Source of the DNA: Octopus sinensis
Taxonomy: Eukaryota
Assembly (NCBI RefSeq): GCF_006345805.1
Contig: NC_043004.1
Span: forward strand, 89,590,001 to 89,654,000
Reading direction: 5' to 3'
Length of the DNA stretch: 64,000 nucleotides
Both the position numbers and the translations under genes were made by a program. The notes beneath the pieces are model-generated. The model saw nothing but the letters and a program-made list of their open reading frames with translations, had not been told where the DNA came from and did not search any database. This document shows, in pieces, positions 1 through 64,000 of the stretch; within the stretch, counting starts at the first letter, position 1; each line of letters opens with the position of its first letter.

Positions 1-430
1 TGCAGCAGTGTCAGAAGTGGCCACTCTGTCTCTTTTGTTGTTTGTGGTGGTCTTGAGTGCTGGAGTGCACTTTGATTCTGTATTAGGTGTGGGGGGGGGG
101 TGATCCAAAAGGGGTCTCGGAGTAGCATCTCTGCCTTCCTGAGCTAGTTTTCCACCACATTTCTTAAAAATCGTGGTAGAGGCCTTGGTCTCAAGACCAC
201 TCATGTTTAGAAACTGAGGTTGGGGGTAAGCAAGAGCATGCTCCCCATAAAAAATCCAGCTCCATAAAAGCCTCATGATAGCAAAGGAGAATGGGCACCA
301 GCCAGCCAGCCCAAAGGTTGGGGTGGGCTGCACCTGCCTACCTCGGTTGCTATGGCGTTGAGGTAGATCTGGCCACCCCTGTTAACAGGAACAAAACCCA
401 GATTTAAAACACTGGATGATGATGATGATT
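1..430 (+). mobile_element. 3' fragment of a LINE/SINE-like repeat ending in a (GAT)n tail
   Basis: GC-richer than its flanks and ends CTGGATGATGATGATGAT (411-429), the same kind of tail as the RTE-related repeats elsewhere in the window. Family not identified. Confidence 0.4.
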
Positions 431-1029
431 TGATGTAAACAGGTCAGCTGTGTTACAATTCTCTGTGCCATATTTAAAAAAGACTGCTGTTTGGCTGCTG
501 TCCATACTGCATATGTATATTGTCTTTTCTTGCAAGCAGTATGTGCATCATCAGCGTATTTCCAGGGTAGAGATAGTATGTGCTGTGACATGGTTGTGTG
601 CCCCTGCTGATCCTCATGGAAGTTTTTATTCCATTGGTGACAGTTCTCACAGGGTTTGGCATAAGCAAATTGACAGCCTGTCTCTGTGTCATTTGCTACC
701 ATTTATATAGGACTTACAGATTACATAGGCCTTCTTTTCCCAAGGTCTCTGTTTCTCCTAGTTCTACTTGGTGCTCACCTTGGACTATTGGCCATTGTCA
801 GCTTGCTCACTTGCTTGTATCTGTTCTTCTATCTTTTTTTTGTTTCTTTGTGAAATTTGGATTTTAATATATCATTGCATTACTCATAAATAGGGGTGAG
901 CATTTTGCATTTTAGCAGAAATTGAATAGTTAAATTTAAAGGTTCAGGTAAATGTTTATACTCTATAAATATAGAAATGTAGTAGAATTTCTAATGTTGA
1001 ATCTTTAAGTATCCTCTGTGTCTTATATA

Positions 1030-1071
1030 GTTTCTCTTTTTACTTCAGAATATCAGATGGCATTGGATTAA
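1030..1071 (+). promoter_or_regulatory. Candidate 3' splice site of the ZNF-A terminal exon (AG 1047-1048) followed by a mini-uORF MALD*
   Basis: Pyrimidine tract TTTCTCTTTTTACTTCAG|AATATCAGATGGCATTGGATTAA. Homologous sites precede ZNF-B (AG 11042-11043) and ZNF-C (AG 24148-24149). Confidence 0.6.
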
Positions 1072-1478
1072 ATGGACTCTTTACATCAGCTGCATCGTCA
1101 TCTATGTTTATCATCTTATAGAGACGAATGGAAGGTGTTATACAAAATAGGTATAACTCAATCTATATGTCTTTTGTAGAATAACTGTGAAATGGTTCCT
1201 CTGAGTGAAATTGTTAATAACATTTCTCTATTTCACTATTTGGAATTTGTACCAAATGTGTTTACTTTCTAACTAGACTTGGAGAAATTTTATAAAGAAG
1301 CATGCAACATCTTCAGATATGGACAAAGATCACAACTGATGGAAATATAGATGTAGAACTATTTGTAAGTACAAAAACAAGAAAATGAGCCATATCTTGT
1401 GGAGACAATAAAATTATGGAAAACTAATTTTGAAAGAAACTTAAGGAATAAACATGTTTATTGAAAGCTGCAAAAAAC

Positions 1479-3839
1479 ATGGGAAAATCATATCTCTGTA
1501 ATATCTGTGGTTTATCATTCTGTAAAAATAGTTACTTAACTACTCACAAACGTATTCATACAGGAGAAAAGCCATATTACTGTGATGTTTGTGGTAAATC
1601 TTTCTCTCAGTCAGGCAGCTTGACTAAACATAAGCACATTCATGCAAAAGAGAAAGCATATCACTGTGATATTTGTGGTAAGTCCTTCACTGAAGGAAAT
1701 TCCTTAACTACACACAAGCGTATTCATACAGGTGAGAAGCCGTATCACTGTAATATCTGTGGTAAATCTTTCTCTAGGAATGATTATTTAACTAACCACA
1801 CACGTATTCATACAGGGGAGAAACCATATCGCTGTGATATCTGTGGCAAATCTTTCCCACAAACGTGTCGTTTAGCTACCCACAAGCGTATTCATACAGG
1901 AGAGAAACCATATCACTGTGATATCTGTGGCAAATCATTCCCACAAACATGTGGTTTATCTACCCATAAACGTATTCATACAGGAGAGAAACCATATCAT
2001 TGTGATATCTGTGGTAAATCATTCTCTGTAAATAGTACCTTAACTAAACACATACGTATACATACAGGGGAGAAGCCATATTGCTGTGATATCTGTGATA
2101 AATCCTTTTCTGATTACAGTAGCTTAACTGCACATAGACGTATTCATACTGGAGAAAAACCATATAATTGTGATATCTGTGGTAAATCATTCTCTCGAAA
2201 TTATCATTTAATTACTCACAAACGCACTCATACAGGAGCTAGGCCATATCATTGCGATATCTGTGGTAAATCATTTTCTCAAAATGAGCACTTAAATTCT
2301 CACAAACGTATTCATACTGGTGAGAAACCATATCGTTGTGATGTCTGTGGCAAATCATTCTCTGGAAGTAATAATTTCACTAACCACAAGCGTATTCATA
2401 CAGGACTGAAACCTTATCAATGTAATATCTGTGAAAAGTCATTCTCTGTAAGAAGTAACCTAATTACTCACAAACGAATTCATACTGGAGAGAAACCCTA
2501 CCACTGTGATATCTGTGGTAAATCATTCTCTAGAAAATATCACTTAACTACTCACGAACGCATTCACACAGGGGAGAAACCATATCACTGTGATATCTGT
2601 GGTAAGTCATTCCATGCAGGAAGTAACTTAACTACTCACAAGCGCATTCACACAGGGGAGAAACCATATAGCTGTGATATCTGTGGTAAATCTTTCTCTA
2701 GGAATGATTATTTAACTAACCACACACGTATTCATACAGGGGAGAAACCATATCGCTGTGATATCTGTGGCAAATCTTTCCCACAAACGTGTCGTTTAGC
2801 TACCCACAAGCGTATTCATACAGGAGAGAAACCATATCACTGTGATATCTGTGGCAAATCATTCCCACAAACATGTGGTTTATCTACCCATAAACGTATT
2901 CATACAGGAGAGAAACCATATCATTGTGATATCTGTGGTAAATCATTCTCTGTAAATAGTACCTTAACTAAACACATACGTATACATACAGGGGAGAAGC
3001 CATATTGCTGTGATATCTGTGATAAATCCTTTTCTGATTACAGTAGCTTAACTGCACATAGACGTATTCATACTGGAGAAAAACCATATAATTGTGATAT
3101 CTGTGGTAAATCATTCTCTCGAAATTATCATTTAATTACTCACAAACGCACTCATACAGGAGCTAAGCCATATCACTGTGATATCTGTGGTAAATCATTT
3201 TCTCAAAATGAGCACTTAAATTCTCACAAACGTATTCATACTGGTGAGAAACCATATCGTTGTGATGTCTGTGGCAAATCATTCTCTGGAAGTAATAATT
3301 TCACTAACCACAAACGTATTCATACAGGACTGAAACCTTATCAATGTAATATCTGTGAAAAGTCATTCTCCGTAAGAAGTAACCTAATTACTCACAAACG
3401 AATTCATACCGGAGAAAAACCCTACCACTGTGATATCTGTGGTAAATCATTCTCTAGAAAATATCACTTAACTACTCACGAACGTATTCACACAGGGGAG
3501 AAACCATATCACTGTGATATCTGTGGTAAGTCATTCCATGCAGGAAGTAACTTAACTACTCACAAACGCATTCACACAGGGGAGAAGCCATATCGCTGTG
3601 ATATTTGTGGTAAATCTTTCTCTCAAAGTAGTGAATCAAATACTCACAAACGTATTCATACAGGAGAAAAACCATATCAGTGTGATATCTGTGGTAAATC
3701 ATTCTCTCGAAATGATCAGTTGGCTGCACACAAACATATTCATAGAGGAGAAAAACCATATCACTGCTACATCTGTAGTAAATCATATTCTCGCAAAAGT
3801 CTCTTATCTACACATGAATGTATTCATGCAGAAGAATAA
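1479..3839 (+). CDS. C2H2 zinc-finger array protein ZNF-A, 786 aa, 28 fingers, single coding exon, no KRAB/BTB/SCAN domain
   Basis: Open ORF of CX2CX12HX3H fingers with TGEKPY linkers. In-frame TAA at 1449-1451 closes the frame upstream, so the first ATG (1479) is the likely start; the track's TTG start at 1461 is unlikely. Confidence 0.93.
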   Translation: MGKSYLCNICGLSFCKNSYLTTHKRIHTGEKPYYCDVCGKSFSQSGSLTKHKHIHAKEKAYHCDICGKSFTEGNSLTTHKRIHTGEKPYHCNICGKSFSRNDYLTNHTRIHTGEKPYRCDICGKSFPQTCRLATHKRIHTGEKPYHCDICGKSFPQTCGLSTHKRIHTGEKPYHCDICGKSFSVNSTLTKHIRIHTGEKPYCCDICDKSFSDYSSLTAHRRIHTGEKPYNCDICGKSFSRNYHLITHKRTHTGARPYHCDICGKSFSQNEHLNSHKRIHTGEKPYRCDVCGKSFSGSNNFTNHKRIHTGLKPYQCNICEKSFSVRSNLITHKRIHTGEKPYHCDICGKSFSRKYHLTTHERIHTGEKPYHCDICGKSFHAGSNLTTHKRIHTGEKPYSCDICGKSFSRNDYLTNHTRIHTGEKPYRCDICGKSFPQTCRLATHKRIHTGEKPYHCDICGKSFPQTCGLSTHKRIHTGEKPYHCDICGKSFSVNSTLTKHIRIHTGEKPYCCDICDKSFSDYSSLTAHRRIHTGEKPYNCDICGKSFSRNYHLITHKRTHTGAKPYHCDICGKSFSQNEHLNSHKRIHTGEKPYRCDVCGKSFSGSNNFTNHKRIHTGLKPYQCNICEKSFSVRSNLITHKRIHTGEKPYHCDICGKSFSRKYHLTTHERIHTGEKPYHCDICGKSFHAGSNLTTHKRIHTGEKPYRCDICGKSFSQSSESNTHKRIHTGEKPYQCDICGKSFSRNDQLAAHKHIHRGEKPYHCYICSKSYSRKSLLSTHECIHAEE
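1753..3600 (+). repeat. 924-bp (11-finger) tandem duplication inside ZNF-A: 1753-2676 / 2677-3600
   Basis: Direct comparison at offset 924 (11 x 84 nt). First 489 bp identical, 11 differences in the remainder. Confidence 0.97.
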
Positions 3840-4441
3840 CTGTCATTCTATGAAAAAATATCTCATAAAGATATTCACACTGGTAGAATATAACAGTATG
3901 ATATTAACCTGCTAACACTATATTTTACATAGCTTCAACTATATCTACATTGGTGAGATTGTTTTAATTAAAACACACAGTACTCATGTTCTCTGAAGTT
4001 CATCAATACAACCCCCAATGTACTCTTTCCTCTTTGTCTTTTTTTTTTGTTTTTTACTTTTTCAAGTTGTGCATTTGTATACAAAAAGCTAATTATAATT
4101 TTTTCATTTTTATTATTTTTAATTTAATGTTATTTTTTTGTATTCCCTCTAACATTTTCTGAAAAGTAAAAGATACTATCGATTCATTTAAAGTTGTTGG
4201 TAAATAGTTCAGAAACGTATTCTCATAAATCAGGGATAACATCAATGTATAATGTAAGAAATAAAATGCATGAACCATAAAAAAATATTTCATTGGACTT
4301 TATTTCGATATCTTCTGTGTTTAGGATCTTCTACATATTCTTTCATTTTTATTGATTTAAACTTTATGAATGTATCCCATCATAGACCTGTTCTTGATGA
4401 AATATATTTTCATTTCTTTTCTTTATATGATGATATTACAT

Positions 4442-4483
4442 GGCGGTGCCCCAGCATGGCCACAGCTCGTGAGCTGAAACTAG
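4442..4483 (+). mobile_element. Extremely 5'-truncated SINE 3' end
   Basis: GGCGGTGCCCCAGCATGGCCACAGCTCGTGAGCTGAAACTAGA, repeated at 40141-40183 and related to the 3' ends of the other SINEs. Confidence 0.7.
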
Positions 4484-4760
4484 ATAAAACAAAAAAAAAA
4501 AAAATGTACATATACACACACACACACAAATTTAAGTTGCAATATATAGATTCAAGTAATTCGGTAATGCTCATAAAAAAGCTCTTAATGTATCATTGAT
4601 AAAGTAAATTAATTGTATGTTTTTGAGTTCCGAAACAATTTGTTGTGATTATAGGATATTTCCTATTGTTAAATAATAGTTCATCAAATATTTCTCTGTC
4701 ATTTATGTCTTTTTATGTAAGTATAAACACACACACAAAAATCTTTTGACTCTTTCCTCC

Positions 4761-5762
4761 TGTAGAACGACCGTGCGAAAAGGAGATGGTGATGAATGAA
4801 TGACTCCTTTAAACACTGCACGGTCGCCTTTCAATAAAAGCCAAAATATGGATAAATGAATTCAAGTGCCAGAATGAATAAGGAATAGACGACACAACCA
4901 GAGACTATAAGAGAAAGGTTTTTATTTAGATGTTAACATGTGGGTAGCAGAGTGTGTGTTTGACATAAGCACGTACATAATAATAATATGGACAGGCCGT
5001 CATGCATACAATAATGTGTTAGCTGAGTGTGTCTGTGTGTTCAACATAAGTACATATATAATAAGAACAATAAGACAGGCCGTCAAGCATATAATAATGT
5101 GTGTGAGATAAAATACAGAGCATAGAAAGTGTTTTCAATAGGAAGCTAGATGAATGTTCAGACACACGGTAAAAGATAATACCAGTTCGTAGTAAGAAAC
5201 ACAGTAGTAATAGTTCTGTAACAAAGAGGTTGAGGTCACAAGGCAGAGGCTGGTTGGACACCTGAGGCTTCTATGCTGTGCTGGGTTACTTGGTGCAGAA
5301 GGTTCTCGCAGGTTGAGCTAGCTGTTAACCATGGTGAAATATTCACAAACAGTGTGAAGTTAAACCTAGGCGAAGTTGATGTTGGGCATCGTTAAGATGC
5401 AGGCAACGGTGGTGGAGACAACATTAAGATCGAAGGCGATGGTGGTGAAGGTCCCGAAATGCTGCTAGTGTTGGTGTTGTGATCGATGGAATTGGCTGGT
5501 GCTCTGTTATGGTTTGTTGATCTAGCTTTTAAAGAGATTAGCAGGCTCCAGAAGAGAACCTAGAAGACTGTGTCACGGGACCTTATCAGAAGGCTGCGAT
5601 TGGTTGGGTTGCTCAGTGGTGCGAAATAAAGCAAGAGACAAACTGCGCTAATACCAACACAACTGGGCCTTAGCTGCCAAAGGCTAGCTGTTATCTGCTA
5701 CGTCTGTATTTGTGTTATATATGTCAGTGAGAGAGGATGTGTTTCACTAAGGGTCTGCGACA
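4761..5762 (-). mobile_element. Candidate solo LTR (Gypsy-like)
   Basis: TGT...ACA termini with a short imperfect inverted repeat (TGTAGAACGACC / GGTCTGCGACA), flanks CTCC/CACC (4-bp TSD with one mismatch), minus-strand AATAAA near 4921, and an internal ~80-bp duplication at 4953-5105. Confidence 0.45.
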
Positions 5763-5769
5763 CACCGTA

Positions 5770-6605
5770 AGCAAATGTTTCAATTTCTTTCTGTCGAAGG
5801 CATACCAAATGAAGTTATAAGTGCAATCTGCTCTGTCAATGCAGACTGCAGAATTTTCTTATATACTTCTGACACAGTCACCAACACATTTGCAGTCAAA
5901 GAGAGTTCTCCAAGGGGACACACCTTAGCTCCTTTCTTTTTCATTATAGTCTTCAACTATGTACTACGGTACACTTTGGTATTAGAGCAATGCATAATTC
6001 TCTATCCCAGCCAAGGTTCATATTATCCAGCATTGTACCTCACTGACCTCAAATTCACAGACGACATCATACTCATCTCACACACAATCACAAATATTCG
6101 AATTCTCACAAACATGGAGTCGCCTTCCATTGAAGTTGATCTTTCAATAAACCACTCAAAGACAAAGACCATAATCTTTGGTAAAAAATGCTGGTGTAGG
6201 TGATCTTACACTTTCATCAGGGCCCATTGAGTCAGCTACTGATTTCTGCTAACTGGGTTCTTGTATTTGCTCTTGCAGCACAGATGTTAAAATTCATAAA
6301 GCAATAATATGGTCAGCATCTGACAAGAAATGGAAAACTTTGAAAGCACCACAGCTGTCATATGATCTAAAACTATGCCTGTTTCAAACTACAGTAGAAT
6401 CTACTCTGAATGCTGGTCTGTTATGGTTGCCCAACAGTGACCATTAGATGGTACATATGCTCGACTTCTGCGTAAGGCCTTTAACATCTATTATGCCAAC
6501 CATATATTAAACAAGTCACAACATGGATCTTTACTGCCCGTCAGCCAGACAATCAAACAAAGGCAGCTAACATTCACAGGCCACTACTTGCGTTGAACAG
6601 GTCAA
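5770..6605 (+). mobile_element. Decayed RTE-like non-LTR retrotransposon RT fragment
   Basis: Translation PRGHTLAPFFFIIVFNYVLR...LTDLKFTDDIILIS matches the QGDTLAPFLF...DLDFADD RT motifs. Stops and frameshifts follow. Confidence 0.8.
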
Positions 6606-6792
6606 CTTGTCACTTTTTTTTTTTTTCCATATACCAGTAGTTCTCAACAGGGCTCCATGTGAGCCTTGGGAGTCCATATTAAGATTTTGTTGATAAAATT
6701 TATCTGCAATAAATTGTTTATACTTCTACTATACACAAAATATTTTGATTTTTTTAATATAGTTCCTATTATTTAATTATAAAAATACAGTA

Positions 6793-8290
6793 GGATCTTT
6801 TCTGTTTGGCGACTACAGTTTCAAAATTCAAAGTTTATTGAAAATTTTAAAATTTGGTACATTAATGCAGTTTTCCAAGTTGAATTGATAGAGTTATTTC
6901 AGTCATTTGACTGCGGCCATGCTGGAGCACCGCCTTTTAGTTGAGCAAATCGACCCTGGGACTTATTCTTTGTAAGCCCAGTACTTATTCTATCGGTCTC
7001 TTTTGCCAAACCGCTAAGTGACGGGGACGTAAACACACCAGCATCGGTTGTCAAACAATGCTAGGGGGACAAACACAGACATGTATATATACATATATAC
7101 GACGGGCTTCTTTCAGTTTCCGTCTACCAAATCCACTCACAAGGCTTTGGTTGGCCTGAGGCTATAGTAGAAAACACTTGCCCAAGATACCAAGTGGGAC
7201 TGAACCCGGAACCATGTGGTTGGTAAGCAAGCTACTTACCACACAGCCGCTCCTGCTTTCCAGAAAAATAAAAAAAAAAACGTTATAGAGATTTAAAGTT
7301 TAATCATTTTCATCCAGTCACGAAACAAGATTTGGAAGTTATCATTTTGTATGTGACTACACATTTTGTCAACATCTTGAAAATAGCACTTGTTCTTTTA
7401 TATGAAACCATAAACAAATGAATTGCGCACGACATATAACCCTCATAGCTTTTTTTTTTTTTTTGGTATTTTCAGAAAATTTTTATTAATTTTTATTCTA
7501 AACGTGGGACTTCATATGATTATGTAAAAAAAAAGCTGTGGAGATGCGTGATTTAAAGCCTATTTAGCTGTTATTTTTAGCACACCTCACAATCACCTCA
7601 ATGACAAACAAAAAACGAGTAAACAACACGTATTTTATAGTTTTTAGCATTTAATGTGATAAACAGCACAATACGAACCAAATATTTCTCAAAATAAGAA
7701 ACTTATAGCACATTACAAATTAAATGTTAAAAAAAAAACAAACAAACATCTCAACAATCTTCCCAGGACCACCTTAACTAGATGATGGAGCAGGTCCTCC
7801 GCATATACTTCCCTAACATAGCTGTTATAATCAACAGCTGTGCAATGGCTCATCCCCTGTTCTTCAACACAAAACTGGACTGAAGTCAATTCCTTAACCC
7901 ATGAGTAAAGTAAAAGCACTAGAGTCCGAAGAGGAAGAGCGCCACCTTCAAACCATGTGTCTTTCCTCCCTGACACAGACTCCATGCATCGCCAATACAT
8001 ATTCTCACCACGTTTTCTTGTACTCATAAAATGCTTCTTCGTTTTGCATAATTTTCTTTTGAGTATAACACCCTTTTCTTGGGAGTACGAAACTGCATCC
8101 TCTTTTGGTGTGTGATTTAAGGCCTATTTGGCTGCTATTTTTAGCATACACGACAACCATCTCAATGACTGGAACATATTAGTCAACATGTTCTTTCTGA
8201 CAGACAAAATAGTTCGCATGTTTGGCTTATTACTATGGAAACAGGCATGAATGGCTAAAATTACCCCAAATTTTCGAACTTTAATAGCTA
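6793..8290 (-). mobile_element. Merlin/ISXO2-like DNA transposon relic (transposase fragment ~7720-8100), interrupted by a SINE
   Basis: Minus ORF 7713-8027 (VSGRKDTWFEGGALPLRTLVLLLYSW...SHCTAVDYNSYVREV) resembles the region N-terminal to the ISXO2/Merlin DDE core. Left end GGATCTTTTCTGTTTG (6793) matches the MITE termini at 19201 and 34673. Confidence 0.7.
6897..7256 (-). mobile_element. Octopus tRNA-derived SINE, family A
   Basis: Reverse complement of the GCAGGAGTGGCTGTGTGGTAAG...CAGTCAAATGACTGAAA element also at 46642, 56632 and 62284, with an internal (TA/CA)n tract. Confidence 0.9.
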
Positions 8291-9254
8291 ATAGCATTTA
8301 TTTATGGCGAAAATAAATTTCATGGCATTGATTAGCATATAAAAGTATATCATTACACTGAATATGAAATCAATTCGAACAAAAGAGATTGATATTGGCA
8401 GCCAAACAGAAAAGATAGAATGTGTATGGAAGCCCCGTCGAGTAAAATAGGAATCAAAGTGATTGGGGGCATGGACAAAAATTGGTTGGGAGCCGGTTCT
8501 ATACCTTGTAGGGACGTTATGGTTTGGTGATCAAACCCATTTGACGCATGTCTGTGAACTTATGCGAACACAGGACCGCGCATTGTCTCAGAGTTAGTTC
8601 GCGTAATGTTATCTCGTACAGTCAAGAGAGACATATGCTCCCGAGCTGGAGTCGACGTCTGCGTGTGTATGTGTTTGTATAACGAATAATTTTTTTAAAA
8701 AACACGTTGCATTGAAAATATTACTGCGAGTAGAAAAAGAAACTAGTATAATTCACTGTGGATAAAAGAGATAAAAGCAAGTTGATTATAATAAAATATG
8801 AAATTACAGCTAAAAAATATAAAGCCAGTTTGAGAAGATACGAAACTTTGGCTAATGTTGCTTGCTTAACATTGATGTAGATTCAATTTACTAAAACCTA
8901 TGAATCTCAAATTTAGCAGCGAGATAATTTCTTTGGTAATTTTGTAACAAAGAGCAACATACTAATTCACTGTTTACACCTGATTACGGTAAGTTGACCT
9001 GTTTTAAATCTGTAAATAATAGAATTTTTATTTACACTCATTATTACATTATGCGAAGGAGGTAGAATTGACTGAACAAAACAAGCCATTGAAATAACCG
9101 TAATCAGTTTGAAAGTTACATTATTTAGTTTGTGGGGGTTCTCGACTGTTAACAAAAATGTTTTTGATGTCGTTTCCGTCTCGGTACATTGAAGAATCAA
9201 ACGATGCTCGGCTATTCAAGTGCTTCCTTGCCGTCATACTTGCGATAATGCTAA

Positions 9255-10062
9255 GGGTATTTTGGGATGTCTGTACTGGTATGGACATGTGCTACAGATG
9301 GATGAGGAAAGCTGTGTGAAGAAGTGTCACTCCTAAACAGTAGAAGGAACCCATGGTAGAAGGAGACCCAGGAACACATGGGATGAGGTGGTGAAGCATG
9401 ACCTTTGAAAGCTGGACCTCACAGAGGCAATGACAAAAGACCTAGGCCTCTGGAGATATGCTGTGACTGAGAAGACCTGGCAAGTATAGTGAGATCACAG
9501 CCGTAGCCTACACCAGTGTCGCATAACCAGCCCACTTAAAAAAGTACCTTTGGATCATTGGGCGACATGACGTGCTCGAGGAGACCTATTGAGTCAAGTA
9601 AAATCAAAGTCAAATAAAACCACACTCAAATAGAAATTGTAGTTGTGGCTGATGCCTGACTGGCTCCCGTGCTGGTGGAATGCAATAAGCACCATTCATG
9701 TGTGGATCGTTGCCAGTGCTGCCTGACTGGCTCCCATGCCGGTGGCATGCAATAAGCACCATTCATGCGTGTGTCATTGCCAGTGCCACTTACTGGCTCC
9801 CGTGCTGGTGGCACGTAAAATGCACCATCCGATCGTGGCCGATGCCAGCCCCCTTTCCCCGACTAGCTCCTATGCTGGTGGCACGTAAAAAGCACCCACT
9901 ACACTCTCAGAGTGGTTGGCATTAGGAAGGGCATCCAGCTGTAGAAACATTGCCAGATCAGATTGGAGCCTGGTGCAGCCTCCTGGCTTGCCAGATCCCA
10001 GTCAAACCATCCAACCCATGCCAGTATGGAAAACGGACATTAAACGATGATGATGTTGATGA
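9255..10062 (+). mobile_element. RTE LINE 3' end (ORF C-terminus plus 3' UTR with ~65-70 bp tandem units) and (GAT)n tail
   Basis: Encodes a decayed GHVLQMDEESCVKKCHS..VEGTHGRRRPRNTWDEVVKHDL, four GGTGG(C/A)A..(T)AA.AAGCACC units, and ends AAACGATGATGATGTTGATGAT. Confidence 0.85.
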
Positions 10063-11339
10063 TACTGCACACACCAGTCAGCATGAATACTTCTTTCTAC
10101 AGCTTTTTCATAAAGTGGTAGATTCAAGTTCATTTTCAGATTCTCAAATAGCCAGTGGTAAAATTTTTACCACTTGTAAGAGAGAGAGGCATTCTTTAAC
10201 CTTTGGCTTTCAGGTTACTCTGTCAAATGTAATGCTTATTTATTCATATTGTCTTGAATTAATCATGCATTATCTCATAGCTTTGATATTTTAATGATGT
10301 TATTGTTTATTATTAGAATGACATTGTAGAATAGGTATGAGAGGCTGGATTTGGCTAGTTTAAACATAATACAGGTAGAATATTTGGTTTAGATATGACT
10401 GGTTTAAATGCTAAAAGGCTAAACTTACTCTGTTGGAGAATGATGCCCAGGAGGATGTATGAGCTTCTCAAATAACTTTAGGGTTGTTTTCAACATGTAA
10501 TCTAATTTGCTTTAGCTTTAAGCTCAGAGATCAACATATATTAGTTCCCAGAGACAACCTGTCTTAAATTCCTCTGCTGTGGCATGAAAGACAATGACGA
10601 ATAGGAGGGGACTGAGAACTAATCTCTGGTGAAGCCTACCTGTATACTAAATTCGCCGTATACTCATGGCTAACTCTTACTGACAGCACCCCTGTACATG
10701 ACTTCTATGGTTTTATAAACTATTTGTCTACCACTAGCTTCCTCAGAGACCACTACATTACAGAGCGAGGGACTCTGTCAAAGGCTTTCCCAGGTCAATA
10801 AGTGACAAGTACTATGGTCTACTCTTAGCTCAATACTATTCTTGTAGTTGTTTGACTAAGAAAATAACATCAGTAGCACTTCTTCCTGGTACAAAACTGA
10901 ACTGCATTAACAAATTAAGAAATAATTCAATTGTTGAGATAAATGTTTAGATGTATAGTTTATCAATATAGAAATGGAGCAAAATGTCTACTACTGAATT
11001 TTGAATATCTTGCATATCTTATACTGTTTCTATTTTATTTCAGAATATCAGGTGTCATTGAATCAAAAGAACTCTTTACATCAAATACATCATCAATATT
11101 TAGACAAAAAAATAGAAAATTTTTCTATATAAATATTTTGTGGAATTACTGTGTAGAATCTGTACAAGATTAGTTTAAATCTAATTAAAATTGTCCCAAG
11201 TTACAAAAGAGTTTTCAGCATCTTCAGATATAGAGAAATAAAGCAGTTTATACAAATATAGCAGAAGAAATATTTGCTTGGAATAAAATGTAACAAGGGA
11301 AATAAGAAAAATATCTGTATATTGCAGTAAGAGAAGAAA

Positions 11340-13550
11340 ATGACAGAATTATGTGAGGCCCAGGTTTATGGTAAAACACAGTCTAAAAGGATTGATTTTC
11401 CTAATGAGATACTAGAAGAAAAAGGAAAATCATCATACAGCTGTGATATCTCTAAAAAATCATTCTCTCAGAAATGTTATCTAACAAGTCGCAAACGTAT
11501 CCATACAAGAGAGAAACATCACTGTGATATCTGTGGTAAATCATTTGCTGGAAGTAGTGATTTAACTAAGCACATACGTATTCATACTGGAGAGAAACCA
11601 TATCAATGTGATATCTGTGCTAAATCATTCTCTCGTAATAGTGATTTAACTACTCACAAACGCATTCACACAGGAGAAAAGCCCTATCACTGTAATGTTT
11701 GTGGTAAATCATTCTCTCAAGGAAATACCCTAACTAGACATAAACACATTCATACGGGAGAGAAGCCATATCACTGTGATATTTGTGGTAAATCATTCTC
11801 TCAAAAGGATCACTTAATTACTCACAAGCGAATTCATACAGGAGAGGAGCCATATCATTGTGATATCTGTGGTAAATCATTTTCTGGAGGAAGCAGCTTG
11901 ATTGCTCACAAACGCATTCATACTGGTCAGAAGGCATATCACTGTGATATCTGTGGTAAGTCATTCTCAGAAGGAAGTAATTTAACTAAACACAAATATA
12001 TTCATACAGGAGTGAAAGAATATCACTGTGATATCTGTGGTAAATCATTCTTTCAAAAAGGTCACTTGATTAGGCATAGATATATTCATACAGGAGAGAG
12101 GCCATATCACTGTGATATCTGTGGTAAATCATTTTCTGTAAATGATCACTTAATTACCCACAAACGTACTCATACAGGAGAGAAACCATATCACTGTGAT
12201 ATCTGCAATAAATCATTCTCTGGAGGAAGCAGTTTAACTAGACACAAACGAATTCATACAGGAGAGAAGCAATATCACTGTGATATTTGTAGTAAATCAT
12301 TCTCTCATGGAAATGCCTTAAATACTCACAAATGTACTCATACAGGAGAGAAGCCATATCACTGTGATGCGTGTGATAAATCATTCTCTTTAAGAAGTCA
12401 CTTCACTATTCACAAACAAATGCATACAGGAGAAAATACATATCAGTGTGATATATGTAGTAAATCATTCTCCAGAGGAAGCAGCTTAACTAGACACAAA
12501 CATACTCATACAGGTGAGAGGCCATATCACTGTGATATCTGTGGTAAATCATTCTCTGAAGGAAGTAATTTAACTAAACACAAATATATTCATACAGGTG
12601 AGAAACCATTTCAATGTGATATCTGTGGCATATCGTTCTTTCAAAGAATTCACTTAGTTATTCACAAACACACTCATACAGGAGAGAAACCATATGGCTG
12701 TGATATCTGTAGTAAATCATTCTCTCAGAAAAGTCACTTAAATACTCACAAATGTACTCATACAGGAGAGAAGCCATATCACTGTGATGCGTGTGATAAA
12801 TCATTCTCTTTAAGAAGTCACTTCACTATTCACAAACAAATGCATACAGGAGAAAATACATATCAGTGTGATATATGTAGTAAATCATTCTCCAGAGGAA
12901 GCAGCTTAACTAGACACAAACATACTCATACAGGTGAGAGGCCATATCACTGTGATATCTGTGGTAAATCATTCTCTGAAGGAAGTAATTTAACTAAACA
13001 CAAATATATTCATACAGGTGAGAAACCATTTCAATGTGATATCTGTGGCATATCGTTCTTTCAAAGAATTCACTTAGTTATTCACAAACACACTCATACA
13101 GGAGAGAAACCATATGGCTGTGATATCTGTAGTAAATCATTCTCTCAGAAAAGTCACTTAATTATTCACAAACGTACTCATACAGGAGAGAAACCATATC
13201 ATTGTGATATCTGTGGTAAATCATTCTCGCAAAATAGTGATGTAACTAAACACAAACGTACCCATACAGGAGAAAAGCCATATCAATGTGATATCTGTAC
13301 TAAATCATTCTCTGGAAAGGGAGATTTAACTAAACACAGACGTATTCATACTGGGGAGAAACCATATCACTGTGATATCTGTGGTAAATCATTCTCTGTT
13401 AGTGATGTCTTAAATAAACATGTTCGGATTCATACAGGTGAAAAACCATATCACTGTGATGTCTGTGGTAAATCATTCAATGTTAATAGTAACTTAAATA
13501 AACACAAACACATTCATATGGAAGAGAAGTTATATTCCTGTGATATGTAG
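11340..13550 (+). CDS. C2H2 zinc-finger array protein ZNF-B, 736 aa, 24 intact fingers plus 1 degenerate N-terminal finger
   Basis: Open ORF of canonical C2H2 repeats with TGEKPY-type linkers. In-frame TAA at 11328-11330 upstream of the ATG. No effector domain visible. Confidence 0.93.
12317..13161 (+). repeat. 420-bp (5-finger) perfect tandem duplication inside ZNF-B
   Basis: 12317-12741 and 12737-13161 are identical base for base (offset 420 = 5 x 84). Confidence 0.97.
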
Positions 13551-14960
13551 TAATATATTCTCTTAAAGACATCACTTAATGACTCCTGTATATTCATACA
13601 GTCCAATAAACATATTAATACCATAAATTCTATGAAGAATTATATAACCTTAAATGTATTGACACTAGAAAGAAGTAACAGTATAATAACAACCTCCCAA
13701 ACTATATAACCACAACTATGATGACATAACTTACTACTGTGATAATCTAATAAAGTCATTATTTCAGAATACTCATCATTGTCAGCATCTTACATCTGCT
13801 TTCCAACCTGGCATGGGTTGGAAGGATCATCATGGTCAAGTCAGTTCTTATTGAGAGTCACTGCTATCATAGACTGACACTTGTACATGTCATTTTGATT
13901 TAGTTTCTATGGACAGATGTCCTTCCCACTACCAATAATTTCACAGTATCCTGGGTGCATTTTCTCATAGAATTAACATTTGGGAGGTTGTAAGGAAACC
14001 TATGCTTTTCCACCTGTTTGCCACTCATCTGTTTGTTCGAGAAATCATAGACGATAAAGTGTCACAAATGCAGGTTTTTAAAATACAATCAACATAAACA
14101 AAATAAAAACATCAGGTATCACATATTTTGTAACAGTGATTAGAAAATATATATAGAGAAAAACAATTTGTTTTAAATTTCTGAGCGAGAGATATACAGT
14201 AACAGTACTGAATAGTAAAGTTTATATGCCAACAGAATGTGTGGCAGTCCTATAAAGGACGATATTACTGTTATTTTAGCCCCAGGAAAACATCTTTTCC
14301 AGCTGGTTATCGACACACAGGTGGTATAGAATCAACTTTATGTCATTGCTGACAAAAAAAAAAAATGATATGAAATGTTCAATACTGAAATTACCAGTCT
14401 GTGAGAGAAAATATTTTTAAAATGGGTTTTGTAAAGCTACCAAAGTTGGAGGTACAGTTTATTTTCAAGGATCCACCAACCATAAATAAGATCTTCCAAT
14501 TCATGAGAACTATAAAACGATTCAACAACAGACACATTTAACTGTTCTTTTTCTTAGTTTTTTTCTTTCTTTTAATTCTTTTAAATAAGGTTTATCATAA
14601 TATGGCCACTGTGCTAAGAAGCAGACAAGTAATGACAGGTTGAGAGACTTACCTGAAAACCTGGTATTTCCCTCTGACAAAACTTAATAAGTACACAACA
14701 CATTCCTTGGATAATGAAACAGTACTTTTAATGATTCTACAAAAAGAAAATAATTGTGTGTCTCCTTGTCGTAAATCTCTGTGTTACCATGTATAGCAAC
14801 CACACCATTCTACTTCATAAAGATAATTGTAAGTACATCCTGAATTCTAGAAAAACTACACACACAGTTTTATATATCAGCATGCACCACACACGAATAT
14901 ATACACAAAGCGAATTTAAATCATACTTTCTTCTTTGCTGAGGCATTGCAGTGAGTATCG

Positions 14961-15412
14961 TGTGCACATTATAAACACACCAACCATTGACTCCTTACAT
15001 CTTTTGATTGTACATATAATTGTTTTTTTTTTCATTCACACATACAATGAGGAAAGCAGGAGCAGTTAACAACAAAAAAAAGATCTTATTTATTTATCTC
15101 CTTAACAAGTGCGCACATTATAAACACACCAACCATTGACTCCTTACATCTCTTGATTGTACATATAATTATTATTTTTTTTTATTCACACATACTATGA
15201 GGAAAGTGGGAACAGTTAACAAAAAATAAGATCTTATATATCTCCCTAACATGTGCGCACATTATAGACACACCAACAATTGACTCCTTACATCTCTTGA
15301 TTGCACATATAATTGTATCTTGTTGTATACACGCATACAATGAGGAAAGCGGAAACAGTTAACAACAATGACAAAAAATAAAACATCTTATTTATCTCCC
15401 TAATAGGTGTGC
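14961..15412. repeat. Minisatellite, ~145-bp unit x3
   Basis: TG(T/C)GCACATTATA(A/G)ACACACCAAC...ATCTCC units start at 14961, 15110 and 15254. Confidence 0.9.
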
Positions 15413-15429
15413 TATATCTTCACGTCATT

Positions 15430-18046
15430 TTTTTTTCTTTGTTTACCTTTGTACTATGGTACGGATGGGCAGACAGAACAAAACTGCCACGGTATCATCC
15501 GTGGATGAGCTGTGCGACAAAACTGGTCGCTGTCCTAAAATGGAGCGTTGCCCGGCAAATCACATCTGTCATCTATGCACAAAACTCGAAAATTCCTTCC
15601 GAAATAGATGGGTTGAATGCAGGTATCAAAACAAGCGTCTATGCAAAATCTCACAATGAGGGGCCGTATCGGAGTGCCTTGCTCAGCAATTTACCCATAG
15701 CTCTTATGTAACCTCGACGCATCGAGGAAGTCCCTGAATCAACCACTCATGAGGTAATTGTCATCGGAGTATCGGTGTAACAAAAACCACAACCATCTTC
15801 AAACTGCCCGCTTTGACTGGAATAAAGCAGACTGGGACTCTTATTGTACCTAGCTGTGACGCCCAAACTGGCTCGAATTTTATGCCTCTGAAGATGTGAA
15901 CACTATACTTCAGAACATTCTGAATTCAATATGGGCAGCATGTGCAGCATCAGTACCACGCAAGCACAAAAAAAAACACCCAATAGTGCAATTTGGGAGA
16001 CTGCGACAGTCCGACTTGCCAGAAAAGAACGCCATAATGCTGAACAGGAATACAAATTGCACAAATCAGAGATCAACAGGAAAAAGCGCAATAGATCAGC
16101 CAACCATCTCAAGCAGGTGATAAAAAAGGCAGTGCTTGAATTCAAACAGTGCATAGCAACCAACCCTGATAGCAAAGTGTTCTGGAAGTATGTACATTCA
16201 AAGCAGAGACCTCGCTCTCCAGTTGGTCCCCTTTGCAATCCCCACACAGGACAGATTACTGGCAATCCCAAAGAATGTGCAGAAATCATTGCTGGATACT
16301 ATGCAGGCATCTTTACTGTCGAAGATCAAAATGTTCCATCTCCATCACCTCTGATACCGACTCTATAACTACTATGAAATTTACACCAGCAATGCTACAA
16401 CGCCACCTTAAGAATAAATGTAACTATGCCTTTCCTGGTCTCGATGGTGTTACATACCTACTTCTCAAATGTGGTGGGTACTTCTAAGCCAACTTTCTCT
16501 ATTCTTCCAATTCTGTCTTGACAATGGTGTTACTCCAGAGCAGTGGAAAACTGTCAGTGTTATCCCTCTGTTCAAAAAAGGTGACCGCACATCACCTGTC
16601 AACTATCGCCCTGTTAGTCTTACTAGCTGCATCGCCAAACTGATGGAATCCTGTGTCAGGGAAACCCTCTGGAACTTCTGGAAGTCTCACAGCCTCATCC
16701 AGCCGTCACAATTTGGATTTATTCCTAACTCCAGCTGCTGTAATCAACTCATCGAGTTTCTTGAGGACCGTTACCCAAATCACTGATCGCGGATCCTGGG
16801 TGGATGTTGTTTACCTGGACTTTCCTAAGGCTTTTAACTCTGTGCCACACAAAAGACTTATGGTGAAACTCTCTGCGTTGGGCATAAGAGATGAACTCCA
16901 TAACTGGTTGAAGTCCTTTATTTTCGGCCGAAAAGAGGTTGTCACAGTTCTAGGACTGCACTCTTTGCCCTATGAGATGACATCTGGTGTACCACAGGGA
17001 TCTGTTCTTGGCACCCTTTTATTTGTTGCATATGTTAATGACATAGATGCCAACTTAAAGAATGCCACAGTGCTGAAATATGCAGATGACATCAAGCTGT
17101 ACCTTGAAATAAAGAGGTCAGATCCTGTACACTATAGATCTCTATTGCAAGCAGACCTGGACACAATGCAGCAGTGGATCATGGACTGGCAACTCAAGCT
17201 GGCTGTGGACAAATGTACCACCATGCATTTTGGGAGGAGAAACCCAGCGTCCACTTACTCCCTCCACAACACTAATCTCAAAAAGTCTTCATGTGAACAT
17301 GCCCTGGGTTTTATTGTCGACAGCGATTTGTATTGGACAAAGCACATCGCTAAAATTGCCAAGAAGGCTGAGGGTGTCTTGGCATCACTCACCAAGTCCT
17401 TTGTGAGCCGCTCTCCGGCTATCTATCTGCGGCTTTATATAGCTATGGTAAGACCTCACCTGGAATTTGCATCACCGGTCTGGAACCCCTATCTTGCCCA
17501 GGATATTAATCGTCTGGAAGCCGTTCAGTGACGTGCAACCAAAAGAATACCCTCCATCAGGCATTTGCCATATTCTGAACGCCTTACTTCCCTGGGCATG
17601 GACACATTGAAACTCTGACGTCTGGCAGCTGACTTGGCAGACACCCATAAAATTATTAACCATCTTACAAACAATAACTCTGAGCACCTTTTCAAACTCC
17701 ACCCGTCTAACACCCATGGACATATGTACAAAGTCAGAAAACAGCACAGCTCCCATGACTTTAGGAAACATTTTTTCATGCTGAGAGTTGCTGAAGCATG
17801 GAACAAACTGCCGGCATCAGTTGTTAGTTGTCGGAGCACTGCATCCTTCAAAACTTCCATGCTTTCTGAGATTCGCCAACACTACACCTGATTTTCTCCC
17901 CTCCATACACACGCAAGCATGTATCTGACTCATACATTGTTCGCTTTCCAGACATTTGTACATTACTGCATATACTTTATACGCACTTTCTGACAAGTTG
18001 TGGTGCACCTGAGCACTGTATACAATAATTTCATTATTATTATTAC
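15430..18046 (+). mobile_element. Decayed CR1/L2-type LINE (5'-truncated or deleted), RT domain, (TAT)n tail
   Basis: Broken ORFs with LFKKGDRTSPVNYRPVSLTS, YLDFPKAFNSVPH, SGVPQGSVLGTLLF, KYADD and RPHLEFASPVWNP. Stops and frameshifts near 16360, 16487, 16780 and 17529. Tail at 18033-18046. Confidence 0.92.
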
Positions 18047-18052
18047 TACACA

Positions 18053-18277
18053 ACCAGTCCTGCGCCTGTATATGTATATATTTGTGTGTTTGTCCCTCCA
18101 CCATCGCTTGACAACCGATGTTGGTGTGTTTACGTCCCCATAACTTAGCAATCCAACAAAAGAGACCGCTAGAATAAGTACAAGGCTTACAAAATATAAG
18201 TCCAGGGATTGATTTCTTCGACTAAAAGACAGTGTTCCAGCATGGCCACAGTGAAAATAACTGAGACAAGTAAAAGT
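18053..18277 (+). mobile_element. SINE family A, partial and diverged
   Basis: GACAACCGATGTTGGTGTGTTTACGTCCCC...CAGCATGGCCACAGT, the 3' half of the family. Confidence 0.8.
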
Positions 18278-19200
18278 GTAATGTTTCTGTGTACTTTCTC
18301 TGTTCATTCAGATAAGCTGTAGAAATTGTTGCACTTGCGCAAACACAAACACAAGAATTCTCCAGACATTTAGCTGTTATTTTTAGCATACCGAGTTTCG
18401 TGGTGAGAGCTTCACATGCCGTGATCCTTTTGCTGTTGTACTATAAATCTATGCATGTGCAAACGGACAAAACAGTGGGACGAGATTGCAAGGTGGGTGT
18501 GGATCAATTTTGGAGTTTTTCATAGAAAATTTCAAATTAAATTTTTTCCCCATGTTCATAATTGGCAAGACTTCCGCCCCACACACCACCACCCTTTAAA
18601 AAAAATGATTTTACAACACAAACCCCACCTTTCGCCTACGGAGAATATGAATCTGCAAAAAACAAATTGGCAAAAGTCGACATTTCTAAATTACCACACC
18701 TTCACCTCATTTCCTTTACTTTTAACTTTTTTTCACAATTTAAAAAAAAAAAATTATGCAGAAAAATACAGAGATTATGATTCTGAAAAAATTTCCAAAA
18801 ATCTTTGTAAATTTTTTTTTTAAGAATTTTATTCTTTTTGTAAATATGCAGAAAAATACAGACATCATTATTCGGACAAAAATTTCAAGACATTTCTGAA
18901 CTTACAGTTATGGTTAGGGTTACAGTTAAGGTTAGGGTTTTAGGGTTAGGGATAGGGCAAGGGTTTTAGGGTTAGTGTTGGGGAAAAAAGTCAAAATTGA
19001 AGAAGTTTGGGGAAAATTTTCCGGAAGCTCCGTATCCGAAAATGGGGATTTTTGGCAAAAAAAAAAAAAATTACAAAAATAAACAAATTTGGGAGAAAAT
19101 AGTGGGAGGAAGGAAGTCTTTCCTCGTAATCCAAATCACCCTTAAATCACACACCTTTCCGTCTGAAAATATTTTCAATTTTTTTTTTTTAACTAGAAAG

Positions 19201-19981
19201 GGATCTTTTCCTTTTGAACGGCAGTTTTCAACACGATTTCTAGTTAACTAAACACTTAAACTTCGTATATTGGTAGAATGTGTCAAAATAAAACATTTTT
19301 TTCTCTTGGCTTTCTTGAGAAAATTGTAATTTGCAAGTTTAACGTAGTTTAATTTTTCGAATTTTAACCAATCCTATGGCCTCTATTGAGCTAAAATCAT
19401 TTGCTGCGTCTAAAACAGACAACATCCTGTCACTCACCCTAACCTTAACCCTAACCCTAAATTTTAGCCTTTCGGGTTTTTTTTTCTTAATTGTTAAATT
19501 AATTTAAGGATAACAATTAAGAAAAAAAAACGAAAGGCTAAAACGAAAGCAATGGAAAATAATTTTAATTTAACAATTAAGAAAAAAAAAAACGAAAGCA
19601 AAAACTCAAAACAAAAACAAAACGAATAATTTTGGACACACGCATAACAATTAAATTAATTTAACAATTAAGAAAAAAAAACGAATGGCTAAAATTTAGG
19701 GTTAAGGTTAGGGTGAGGGTTAGGGGTAGGGTTAGAGTTAGGGTTAGTGACTTGATGTCTCCGTTTTAGACGCAGCAAATGATTTTAGCTCAATAGAGGC
19801 CATAGTATTGGTTAAAATTCGAAAAATTAAACTACGTTAAACTTACAAATTACAATTTTCTCAAGAAAGCCAAGAGAAAAAGAATGTTTTATTTTGACAC
19901 ATTCTACCAGTATACGAAGTTTAAAAGTGTTTAGTTAACTAGAAATTGTGTTGAAAACTGCCGTTCAAAAGGAAAAGATCT
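19201..19981. mobile_element. Palindromic MITE with ~300-bp TIRs carrying telomere-like repeats; 8-bp TSD CTAGAAAG
   Basis: Arms ~19201-19504 and ~19654-19981 are reverse complements. Termini GGATCTTTTCC...GGAAAAGATCT. CTAGAAAG at 19193-19200 and 19982-19989. CCCTAA-type run at 19436-19460 and TTAGGG-type run at 19696-19747. Confidence 0.9.
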
Positions 19982-20945
19982 CTAGAAAGATTTTTTCCGT
20001 AGTTTTTAAGTGCGTAGTGCAAAAATAAAATTGGCCAAAATCGGTCCAGAGAGGGTTGGTGAGAGGGTGTGTGATGACTCCATGGTAAAAAAAAAAAAAA
20101 TTGGAAAATTTTCAATCAAAACGGAGAAAATCTAACTTATGAGGACTTCCTGGTCTAAAAATCCGCCCAATAATTAAACGTGGCATTTTCACCATTCCAG
20201 ATATTATCCAGGAACCTAGGAAATAATTTTTGCATTAGCTCTGTAACACACACACACTCCTCTCTTAATAAATCTCAAAAAAAAAAAGAAAAAGCGAGAG
20301 TTACATCCCCTGATTGTATATCTTCAATAATCTGACTTCCGTTTTTATTCTGGAAATATTTAATTTCGTCATATTTTTTTATTATTGAACAATAAAAACT
20401 ACAGTAAGTATTTATCACTTTTACACAGAATATACTTCTTTATCTTTCTGTCTCCCATATTATCTTTACATCTACCTACAATATCTGTAAAGAAACTACA
20501 ACATTTCTTAAACATTAATTAAAGTAACAGAGGGACCAACAACTTTCTATCATTTCAGCTGTCGTTATTAACTGAAGTAAATTTATACGAATTATTTTTG
20601 CTATTAATGCTGTTTCTCTTTGTTCATCATTATAATGTTTCTTTTTATTGTAGAATCTATGAAAATAATGTTTGATCTTTAATTTAGTGATACGGCTATG
20701 AATAATGTTTCTAGAGAGGTTTAAGATTGTTATCATCCACTATGATGTGCTGTAACAGCGGGCACTACCACGGAATTATCTGTCAGGAGCTAATACCATG
20801 ACAGTGCCGTAACAGCTAATCCTACATAATATGATGGTGTAGCTGCAGCCTAAATCTATAGACTTCAGAGAAGGTAGTATGTTATAAGCTTAATAACAAT
20901 GTGGTGAATACCCCATTTTTTTTTTATTCATGTTAGAAAGTCAAA

Positions 20946-21260
20946 CATCATCATCATCATCATTTAACGTCCGGTTTCCATGCTAGCATGGGTTGGACGG
21001 TTCAGCTGGGGTCTGGGAAGCCAGAAGGCTGCACCAGGCCCAGTCAGATCTGGCAGTGTTTCTACAGCTGGATGCCCTTCCTAACGCCAACCACTCCGTG
21101 AGTGTAGTGGGTGCTTTTTACGTGCCACCAGCACAGTGGCCAGAGGAGGCTGGCATCGGCCACGATCAGTTGGTGCTTTTTTACGTGCCACCGGCACGGA
21201 GGCCAGGCGAGGCTTGCAACAGCGCATATGCTTGGCCCTGTATCATGTCTTAGCCTTGCC
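20946..21260 (-). mobile_element. RTE-tailed short element (family B)
   Basis: (CAT)n GTTTAACGTCC..TTTCCATGCTAGCATGGGTTGGACGG...GGATGCCCTTCCTAACGCCAACC motif set. Confidence 0.9.
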
Positions 21261-22079
21261 GGTATCAACAGATGTGACAATATCATCATCTTTCAGAACA
21301 ATAAGTGATTTAGATGGAATGCTGTTTTAAAAAGCGTTGCTATTAAATGTTGATACAGACATAGCAGACTAGCCATTATATACCTGTTCAGCCAGGTAAT
21401 ATAAGAGAGTTCAGCATTGTTATTCCAATCATCATCATTCCCGGATACACGACCATATATGCAACCAATACAGCTGTTAATGAGCCCACCAGACTATTCT
21501 TTTTTTTTTTATACCAAACCCACAGTTCTCATCTGACGATAAAAAAAACAACAGAATTCCTGGATCTTTTCTGTCACAGTTTTTGAAATTTTAAAATTAA
21601 GTGAAAATTTGATGTATTAATGTAATTTTTCATGCTGAATCTGATGTTGTTATTCATTTGTTCCTGAAAAAAAATTTAGAAAAATTTTATCGATTCCAAA
21701 AGGATGAAAAACAAAGTCGACCTTGGTGGAATTTGAACTCAGAACGTGAAAATGGATGAAATGCCACTAAGCATTTTGCCCAGTTTGCGACTTAATGAAA
21801 GTAATATATTACCTCAATGAATGTCGTATGAAGTTTTGCAGGTTTAATATGTTTAAAGGAATCGTCATACGAATTTTTGGAACAGGCAATATAAAAAGGA
21901 AAAATCCTCAATGAAATTTTATTTAGCGAAAAATTACAAAAAAACAAACTGCATTATATTACTGTTGTTCAGTTCATGTAAACAATACATTTTTTGTCAT
22001 TTTTAGAAAATAAATAAATACATTTTTTGTAGCAAAAAAAAAAAACGAAAACAAAAGTTTGAAATGCACTCTAGGAGTT

Positions 22080-22905
22080 TCTCAAACAAATTACTGTTTC
22101 TCATGCGTCACATAAACTCACAGATACGAGTTGACCATAGAAAGGTGGGTTCCATGCATCATTTATTTGCTCCTTTTACAATGGCCTATGTGCTTTCCAC
22201 TTGTTGCATGTGGGTACCATCTTTGGAGTAAATAAATTCAGCACTTGGTTCACTGTTCTATGCCGAAAATTATAACCATCAATTTCAGGAAAATGAGAGT
22301 AGGCCCTCCACAAGTCACTGAAAATTGTGATACCTTGAAGAATTGCCTGACGTATGCATTCCTCTAGTGTGTTGTGAATTCAACATGGCATTGCATAAAG
22401 AAAAAAATTGTCTGGCTTTGCAGCACACTCCCCAAGAAAATCATTGTTCAGGTAACACCTTTCCACATCTTCCCAGGACCACTTATTTGGACTGGGTTGC
22501 AGAGAAAGTCCTACGCCCATATTTCATGAACGTAGCTGTTGTAATCAACAGCTGTGCAGTGGCTCAGACAATACACATAGTTGTAAAAGGGGCCAGCTGG
22601 CAGAAACGTTAGCACGCCGGGTGAAATGCTTAGCGGTATTTCATCTATCTTTACGTTCTGTGTTCAAATTCCAGTGAGATTGACTTTGCCTTTCATCCTT
22701 TCAGGGGTCAATAAATTAAGTACTGGGGTCGATGTAATTGACTGGTGCCCCTCCCCGAAAATTTCGGGCCTTGTGCCTAGAGTGGAAAAGAATACAGATG
22801 GTTGTAATAGTTTAAGCAGACTATACCTTAGCTTGTTACTATTGAAACAGGCACTAATATGTCTGTGGCTCTCAGTTGGCTAAAATTACCCAAAACTTTA
22901 AAAAC
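22080..22905 (-). mobile_element. Second Merlin/ISXO2 transposase relic, interrupted by a family C SINE (22588-22795)
   Basis: Minus-strand translation LSHCTAVDYNSYVHEIWA*DFLCNPVQISGPGK and HRTVNQ../..SKDGTHMQQVEST*, matching the ISXO2-type H.TVNH...G.HT..VES.W motif. 22868-22905 shares TTGGCTAAAATTACCCAAA with the MITE arms. Confidence 0.75.
22588..22795 (+). mobile_element. tRNA-derived SINE, family C
   Basis: AGCTGGCAGAAACGTTAGCACGCCGGGTGAAATGCTTAGCGGTATTTC...GTTCAAATTCC (B-box-like). Other copies at 21700-21785(-), 39870-40068(-), 49620-49802(-) and 53070-53240(+). Confidence 0.85.
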
Positions 22906-24398
22906 TATTAACAAAAATGAGTTTCATTTCTGTAATCAGCATTCAGAACTACATCAGCACACCAAATTTGAAAACAACAGCAATAAAATTCATCATCATT
23001 TAGTATGGGTCAGAGAGTTTGTCTATTGTTTGCACACAGGCATCATACAATCTACCTTTCACTTTGACAGTGAGGCCCTTTGTTACCAACAAAGGTAGAA
23101 GCTCTCTGAACATTACTCAACTTATTCTAACAGTTATGCTTTCAGAGCATCTACCTCTACTGCTGACTTGGTCACCTAGGTAACGGAAGTTCTCTACTAC
23201 TCCTAAGTATTTCCCCAGGCATTTAATGAAGTTTATTTTCTGTCAACAACTTTATCCATGTCAACAAAACCTAAGTACAGAGGTTTATTTTTGGCTAAGT
23301 ACTTCTGCAGCTACCTTACCAGGAATATAACATCTGGCACAAAACCAGACTGCATCACATCTAGACTAGCTCTTTCTTATTAGTTGATCTATGACCCTCT
23401 CCAACTTTCATCACCTGGTCCACCAATGATACCACTGTAATTATTTCTGTCTAAGGCATCCCCTTTACCTTCATAACAGTTGACTGTACTGCTTCCACGC
23501 CAGTCATTGGGTATGACTCACTTGTGGACAACCTGATTAACTATACAGGTGACTTAGACTATATCCCATAAAAACTGTGACAGCAACAGAAAAGATTTAT
23601 CTCTTTATAGAATCTCTATAGGCATGTCATGTTAAGGTGATGGAATACAAAAATGAATAAACCAATTCTATTAGTTCCTATAAGCAGTATACTTTCATCC
23701 CCACATTGTACTGATACAACACACATTCACTGAGGCATTTCTATATATATATATAACCCATTGATGAACTTGTGGAACAGTGTATCTATTTTCATCGCTA
23801 TGACTCACTCCTTTGAGTTAATTTATAGCCTTCTTTTCTGTGTATTTTGTTTCTATGTGATATTTTCTTGTTGATATCATACGTGTAGTAGTCAATATTG
23901 ACAGCTAGTGATTTATTTATCATGTTGAGATGTAAGGAAAACCATTTGTAAATGTTATCCTTCAGTTCTATACTTATCGTTAGATTCAGCTATATTTCTC
24001 TGTAATAAGACTGGAAAAGTAAAGTTCAGTTGTTAAGGTAAATGTTTATATGTACAATTTATCAATATAAAAATGTAGTCAAATGCTCACTGTTGAATCT
24101 CTACTTTTTAAATATCTTCTAATCTTATGATGTTTCTTGTTTATTTCAGAATATGAGATGGCATTCGATTAAAAGTATGATTTAACTTCAACACAATCAG
24201 ATTTACTACAAAAATTGCAACAACTTGAGATATTGACACTGATAAAAGTTGATGGAAATATATCTAGAAATATTTATTTGGAATAAATATAAAAGCAAAA
24301 AATAGAAATATCTATATATTGAAGTGAGAAAAGAAAAATTATGGGAAAATGAATACTGTGAAAAATTTCAAGGGTCGACATATTTCTTTCCCAAAAAG

Positions 24399-25346
24399 AT
24401 GTCAAATGAAATAGGTAAAACACAATACCACTGTGATATCTGTGAAAAGTCATTCTCTCAGAAAGGTAACCTGACCACTCACAAACGTATTCATACAGGA
24501 GAGAAGCCATATCACTGTGATATCTGTGGTAAATCTTTCTCTGCAAGTAGCAACTTAACAAAACACAGAAATATTCACACAGGCGAGAGGCCATTTCACT
24601 GTGATACCTGTGGTAAATCATTCTCTCAAAATGATCATCTAACTAAGCACAGACGTACTCATACAGGAGAAAAACCATATTGTTGTGATATCTGTAGAAA
24701 ATCATTTTCTCAAAATAATGAGTTAACTAATCACAAACATATTCATACAGGAGAGAAGCCATTTCACTGTGATATTTGTGGTAAATCATTCTCTGGTAAT
24801 AGTGACTTAACTACTCACACACGTATTCATACAGGAGAGAAACCATATCAATGTGATATCTGTGGTAAATCATTCTCTGACTCCGGTAACTTAGCTCCTC
24901 ACAAACGCATTCATACAGGAGAGAAACCATATCACTGTGGTGTCTGTGGTAAATCATTCTCTGCAAAATGTAACTTAACTACTCACAAACGCATTCACAC
25001 GGGGGAGAAGCCATACCACTGTTATGTCTGCGGTAAATCTTTCTCCCAAAACGATCACTTATCTATACACAAACGTATTCATACAGGAGAGAAACCATAT
25101 CACTGTCATATCTGTGGCAAATCGTTTTCTCATGGAAATACTTTAACTACTCACAAGAGGATTCATACGGGCGAGAAACCGTATCAGTGTGATATTTGTG
25201 GTAAAACCTTTTCTCAAAATGATCACTTAACTATACACAAACGTATTCATACAGGAGAGAAACCATATCACTGTGATATCTGTGGCAAACCATTCTCTCA
25301 AAAAAGCCATTTAACTACACATGTATGTATTAATACAGATGAGTAA
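24399..25346 (+). CDS. C2H2 zinc-finger array protein ZNF-C, 315 aa, 11 fingers (last lacks the second His)
   Basis: Canonical C2H2 repeats. Frame closed upstream by TAG at 24303-24305. First in-frame ATG is 24399; the track uses GTG 24324. Confidence 0.9.
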
Positions 25347-25470
25347 CTTTATCAATGCCAGGAGTCATTGTATGAAGAAATAAATCTGATATAGTCATAA
25401 ATGATTTACAGAGAAAAGACAATATAACAATAATAAATATCTGAACGAGATGTAAACAGTAACTGCACGA

Positions 25471-25679
25471 CAATGTGAGGTATACTTGCCATCTCAATAT
25501 GGCTAGCCACTAAGGGTGGGAGTTACTGTAGCTTGTAGCTCCAGGAAAACATTGTCTCCAGCTGGCTTTAGGCACACTTTCTGTGCCCTTATGGTATTTG
25601 CATAAGGGCACAGAAAGTGTGCCTAAAGCCAGCTGGAAACGATGTTCTCCTATTGAGATAGCAAGTATACCTCACATTG
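25471..25679. repeat. Fold-back palindrome (MITE-like) just downstream of the ZNF-C stop codon
   Basis: Perfect 37-bp arms 25557-25593 / 25601-25637 with a 7-nt loop, extending with 3 mismatches to 25543/25651. Outer arms 25471-25499 / 25651-25679 with 1 mismatch. Confidence 0.95.
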
Positions 25680-25886
25680 ACAATATAACACTATTTCATA
25701 TAACCACAGCTGTATCTACTTTGGTGAGATAACTTTCCATTGTGATATTTTTAATTGAAATAGTCTTTTGCAATACTTGTATAAATTCCTCCTGACATGT
25801 TTCCAGAAAAGATAAAACATACAGTTGATTTATTTGACATTGTGAGTAAATACCTGAGAAATGTATATTTCATTATACTATAATAA

Positions 25887-26997
25887 CATCATCATCATCA
25901 TCATCGTCGTTTAACGTCCGTTCTCCATGCTAGCATGGGTTGGACGGTTCGACCGGGGTTCTGGGAAGCCAGAAGGCTGCACCAGGCTCCAGTCTAATTT
26001 GGCAATGTTTCTACAGCTGGATGCCCTTCCTAACGCAACCACTCCGTGAGTGTAGTGGGTGCTTTTTACGTGCCACCTGCACAGGTGCCAGGCGGGGCTG
26101 GCAACGGCCACGGTCAGATTGGTGTATTTTATGTGCCACCGGCACGGAAGCCAGTCGAGGCGGTGCTGGCATCGGCCACGAGTCGGATAGTGCTTTTTAC
26201 GTACCACCAGACCAGGGATCCTGCTGGTTCAATTCGATTTCGATTTCGCTTGCCCCAACATGTCTTCACAAGCAAAGGGGGTTGGCAAGGGTGCCTGTCG
26301 TACGGTCGCATTGGAGTATTTTACGTGCCACGGCCACGAGTCGGATAGTGCTTTTTACGTACCACCAGACCAGGGATCCTGGCTGGTTCAATTCGATTTC
26401 GATTTCGCTTGCCCCAACATGTCTTCACAAGCAAAGGGGGTTGGCATGGGTGCCTGTCGTACGGTCGCATTGGAGTATTTTACGTGCCACGGCCCCGAGT
26501 CGGATAGTGCTTTTTACGTACCACCAGGCCAGGGATCCTGGCTGGTTCAATTCGGTTTCGATTTCGATTTCGATTTCGCTTGCCCCAACATGTCTTCGCA
26601 AGCATGGGGGGTTGGGATGGGTGTCTGTCGTCGGATGAGGTTCTATATCGACTTCGCTTGCCTCAACCGGTCTTTGTGTCCAAGGGAGGAAAGGCATTCA
26701 TAAGTGGGCTGGGCTCACTTGTCCTGCCTGGTCTTCTCACGTACAGAATATTTCCAAAGGTCTCGGTCTCTGGTCATTTCCTCAGTGAGGCCTAAGTTCG
26801 TAGGTCGTGCTTCACCACCTCGTCCCAGGTTTTCCTGGGTCTACCTCTTCCACGGGTTCCCTCAACTGCTAGGGATTGGCACTTTCTCACACACCTATCT
26901 TCATCCATTCTCGCCACATGACCATACCAGCGCAATCGTCTCTCTTGCACACCACAACTGATGCTTCTTAGGTACAACATTTCTCTCAAGGTGCTAA
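25887..26997 (-). mobile_element. RTE LINE 3' fragment with three ~159-bp tandem units in the 3' UTR
   Basis: Minus ORF 26792-27016 RRLRWYGHVARMDEDRCVRKCQSLAVEGTRGRGRPRKTWDEVVKHDL. Units recur at 26180, 26338 and 26497. (CAT)n tail at 25887. Confidence 0.9.
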
Positions 26998-27907
26998 TAT
27001 GATATATTGTATACATTATTTCTTACATGTATTTTTGTGTGAAATTATATGTATTGCATCAAGTTAATATAATAAATTGAAATTTAAATAAAACTGTTTT
27101 ACTCTTAACTTATTCTGCTACAATTTTATATGTAGAATTATCATTATCACCATCATAATTTAACCTCCATTCTCCATGCTGGCAGAGATTGCACAGTTTA
27201 ACAGAACTGAACGAACCCAAGGATTGCATTGTGTTCCATTGGTGATTTTTACATCTGGATTCCCATCCTAATGCCAACCACTCCACAACATGTACGAGGT
27301 CTTTTTTTCATACCACCAAAACTAGTGAGGCTGCTATGCATGCAAGACTATGGAACCCTGAGGGGGCAACTTTGATAGGGAAAGAGGGGTAAAAGTATGA
27401 GAGAAGGGGCTAGAGCAGAGTGATGTAGAGGAACTACTTACATTTTAAGAAAGGATGGGAGTGATTGACTGGAGCTGGAAAGTGGTAAAATAATGGTGAT
27501 GAGGTGTTAGATTAGACCTTCAGTGTACGAGGTTGGTAGAAATGAGTGGGGCACAGGGACCAGAAATGAAGTGAGAAGTAAATGCCTGATAGTACAGAGC
27601 ATTGGCATAGCAATGATAAAACAATAGACAGGAGGACAAGAGAAGGATGATGTGTAGGTTGAGGAGTATGTGCAAAAGAAGGTGGCCGGTGTTGTGCATG
27701 AGGAGAATAATGAGGAATGATAATTTGCTAATTCAGTAGGGGATGGATCAATGAAAGTGGATGAAGAAAACAGCTACCTCTTCATCCATTAATACTAACA
27801 AGTAAAATGGTTCTAGGTAGTAAGTGAAGTCAATGGTATGAAAGAAGAGCTGCAGTTAGTGAGGTGGTGGAGGTGTCTTGAGGAGGAAGGAAATTGAGTG
27901 AAAGGTT

Positions 27908-28195
27908 CATCATCATCATCGTTTAACGTCTGCTTTCCATGCTAGCATGGGTTGGACGGTTCAACTGGGGTCTGGGAAGCCTGAAGGCTGCACCAGGCCA
28001 GTCAGATCTGGCAGTGTTTCTACAGCTGGATGCCCTTCCTAACGCCAACCACTCCGTGAGTGTAGTGGGTGCTTTTTATGTGTCACTGGCACGGAGGCTG
28101 GCAACGGCCACGATCGGATGGTGTTTGTTACGTGCCACCAGCACGGAGGCCAGTCGATGCGGTGCTGGCTACGGCCACGTTTGGATGGTTCTCTT
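27908..28195 (-). mobile_element. RTE-tailed short element (family B)
   Basis: Same motif set as 20946-21260. Confidence 0.9.
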
Positions 28196-28229
28196 ATGTG
28201 TGCAAATATATATTCATATATTCAGCTGT

Positions 28230-31200
28230 CTGTTGTAGGTCAATGGTAACTGTTCCTGTTCAGTAATCATCTTGCATGTGGGCTACAAGGCCTGCTACTG
28301 GTGAATTTACTTCATGCAACAGAGATGTGACTCCTCTCATGCTCTTTCATATTCTCTCTCTTGTTTCTCTGCAATGGCTGGAATTATGAGTTTCAGCAAT
28401 CTATGCCACTTATTGCGCCACAGGGCCTTCTCCTTCCTGTCTGGTGGGATGCCAGAGTTCTTCAGCATATCCTTGTATCTCAACTTCTGGTCACTATGGG
28501 TCCATCTGCCCTGACACAGTCTAGCATAGAAAACTGCTTTTGAAGCCTGTTGCCCTCCATCCTGCAAGCATGTCCCACCCTGTACAACTGCAATGAGGTA
28601 ATGAGGGTCTTGATGTTAACTGCTAGTACAGTGCAGGACCTCTACATCTGATTAGCAAGATGGAGTGCAGATGATGAAATCAGACTCTCTTCAGGGCATT
28701 GATGTGCCTGCAGTAGAAAGCCATGCATTCAATGGCAAAGAGGAGGCAAGGGAGTCTGCAGCATTGTATACCTTTGTTTTTGTGTCATGGCAGCTCCATA
28801 GATGCTTCTCAAGAGAACCAAAAGTTTTTGTGGCAGATTGCATTTGCCTCTCAACTTTGAGGTCAGATGAGTTAGTATGAGCCACTGTGCTGCCAAGATA
28901 GGTAAAGGCCTTGGTGTACTTTAAGGGTTCTCCATGTACTGTCACTGGTTTGGGCTCTCTTGATCTATTAGGACATCTTGGTGGAAGCTGGTAGAGCAGC
29001 TCAGTTTTCAAAGTATTGATCTTGTGACCAAACTGTCTGCTGCATAAGAAAACTGGGTCACAATGTGTTGTATGTCTTCAATGTTACTGGCCACAAGCTC
29101 CGAGTTGTCTGCTTAGAGCAGTTCTTTGTCACACATTTCCCTGGTTTTGATGGAGGTTCAAAGACAGGCCAAGATGAAGAGCTTTCCATCTGTTTTGGTA
29201 CAGCTGAAAATCCTCCTTGTGCAGATTGACCCTCATGGTGCCAAGCATAACTACAAGGTAAAGAGAAGAGTGCAAGGACAAGCACACACTCCTACTTCAC
29301 TGTTGTCTGCAAATGCTTCACTAAATTGCCAACTGAAACTAGTTGTTTCGTTCCTATGTGGAATTGTTTGATGATGTTGACAAGCTTCTCAGGGCATCCA
29401 TAAGTCTCTGACACTTTCCAAAGAATTTCTTGGTCCACTGTATCAAATGTCCTGGAAAAATACACAAACACCACAAAAAGGGGTTGGTGTTCCTCTGCTG
29501 CTTTCTCCTCTAGCTGTCACGGTGTGAAGATCCTGTCTGTGTCTGTGGTTGATCTCCATGGTTTCAACCCATATTGACTATCTGGTAAGATCTACTCTGA
29601 GATGTTTCCCAGCTGTTTGAGAAAGATTTTCACTAACCAGCAGTGGCCAACAGAGAAATTCCTACATACTGCTTTTTTCCCATCTTCTTTTTGTAAATGG
29701 TGACTATCAGAGCGTCCTTGAAGTTTTGGGGTACACACTCATTACAAAGACAAGTGTTGTACTGCATCAACAGCTAAGTGTGAAATTTTTGACCACCTTT
29801 CTTGAGCATGTGTGAAAGAATGCCACACAAGCCTGGTGCTTTGCAACTTGCCTTCAAAGGCTTTCTTCAGCTCCTGCAAAGTGATCTTATGGCAAAGGTC
29901 ATTCTTGTCTCTGGTACCACTCTAGCCATTTATTGGACAGATCCTTGCTGATTGAGCAGGTTACAGAAATGTTCCTTCCATCTAGCTCTATCTCCTGAAG
30001 TTTGCTCCTATCTGCTGACTTGTATGGTGCCATTGCATTACTCCTGGGTCCATAGATGGCCTTCAGTACCGTACACAGCTCAATATAGTTGTGTTTGCTT
30101 GCCACCAGTTGTTCTTCAGCAATCTCACTTCCCTCTGAACTTGGGACTTGATTTCAGCAAAAGTGACCCTGCCCTTCTCTGAGTTCTGCCGATGTCACTG
30201 GTGCAGACATTGATTTTTGTCTAGCAACTTCTGGATCTCCTCTCTGTATTCCCAGAATCAGTCAAATGTTTTATGCTGAGAGGGCCCTAGGATCTCCTTA
30301 GCAGCAATGACTGCTTTCTTTAATGCCTGCTAATGCTCTGTGATGACATTCAGCCCATCTGAGTGGACTGCCATACTCTTGATCACAGTAGTCAGCCTCT
30401 GACAGTGTTCTGCATTTGGTAACTGGCTGATGTTAAGCTACTCTGACTTTTTGCTGGTTAGGGTCTTCCTTCAGCATAGAGTGGATCTTGAGTCTTATCT
30501 GACTCCTCACAAAGTAGTGGTCACTTCAGTATTTGTGCACAGGATCTCCTGCAATCCAGCCTTCCAGGTAACGATGTAGTCCAGCAAATAATTGAGGTCA
30601 GACCAAGTGTGTTTCCATGTGAAATGATTCTTGTTGGGCTGATCAAAGAGTAAATTGGTGACAAAAAGCTCTTGCTGTGCACAGACGTTCAGCAGGAGGT
30701 CTCCATTGGAGTTCTTTTTGTTCTTGCCAATGAGGCCTGCACAGATCTCACAATCCCATCTTGGCATTGAAGTTGCCTATAATTAGCAACATATCTTGGT
30801 GAGCTACCTTGCCTACAATCCTTATCAGCTCTTGATAGGATGCTTCTTTCTCCTCTGGGTAGGTCATTGTTGGAGCATATGTGTTAATGAAAGTCATGTA
30901 TCAGTTATTCATGGTTGGTATTCATATGATCATCATCCTCTCTGAGATGGCCAATGGGAGGAAAGGTAACCTTTTGGTGGTCTTGTCAACAGCAAAAACC
31001 ATTCCTGCATCTCTTTTTCATAAACCAGGTGTAACCCTCCTCCTACAACTGGCTCTGCCCTTTGATCCTGATCTCTTTACCCCACCTTTTGTAGGGCTTC
31101 CCTTCCAGGGTGGGCAGTACTCCCTGAAAAGGGCTACCCAGACACTCATACTACTGCCTCAGCTGGCTGGTGCTCAAAGTTCAGCATTGATTGTGACCAT

Positions 31201-31690
31201 TGGGCACGAGTCATCTGTATGCAGATTTCTTGCTAGAAGCTTCCAATTACTTGCACCTACTACCGTTACATTCACTCCATCACCACAAGGCTTCCCACTT
31301 TTCTGAACAAAATGCCTTGGACAATGAGTAAGGCAGTTTGTGTTGTCCCCCTATCAAATTGCCTCTCTTGGCCACCATGCCATGTACCAAGTGTTGTATA
31401 AGAGTACAACAAGTAAGGTCAACAATGGGGCTACCCCGCAATAGCAGCTCACTTGCTAGTTGATGCCCAACTATTGTCTGATGATACAGATCTTCTGCTT
31501 GGTTGTACAAACCTTCAAACCATTGGGCTAGGACGGCTCTACCTTGTTGGTTATCCAGTATTCTATCGTAGATGTCTCCACTGTATCCCTGGCATGAGAG
31601 GCTAAGGCTTTGCTTGCACCTGCCATGGCTCCACCCCAGTCTCAGATGGAAGGGGCAACTCACTCTCCCCTTTATGGTCTGCCACTTCTG
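28230..31690 (-). mobile_element. Near full-length but heavily decayed RTE LINE (endonuclease + RT)
   Basis: Fragments NSNGDLLLNVCAQQELFVTNLLFDQ...FTWKH...LLDYIV (APE), FSRTFDTVDQEILWKV...GCPEKLVNIIKQFH (RT) and FTYLGSTV...VERQMQSATKTFGSL. Many stops and frameshifts. Confidence 0.85.
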
Positions 31691-31710
31691 TGAGTGCTGT
31701 ACTGTAGTGG

Positions 31711-31745
<35 letters not shown>

Positions 31746-32299
31746 TATACATACCTATAATTTATGTATGCATATATACACACACATATGTATGTATACA
31801 CAGATGCATATACACATATACAAGTTTAGTTATTCATCTATCTATCTATTTTAAGGGACAATCCCTTAAAATAGCAAACATTCCTTAGCTACACACAAAA
31901 TAAAAAATGCTAGGAAGACAGGTTAGTTCCTCTCAAATTCTTTGTAAACTCTTAAATATATCTCTTTCTGTGTATATATACTATCAAACAAACGTGATTT
32001 TTATTGAACTCCTAATACTTTTTGTTGAATATTTTCTTAAATACTTTCTTGTAAACTGTTTTTAACATTTTCTTATTATTATCAAAGAATGTGTATATGT
32101 ATGTTAATACTTTTGTGATAATCAGTAATTAACACAACAAAGCTTTACATTTTACTTCTGACAATCTTTTTCTAAAAAAGTGAAACCAGTCAAGTGAATA
32201 AACATCTTTAAAATTGCATTTTCAAACTTTCTTTCATATATATTTCCACTTGTGCGATACCTTACAACTTCATTTTGTTATATATATATATATATTGCA

Positions 32300-34070
32300 T
32301 GCATACATCAATGACTGATGCATCTGGACACATCTTCAGTGAGGTGCCTGGTATCATTGAGTGTTTTGGGTCTTTCAACATCCTACACCCTCCTCCAGGT
32401 AACCCAGCTGGGGCTGATCAGACCACACCTTGTGTACAGATGGCCAACTACCTACCCTATGACTCTCCTCTTTTGATCCAAAGCCATCTTGAGGCCCTCT
32501 TTGCTGCATCAGTGGTACTGCAGATGGCCTTCCTCCTTCTCACTCCCTCGGTGCCCAAACTGCTGAAGGCTCTGGTCAGGGAAGAGGCTGCAAAAGCCCT
32601 GCATCCAACTTCCACTGGGAGACACCTCACTCTTCAGCCAGCCCGCTGGCAGTCACTGACCAGACCCACATACTTGGAGAACTTTCTCTTGAAAGCTTCT
32701 TCCAGGTGATCTTCCCAAGAGACAGTCAGCTCCAGCAACACCACTTGCTTCGTGGACTCAGACACGAGGTCAATGTCTGGTTGCAGGGTGGTGACCACAA
32801 TGTGGCCTGGGAAATTCAGCTGAAACTCAAGATCCACCACTAACTACAAGTTTCTTGCAGATGTTAGGATGCCTGCCGATGTTGGCTAATCCCCAGCTCT
32901 GACAAAGGTGATGGTTTTCTTGGAGGGTCGGAACCACCTTGCCCACACAAGTTCTGTGCTGATGGCTTCAGCAATTGTCTTAAGGACTTGGTCATGCCTC
33001 CAGCAGGACCGTCCATCTCCAGGTGCCCCTGTGTAGCAGCTAAGGATGTGTTCCAGGGTTCCTCTCTTGGAACACAGCATGCATGCTATTGTCTCTGGTA
33101 TGCCCCATGAGTGCAGGTTTGATGGGTTTGGCAGCACATTGTACACTGCCTGGATGAAGAATTTAATGCAGTGAGGCTCAGCTTTCCACAGCTCAGCTCA
33201 GGTCACTTTCCTCTCAACCTCATTCTCCCATCTTGTCCAAGCTCCCCGTTGCTTCATTTCCACTGCCTTGCATGTTCTCATTTCCTCCCCATGCAGCTCT
33301 CAGCTCCTGAACAAGGCGGCACCCTTCCTTCTTGCTGGTTCGTTTGGGGAGTTGGAAAGGAGCCTAGCCCAGCTCTGCCTCATGTGACTACTCTTGACTT
33401 CTTTGTGATTGTTGGAATGGCTGTTCCTGAGATGTTAAACCAGAACTTGTCCTCCATCTTCCCTTTCCTCAGCATCATAGATCTTGATTTGGTTGGTTTG
33501 AAATGCATCCGAGCCCACTCCATCACCTTTTTGAGTCCCTGTAGAATTCACTGGCAGCCTAGGGCTGATTGTGTCATGACTCTGAGGTCATCCATGAACG
33601 CCCTAATGGGTGGTTGCTTTTGTCCGGATTTTGATAGGATCTCTCTGCACTCTGGCTCAGCAGACTTGGTAAGCATGTTCATGGCTAGGGAAAATAGTGT
33701 TCACAGAGATAGTGCACCCTGTGAAGATGCCAATTTCCACTTTGTGCCAGCATGATGTTATTGTTCCCGAAGAGACCCTTATCCTGAAATTGGTGTAGTA
33801 ATCAGAAATGAAGTCTCTACACTTGCTGGGGACATGATGTTTTGTCAATGTGAAGTGAACCAGCTTGTGTGGAATGGAACCGAATGCATTTGCCAGGTCA
33901 AACCACAGCACAGACAGGCTATCCCTGTTCTCTCTTGCCTCTCGAATCAGATGTGTTACTGGTATGCTCCAGACAGCTTGGCATTCCTGAAATGCCCCCC
34001 TTCAGGACAGATGTATCGATGTAGGTGTTCTGATCCAGGTAGGCACACAGCCGTTTGGAAACAATGCTGA
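32300..34070 (-). mobile_element. 5'-truncated Hero-like (RLE-type) non-LTR retrotransposon
   Basis: WFDLANAFGSIPH and GIFTGCTISV (RT), CMLCSKRGTLEHILSC...WRHDQVL (CCHC + RHD), and TTLQPDIDLVSESTKQVVLLELTVSWED (PD..D/E nuclease). Confidence 0.88.
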
Positions 34071-34098
34071 AGATCTTTGCCTCCACACACAGCTACTA

Positions 34099-34643
34099 GG
34101 ATCTACTCAATTTGATGGCTAAATTTTTTAATTAATTTTTTTAACTGAACACTTTGAAACTTCGGATAGAGGGTTTTTCTGTTCTGTACATAAAAAAGTT
34201 TGGTTAGTTTTTCTAGCGGGTCAGGCAACTACATAGAGGCTCCGTTGTTGGTCTGTCTCAGTAATAATTTTGTTGTTATTTAGCCTCAAATCAACCCTCA
34301 TACAGCAAACCTATGCTGCTATAAAGACATCTCTGGTTATTAAAGAAAGATTTTGTTTGGAGAGATTTTCAGTTTAAATTTCTCTGTTGTCGAACATTCA
34401 CAGTGTTCTCAATGGACCCGGAAGTTGTTGTTCGCAAACAGTAGCAGTAATTTTCTTCAGCTGGATACACGTCATTGATTGGTTAAAATTACCCAAATAC
34501 TACAACTTTAACACAAAATAACTTCTAAAATACATAATTTTGTCAAAAACGTTAAGAGTAAACCCTGTTCTATGTAACACATTCTACCAGTATCCAAAGT
34601 TTCAAAGTGTTTAGTTAAATTGCCGTTCAAAGGGAAAAGACCC
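34099..34643. mobile_element. Diverged MITE/Merlin derivative of the same family
   Basis: Starts GGATCTACTCAATTTG and ends GCCGTTCAAAGGGAAAAGACCC. The right ~170 bp is homologous to the right arms at 19800-19981 and 34900-35077. No TSD recognised. Confidence 0.6.
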
Positions 34644-34672
34644 AAATTCCAATAGTTTCTACCTCAAAATAT

Positions 34673-35077
34673 GGATCTTTTCGGTTTGAACGGCAGTTTT
34701 TTCTAGCGGTGTCATATGAAATTGTCACCCATAATTATGACCCTAGTATCGATCTATTGCATTTCAATCTGTTTTAGGGTTAGGGTTAGGGTTAGGGGGT
34801 GGGGGGAGGGTATATTTTTTTCTTCAGAAATGTAAATAAACCCAATCTATTTCTTAAACGAGGGACATATTCATACGGCACAGAATGTTTTCACCTCAAC
34901 AGACGTCATTGATTGGTTGAAATTGCAGAAAAAAACAACAACAAATATCTTACAAACTATAGAATTTTCTCAATAAAGTCAAGAGAAAAAGATGTTTTAT
35001 AAACACATCCTACCTGTATACAAAGTTTAAAAGTGTTTAGTTACGTGGAAATTATTTTAAAAAAACCGAAAAGATCC
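34673..35077. mobile_element. MITE with GGATC...GATCC termini, 8-bp TSD CAAAATAT and an internal (TTAGGG)4 array
   Basis: CAAAATAT at 34665-34672 and 35078-35085. TIR GGATCTTTTCGGTTT / AAACCGAAAAGATCC. TTAGGG x4 at 34774-34797 followed by further G runs to 34810. Confidence 0.9.
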
Positions 35078-35230
35078 CAAAATATGTTTGTTATACCTTT
35101 CAATCTAATTTTTTTTTTTTTTACCACGAACAATATTATTAAAAAAAAAAATGAAAAATGCTAATTAACTGAGATGGGATGTTGAAGGGCGATAACTCTT
35201 GCGAACGTCTCTTAATGACAAGCACCAAAC

Positions 35231-35301
35231 ATGGCTAATGTCCTCGTTCAGCGGTTGCTTACTTCATTGAAAAGTAAAGAATTCAAAGAATACTTATGCA
35301 G
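35231..35301 (+). CDS. MPC1: Mitochondrial pyruvate carrier 1, coding exon 1 (71 nt)
   Basis: MANVLVQRLLTSLKSKEFKEYLC(S) aligns with human [24 protein letters not shown]. Ends AG|GTGAG (phase 2). Confidence 0.93.
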
Positions 35302-37689
35302 GTGAGAATATATATTACATAAAATATTATTGCAATGGATATATGTTGAAATAAGCTTTTGGGCCTTTGATAAGAAGCTACAAAATCTATAAAAGCTTGA
35401 TATTTGTAATTGAAAATACGGTTTTAATTTTGGTCTTAGAGCCTTTGTGCCTCTATAATTAATTTTTTGTTGTACCGAGTTGCCATCTCAAAGCAAACAT
35501 ACTGATATATTAGTGTACAATTAAGTTTTCTCTAGAGCTAGTGCGCGAATTTTCATATTTTATTCTGGTGGTATTTTTGATGTTGCATTACTAATTCGAC
35601 AATTTTCAGTGTAGTCAAAAATATCAATTTGATGTGCTCCTGAACGTTCATCCTCTCTTACTCTCTAAAAGTTTGAGAAACTTGTATATCCCCGATATAC
35701 ACTCACACACACACATTGTAAATTTTTCAGCCGCTTCTCTATGAAAGTGAACAATCCTTAGAAATCCAACCTTTTTTTTTACTCGTTAAAATCTCTTCCT
35801 GTCATGTATGTTTTTCCTGTTAATGTATTTTGAACAAATCTTACTACCATCAAAATCGTTGGTAATCACTCTTCAAAAAACTTCTCCCTGCATGTGACAT
35901 AGGTTTTTTGGCAAACCGGTTTTTTTTTTATTTTGATATTATCTTCATGATTGTGACCCAGTAAAGTGCACACCAGTGCTTCTTTGTATCTGTTCGACGG
36001 GAGATCAGTAAATCAAAAAGACACAAAAGCCGTGCCCTTCATTCGACTTTGATGTGTAGCATGCTACAATTGGGATATTACGAGTCCGTTTGCGTTTGCA
36101 TTCAGCGCTTGGACGCAAATAAAATAGAACGCAAGTTAATAAACTGGAACGTTCAGTCAAATTTAGACAGAAAGCTATATGCAGAAGTATGAGTGGAAAG
36201 TATACAGGTAGAACAAATAAGAATTAGTGGTGTAAAGCTTCTCCTGGACATTTCTTGTTCGTTTGGGGCAGCGAAACTAAAAGAGCGCTGATAGATCTTA
36301 CCTCATAGTAAAAAGAGTTTATTTACTTTTTTTTTTTGGCATTACTAAGTTAAATAAATAAAAGTGTAAAGAAGCATAAGCATCATAATAAAAGATACAG
36401 ACGCCTTAGTCCTGGAATTGGCTATTTTGGAGGCAGGTCGGACTGGAAAAGTTTTATAGCAATGTTTTTGGCTTATAGGTGCTGAAAGGGAAACTACTTG
36501 TCAGTGACCGTTGTTTGCGCGAATTGTGGCCTTGACATTGATTATGCGTGTGAAGGTAATAAGGTTAATCTGTAAGGTACCTGATTAATATGGATTTGTG
36601 AAGTCTGAATGATATTTTTCTTTTTGTAAAGGAAATCCGAAAGAAAATAGACATTGCTAGAGTTTCCGAGTTGGAAACTGCACTAGCAACTAAATTTCTC
36701 TGGATGTATGTTTTAAGCATTATCATGTACGATTCCATGCGAGTCTATGGAACCAGCTTTCTTGTTTTTTTAAATTTTATATTTTTCGTCGGAGTTTAAC
36801 TGACCTCCCAAGCATTTCTTAAGAACCTTATTTTTCTTGATAACAAACCAATATTTCGTGCTGTGGGGTCATTATCCCAATATAATTAACATACACACTG
36901 GTTCAATTTCACTCATTTATCAAATATCCGATTGTTTTGTTTTTGTCAAAGCTCTTTTGTTGCTTCTTGCTACCATTTTCAATGACAAAGATTGCAAGAG
37001 GTTATGTAAGAGCTTTGACAAACAAAAACAAAACAATCAGATATTTAATAAATGAGTAGAATTGAACCGGTATGTGTTTTAATTATATTGGCATAATGAA
37101 TCTCTTTAGACTCAACAAAATTTGTTTCAACACATGAATTCATATAAAGAATTTTGCAAACCAGATACCAAAACGAAGTAAAACAATACTTCTCTAGTGC
37201 ATTTTGTGTATCAAAAGTTCCATCCCTATTCATTTATTCATAGTAGTCATTAGTCATAATTTAAAACCGTGGGAAATTTTATTGCCTATATTATTATCAA
37301 ATTCCGTTAACATTTGATTGAATCAAAAGCTTCAAGAAGTTCTGAATTTGTTAACATATCACATAAGAAACATTTTGTTGGGTTGGTTATGGTACTTAGG
37401 TAGAAGAGACGGTAGAGGTAGGAAGCTGGGTACTAAAACATGAATGAATGACCCAACAATGTTTTGCATTTCCATATATTTATTGTTTCAATACATATGT
37501 ATTTATATATGTACAGTGAATTAATTGTAATAAGAAACATGTATTATGTGATATTTAAATATTTGCACTGCAAGACAGAAATGATTTTAATTAATACTAA
37601 ACAGAATGGTGGAATGAACTTTGCACTACTGGTCCTAAATATGGCCTATCCCGTTACTCTGAAAATTTTGTTAATTGTAAGAGATTGAT

Positions 37690-38030
37690 TTAAACCAAGG
37701 GCAAATGAAATCTTTGCTGGTACAGGAGTAAGAATTACAGGTACTGATGGAAAATCCCATACACAAAGTTACTGCCAGTGTGACTCTAAAACAACATTGA
37801 CCATGCCCTCTCATGCAGAAAGCGGGGTGGATTTTTGTCCATGAGACATAATTGTGTTTGGGTCTTTGAGGTATAATTGATGCGAAAGATGTGTAATGAT
37901 GTGAAGGTGAAAACCAAACTCCTCCCACTAGACACAAACGTGATGAGAAATTGCAATACTGCTGAAAAATCATGGTTAGTTGTTGTCTGGAATTGGAGTT
38001 TGGGGTCCCCTTGAAAAAAATCATTGTTGA
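37690..38030 (+). mobile_element. Possible CRE-like retrotransposon relic
   Basis: Translation ANEIFAGTGVRITGTDGK and a downstream GLGVP-like stretch resemble motifs in RLE/CRE-type RTs. Short and decayed. Confidence 0.35.
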
Positions 38031-38175
38031 ACATCAGTGTTATGTGCATCCAAATGCACCCACATATATAAACAAGACTTTGTCTTGGGTTTATGCAAGA
38101 CATGAATGGAAGAAGAAAATGACTTGGTGCTCCAAATAGAAAAGGGCTCTTCATTTTAAAAGAAAAATAGTTAGG

Positions 38176-38969
38176 AAAAATATAAGGATATTCTAAAAGA
38201 AAAATAGTTATAAAATACTTAAAAGAAGTTTAAATGTCAATATATTATTACAAACACTTTTTATATAGAAAGCATATGCTTGAAACTGTAATGTCATTAA
38301 TATTCTACTGATACATTCCTTACATCTTTGAAATTATGCTATAACACCTTAGATCCAACTTCTATGGATTTTTTCTTTTTAGTTGTAATGTTGATATGTA
38401 ACACCACCAAGAACTGCACTATGAAGACTAGGGAACTATATATAGAACATCCCAGAAGTCATGTCTACATCAGGAGAGATGGGAGAGGAAGCTAGTAAGC
38501 ATCACAAGGGGATTGCTCTCTTAATTGCTGAGAAACAAAAATGAAAGATACTCTGATGTTCTGAACTATATAAGAACAAGAATTAGATTTAGTCTACTGA
38601 AGAGCATCTTAATTGTACTTTAAGAGACAGAGAAATAAGCTTCACCTATTTCTATGCTGTCAGTCAGTCATATAGAATTCACTGAGGACTTCAGGGATGT
38701 TCTATATATAGTTCCCTAGTCTTCATAGTGCAGTTCTTGGTGGTGTTACATATCAACATTACAACTAAAAAAAAAATCCATAGAAGTTGGATCTAAGGTG
38801 TTATAGCATAATTTCAAAGATGTAAGGAATGTATCAGTAGAATATTAATGACATTACAGTTTCAAGCATATGCTTTCTATATAAAAAGTGTTTGTAATAA
38901 TATATTGACATTTAAACTTCTTTTAAGTATTTTATAACTATTTTTCTTTTAGAATATCCTTATATTTTT
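38176..38969. repeat. Long inverted repeat in MPC1 intron 1: ~285-bp arms, 226-nt spacer
   Basis: 38176-38460 is the reverse complement of 38687-38969 apart from one substitution and a poly-T difference. Confidence 0.96.
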
Positions 38970-39869
38970 GATAATAAACATTGATGAAAATACATATTAA
39001 TCAACAAAAAATCACTCGACTAACATTAAAAGAATTTGCAAATTTGAACAATGTTCATTGAAAGCTGTATGTTTTCATTTTATCAATATGAGTCTGATCA
39101 GTGGTAATCAATAAACTGATATAAACAGAACAAGGCAAATATTTATATGGAAAAATATTTGCATATATATATATATATATACTAGCTTACGGTGACCCGC
39201 TCTACGTGTGGGTGAGAGTGTGGTTGTTACTTTCTTTTGCTTCCTTTCTGTTGTTTATCACCACTGTCTCCCTCTTTGTATCTCTCTCACTTTCCCACTC
39301 TTACTCTTCCTTTCTCTCGGACTCTTACTCTCTATCTTTCTCTATGTATCTCTCTCCCATTTATAAACAACAAAAGATCTTGAGTAAGTTGAGAAAGAAA
39401 ATATTTTGAAAGATCAATCATAAATATCAGGCAGTGACAACGGAAAGGTCTGCTTTCTTCTAACTCATTTTGTGCTTTATAAAGTATTTATAAATCGTTT
39501 TTTGCTATTTTTGTTTAGAGATGGATAAGTCGGAAATTCGTATAGTTTTGAAATATAAGTTCCTGTAAAACAGGCCTTCCAAGGTTTTATTGATTCTAGA
39601 TTGCCAGGCTTTTACAGTTCCAGGCATGACAAGCTACCGCTGAAATGGCAAAAGTGTATTGACAATATGGGTGCATACTTTGATGAATAAAACTATTCCT
39701 TGTGTTTATAAAACATTAGCAAACTTCTTTTCTACAAATTTCATACTTGATGACCTAATACAAAGATAGCCCCCCCCCTGCCGCCAACCCCATCATTTCG
39801 AAGGTTGTAGCTTAAAAAGAAAAATGGGGAAAATCCCTGAAAAATTTTCTTCACAAATTTCTTTATAAT

Positions 39870-40068
39870 CGTAATCTATGCAAGGACAGACAAATGGATT
39901 AAGTCGATTATATTGACCCCAGTGCGTAACTGGTACTTATTTAATTGACCCTGAAAGGATGAAAGGCAAAGTTGACCTTGGCGGAATTTGAACTCAGAAC
40001 ATAGCGGCAGACGAAATACTGCTAAGCATTTCGCCCGGCGTGCTAACGTTTCTACCAGCTCGCCACCG
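39870..40068 (-). mobile_element. SINE family C
   Basis: Reverse complement of the CGGTGGCGAGCTGGTAGAAACGTTAGCACGCCGGGCGAAATGCTTAGC... element. Confidence 0.88.
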
Positions 40069-40101
40069 TGTATGTATATATACATATATATATATATATA
40101 A

Positions 40102-40143
<42 letters not shown>

Positions 40144-42623
40144 GGTGCCCCAGCATGGCCACAGCTCGTGAGCTGAAACTAGAATCAATCATATATATAT
40201 ATATATATATATATGTCTACATACACACACACACACATGAGGGGTGGTCATTAAAGATTTCCACTGACATGTCACATTCTAAATTGCAGCTTTCCACTAG
40301 TATTTGTTTGTCTTTCATGGATGCTGAAGTCGACTAAGGTGTTACAATTGCAGCAGTTGAATGCAGCTCAGTAATCAGGTTCTTATACTTGAAAAGTCAT
40401 ACACCAAAAGAAACCTAAAGGATTTGGTTTTATAAGCAATTTCAGATGCAAAACTAGCCATTTCTATGATCTGTTCAAACTATGCAATAACAAAGCTTGT
40501 AAACACTCTAAATTTGACTGTATCAGAATACCACCTCTAACATACTGTGGATGTTTACAAAATTACATCAGACTAACAAGATTATCGCTACATAGAAGAA
40601 TGAGCGTACATAATCAACAGATGATGGAAAAACAAGGAAAATTCCATTAAGTGGCCATATAGCAATATGTGCTTGAATGGAGTCACTGAACTTTATAATA
40701 TTTACATTTTACAAATGCATCGACTCTGCCACAGAACAAAAAATAAACAAAGTCAATTTATGCAATGAATAGCTGACAAATAATTTCTTCGAATTATGGG
40801 CATTTTAGATATGCAGGCATAGACATGCACATACATATTCACATACTGTTTTCTATATATGATAAAAAAATATTAACCTATGTGTGTGTGTGTGTGTGTA
40901 CACTAGTGAATGTGTATATATGTGTGTCTTTTATATTTTATAAAGGCTATTCAATTTTTCGCGGACAGTCTACATAAAAGGCCAGAGTTAGTACTTAAAT
41001 ATTTACCACCTGCTTGAAAACAAAGTTTATTTAACCATTTCTTATCTTTTATCCTGATTACCTCATTGTTATTCTACACACATTGTCATCTCTACCTATC
41101 TGCTTGCTAGTCTGTCTGTTTTTTGTTTGGCTTATCCTTTCATTTGTTGTCTTGTAACCTGATACTCTAGTTGTCTGACCAACTGCAACAATTTCAACCA
41201 TACAGCAACTGTTATAATTATTTTCTCTCTTTCAGACCAGTTATATGTTGGCTAAAAAAGATTCTTCTATCCCTCTGACCCCTACCCCTTTCCTTTCATT
41301 CCATGTGACCAGTGTTCCACACAGCCTGACCTTTCTTGGTTCAACTACCATCCATGTAGCATCTCATATTCCTTCCCATGACTTTCATATCTAATGTTCC
41401 TGCTGTAAGGCTTCACTTCTACACACACTGGCTTAATTTAATTCATCCTTACTCAAAAGACACCTGTTGTTAATGTCCTGCTGTTTGTATTTGTAATTGT
41501 GTACCATTTCTCCATTTTCTTCATTCTTGTTTTGGTATACATTTTGCTTGCTTTCTTTCAAAGAACCTAGTAACAAGTAATAACAAATAGAAGTAATAAC
41601 TTGTGATAAAATTTTTCAGTTTTAGTAAAAGCTAACATTTTCTAAATATAAATATTTTATTTGAAATTCTTATCCTTAGCTGCAATATTTTAAGTAAAAA
41701 TTTTCTTGTTTGTACTTTACCAGTTGTAAAAACTTGCCTGATCTTTTCCACATGTAATAACATGTCCTGTACTTTTCCAGATATATAGTCTTAAGAATAT
41801 AATTTCTCTTGCTCGCATTTTTCCATGTAATATACATATTATATGCATGTGTGGTGTGTGTGTATATATTATTATCATCATCATCATTGTTTAAGATCCA
41901 TCTACCATGCATGCATGGGTAGGACGTATCACAGGTAGAAAAACTACCCTGTTCTACTCTGTTTTGGCAGTGTATTTATGGTTGGATGCCCTTCCTAACA
42001 TCAACTACTACACAGAGTGGACTCAGTGCTTTTCACGTGGCACTAGCACAGGCAAGGTTAGTTTTGGCCTGATTTTTACAGCTGGATGTCCTTCCAAATG
42101 CCAACCACTTTACAGTAAAGACTGGATGCTTTTTACATAGCACCAGAACTGGCAGGGTCACTGAGTAACTCATAAGAAAAGGAATTATGAGAGGGGCAGG
42201 AGCATTTGAGGAGGGGAACTTGTGTCAGATGATGAAAGGTTAGAGGGAGGCAGAAATAGGTGTCTTGGTATAGAGGAGGTACATGGTTACCCAGCAAGAG
42301 AGAGAGAGAGAGAGAAAAAGAGAAAGCAACCAAGAATGAGGGCAGAAATAGGTATGCTGCTGTAGAGGAGATATTTGTGGCTACTCAGTCGCCAGAGGAA
42401 AGAGCAAGAGAAGAGTGAGAGAGAGAGAGTGGGAAAGAACAAGAGAAGAGTGAGAGAGAGAGTGGGAAACAACAAAAGTGTAAGAGAGAGCAGGTGAAAG
42501 ATGGTTATGTGCCAGGTATATTTACAAGTAACAAGGATCATAACATAGATGTAATAGTAGAGTAAAGAAAAGGGAGATATGAAGGTTGTAATATGTGTGC
42601 TCAGGTGTTGTCCAAAATATATG

Positions 42624-42992
42624 TAGGTTCAGGCATGGCTGTGTGGTAAGAAGCTAGCTTCCCTACTACATGGCTCTGGGTTCAGTACCACTGCATGGTA
42701 CCTTGGGCAAGTATCTTCTACTATAGCCTTGGGCTGATCAAAGCTTTATGTGTAGATTTGGTACATGGAAACTAAAAGATACTTGCCGTGTGTGTGTGTG
42801 TATATATATATATGTATGTCTATGTGTGTATATCTTTGTGTCCGTGTTTGTCCCCCACTTGACAACTGGTGTTGCTGTGTTTACATCCCTGTAACTTAAT
42901 GGCTCAGCAAAAGAGACCAGTAGAATAAGTATTAGGCTTAAGAAATAAGTCCTGGTGTTGATTTGTTTGACTAAAACCCTTCAAGGTGGTGC
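42624..42992 (+). mobile_element. SINE family A, diverged
   Basis: CATGGCTGTGTGGTAAG...GGCAAGTATCTTCTACTATAGCC...(TG/TA)n...AAAGAGACCAGTAGAATAAGT. Confidence 0.85.
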
Positions 42993-43609
42993 ACGTGCAT
43001 ACATACACACACACACAAGTTGATCTATGGACCAACAGTTACACATGTTAATTACTCAATATGAGTAATGTACTGAAAAACAATATTAAAGAAACAATTT
43101 TACTATAAATCATGTTATAATCTTCCACTACAAAAGTTATATATATTTATACATCTTAACCATCTTATATGGAAACGATTATTATATTCTAATATAGTAG
43201 AATAATTAATACTAGAATGTTACCCATCTTTGTAGCATATCTTTGAGCCTCCTCAGAAACATCAGACTCAAAAGTTTCTTTAGGAGCCAGTGATCCAGCA
43301 TGCAAACCACATGACCTGTCCTGTGCAGATGTGACTGCATCAAGATTGTGTGCGTGCTGGACAGTTCAGCATGAAAGAGTACTTCCGTGGTAAGAATTTT
43401 TTCTTACCACTTAATGCTTAGAATTTTTCTGAAGTGGGTAGTATGGGAGTGGTTCAGCTTCTTTGCATGCCACTGATAGAGAGTCCATTCTTTGTTAGAA
43501 ATTTTTCAACAATACTAAATTCTATCAATATTTGTTTGATAATTTCCTTTATTTTCTTTAACATAGTGTTTATTTTCTTTTTCATATGATGTTGTTAAAT
43601 GGTCAACAG

Positions 43610-43613
43610 TACT
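43610..43613 (+). CDS. MPC1: MPC1 exon 2, 4-nt microexon TACT
   Basis: CAACAG|TACT|GTGAGT supplies exactly the missing (AG)T ACT = Ser-Thr between exon 1 and the HFWGP exon. T-rich tract at 43571-43583. It is the only such AG-YACN-GTRAG site I noticed in 35302-49499. Confidence 0.83.
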
Positions 43614-45469
43614 GTGAGTATCTTCAATATTTTAATCAAATATTTCTTTTAATAACCTGATTTTAATACTTTTTAAACGGTAATCAAGCTACAAGTATCC
43701 ATTCTTTGTTGTAAGCATACTATCTGGAGATTTGACATCTCACTACCATTTTTGGATGTTTATGAGGTACTTTGTGAAGGAGATTAGTTGAGTTCATATG
43801 TTGTCATTTAAAACTCTTCAGTATTGTGTATATTTTCCATTGTTTTGATCAATTAACCTAATTCTTTGAACGTCTTATAGAATACTTATTACACAGTATT
43901 CTAGGGAATATCTTTATTGTTTTAACATTTATTGATATTACATTTCCACATTACTCTGTCATTTTATTTCTATGTAAAACACTATAAAAGAAATGTGTTG
44001 TACTAGAACATCATCCTCAATTATTCTGTTATTTAATTTTTCAGGATAAATGTTTTGGATATATCTGAAAACTTATGATATGCAGCTCTATTTTGAAAAT
44101 TATAAACATACTTTTTATTATTCATAAGTTATTAAGAAATTTTCTCTGAGCTTTTTCTTTATCAAAGAAGACTAAGACTATTGATAGTTATGTATAGTTT
44201 CAGAATGTTTTCACAAAGAATTTTTGAGTCAGTTTAACATTGCACCATTTATTGCTACTGAAGTTTGTATGCATCATAATATTTAGCAAGCAAGGAAACT
44301 TATTCATATTACAGATAAGAGACTTTGCTTGAAGAATTATTTCTAAACAAGGATATTATTATGGTTACTGGTGCTTCGGACAACTAATCAGATTTGTTAC
44401 TGGCTACTTTGAGAAAGACTTGGTCAGATATTGAAAAGTCAGAACTTAAAGTGAGATATGTGATTAAGGAAAGTTGGGTCACGCCCTTCCAATTGCTATA
44501 CATTCGTAATGCATCTTACGGCTGTGCCCATCACCTGGATGGTAAGGAATACTACATTGGGAGTGGTAACAACTAGGGTACTGTAGCTGACTGCTTATTG
44601 TGATCATTCGTCTTTTGGTTTTCTGTAGCTTTGCTCTCTTTTACAAACAAAGTGAACATATATTTCCTATTTCAAAGAAATTCAAACAATAGATATAGGA
44701 CTCAAGTTAAAAAGATTCTCAACAATTCAACTTCTCTGGTAGACATTAAGATGCCCACCCCCAATAGGGGCCTTAACTCTCATATTTTAGAGCTCCATGA
44801 CCTCCATTTTTCAGGAGCAAAATCCTTTTAACAGGTTCTATAAGACTGGAATTTTGGAATATGCGCATAAAAATCAGTAGTATGGGATACATGTGGCACG
44901 ATTACAATTTTTTTAGGGTGTGTAAAGAGGGAAATAACCCTCATCTGCAATTTTGATGAAATTCGAAACATACATATATCAGTTCATTACAGAAAATATA
45001 ACCGAAAAGTCTAATTCTTCAATTGCATGTAACACTGGCAACGTCGGGTAACTCTGCTGGTATATAAATAAAATAGAATTAATCAGATTGAATTGATTGA
45101 ATAAAACTGATAAAATTGATCATATGTTCATATTTAAGCGTAGTCAATATTTTTCAATGAATGTAGTCTCTTTATTTATCTGCTGTTGTTCAGAAGTTGT
45201 TCTACTACATTGATATAAAGGGAATATTTTAAAGTTAGGTTGAAAATTCCTAGCACATCTATATATGTGTTTGCTGAGCAGTATTTGTATCTTAAGAAGC
45301 AAAGTTATTCACTATACAGTGTTGTTTTTTGTCTTCATGTCATTCCTATTTGTCCTAAATAGTTCTGTTCACATCCCAAACAAGTTATAATGTAAATTAA
45401 GTTTTGTAGATGCACAGGTGAAGTCATTCTTTATTTTGAACTTGACTTTGTACTTGGTTTGAGAAGAAT

Positions 45470-45963
45470 TGTGAAGCCAAGTGAACTCATAGTCGTGGCT
45501 GATGCTGGTGTCACATAACTGGTACGTAAAAAGCACCTTTCGAACATTGGGCCTCACGGAGGCAATGATAAGTGACCAAGACCTTTGGTGATATGCCATG
45601 CTTGAGAAGACCTTTCCAGCCAAGTGAAATCGTGGTCATGGCTGATGCTGGTCTCATGTGACTGGCACGTAAAAAGCACCTTTCGAACATTGGGCCTCAT
45701 GAAGGCAATGATAAGTGACCAAGACCTTTGGTGATATTCCATGCTTGAGAAGACCTGTCCAGCCAAGTGAAATTATAGTCATGGCTGATGCTGGTCTCAT
45801 ATGACTGGCACGTAAAAAGCACACATTACACTTGTGGAGTGGTTGGTGTTGAAACCATACAAGATCAGATTTGAACCTGGTGTAGCCCTACAGCCTACCA
45901 GTGTCAGTTAAACCATCTAACCCACGCCAGCATGGAAAGCAGATGTTAAATGATGATGATGAT
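45470..45963 (+). mobile_element. RTE-tail element with 143-bp tandem units
   Basis: GCTGATGCTGG units at 45498, 45641 and 45784. Ends CCAGCATGGAAAGCAGATGTTAAATGATGATGATGAT. Confidence 0.85.
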
Positions 45964-46641
45964 AACTTTGTTGAAAAACGTAAACAAAATTTCTGTTTAC
46001 CTCTTTTTTCTTCCTCTCCTTTGTAAGTAAGGCATGCACTTTAATACATTAATGTTATCTTTGTCTTTTGTCCGGGGGGGGAGGGGTTCTGTATGTAGTG
46101 GGGGTTGACATTTGGCCTCTTTGTTGACATGTATTTAGGTGTCTGCCTCCCTCTCTCACACACACACCTATACCACGTTGTGATAATGGTACAGGACTAT
46201 GTCTACAGTTTCTTAATGGCTGATGAAATAGATTTGTTTTACTTCTCTTTTTTTCTTTAAAGAAAATGATTAAAGGAAACACTGAGTTTTAGCAAGCCAA
46301 ATGATTTATATATCTTCTGGTGACAAAACATTTCTATTGAGTTGTTCTTTTTTACCTCTCTTCTGCATCCCGTTTGAATTGTGACATAAACTGATGGATT
46401 TTATACATAATATAAGAGTCAATGATCGATTGTATCAGTATATTGATATCTCAAGAATCTATAGTTGCAACAATTATATAATAATATTGCAATACTATTG
46501 AGATCAAATGTCAAAGAAACAATTGTAAATTTATGTAATAAAACAACTTGCTCACTCCAATCTCCTTGTGAATAATTATATATGTATATTATATAGTGAA
46601 AATTAAGGTAAGCACCAGCATAAATATTTAGTTCCTACATA

Positions 46642-47030
46642 TAGGCGCAGGAGTGGCTGTGTGGTAAGTAGCTTGATAACCAACCACATGGTTCTGGGTT
46701 CAGTCCCACTGCATGGCATCTTGGGCAAGTGTCTTCTGCTATAGCCCTGGGCCGACCAATGCCTTGTGAGTGGATTTGGTAGACGGAAACTGAAGACTGT
46801 CGTATATATGTATATATAAATATGTGTTTGTGTGTCTGTGTTTGTCCCCCCAACATGGCTTGACAACCGATGCTGGTGTGTTTACGTCCCCGTCACTTAG
46901 CGGTTCGGCAAAAGAGACTGATAGAATAAGTACTGGGCTTACAAAGAATAAGTCCCGGGGTTGATTTGCTCGATTAAAGGCGGTGCTCCAGCATGGCCAC
47001 AGTCAAATGACTGAAACAAGTAAAAGAGTA
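46642..47030 (+). mobile_element. SINE family A, full length
   Basis: TAGGCGCAGGAGTGGCTGTGTGG...CAAATGACTGAAACAAGTAAAAGAGTA. Confidence 0.92.
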
Positions 47031-47399
47031 ATATATATCACGATTGCAGTTTATTAGAACTTGGCATTGGATGTTCCAGGTGCATTTGGATGCCTATCTG
47101 CAGTTAGACATCCAAATGTTATGTGCATTTATATTAACATTGCTTTGTTCTACTGCCAGTATATGGCATCCACAACCAATGGCAGTGATAATAATTAATC
47201 AGTTAACCAATATATGTATTTACTGGTATCTGTACTAACACTGCTGTAAGTAGTGCTGATATAGCACCCACATCCAATGGAGGTAGCAAGTGTAACATAA
47301 ATGATGGTGGATTAAATGCGAGGACAACTGCTATGACATGTCTGTTGGCAAATGCTCATTACAATCTTCTTTTTGGATGCTGATAGCCACAGTTCCTCC

Positions 47400-47800
47400 T
47401 CCTCATGTTATCTCCTGCCTCCCCATACATTCCCTCAGAGTTGGTACTGTCAATGTAGGCACATTGAAAGGTAGGTCTAGTGAGATTGTTGATATGCTTG
47501 AAAGGAGATGTGTTGATGCGTGCTGCATCCAAGAAGTTCAGTGGAAGGGGAGCTTCAGCCAGGTTCCTCATTGGTAAAAGGCATAAGTATAAACTCTTCT
47601 GGGAGGGCAACAGTGATGGGCTAGGAGGTGTTGACATACTTCTAGCAGAGAAATGGGTAAATAAAGTGATTGAAGTAGTCAGAGTATGCGATAGGGTACT
47701 TAAGCTTAGACTAGTTTTGCAGAATAGCACAGCAACAATCATCTCTGCTTGTGCTCTCACTCCCACCAGGTCTGCCAAATGAACAAAAGGACCGCTGAAA
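47400..47800 (+). mobile_element. RTE endonuclease (APE) fragment
   Basis: LRVGTVNVGTLKGRSSEIVDMLERRCVDACCIQEVQWKG / YKLFWEGNSDGLGGVDILL...EVVRVCDRVLKLRL. Confidence 0.85.
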
Positions 47801-48037
47801 AGGACAGTTACTATATATATATATATATACATGCAATTATTTGGTAAATGGTGCTGAATTTTACACTTATGTAAATAATAGTAACTAGCTGACCCCATGA
47901 AAACTTCATGGAAAACACAAAAGATGTAAGTATCTGTAAATTGTGTACTGGTGCCATGAGAAATGTTTCTATATTGCGACAGGAAACCATTCATCTATCC
48001 CTAGTTTCCTCATTGACCATCAGATAAGGGATTGGGG

Positions 48038-48077
<40 letters not shown>

Positions 48078-48978
48078 GGGTGCAATGAGTAAATTATTTG
48101 CCATTTTATCTTTTTAATTTTGTGCCTGCACAAAATATGTTTTTGATTTTGTCAACTACACAGCATAGTAGGGTCAGTTGGGCAATGTTTGTCAGGAAAA
48201 CAGCACTGTGATGCAATTCACTATGACAGAAATTTGGAAATGACATGCTGTATTGCTGGAAGCTCCAATATGAACATTTCAGAGTGTTTTGGTGTCAATC
48301 TGATGACAGTGCAATCTGAAAGTGATAAAAATCAAGCATCCAGTCAAATAAAGTTCATTGCATATACGTAATTGAGAGACAACTGTCCTGACAGTGTTCT
48401 GTGTTGGCAAAAAGTTAACACAAATAATTCAAGCAGTTGGATATATTTCATGATGTGAAGTCTAATGTTTCAGATGCCTCTTTGGAGAGAGACAAGATAT
48501 AAATATCTCAAGTTGCAAAATTACAAATTATAAAAAAATGTGGGATGATATTGAGGGGTAGATGCAGGGAGATAAAGGGAGCGAAAACAACTAGAGTGTA
48601 ATGGTATGAGCAGTATAGGAGATATATGATGTGAGAGGAATTAAAATGTAGAAGAGAAGTTGTCAAAAAAATAGCATGATAGAAGTCAGGTGAAAAAGTG
48701 AGTGCCAGGGAGGCGGCTGAATAAGGAGTTGTGTTTTATCATTTTCTCAACTTTCTTTTGTTTTCTGGGGGGGATATAATAATCATCTTTTTGAATAGTT
48801 TGTTCAATGGCAGCATGTAGCTTCATAATTTGTGTCTACTAAACTGATGATATTCATTGTTATTTATAAGTTTAGTGAATGCTCAATTCCTTGCCATCTT
48901 ATAGATATTGCTTTTTCTTTTCTTCAGTATCCTTAAAAATTTTTTAGAATGTTTTCAGAGACTGTTTTGATATAACAT

Positions 48979-49316
48979 TATCATCATCATCATCATCGTT
49001 TAACGTCCGCTTTCCATGCTAGCATGGGTTGGACGGTTCAACTGGGGTCTGGCAAGCCCGAAGGCTGCACCAGGCCAGTCAGATCTGGCAGTGTTTCTAC
49101 AGCTGGATGCCCTTCCTAACGCCAACCACTCCGAGAGTGTAGTGGGTGATTTTATGTGCCACCGACACAGGTGCCAGACGAGGCTGGCAGACGGCCACGC
49201 TCGGATGGTGTTTTTTATGTGCCACCGACACAGGTGCCAGACGAGGCTGGCTGACGGCCACGCTCGGATGGTGTTTTCTTATGTGTCACCGACACAGGTT
49301 CCAGACGAGGCTGGCG
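48979..49316 (-). mobile_element. RTE-tailed family B element with ~63-bp tandem units
   Basis: Same motif set as 20946. Units at 49154, 49217 and 49281. Lies ~185 nt upstream of MPC1 exon 3. Confidence 0.9.
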
Positions 49317-49499
49317 ATTTTTTAGTTTATAAATATGATTATACATGTATAAAATGCTTTTATTAGACTCCTATTAATTATTTCATATTCAAGTAGTTGT
49401 CATTTTTGACTATCAGTTTCTCAAAAAGTTCTGAATTGTTTCTACCACTTAAAATCATTTTAATATCTATTCAGGAATTTTTTTTTTTTTCTTTTGTAG

Positions 49500-49515
49500 C
49501 ACTTTTGGGGACCAG
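49500..49515 (+). CDS. MPC1: MPC1 exon 3, 16-nt microexon
   Basis: Poly-T TTTTGTAG|CAC TTT TGG GGA CCA G|GTAAGT encodes the invariant MPC1 motif HFWGP plus the first base of Val. Confidence 0.92.
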
Positions 49516-49834
49516 GTAAGTTTATTATATTAATATTTAATATAGAAATGAATAACTCATGCAAGAAGGAATGACATTAAATAATAATTTTTTTACTCTA
49601 TGCATAAAGCCTGAAATTTTGTATTGAGGGCCCTAGTCAATTATATCAAGTTCAGTGAATGACTGGTACTTATTTTATCGCTCCCAAAAAGATGAAAAGC
49701 AAAAGTTGACCATAACAGAATTTGAACCCAGAATGCAAAGACGGACGAATTGCTGCTAAGCATTTTGTCCAATATGTTAATGATTCTGCCAGCTCACCAC
49801 CTTATGGCATTAAATGATAATAGTCCCACTCAAA

Positions 49835-50159
49835 AAGGTCCCAAAATAAGGGTTGTTTAAGGATGATGAATGAAACACCCTTGTTTCCAAGGTGAATCAT
49901 GCAAATGCCAAACGATTCCTCTCAATACCTAGCTGTGATGCTCTTCTCACTACTCCTGCTCATGATCAAACATGCATATATTGTCAGCCACTAAAGGACA
50001 TGCTGGTTAAGGTGAAGCAACTGACAAGCAAATCTGTGATATTGAACAAAATACATGCTTTAGTCCATCTTACACCAAGACAAAACATGTGCATGTTAGC
50101 ACTTCCAATCAGTTAAGACCTTGAGCCATGGGAGCCAATGCCTGATATTTCTTCAGAGC

Positions 50160-50208
<49 letters not shown>

Positions 50209-50210
50209 TT
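49835..50210 (+). mobile_element. Family E repeat, 3' part with (TTA)n tail
   Basis: Homologous to 52130-52500 (AAGGATG.TGAAT.AAACACCC.TGTTTCCA...ACACTTCCAATCAGTTAAG) and ends in a long (TTA)n run. Confidence 0.8.
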
Positions 50211-50329
50211 ATTCTCAGAGCACTCAGTCTTGTTTGCTCAGGTTGATTCTGTGAAAGCGGACAGCTGCCTGTTGTCAGAGGTCTCACAGGGTCTCTTTCC
50301 ACACAGCTATGATTAATTGGTTGTTCACT

Positions 50330-50686
50330 ATGTTGGGCCCCATGGAGGCAGTGTGGCTGACTTCCTTTTGAGTGTTAGGCCTCAAAGAGGCAATGAACAA
50401 AACCTTTGGCATTATGTCATGCTTGAAAAGGAGGCCTATAAAGCTGAGCAAAATCACTGTTGTGGCAGATACCAGTGTCATGCAAATGGCACCCATGCTG
50501 GTGGCATGTAAAAGTACCCATTATACTCTTGGAGTGGTTGGCATTAAGAAGGGCATCCAGCCATAGAGAATCATGCCAAATCAGACTGGAGTAAGATGCA
50601 GCCTTCCATGTCACCAGCCCTGGTCAAACCGTCGAACCCATGCCAGCATGGACAACAGATGTTAAATGATAATGATGATGATGATC
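50330..50686 (+). mobile_element. RTE-tailed family B element, diverged; a further partial copy at 51685-51843
   Basis: GGAGTGGTTGGCATTAAGAAGGGCATCCAGC...CCATGCCAGCATGGAC...GATGATGAT. Confidence 0.8.
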
Positions 50687-51104
50687 CCATGCCTTCCTGA
50701 GTCTACTTCTTCCACAATTAGAGATCGGCACTTCTTTATGCAGCTGTCTTCATCCATACTCAATCACATGACCATACCAACTTAGCTTTCTCTCTTGCAC
50801 ATTACATCTGATACCTCTTATACTTAAGAAACAACATTGAAAAAATAGTCGACAGCAGTATATCTCCATAAAGGAATTTCACCAAAGAAAGAAAAGAAAA
50901 TTTAGAAGTAAAATCAAATCAAAATTCAACACTCTAATACATCACATGTAAACTAAATTATGAAACCCATTGGACTTAATCACTGCATGATTTTTAAACC
51001 TGGCATTAACTATTATAGCTATGACAATGATTATTCTCTGATCCTCTTGCTAAGTAGATAAGATTAAATATACTCGTATCTTGATGGTAATATGTTTGAG
51101 TTAA

Positions 51105-51470
51105 GTTAATTTTTTGGCTCAAAAAGCAAAAAGCAAGGCCATGTAGGGGGACATGGAGTTATGTACAGGGAGGGTGTTCATGCAAAGAGTTCAGGCCATT
51201 TCTGGTCAAAAGAGACTTTGAACCGAGCGGTCATCGGCATCTTCACTATCTTGTCTGGCAGCTTATTCCACAGATCCGCAACCCGGACGGAGAAAGCCCC
51301 TCTCTTTCGATTGAGATGAAATCGTCGCAGATAGAGCTTTTCGGAGTGACCCCGCAGCCGACGCTCTGGAGCAGGAGTGAAGAACAGCTCTTTCGAGAGG
51401 TTACACTTTCCGCTTATGATGTTGTGAGCAAGAATGAGATCACCACGGTGTCGTCATTTTTCTAGAGAAT
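51105..51470 (-). mobile_element. CR1/L2 LINE 3' fragment
   Basis: Minus strand reads RHRGDLILAHNIISG...RRLRGHSEKLYLRRFHLNRKRGAFSVRVADLWNKLP. Confidence 0.85.
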
Positions 51471-51917
51471 AAGGAAAAGATGTTCCCTATTTACACACAT
51501 ACGTATTCTTATATATGCATACATATATGTGTGTGTATACACACATTTCAGATAAAGCAAGGTTGATTTACTAGCTGAAAGAGTGGAAACGTGAAACAGT
51601 TCTGGCAATTACGAGTCCTTTAATTATAATGTATTAAAGAATACTTAACATTTACATATTGAATTTCATAATTCATTGCAACCACTCTTGGAGTGGTTGG
51701 CATTAGGAAGTGCATCCAGCCATAGAAAACCATGCCAAATCAGACTGGAGCATGGCACAGCCTTCTAGTGTGCCAGCCCAGTCAAACTGTCCAATCCATG
51801 CCAGCATGGACAATGGATGTTAAATGAAGATGATGATGATGACATTCATCACCCAAGTACCAATGTCATAATCCTATCCTCCTCCTCCCATCCTCACCCC
51901 CTCCTCCTTAATTTTGA

Positions 51918-52453
51918 GTGAGAGAGCAGTGTATGCCATCAAAGTAACACTGGGGTAAATATACGAAACCCAGCAAACCCATCATGACTATCTGTCTGAT
52001 AAGGGTACACCAGGCTCATGCATTGCAATCATATATACACGACATGGTGATCTCATATCAAGATTAACAGTGCATGACTTTGCAGATAGGGCTCAGTTAA
52101 AATTTTCTACAGGTCGAGTAGTCCATCTCACTCATAAGGGTTGGTTAAGGATGTTGAATAAAACACCCATGTTTCCAAAGATGAGTTATCCAGACCCCAA
52201 AGAATTCCTTTCAACACATGGTTATGATGTTCCCCCCACTACTTCTGCTTGTGATCAGAGATGCACATATCGTCAGCCACTAAGGGACATGCTCAACTGG
52301 TTATGGTCAAACAACTGACAAGCAAATCTGTGGTATTGAGAAGATTTACTGTAGCCCATCTTTTATACCAAGACAACACAATGTACATGATAACACTTCC
52401 AATCAGTTAAGATGAGAAGCCATGAAAGCCACTGCCTGGTACTGCATCAGGGC

Positions 52454-52501
<48 letters not shown>

Positions 52502-53035
52502 GAGAGAGAGTGGTGCATGACATCAAAGCAACATGGGTACAAACATTTGGAGCCCAATATACCCATCATGGCCACCTATCTGATAAAGGTACACCAGGCA
52601 TATGCATCACGACCATATGTACACAAGATGGTGACCTCATATCAAGATGAACAGTACATGATCTTACAGATGGAACCAGTTAGAATTTTCTTAGGTCAAG
52701 TAGCCCATCCCACTCAAAAAGTCCATGAGGAAGGGTTGTTTAAGGATGATGAATGAAACACTCATGTTTCCAGAGGGGAATTATTCAAGTCCCAAAGAAT
52801 TCCTCCTAACATGTGGCTATGATGCTTCCCCACTACTCCTGCACATGATCAGAGACATGGTCAACTGGTTAAGGTTAAACAACTGACAAGCAAATCTGTA
52901 GTATTGAATAGAATATTTGCTGTAGCCCATCTTTTACACCAAGACAAAGCATGTACATGTTAACACTTCCTATCAATTAAGATCAGATGCCACGGGAGCC
53001 ACTGCCTGGTACTGCATCAGGGCATTATTATTATC
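51918..53035 (+). mobile_element. Head-to-tail dimer of a ~550-bp family E repeat, joined at a (TTA)n tail
   Basis: Copy 1 51918-52500 and copy 2 52501-53035. Both start GAGAGAG..GTG...CATCAAAG.AAC and end GGTACTGCATCAGGGCATT(TTA)n. Confidence 0.85.
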
Positions 53036-53589
53036 ATCATCATCATTGTTTGGTTGTGAACTGTCAAAACCATTAGCATGTCAGGCAAAATGCTTAGTGG
53101 CATTTCATCTGTCTTTGCGATCTGAGTTCAAATTCCACTTAGGTCTACTTTGCCTTTCATTCTTTTGGGGTCAATAAAATGATGTAATCAACTTATCCCT
53201 TCCTTCGAAATTGCTGGCCTTGTGCCAAAATTTGAAATCGTTGTTGTTAGAGGAGGAGGAAAGGAATGACACCTGTCCAAAATTTATGAGTTTTGTTTAA
53301 TTTTGTTGTTTCAAAGATTGTTATTTGTATTCTTGTACTATCAAATTTAATAAACCGACTTGCTTTCTCTACAGTGAGCTGGCTCTGTGAAATATTCATG
53401 AATTTAGGAACTTAAATTGGCAAAATTCAATATTTTAAAACAAAAAACACGGTTTCTCAAATCAAAGGAGATGATGGCTCTTGGAACAAAAGAACTGATT
53501 TTGGAAAATACTCTGCTATATGAGGAATTAAACATCTGTTCCTCCACAAATTCTTTTCACCCTCCTCCTCTGTTGCCATGCATAAAACC

Positions 53590-55100
53590 CTATTTAGAAT
53601 AAGCAATGGGAATACTGGGTTGTCTTGGAAACAGGACCACCTGTTCAGTGACCTCAGATGTGGTGGCCAAAGTGAAATACTCATTTTCAGTGAGTACAAG
53701 ATTGTTTATTTTCATGTCAATTAGGAATAGGGGTGGGGTGGAGAAACTGCAGTATTATTTCAGAAAGGTAGGTATCTCATGGTACAGAGCATTTTCGTGG
53801 ACCCAGAGGGTAAGTTGATGGTCCTGAATGGGAACAGTAGCGAAGGGGGTCACTTCCAACTAGTAGCTGTTTATGCTCTGACAGGGGCAAGATAGCTGGA
53901 TTTCTTTAGACATCTGGTTTTTTTCGGTGTGTCCCAATATTTAGTGCTAGTGGGCAACTGGAATGCCATCATCGATGTGCATTTGGATTGTACAGGGCTA
54001 GCTAATAGAAGAAGAGTGTAAGAGCCTTTTTCAGCCTCCTCTGACATTTCTGATTGTTTGACGGTACTGACTGAATTTCCCAAATCTACCTATGTGGACG
54101 TGGAAAAACCACATCGGGTCATCAAGGTCATATCTAGATGGAGTATTTTATACATTTGTAGTTAAAGATGGCATGGGTTGTTCACTATTTAAAATTTCCT
54201 ACCACACAGACCACAAATTTGTGATTTGTACAGTCAACCTAGATAGGCTCCTGAAGGCAGGGACCCAGTTACATGAAGTGGAATGTATAACTCCTGGTGC
54301 ACTAATCTTACAGAGACTGAATTAACGAATTAGTTAAGTGGGCATTGATGGGGGTCAATTGTCAACAACAAATGGTAGTTTGTACCAGAAAAGGTGATTA
54401 GAATAGAATCAACTGGGTTTAGTAAGGCAGTAATGAAAGAAGAAAACAGTAGAAAATAGAAACTTTGAAGAGGCACTTGGGACAGGCATAGCATCTAATG
54501 TACCTGCAGAAAGATTGGCCCTTAACCAATTGTTCATTGCTAAGCATAAAAAGTCTGTGTTGTTTTTCTCTAGGACTCAAGAGAATGAAAGCCACTCAGT
54601 GTGTCCAAGTGGTAGGAGCACAACATGACAACAAAGCCTTGATTTGGTCTTTGGTGACCAAAATAGATGCATGTTACTTGAGCTTGAGCAGATGCATGAG
54701 GTATATCAGCAGCTCCTCATACAACTGTTTGGGGCAATTGGGGAACTGGAACACTGGATGGACTTCAGTAACTACTTTGATGGTCTATTGCAACTCTTGG
54801 CAAGTGAAACAGTGTTGTGCAAAATTGAAAACGACCATGAAAATACAGGATTGGCTGCAGGGGGTGGGAGTGAGGAAAATTTCCTGGTTTGGATGGTCTA
54901 CCCTACATCATATAAATTTTTATTTATATGTCACATGCTTGGAGGTCTCTTGGCATATATTTACCACAAGTTGTAGAATGGAAGAATTCCTAGTTCTGTG
55001 AACCAAAAGCCATGGCACTACTAGGGATCAAATTGATAGTTTTAGGCTTATAATTTTGCTAAATGCAGATTTCAAAATTCTGACATAAGTGTTGAGGGAC
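53590..55100 (+). mobile_element. Decayed Tx1/L1-like LINE (endonuclease and part of the body)
   Basis: Fragments GKLMVL..., FQLVAVYA, GNWNAII and TWK...RSYLD resemble Tx1-type APE motifs. Many disruptions. Confidence 0.6.
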
Positions 55101-56631
55101 TGATTGGCAACACCAGGTACATGGACCTGATCAGCACTGCTCTAAGGGAGTATGAGGCAGTGACAAGAGCAAAAATCAACAAAAGAAAGTTAGGCCTGCA
55201 ACTCAGCGCCTTTAGAGATAGGTCCAGTCGGGTTTGGTCCAGATCTCCAAGTCTCCAGGTGAAGAACTAGAATTAGGTGAGATGTCAACCCACCCATTTC
55301 AGTGAAACTGAGATTCTGGAAGCACAATGTGTGTGTGTGTGTGTGCGCGCGTGCACGTATACACACACACACACATTTCCTCTAACCCTATTTCCTCCTC
55401 ATGTCACTCCCACTAACCATCATCTCTTAACCTTCAGTATTGTGTTGCTGTTATTAAATGTGAGCAGAACTGCATACTTAATCAGGTCACTACCAGAACA
55501 ATTTCACTTGATATCCAGCCTTTATTCTTATTACTCTCTTTCTATCCACATTTTACACTGATCATACTCCCGGGTCATGAAATAGTCTTTCCTTCTTCAC
55601 TACTATACATTTTTCACTCTGCTCATGTAATATGCCTGCTTCTCTACCCACTCACTTTGCAGCCTACTGAATATGTCATCTCTTTCTTTCACTCTTTCTC
55701 TCATCCTCTCCCTGACTTTAATAGTTATTATTATTCTCCTTTATGCATTATAAGTCATTTCTTACTCTCCCTTATCTCCCCCAAACTCATGTATCATAGG
55801 TCACTCCTCACTCCTTATCCACCAGTCTCTATGTCTACCCCTCAAGCCTACCTACTTTTTCTTATCATCTCTACTTATCATCCCTCAACACTGTTCTTCA
55901 TTCATTATATTCACCTCACACCCATTTCCCATCTCCAGTCATATCTCACTCTTGTTATATCTCACCTGAATTTCTTATGCACCTGTATTTCCTATCTCCC
56001 TCCCTACTGTAGCCCCATTTAGTCAAAGAGAATTTTAGTGTTGCAAACTTCATGGTGACATCATTATTACTAGTTCCACAAAAGCAGCACAATGAAAGAA
56101 ACCCGTGAAGTGGTTGGCATTGGGAAGAACATTCAACTGTAGAAACCATGTTAAGCAAACTTTGGGGCATGAATCACCCATAAAATGAAGTACATGAACT
56201 GCTTAGAAAGCTCACTAAATGTATTAAGATTGTTTCTGTTATTTAGATATTTTCTTAGATCATTTAAATAACAGAAACTATCTGCTAAGTGTGTTGAGGC
56301 ATTCAAAGATCTATTACTTTTTTTAAAAACAAAAAGAAACTTCTCTCACCATGTGAAAAGACAAACTGCATGAAGTATGCATAAAGATGGTGACATTGTA
56401 TAGATATTCACTACAAAAAAATTTTGAAGGCTGGAGTTGATTTAGTATTAGATATAAGTTTAATGTTCTTGAACATTTTCATTAGCTTCCAAAAAAAAAA
56501 CCTTTAACGTTGATGAAAGGAGTGTCCAAATGAAGAAAAACATATTTCTGTCATTGATGAATGACTGAGTGATGTAAAGTGTAGATCAGATGTTATAGTA
56601 CTGCAAGAATTGAATGGGAAAGATTAACTAA

Positions 56632-56820
56632 CTCTCTTTTACTTGTTTCAGTCATTTGACTGTGGCCATGCTGGAGCACCGCCTTTAATCGAGCAAATCG
56701 ACCCCGGGACTTATTCTTTGTAAGCCCAGTACTTATTCTATTGGTCTCTTTTGCCGAACCGCTAAGTGACGGGGATGTAAACACACCAGCATCGGTTGTC
56801 AAGCAATGCTAGGGGGACAA

Positions 56821-56851
<31 letters not shown>

Positions 56852-57017
56852 CATATATACGACAGGCTTCTTTCAGTTTCTGTCTACCAAATCCACTCAC
56901 AAGGCTTTGGTCGGCCAGGGGCTATAGCAGAAGACACTTGCCCAAGGTGCCACGCAGTGGGACTGAACCCGGAACCATGTGGTTGGTAAACAAGCTACTT
57001 ACCACACAGCCACTCCT
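56632..57017 (-). mobile_element. SINE family A, full length, inverted relative to 46642 and 62284
   Basis: Reverse complement of the family A sequence. Confidence 0.92.
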
Positions 57018-58344
57018 AAGTGAACAATGTTTATATTTGTTTTTATTTAGAACAGAAAAATTCTAGATTACTGTCTGCAGAATTAATATTAATCAAGTTT
57101 GTTCATGAAATATTCTTGAACAATTTTGCTAGAATCTGATAAGACTTTATCTCTTAAAACAAATGTCCAAATGAAAAAAAGACATTCTCTCACTTACATT
57201 GAAGACAGCCTCAATTCTCAGCTAACTGGGAATTGAGACTGTTATTTTCTGACTACCATTACAAGTCCCTCCTCTCTCATAATGGAAACAGTTTTATGCT
57301 CATTTCCCTTACATCCTCTTAGTAACTAAGAACTCTCTAAATCTACTCTCTCCATCATGGAGTGATGTAACTACCAAGCTGTATTCAAGGCAATCCATCT
57401 AGGAAGTTGAGTACTCTGAACAGAGGAGACAAGTAGTAGTGAAGGTCATCCATCTAGGACAGCAGTAACTCTGAATAAAAACTAATACTGTGAAGAAGGT
57501 TTGTGTAACAAGCATTCAAAAATAGTTAGTAGCAAGAGCACTCATTAACTGAATTTTTTAAACTGTCCAGAAAGATCACTGAATACTATCGAGAGCTTCT
57601 AATACCTAGGTGACCTTATTAGGCTGCAATGGGAGTTGTAGGGTTGAAAATTTCAGGTGACTATTCTGAAGGAAATAAAGGGTTTCTTTCTCTAAGTGCA
57701 GGGCAGATTGTATGATGCCTACGTGTAGAAACATAGGCACTCAATGAGAAAAATGTGTGCTTGCTGGAAAAGAAAAATGAAGCAAGTATGCTCTGGTGGA
57801 TGTATAACATTTACATGCAAGAATGATGGTTCACAGATGAGCTACAATAAAAAAAAAAATTGGTTGTAGATGAAACGACATACTAGTTCGATGACTGTGC
57901 TATACAGATATATAGTATGTCTGAAGTTGAGTAAAGATGTGCTAAACAATCCAAGTGAAGGTAACCTCCAGGCTACTCTTGATCAATGATGAAAGGGTTT
58001 CCAGATACGATCATCCCATCTCTTTTGTAAGTTCAGGATTCTGTTATCCACTGTGTCCCGTTTTTTAAGACAGGAGGGTGTAATTTGGGGAATATTTGGA
58101 AGCTAATTTTAGCAGGTCAAACAACCACATAGAAACTTCTTTATTGGCACTATGATGTTGGATAATTGGATTCTACGAATAGATGATGACAAATGACTAT
58201 ATAACAAATAGCAAGATACTGTACTGGGGAAGCTTGTTCATCCCATGCCAACATGGAAAAACTAACACAAAATGATTATGATGTTCATTGCTAATTTTAT
58301 GCTATATCATAACATTGTTATTATATCTTACTTTATTGTTCCAG

Positions 58345-58425
58345 TTGCCAACTGGGGCCTTCCACTGGCTGCTATAGCAGACGTTAAAAAAGATCCAGGT
58401 TTCATCAGTGGGAAGATGACAACTG
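58345..58425 (+). CDS. MPC1: MPC1 exon 4 (81 nt); the remaining exons lie beyond the window
   Basis: TTCCAG|TT GCC AAC TGG GGC...ATG ACA ACT G|GTAAG = (V)[26 protein letters not shown] vs human [27 protein letters not shown]. I found no LC.YS..FMRFA exon in 58426-64000. Confidence 0.95.
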
Positions 58426-60128
58426 GTAAGGACATATTTTTAAAAAATAATGTTTGACATTAATAATTTGTCTTTATCAAAGTAATATCTTATTTCTTTT
58501 CTAATGAAATATTTTAATAAAATACTTATTTCTAGAAACTTACAAATTCTCTAGTTATTTAATTATGGTAGCATTTCAAAGGAATGTTTTCTAGTGATGT
58601 TTTATCTTTTTATCATTTTGAGAAGAGTAAGCTGTAACATGTTGCACACATCATTAAGAAATAGTAAGATTGTTTTTATTCAAATATCAAGTATCATTGT
58701 TTTTGTTCTGTGTGTTTGCCTGATTTGCTTCAGGGTCTGGACAAATATCGCAAACACTGTAGAAACTAAAGAGTTTCCTTTTTTTAACCAATAATTATCA
58801 AGCAAAAGAAATAGTCTTACTTTTAGATTTTTTTCATGTCTTATAAATTATCTGCATTTTGATTATGTAACCCAATTTTATTCAGCATGTTATTCACCTA
58901 TTGATTATACAAACAAAATGAAATGCAGTAGAATTATATTCACATGCATAGATATACTGTTACAATTTATTTCATTTGGTGGCCGTAGTTCTTTACAAAG
59001 CTCAAGTGTATTCAGTATTTCTGCATATATCTGCAGCACGCTTAAGTATTCTCAACAAAAAAACTCACCTGGTTAATTGGCTACAAACCCATTCACCATA
59101 ACTACACTTGTTATCTTGTAGGCATTATTTCTTCTTGTTGCTTCTTGAAGCTGTATAAGAACTTTGTTATAACTCTTGCTAAGATCATTTTACTTTAATT
59201 GTCCTTGTCATTGTTGAACTGAATTTATTAATTTTTGTTATCAATCTAAAAAATTCTAGATATAAGTTTGGTTATTGTAATTTCAACTGGTGGTGTTGGC
59301 ATTTACAGTTAAGTTTTGCAGTTGAAATATAAAAAAAATGTGAAACATATACTAATAAAAGATGGTGTAAATTACATTTGTTAATCCCAAATTTTATCAT
59401 GAATTAGTGAATTCTTCTTTATGCTAAATCTCAGTATAGCTGAATTAGTCAGCTGCTAAATGTGGTAGTTATGTTTCTTGACTTTCATTAAGTTCTCACT
59501 ACATTTGCCATATCATATTACTTTATAAATAAGCTTACAAAGTTCTGCATTTCTAAATCAATTTGTTCTGTTGAGTTTTTCATCTTAACCAGTATCTTTA
59601 TAGAAATATGGTGATACTTTCAAAATGTCTGTTTCTGTAAATCATTCACTTGCAACATCTTTGTTGAAGATACTTATTTATCAGCTTGCCTTAGAGATTT
59701 GTAGGAAGCATTTGGAACTTAAAAGATTTAACTAAGGATAAATAAACTAAGATTTAATAATTCTAAAACTATAGGAAACTTCAGTGCTCAGTTCAGTCAC
59801 TCACTAGTGGTTTGATCAATACATAGTTAATATAGGTTTAATGTATGGGATGTCTGTGGAGTGTTGAGGGGTAGTTAATTGGGTTGAGTTTACTCAGTTT
59901 GATTGTATATTAAACATGTACAAATTCAGCTTATCAGCTTTGGTTTTTCATTATGTGCATGCAAAACAGTGAGAATTTAAGCAATAACATATCTATTGTA
60001 ATGTGAATATATGAATCATTTTATGCTTCATCCTTGGTGAACTATTTTACCATGAACTGCTAACAGGTTTTTATTTTATAGCAATGTGTCAGTCCACTTT
60101 CAGTCACTTGGGGGTGATCAGAATCCTT

Positions 60129-62130
60129 CCACAACATCTGCCCTTTTAAGAATTAGTTTCCCCTCACGTCTCCCCTTTTGAGAATTAAACTCCACTCAGT
60201 TTTAATATCTCTTTTGCTTAGGGTTCAATTCCAGTGTTTCTGTTCTTTTCCATTTTCTGGTGTTAGAACATGTTGTTTCAAATTGTTTGGGTGTTGGTAC
60301 CTCAAACATGTCATGAAATACTTCCATAGGGATTTCCTTTCTTGTGACTTTTTCTGTGAATCTTTTTTTAAGTTGGTTAATATGTCTTTTTTCCTTTTAC
60401 CAGGAATAACACTCTTCCAGTTTGTTTAATAATTACACCATCCTCCCAGTTTTCTCTATCATATCTATAGGTTTTAAAAAATACTTTGTCATTTAACTTA
60501 AAAAATTTTGAAGTATATTTGTTGTTCACCTTTTTCCTATTTTCTCTCAGTATTAGCTTATCAAAGATGGATCTGACCTTTCTAGCAAACATCAATTCTT
60601 CAGGCAACATTCCAGATGGAGTATTCAGATTAGGTGTTACTTGGTACACTCTTAGAAATTGTTTGAAGTACAAGGTAGTCCATTACTTTGTTGTTGACCT
60701 TTTTTAAGGCCCTCTTGGAAATGTCAACCAAATGCTCCCCTTGTCCATTTGTTAATCCCAGGATGATACAGAGTGGTCACATGTTCAATAATGAACATTT
60801 TACAAAATTTTCTGAGCTCATCTGAAGTAAATTAAGTTCCATTATTGAACACAATGGTGTCAGGAATACCATATCTAGTGAACAATTTGTGTACAAAACT
60901 TAATGTAACTGCAGATGTTGGCTTTTTACACTTATGCACTTCAGGCCACTTTGAAAAACTGTCCACCACAACAAGGTAACATGAACCCTTGAGTGGACCT
61001 GCATAATCAGCATGTAGTCTGGACCATGGAATATCTGTTTTTGGCCACGGCTGCCATTTAGTGGTAGGTGCTTTTGCAGCTAGGGTACAACCTCTGTATT
61101 CTTTCACTAGTTCTTCAGTGTCACGGTCCAATATTGGCCAATATACATAACTTCTCATTAACAATTTCATTCTCGAAATCCCTGGATGACCAATGTGAAA
61201 TTCCTTTAGTAATCACTTCTGTAGTGTGGCTGGCACTACGACTCTTTGTGCGTACATCAACATATTGTCACACATTAAGAATGAATTCGAATTTGTGTTG
61301 TGTTCAGAAAAACACATATTTTTATCTCTTTTAGCCCTCAGCATTTCTTTCATTTTTTAAAGGCAAGATTAACACCTCAGATTTCAGATAGCAAAATCTC
61401 AGAAAAATAGCAAAGGATAAGCCTCTGGGTATTATTAGACGGTACAGAACTGCAAGTATTTCACTAATATGTGGATATTATCCTTGTGTAGTTGGGCATT
61501 GTTGGAAAATCAACCATTTCCAGCAATTTTGGGTTTTTTTCAAAATCACATTTCTGACTATGAGGAGCAACCTTTAGGTCACAATATCTCTGAGAATAAT
61601 TGATGTAACGGGCTGAAATTTTGCATGTGTATTACTTGCCTAGATACTGTTCTAGTGTGATTAGATAAACTTCATTTGTTCATCTTCCAGAAACACTTGA
61701 ATGCTACTATCCAAGAGTCAAAAACGCTTGAACTGCTGCTTATGGCTATGAGCAACCCCACAACGGAATCTAGGCCAACTTCAATGTCTTTGATTCAACA
61801 TCTAGTCTGTACCCCAATCTGTTGGCATTCCAAGTTAGAGCATAAAAATGTTGCAATATAGTAACTCATCAGTAATAGATAAGAAAAATACATCAAGTGT
61901 TGACAGTGGTTGAAAAATCAAGTAACAAATTATTTTTTTGCAATTTTCATTTTTCGTTACAACAACTTCGGCTCTCCTTAGAGAATTATTTGGTTCTATG
62001 AAAACTTCTTTGATCAAATAAGTAGTTTACCTCTTTTCTGATGAAAGTTTACTTGTCCATAGAATGCCTTTGTGCTAGTATAGCAATAGGTTTGGCATTT
62101 GTATCAAATTAATGAATAATTTGGATAGTT
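60129..62130 (-). mobile_element. Gypsy (Mag/K02A2.6-like) LTR retrotransposon relic: integrase plus short RT remnant
   Basis: MRSYVYWP...C..AAKAP...WP....WSRLHADYAGP....YLVVVDSFSKWPEV...GIPDTIV (60832-61170). Purine tract then TG on the minus strand at ~60136-60150. RT-like EVVVTKNENCK remnant at 61835-62017. Confidence 0.85.
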
Positions 62131-62136
62131 ATATAA

Positions 62137-62829
62137 ACAGCAGTCACTGCTGAAATCTAATACTTGGCCAGGAGTTCATGTCTCAAAAACTTTCAGTTAG
62201 ATTTAAATTCAATGGCTTTGAAGATACCTAGTGTTGACAAATTTTGCTTGCCAGAAGATTCAAATAGTAATATCATCATCATCGAGTGGCTGTGTGGTAA
62301 GTAGCTTGTTTACCAACCACATGGTTCTGGGTTCAGTCCCACTGCGTGGCACCTTGGGCAAGTGTCTTCTACTATAGCCTCGGGCCGACCAAAGCCTTGT
62401 GAGTGGATTTGGTAGACGGAAACTGAAAGAAGCCTGTCGTATATATGTATATATATATGCGTGTGTGTGTTTGTGTGAGTGTGTTTGTCCTCCTAGCATT
62501 GCTTGACAACCGATGCTGGTGTGTTTATGTCCCCGTTACTTACCGGTTCGGCAAAAGAGACTGATAGAATAAGTACTGGGCTTACAAAAGAATAAGTCCC
62601 GGGGTCGAGTTGCTCGATTAAGGCAGTGCTCCAGCATGGCCGCAGTCAAATGACTGAAACGAGTAAAAGAGTAAAGAGTATTAATGATGATGATATTACT
62701 AGTTGAATCTTCTGGCAAGTAGAATTTGTCAACACTAAGAATCTTCAAAGCCATTGAATTTAAATCTAACTGAAAGTTTTTGAGACATGAACTCCTGGCC
62801 AAGTATTAGATTTCAGCAGTGACTGCTGT
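62137..62829. repeat. 146-bp inverted repeat arms enclosing a SINE
   Basis: 62137-62282 is the reverse complement of 62684-62829 with 5 mismatches. The spacer is almost entirely a family A SINE. Confidence 0.95.
62284..62680 (+). mobile_element. SINE family A lacking its first ~8 nt
   Basis: GAGTGGCTGTGTGGTAAG...CAAATGACTGAAACGAGTAAAAGAGTAAAGAG. Confidence 0.92.
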
Positions 62830-64000
62830 CCAAGATATAGAATGTCAACTTCACAAATCCTGTGGTTTAGGAACTTACATGTATTGTTGATGCCATTGAA
62901 ATATTTTTTCTGAATGGTTTATTGTCAAACAATGCTTTCTGAACATTAAGAGAAACAATGCTTTGTTAAATTTAAAGAATTTGATAAATGTGAAGAAATT
63001 AATATTTAGGCTATTGGATTATTATCTGATTTACACACCTGATATAATATTTTTTTCTCAACCTTTTAGCATATGGCATCTCTTAATGGATATTTTCTGT
63101 GTTTGTATGTATACCCTCCATAAAAACACTTTGGAGAAGCAACTGCTGAAATAATTTAGCTGTAGTAGTATTTATAAAAATATTGTTATGAATGCTAGCT
63201 TTTGAGCTAATTTTATACTCTAGCTTTTTATTCTACTATTTCTAAGTCAAGCATTTTGCTTTCAAGTAGTTGGAACCTTATACTCAATGATACTTCTGAA
63301 ATATACTATAATGATGACACTTTTTGAAATTGATTTATGGATTCTATTTGATGTTGCTTGCAAATTATATATAAAGTTGATGTCTCACAAAACCTTATTA
63401 ACTGGTTTAATCTAAATGTCCTTTAGAAAATAAATCTTGTCACAATCTGCAGTAAATTCTAATGCATCATGAAACTCATGAGATCTGGAATACTAGCGAG
63501 AAATTTTCCAAATGTTCATGAACAGTGTTTGAATTTAGAAGATGCAGACACCAATTGAGAAGGAATGGTGGTAAGTTGTTCTGGGTTAGAACTTTCTCCA
63601 TATTTAATATATTGAATAATAATAATGGTGATAGAAAGCATTTACTGTATCTTTTACCATTGAATAAATTTTATGGCATTATCTGCTTTAAGAAGGGAGA
63701 GAATTCGCCTATCAATTGATACCAAATATGTAGAATCACAAAGTAGTTACCCCTTAGGTTATTGTTTTTGTACCTGGATTTATACATTGAACTTTCCACC
63801 ACTGATAGTATTTGGTGTGAGTTGAGCTGTTGTGTACGGGATGAGTAAACCTGGTGGGATTAGTGCTGGCATATATATGTTTATTACGTTAATACACTTT
63901 GTGTTGTTTGCTGTCAGCATATACTAGTTTTATTAAGTTGTTAATTGTAGAAAGGTGTTTCAGATTATTTGCTTCTTAAGTTTATTGTTGACTTTTGCGT

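Follow-up and report, generated by a model that had tools for sequence, protein, structure and literature searches.

The arrays of vertebrate poly-zinc-finger genes, including those of the KRAB-ZNF type, gain and lose whole fingers by recombination between repeated units (Emerson and Thomas, 2009, PMC2604467; Nowick et al., 2011, PMC3126818). In young expansions, finger number almost invariably varies between paralogues, and GENECONV-type conversion tracts have been detected (PMC2604467, PMC3126818). The array of PRDM9 undergoes concerted evolution via non-allelic conversion and intra-exon duplication (Oliver et al., 2009, PMC2779102); its fingers are nearly all alike, differ mainly at the contact residues -1, 3 and 6, which are under positive selection, and are polymorphic in number (PMC2779102). 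A lineage-specific expansion of C2H2 ZNF genes has likewise been described in coleoid cephalopods, with clustered genes and tandem duplication at the level of the gene (PMC12513265, PMC9795677; Albertin et al., 2015, cited there). A term search of PMC12513265 brought up neither finger-block duplication within a gene nor conversion.

The locus described here lies in a 64-kb stretch of Octopus sinensis DNA, referred to below as the window, and resembles the coleoid expansion in being a cluster of long arrays with a CDICGKSFS framework in repeat-rich DNA, three of them in 64 kb. One of these arrays, ZNF-A, contains two near-identical copies of a block of 11 fingers, which an earlier note on this DNA had described as a mosaic of an identical and a diverged part.

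Results

Organization of the ZNF-A array

Three long open reading frames in the window, ZNF-A, ZNF-B and ZNF-C, are composed of C2H2 fingers only, and all are on the plus strand. ZNF-A is laid out as follows.

1479–3839, plus strand: open reading frame of ZNF-A, running from the first ATG in frame to a TAA stop codon; 28 canonical C2H2 fingers in succession, one every 84 bp
1485–1752, plus strand: unduplicated left flank, fingers 1–3 and the start of finger 4; approximately 77% identical to the corresponding block end
1753–2676, plus strand: copy 1 of the block, 924 bp or 11 finger-lengths, from the remainder of finger 4 up to and including Cys1 of finger 15
2677–3600, plus strand: copy 2 of the block, from the remainder of finger 15 up to and including Cys1 of finger 26; identity with copy 1, 98.81%
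3601–3836, plus strand: unduplicated right flank, the rest of finger 26 and fingers 27–28

The frame, which can also be counted from 1461 (1461/1479 to 3839), is uninterrupted over 2.36 kb, in DNA with a GC content of 37%. The zinc ligands (C-x2-C-x12-H-x3-H) are intact in all 28 units, the Pfam matches are to zf-H2C2_2 (4e-243) and zf-C2H2 (6e-150), and the TGEKP linker is found in 14–15 of the 16 unique units. Entropy is high at helix positions -1, 1, 2 and 3 (2.5–3.0 bits) and low at framework positions (0–0.7). As judged from its translation, ZNF-A is an intact, textbook Krueppel-type C2H2 poly-zinc-finger gene with the variability pattern of a putative DNA-reading array.

The first ATG (1479) stands five codons ahead of finger 1, with in-frame stops 5' of it at 1383, 1425, 1431 and 1449. 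The region upstream of ZNF-A is homologous to those of ZNF-B and ZNF-C and contains GTAAGT at 1365; no in-phase splice acceptor for a 5' exon is evident within it.

The duplicated block and its junction

The two copies lie in frame and head to tail at an offset of 924 bp (11 x 84), and the boundary of copy 1 can be slid by no more than +4 bp. At this offset the block is bounded by mismatches at 1752 and 2681, with mismatch at the background level beyond both. When compared with all other registers of ZNF-A, and with ZNF-B and ZNF-C, the block reaches an identity of only 75–78%, and pairs of non-homologous ZNF-A fingers share on average 75.1% (maximum 91.7%, for fingers 5 and 6). Against the 75–78% background, the 98.8% pair is a clear outlier. 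The series of 11 recognition helices is shared by both copies, and the linker that runs across the join is a canonical TGEKP. The duplicated length comprises a whole number of finger units, the copy is in frame and the junction is in register, as in a tandem block duplication by unequal exchange, and this in-frame tandem copy of 11 fingers appears to be very recent.

The point at which one copy passes into the other was located by a three-way alignment of the upstream/block-start, copy 1/copy 2 and block-end/downstream boundaries.

2677–2680, plus strand: duplication junction (ATAT)

The internal junction tracks the block-end/downstream boundary up to the diagnostic G2676 and the upstream/block-start boundary from the diagnostic C2681 on, and the switch therefore lies within the four bases 2677–2680. 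Finger 15 is chimeric: its YSCD derives from the side of finger 26, and its helix RNDYLTN is that of finger 4. Over 90 bp, identity between the two parental boundaries is only 77%, and an exact match of 18 bp lies immediately to the right of the switch.

Divergence between the two copies

The differences between the copies are confined to one part of the block.

1753–2241, plus strand: identical tract, 489 bp, equal to 2677–3165; no change in 101 synonymous sites
2242–2676, plus strand, compared with 3166–3600: diverged tract; 11 differences (2.5%)

The earlier note had reported identity over 1753–2241 at offset 924 followed by 11 differences, comprising ten transitions, nine synonymous changes, an R/K replacement in a linker and an S/R replacement before a first Cys, and we find every one of these numbers to be correct. 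The differing sites are 2242, 2252, 2255, 2390, 2447, 2486, 2492, 2561, 2642, 2663 and 2670. The synonymous changes (9/11) are all at third positions, six of the nine at two-fold sites, and a CpG is involved in four of the 11 differences. The replacement at 2242 (AGG/AAG) gives R/K at the linker of finger 9/20, TGA[R/K]P, and that at 2670 (AGC/CGC) gives S/R just before Cys1 of finger 15/26; the residue preceding Cys1 is the most variable non-helix position of the array. It had also been claimed that no difference falls in a recognition helix, which is true: none of the 11 lies within helix positions -1 to +6, although taken alone this sparing of the helices is weak, marginal evidence (P = 0.04 for the 11 sites and 0.075 for the nine synonymous ones).

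The distribution of the differences along the block was assessed by permutation of the identity run under three site models (all positions, third positions and transition-synonymous sites), with P alike for each. For 11 differences in 924 sites, an identity run of at least 489 has P = 0.0026, the run being longer than the number of differences predicts, as in a Sawyer-type test. Synonymous changes are distributed in the same manner, with 0 per 101 sites in the identical part vs 9 per 87.5 sites in the diverged part. A conversion-tract test of this kind had been proposed in the earlier note, and its contention that the sharp identity boundary points to recombination is upheld; conversion, and exchange with a diverged allele or paralogue, both fit.

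Likewise, the formal dN/dS comparison proposed there was carried out by NG86, giving dS = 0.111, dN = 0.0058 and omega = 0.05 for 2241–2676, and a dS of 0 for 1755–2241. The low omega shows that the variants passed purifying selection. Moreover, only 34% of the possible transitions in the block are silent, and the chance that at least nine out of ten would be so is P = 4.6e-4. At two-fold sites a silent change is possible through transition only. Because the copy differences are synonymous transitions, six of the nine at two-fold sites, they appear to carry the signature of biological variants filtered by selection, unlike read errors.

Neighbouring genes and searches for relatives

The other two arrays lie downstream of ZNF-A.

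11340–13550, plus strand: ZNF-B, 24–25 fingers
24324–25346, plus strand: ZNF-C, 10–11 fingers

Within ZNF-B, 8 kb from ZNF-A, positions 12317–12741 are identical to 12737–13161, a perfect in-frame tandem duplication of five fingers (420 bp) with a 5-bp overlap at its junction. This duplication would be an independent one, and with its zero divergence it looks like the process seen in ZNF-A at a younger stage. The DNA between the three genes is repeat-rich and of 37% GC, with no N in 64 kb. The window also contains a fragment of a jockey-like LINE reverse transcriptase (16653–17531), whose best matches, at 74–82% amino-acid identity, are from Octopus bimaculoides, in indirect support of an octopod origin.

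A whole-protein homologue search with ZNF-A was swamped by long vertebrate ZNF proteins, the best at no more than 63% identity, and yielded no ortholog, while a HMMER scan of 1.84 billion representatives returned only long, generic poly-zinc-finger proteins (best 57% identity) and no close relative. With a helix-only query, in which the framework residues were masked with X, none of 5.8 billion proteins was found to carry the ZNF-A helix series, the database proteins of O. bimaculoides and O. vulgaris included; one O. vulgaris match and one Logan match were only 32% identical. In neither O. bimaculoides nor O. vulgaris is an ortholog of ZNF-A annotated. Look-ups of the exact products of ZNF-A, ZNF-B, ZNF-C, the reverse-transcriptase frame and two other open reading frames found none on record, and metagenome scans with the finger-4 helix DNA and with a degenerate finger-5 pattern found no matching contig.

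Discussion

Proposed origin of the duplication

We infer that the duplication is present in the animal, and that ZNF-A probably owes its present form to a real, in-register unequal exchange within the array, together with one further recombination event. Exchange in register between 84-bp finger repeats at an offset of 11 units would have duplicated 11 finger-lengths head to tail, converting a 17-finger protein into a 28-finger protein with the chimeric finger 15 as a product. The exchange may have been a homeologous recombination (unequal crossover) or a template switch, with the switch at 2677–2680. In keeping with this reading as a whole, one of the two replacements between the copies affects a linker position occupied by K or R, and the other the non-helix position that varies most.

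A second recombination event is needed because uniform divergence is rejected; it would have taken place between diverged templates and left the copies mosaic. Three versions of it fit equally well. In version (a), the duplication would be older (dS 0.11) and at least the first 489 bp would have been homogenized lately by copy-to-copy conversion with its anchor at the left end of the homology. In version (b), the unequal crossover would have joined two alleles with an identical 5' half and a diverged 3' half, so that the copies differed from birth. In version (c), a young and identical duplication, as in ZNF-B, would later have had the 3' part of one copy replaced near 2242/3166, a diverged allele or paralogue having served as partner in a crossover or conversion. 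Each of these has a cost. Version (a) requires near-identical 924-bp tandem copies to persist without loss for the time of dS 0.11, which is comparable to that of the O. vulgaris–O. bimaculoides divergence (approximately 8% genome-wide; PMC6472339), and yet neither species has an annotated ortholog. Under versions (b) and (c), local divergence must have exceeded several-fold the average octopod heterozygosity, which is 0.95–1.22% genome-wide in several species, with a value of only 0.08% for O. bimaculoides cited beside these (PMC9795677, PMC6472339, bioRxiv 10.1101/2023.05.16.540928). Nested duplication, considered as a conversion-free route to the mosaic, was rejected, since the 3' part would then be present three times after unequal exchange.

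These versions also bear on what the low omega means. Under version (a), selection would have acted on both copies after the duplication, while under versions (b) and (c), or with an artefact of assembly, it would have acted on a single block. Were the differences of allelic or paralogous origin, the low omega would therefore reflect constraint on the block and not on the doubled state. The earlier note had proposed purifying selection on the doubled DNA-binding code; this stands as far as selection on the variants goes (omega approximately 0.05), and falls short for the doubled state, for which selection on a single block would do as well.

Alternative explanations

It is unlikely, in our estimation, that a single 11-finger block was traversed twice during assembly, for example because noisy long reads were overlapped out of register or two haplotypes were placed in tandem, in which case the 11 differences would be heterozygous sites resolved differently in two false copies. 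The overall difference of 11/924, or 1.19%, is close to the reported octopod heterozygosity, but locally, in the 435-bp part, it amounts to 2.5% despite the constraint on coding sequence. Allelic variants would also be expected to be mostly synonymous and clustered. Read errors would lack the imprint of selection that the differences appear to carry. A tolerant overlap assembler working on noisy reads could produce a false copy; however, exact-overlap or k-mer assemblers could not have joined sequences that share 4 bp at boundaries only 77% identical locally, the 2.4-kb array is short enough for long reads to span, and polishing with multi-mapped reads would tend to remove differences rather than retain 11 of them. 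No independent copy of the locus was found in the databases searched, so that the copy number rests on one assembly, and the second block duplication, in ZNF-B, means that two of three adjacent genes are affected, which could point to a systematic assembly problem as readily as to a biologically high rate of such events. Against this, the 64 kb are free of gaps, and the marks of a false duplication (an adjacent gap, a contig end or a junction at a read overlap) are absent. The earlier note had inferred that the repeat is not a simple read-level collapse; the nature of the differences, the 4-bp junction and the gap-free sequence speak for this, with a small share of the probability left to an artefact.

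If the duplication is real, point mutation alone could in principle account for the differences, with the 489-bp identical run arising by chance clustering. There are only 11 events, and perhaps fewer independent ones, given the tight clusters at 2242/2252/2255 and 2486/2492, but the permutation result, obtained under all three site models, and the uneven distribution of synonymous changes make this explanation very improbable. We give as little credence to the import of the differences by short ectopic conversions from other ZNF-A fingers, ZNF-B or ZNF-C. Such conversions would mimic purifying selection through the framework residues that the fingers have in common, and all 11 sites, clustered as they are, lie in framework or linker codons common to fingers. 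However, the longest exact matches around the variant states, to any other finger in the window, measure 5–37 bp and do not exceed those at control positions (median 19, 90th percentile 48), and at the majority of sites one of the two states is uncommon within the array, the pattern that new mutations would give. Nor did the other fingers of the window provide a donor for the differences.

Predicted targets of the doubled array

Should the duplicated protein be made as predicted, two identical 11-finger modules with all fingers engaged could conceivably recognize a 33-bp site present as a direct repeat; or else separate copies of one site might be bound, one by each module. It is very doubtful that selection has kept the doubled module to serve as a 'double reader' of targets repeating every 33 bp, for example tandem repeats or transposon arrays; the identical 489 bp would then represent ongoing concerted evolution at the level of the block. 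If this were true, octopus ZNF arrays would evolve by duplicating and homogenizing whole reading modules, not single fingers.

The earlier note had suggested that the protein could bind a tandemly repeated target, and that a predicted motif be searched against octopus repeats. The motif TATTGGTATAANTGATGGTNCGTTTNATGAANG, derived from a crude, textbook-level recognition code, was scanned through the window on its own and in pairs spaced 33 bp apart. The highest-scoring single match, of 17.5 bits at 23405 on the minus strand, equalled the best shuffle, a weak negative given the crudeness of the code, and the suggestion of a tandem target found no support from the spaced pair, which with this crude code gave no tandem match above shuffles in the 64-kb window. 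The sole repeat of 33-bp period in the window (42397–42475) is purine-rich and unrelated to the motif.

Comparison with known systems

We return to unequal exchange together with a further recombination as the favoured origin of ZNF-A. If the duplication is real, it would be an instance of finger-array growth caught in the act within the cephalopod C2H2 expansion, from 17 to 28 fingers in one step and with a clean junction. It would provide a concrete example of array lengthening, at a locus suited to surveying finger-number polymorphism. Set beside the described systems, the duplication would represent an ordinary route of array evolution, by a known mechanism and in a family already known to expand, and the case leaves the existing picture of poly-zinc-finger gene evolution unchanged.

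ZNF-A resembles PRDM9 in having nucleotide-identical units within one exon, for which unequal exchange or conversion is proposed. Unlike in PRDM9, its copies differ almost solely at synonymous sites, without divergence at contact residues. A PRDM9-like assignment was considered and rejected: non-homologous fingers are 75% alike, there is no array-wide homogenization, and the open reading frame has no PR/SET domain. Assignment to the KRAB-ZNF genes was likewise rejected, with no PF01352 match in the open reading frame and in-frame stops just upstream.

The likeness to the vertebrate poly-zinc-finger genes lies in the process, the finger number of ZNF-A having probably changed in frame inside the array exon. 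ZNF-A differs from them in the 11 fingers added at once, in copies that are still 98.8% identical, and in its cephalopod lineage; here the event is visible inside one gene, and not inferred from a comparison of paralogues.

Finger arrays of ZNF-A and ZNF-B

Within ZNF-A, the 28-finger C2H2 open reading frame, fingers 5 and 6 (recognition helices QTCRLAT and QTCGLST, respectively; 1833-2000) share 91.7% DNA identity, and the pair recurs at 2757-2924. Fingers 5 and 6 are the product of an older, single-finger duplication, which is now presented four times through the duplication of the 11-finger block.

A perfect, in-frame tandem duplication of five fingers was also observed at 12317-13161 in ZNF-B, a C2H2 array (ORF 11340-13550, + strand). 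The segment 12737-13161 matches 12317-12741 exactly, with 425 identical bases at an offset of 420, and the junction, a 5-bp overlap, is located within a helix-coding stretch. It is the second such case in the window, after the block duplication of ZNF-A, and the younger of the two events.

Upstream regions

The region upstream of ZNF-A (1281-1480) is homologous to those upstream of ZNF-B and of ZNF-C, a further C2H2 array, and contains in-frame stops at 1383, 1425, 1431 and 1449. A short open reading frame within it starts with an ATG at 1303 and ends at GTAAGT (1365). An N-terminal extension is present in ZNF-B.

Repeats and mobile elements

Two families of dispersed SINE-like repeats were found in the window, in both orientations and with 79-93% identity.

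Positions of the SINE-like repeats
Family 1 (~380 bp): 6894-7254, 46649-47028, 56634-57017, 62284-62671
Family 2 (~270-330 bp): 9741-10063, 20946-21217, 25883-26208, 27907-28201, 48972-49290

A 232-aa ‘ORF’ at 25940-26638 consists only of the second of these families in tandem (159-bp period, 97%).

Interstitial telomere-type TTAGGG runs occur at 18902-18983 (~12 units) and 19696-19747 (~9 units), close to an imperfect inverted pair (19199-19507 and 19651-19983, 87%). A near-perfect inverted repeat, with 285-bp arms (38176-38460 and 38687-38969; 98.9% identity) and a spacer of ~226 bp, could represent a foldback or TIR element.

One LINE fragment was identified:
16653-17531, + strand, part of the reverse transcriptase of a jockey-like LINE (Pfam RVT_1, 6.8e-23)
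The source organism is indicated by this fragment only: at the protein level it best matches copies from Octopus bimaculoides, with 74-82% identity.

Follow-up and report, generated by a model that had tools for sequence, protein, structure and literature searches.

Does a core metabolic gene in Octopus sinensis depend on two successive exons, of 4 and 16 nt, each far from its neighbors, and is such a layout peculiar to this lineage? Exons of 4 and 16 nt in a row, neither a multiple of 3 and each separated from other exons by over 5 kb of intron, would make a demanding natural splicing substrate. The question arises from a 64,000-nt stretch of DNA (assembly GCF_006345805.1, contig NC_043004.1, positions 89,590,001 to 89,654,000; hereafter the window, in whose coordinates all positions are given), in which a first-pass annotation, made from the letters alone, proposed a hidden MPC1 gene. 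Here, we report the layout of this gene, the choice of its 4-nt exon, and the age of its exon plan.

Layout and identity of the locus

Positions 35231 to 58425 of the forward strand very probably hold the 5' half of an orthologue of MPC1 (mitochondrial pyruvate carrier subunit 1), with predicted exons of 71, 4, 16, and 81 nt and TACT at 43610 as the second of them. The coding part of exon 1 (35231 to 35301; 71 nt, ATG...TGCAG/gtgaga, the slash marking the exon border) was located in the window by tblastn with human MPC1 residues 1 to 22 and stops two bases into the Ser24 codon. It is followed by intron 1 (35302 to 43609; 8,308 nt, phase 2), the 4-nt exon 2 (43610 to 43613; caacag/TACT/gtgagt), intron 2 (43614 to 49499; 5,886 nt, phase 0), the 16-nt exon 3 (49500 to 49515; T12-cttttgtag/CACTTTTGGGGACCAG/gtaagt), and intron 3 (49516 to 58344; 8,829 nt, phase 1). 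Exon 4 (58345 to 58425; 81 nt, ttccag/...ACTG/gtaagg) was located by tblastn in the window (E value, 3e-11) and codes for the rest of a Val codon plus 26 residues, ending at the phase 1 donor G/gtaagg. All four exons have AG and GT borders, and their joined translation is a 57-letter peptide; the exon lengths, coordinates, intron sizes, and splice sites proposed in the first-pass annotation are all exact in the sequence. The predicted mRNA junction across exons 1-2-3-4 reads ...TTATGCAG-TACT-CACTTTTGGGGACCAG-TTGCCAAC..., the part from exon 4 starting with TTGCC.

The identification as MPC1 was borne out by a Pfam MPC match above cutoff (PF03650; 47.8 bits; cutoff, 27; E value, 1.8e-12; residues 14 to 56 on profile positions 6 to 46 of 110) and by a gapless alignment with human MPC1 residues 1 to 56 (E value, 3e-20; PDB 9mnw_A). 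The best PDB matches were the MPC1 chains 9mnw_A and 8yw6_A, with MPC1-like scoring lower and MPC2 absent from the matches listed. Protein database matches with names were called MPC1 or generic MPC, none of them MPC2, and the others were unnamed. The remaining MPC1 exons (about 52 codons, the C-terminal half) are absent from the window, the next exon lying beyond its end, and the head-to-head CSTF2-MPC1 pair present in Haliotis and Ixodes was not found in the window.

Loss of exon 2, of exon 3, or of both was computed to give a stop codon inside exon 4, in agreement with the earlier claim that both are needed for the frame. Since a stop codon comes into frame whenever one or both microexons are skipped, every productive mRNA would have to include the two of them; we infer from the sequence that they are actually spliced, and from the frameshift upon skipping that their inclusion is constitutive. 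The residues encoded across them, STHFWGP, show almost no variation among the MPC1 sequences gathered.

The absence of the 3' exons from the window and the repeat-filled introns would also suit a decaying or nonfunctional MPC1 copy whose exons are relics. We consider this very improbable: the four exons are all open, splice signals at both microexons are near ideal, the protein is 100% conserved over a 14-residue stretch, and exons of 4 and 16 nt with consensus splice sites would not survive over 23 kb in a processed or dead copy. The sole retrocopy seen, in Lemmus, is intronless, and for that reason it was rejected for the comparison of gene structures.

The two microexons

Exon 3 (CACTTTTGGGGACCAG) codes for HFWGP plus the first base of a Val codon. 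Its donor, CAG/gtaagt, is a full consensus match (9 of 9 positions), and the intron 2 acceptor reads T12-CTTTTGTAG. The exon 3 pattern, AGCAYTTYTGGGGNCCNGGT, had one match on both strands of the window, with 0.01 expected even when two mismatches were allowed, and its occurrence is thus beyond chance.

The introns of the locus are full of repeats, among them tandem repeats in intron 2 at 45459 to 45822 and 49150 to 49315. Intronic open reading frames at 47359 to 47994 and 54498 to 55001 had no Pfam match.

In exon 2, the first base of TACT completes the Ser codon and the other three form the Thr codon, restoring the frame. Among 61 AG-N4-GT sites in the interval, the site at 43610 ranks top by 5' splice site score (4.7 bits versus 3.2 for the next, with scores taken from approximate textbook frequencies, not from a trained model), and its donor, gtgagtat, agrees with the GTRAGTAT consensus at 8 of 8 intron positions. 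The pattern AGYACNGTRAGT had a single match in the window (128 kb of strand searched; 0.13 expected); this match falls in the 14.2-kb one-strand interval required for exon 2, where about 0.014 was expected. Upstream, the last 67 nt of intron 1 are pyrimidine rich at about -67 to -51 and -43 to -27, the best 15-nt stretch having 14 pyrimidines; the proximal 25 nt, down to the acceptor, are of mixed composition, and the acceptor AG is preceded by a 41-nt AG-free zone. A metagenome scan with the exon 2 flank gave no match.

An AG-N4-GT site coding for S-T is not unique to 43610. A second one, AG/CACT/GT at 48204 to 48207, is located 1.3 kb before exon 3 and could be the true 4-nt exon, with the rest of the gene as described. 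Its first base is C, as in the CACN of 7 of 8 nonvertebrate orthologues, and its distance to exon 3 resembles that in Lottia (1,250 nt) and Haliotis (779 nt), but its donor, gtgatg, scores -0.5 bits versus 4.7 at 43610 and departs from the GTAAGT of all six animal orthologues. The AG-free zone there is only 6 nt long, with several AGs just upstream and no pyrimidine tract, and a TA microsatellite-like repeat lies about 135 to 165 nt upstream. We therefore regard the site at 48204 as an improbable exon 2 and retain TACT at 43610.

The four nucleotides might also come from elsewhere, through a noncanonical microexon (GC-AG or AT-AC) or an alternative first exon, the TACT being coincidental. The 4-mer is unprovable from sequence alone and the interval offers 61 AG-N4-GT sites, but about 0.014 full-pattern sites were expected there by chance and one was seen, and we hold this origin to be extremely unlikely. 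The sole GC-donor candidate for S-T, at 47728 (gcaaca), was poor and was rejected. Replacing a microexon by a longer exon 1 or exon 3 was rejected as well, as such extensions run into stops (TGA after exon 1 and TAG before exon 3). TACT at 43610 thus remains our candidate for exon 2 in what follows.

Age of the exon plan

The first-pass annotation had called for a comparison of exon structures across species, reading the 4-nt exon as conserved in position and the 97-nt exon of human MPC1 as split into 16 and 81 nt in the lineage of the window. The comparison was run, and only the first part stood: the 4-nt exon recurs at its position, and the 16+81 split is not lineage specific. In fetched loci, a 4-nt exon of the form AG/YACN/GT occupies the same codon position in Lottia, Haliotis, Orbicella, Capitella, Ixodes, Halichondria, Basidiobolus, and Geranomyces (two gastropods, a coral, an annelid, a tick, a sponge, and two fungi). 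The 4-mer is CACN in 7 of these 8 nonvertebrate orthologues and TACT in the window. The gaps that hold the 4-nt exon in Orbicella (219 nt) and Ixodes (337 nt) contain no other AG-N4-GT site. The donor of the exon is GTAAGT in 6 of 6 animal orthologues, and the two fungal donors are weaker (gtatgt and gtaagc); AG-free zones, measured in five orthologues, span 30 to 89 nt.

A separate 16-nt exon with identical borders is found in Lottia, Haliotis, Orbicella, Capitella, and Ixodes. The window fits this plan, with a 16-nt AG/CAYTTYTGGGGNCCNG/GT followed by an 81-nt exon that starts from the second base of the Val codon; exon 4 is 81 nt long in five other species too, and the 71-nt coding length of exon 1 recurs in Lottia, Haliotis, and Orbicella. 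Capitella exon 1 was not found within 10 kb upstream. Haliotis rubra, Lottia gigantea, Ixodes scapularis, Capitella teleta, and Orbicella faveolata share with the window the series 68-71, 4, 16, and 81 nt, with identical borders and intron phases of 2, 0, 1, and 1, although the 4-mer of the five species begins with C (CACN) and that of the window with T. The genes differ in intron size (introns 1, 2, and 3): 87, 128, and 1,929 nt in Orbicella; 128, 208, and 74 nt in Ixodes; 6,663, 1,250, and 365 nt in Lottia; 8,703, 779, and 4,399 nt in Haliotis; and 8,308, 5,886, and 8,829 nt in the window. Among these MPC1 genes, only that of the window has both microexons more than 5 kb from their neighbors on every side.

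Intron 3 is absent from vertebrates, Tribolium, the sponge, and the two fungi. Since the separate 16-nt exon occurs in gastropods, Capitella, Ixodes, and Orbicella, these gene structures argue that it is ancestral, that the 4+16+81 plan is older than the cnidarian-bilaterian split, and that the 97-nt exon of vertebrates is a fused state, the beetle also having fused exons. Because the sponge and the fungi also have a 97-nt exon, intron 3 may have originated in the cnidarian-bilaterian stem. By this comparison, the window carries no lineage-specific split; its layout is real but not new to Octopus sinensis, and its standout feature is intron size. Of the earlier interpretation as a whole, then, the MPC1 identity, the need for both microexons in the frame, and the human 4-nt exon hold, and the splitting of the 97-nt exon in this lineage does not.

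On balance, we favor the view that the 4-nt exon is more than 1 billion years old and has stayed at a single codon position across lineages as distant as humans and the chytrid and zoopagomycete fungi, that the 16-nt microexon has stood next to it since the cnidarian-bilaterian ancestor, and that a portable intronic "exon island" code is implied. The 4-nt exon would thereby be placed before the animal-fungal split and the 16-nt exon before the cnidarian-bilaterian split, the plan having been simplified in vertebrates. Were this so, a self-sufficient "exon island" code would work across very distant spliceosomes, and the window, with both microexons alone between 6- to 9-kb introns, would be an extreme natural test of it. 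For deep conservation of MPC1 microexons and for cephalopod microexons, the literature searched yielded only the human/mammal paper discussed below, in which conservation is described among mammals only. Nothing in these findings changes MPC1 function.

Recognition of the microexons and their annotation

Human MPC1 exon 2, which the first-pass annotation gave as a 4-nt exon, is a constitutive 4-bp exon, TACG, described as an "exon island" (Koh, Shin, and Kim 2023, PMC9929638). For its inclusion, 67 nt of upstream intron and 6 nt of donor are sufficient; the pyrimidine tract of human intron 1 lies at -67 to -43, with branchpoints at -68 and -63/-64 (PMC9929638). The human coding lengths of 71+4+97 nt given in the first-pass annotation fit the gapless alignment and the coordinates in the methods of that paper, the latter on a reading of a garbled "49 bp." The window and human MPC1 share the gene, the 4-nt length, the YACN form, and the place two bases into the Ser24 codon and ahead of His26, with AG/ of Ser on one side and /CAY of His on the other, as had been proposed. 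They further share long flanking introns, a consensus intron-side donor, and a frameshift upon skipping, and the pyrimidine-rich stretches of the window at -67 to -51 and -43 to -27 may resemble the human tract in lying well upstream of the acceptor. They differ in the 4-mer (TACG in human and TACT in the window) and in what comes next: a 97-nt exon in human, and 16 nt, an 8.8-kb intron, and 81 nt in the window, which makes two microexons in succession. Splicing, branchpoints, and island sufficiency were tested in cells for human MPC1, whereas the gene in the window is known from its sequence.

We propose that the gene has retained an old exon plan, in which about 70 nt of coding sequence in the first exon are followed by exons of 4, 16, and 81 nt, and that its introns have grown to 8.3, 5.9, and 8.8 kb in the window. 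By analogy with human MPC1, each microexon would be recognized via flanking intron sequence and not via its own bases. The 4-nt exon would act as an "exon island" that combines an upstream-set pyrimidine tract and a probably distal intron 1 branchpoint with an extended stretch free of AG and a donor whose intron side could pair fully with U1. The splice site complexes at the 3' and 5' sites would in this way be kept from crowding. The 16-nt exon would rely on its T12 polypyrimidine tract and consensus CAG/GTAAGT donor. The microexons of the window could serve to test the generality of the human "exon island" rule.

Deeply conserved, ultrashort microexons that are misannotated have been described in plants (Yu et al. 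2022, PMC8831610). Like those predicted here, they are constitutive, coding, of 15 nt or less, and often not multiples of 3, with long conservation, strong flanking intron signals, and frequent loss or mangling in annotation; they belong to another kingdom and to other genes, and MPC1 is not mentioned in that paper.

A protein database search for MPC1 of the source or a sister species gave nothing above about 75% identity. A control zinc finger open reading frame of the window had a closest match of 57%, and an exact look-up returned no record; the database therefore lacks close relatives, and the missing MPC1 protein says nothing on annotation. As a general matter, the suspicion that annotation errs at this gene proved justified, public models being wrong in Lottia, Clonorchis, Chytridium, and Geranomyces. 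Of 240 MPC1 database models (a sample biased to short models), 34 begin at HFWGP or bear wrong residues for S-T. A core metabolic gene can thus be lost or mangled in annotation at its microexons, and a simple pattern, AG/YACN/GTRAGT ... AG/CAYTTYTGGGGNCCNG/GT, would rescue faulty MPC1 models. Both microexons are present in the public models of Haliotis, Orbicella, and Ixodes.

MPC1 exons in the window and the choice of the 4-nt exon

The front half of MPC1 (mitochondrial pyruvate carrier subunit 1) occupies four coding exons on the forward strand: E1 (35231-35301; 71 nt, ATG...TGCAG, then donor gtgaga), E2 (43610-43613; caacag/TACT/gtgagt), E3 (49500-49515; T12, then cttttgtag/CACTTTTGGGGACCAG/gtaagt), and E4 (58345-58425; 81 nt, ttccag/TTGCC...ACTG/gtaagg). 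They are separated by introns I1, I2, and I3 of 8308, 5886, and 8829 nt. On re-inspection of the window, these positions were exactly those of the first-pass annotation, which had also named the gene correctly: the joined exons translate into one 57-letter peptide that matches Pfam MPC (47.8 bits; cutoff, 27) and aligns without gaps to human MPC1 (PDB 9mnw) over residues 1-56 (E 3e-20). Its frame logic held as well, in that translated forms skipping E2, E3, or both reach a stop codon within E4. A tblastn search with human MPC1 recovered only E1 and E4; the C-terminal half had no match in the window, and the gene accordingly runs on beyond the window end. Tandem repeats lie within I2 at 45459-45822 (143 bp × 2.5) and 49150-49315 (63 bp × 2.6), the second stopping just 185 nt upstream of E3.

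The 16-nt E3 is beyond chance (AG-CAYTTYTGGGGNCCNG-GT matches once in the window; 0.01 expected even with two mismatches allowed). Four bases of sequence are insufficient to prove E2. Between E1 and E3 there are 61 AG-N4-GT sites, two of which code for S-T (TACT at 43610 and CACT at 48204). Ranked by donor only, 43610 came first (gtgagtat, 4.7 bits; runner-up, 3.2), and the fuller pattern AGYACNGTRAGT occurred once in the whole window, both strands, at 43608 (0.13 expected; ~0.014 when scaled to the relevant interval and strand). That the real exon is instead CACT at 48204, which shares the AG-N4-GT frame and the S-T coding, is very improbable, as its donor (gtgatg) scores −0.5 bits versus 4.7, its upstream AG-free zone spans 6 nt versus 41 nt, and it has no upstream pyrimidine tract versus a strong one at 43610. 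Extending E1 or E3 across its own splice site in place of E2 ran into a stop codon (TGA and TAG, respectively), which makes a separate 4-nt piece necessary; a GC-donor alternative gave one candidate, a poor one. Within the window, the sequences flanking E2 and those flanking E3 are single copy.

Human exon 2 and predicted recognition of the microexons

The human 4-nt exon named in the first-pass annotation is real and experimentally shown: exon 2 of human MPC1 is a 4-bp TACG between long introns, and every detectable mRNA includes it, also under inhibition of nonsense-mediated decay (Koh, Shin and Kim 2023, PMC9929638). According to the same study, the cross-species figure of which covers mammals only, 67 nt of upstream intron plus a 6-nt donor suffice for inclusion, a pyrimidine-rich region extends from −67 to −43, and unusually distal positions serve as the main branchpoints (−68 and −63 or −64, both being given). 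The human lengths of 71 and 97 nt given in the first-pass annotation fit the gapless alignment and the methods coordinates of PMC9929638, where "49 bp" is garbled and the fit depends on interpretation.

Because the introns in the window are 6-9 kb long, the microexons would have to be defined by their own flanks. Upstream of E2 (TACT at 43610), two stretches (roughly −67 to −51 and −43 to −27) are pyrimidine rich and the proximal stretch is mixed in composition and AG free, and the donor matches the consensus at 8/8 intron positions; these features are reminiscent of the human "exon island" and may act in a similar way. The full donor match may compensate for the missing exon-side U1 pairing, and a distal branchpoint would prevent a clash between the complexes on the 3′ and 5′ splice sites, which are just 4 nt apart. 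TTAAC (A near −49) and TTCAT (A near −26) are guesses at the branch site. E3 has a T12 tract adjoining its acceptor and a perfect donor (CAG/GTAAGT). Since all skipped forms bear an early stop codon, both microexons should be included constitutively.

Exon plans of MPC1 across species

MPC1 loci were reached via database proteins and exons were mapped by hand (coding lengths, 5′ to 3′; fused E3+E4 counted as a 97-nt E4). The full plan was found in Lottia gigantea (71, 4 [CACA], 16, and 81 nt; introns, 6663, 1250, and 365 nt), Haliotis rubra (71, 4 [CACA], 16, and 81 nt; introns, 8703, 779, and 4399 nt), the coral Orbicella faveolata (71, 4 [CACG], 16, and 81 nt; introns, 87, 128, and 1929 nt), and Ixodes scapularis (68, 4 [CACG], 16, and 81 nt; introns, 128, 208, and 74 nt). 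Capitella teleta has exons of 4 (CACC), 16, and 81 nt (I2, 63 nt; I3, 127 nt; E1 not found). E3 and E4 are fused in the sponge Halichondria panicea (65, 4 [CACA], and 97 nt; introns, 131 and 71 nt), the fungus Basidiobolus ranarum (68, 4 [TACC], and 97 nt; introns, 62 and 63 nt), and the chytrid Geranomyces michiganensis (80, 4 [CACG], and 97 nt; introns, 118 and 329 nt), and in Tribolium castaneum E2 is fused too (68 and 101 nt; I1, 45 nt).

The cross-species comparison suggested by the first-pass annotation thus placed the 4-nt exon at the same position in eight non-vertebrate orthologues. In Orbicella and Ixodes it is the sole AG-N4-GT site in the short E1-E3 gap, and their public protein models contain CSTHFWGPVANWG. 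Its donor is GTAAGT in the six animal orthologues and weaker in the two fungi (gtatgt and gtaagc), and the upstream AG-free zone spans 30-89 nt (measured in five orthologues). Judged from these exon plans, the 4-nt exon is probably older than the animal-fungus split and not just common to the window and vertebrates. The 16-nt exon appears to have been in the cnidarian-bilaterian common ancestor already, and the intron after it to have been lost later in vertebrates and the beetle; given the 97-nt form in sponge and fungi, I3 would have arisen on the cnidarian-bilaterian stem or else disappeared from the sponge and fungal lineages. A lineage-specific split of the 97-nt exon, as proposed earlier, is contradicted by the separate 16-nt exon in Lottia, Haliotis, Orbicella, Ixodes, and Capitella; rather than a novelty, the window retains an old plan common to gastropods, coral, tick, and annelid. 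Its sole peculiarity is the length of the introns, 6-9 kb for each of the three, which isolates each microexon. No description of deep conservation of the 4-nt exon or the 4+16 pair was found in searchable papers; it appears undescribed and is the most interesting by-product of this analysis.

Public gene models and neighboring elements

Protein database searches with the joined peptide returned no close relative. As a control, the 736-amino-acid (aa) zinc-finger open reading frame (ORF) of the window returned nothing above 57% identity, which indicates a database without this lineage; the missing peptide is therefore uninformative on the annotation of this genome. The general worry that annotation would miss such a gene was justified, as several public MPC1 models have errors or missing parts at the microexon. 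The Lottia model has CRY in place of CST and cuts the gene in two (locus L001, 10001-18491; corrected splicing gives CSTHFWGP), and the Geranomyces model replaces the 4-nt exon with one of 40 nt and is likewise split (L010, 1501-2136). The Halichondria model begins within intron 1 (L008, 6001-6493), that of Capitella begins at HFWGP (L004, 10001-10417), and those of Clonorchis, Chytridium, and Mortierella contain wrong residues. Affected models numbered 34 of 240 inspected (a sample skewed to short models), many starting at or just before HFWGP. An MPC1-annotated copy in Lemmus lemmus (L006, 2001-2228) is intronless, translates directly from DNA (75 codons), and is presumably a processed retrocopy.

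In Haliotis (L002, 1-9615) and Ixodes (L005, 1-1535), the immediate upstream neighbor of MPC1 is a CSTF2-like gene (RRM_1, CSTF2_hinge, and CSTF_C) in head-to-head orientation, which suggests old microsynteny in abalone and tick; tblastx detected no counterpart of this gene in the window. Just upstream of E1, a block at about 26000-34000 has a GC content of about 45% (33-37% in the surroundings) and includes a 159-bp tandem repeat (26173-26566); its ORFs had no Pfam match. Three long single ORFs on the forward strand encode C2H2 zinc-finger arrays (1461-3839, 792 aa; 11340-13550, 736 aa; 24324-25346, 340 aa), the best database relatives of which are just 57% identical; the 792- and 736-aa arrays each carry an internally duplicated finger block. 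Big tandem zinc-finger genes of the C2H2 type, a low GC content, and introns of great length would be compatible with an octopus-like genome. Two RVT_1 retroelement remnants, also on the forward strand, lie at 16653-17531 (clear, 82 bits) and 5775-6203 (weak, 20 bits, below cutoff).
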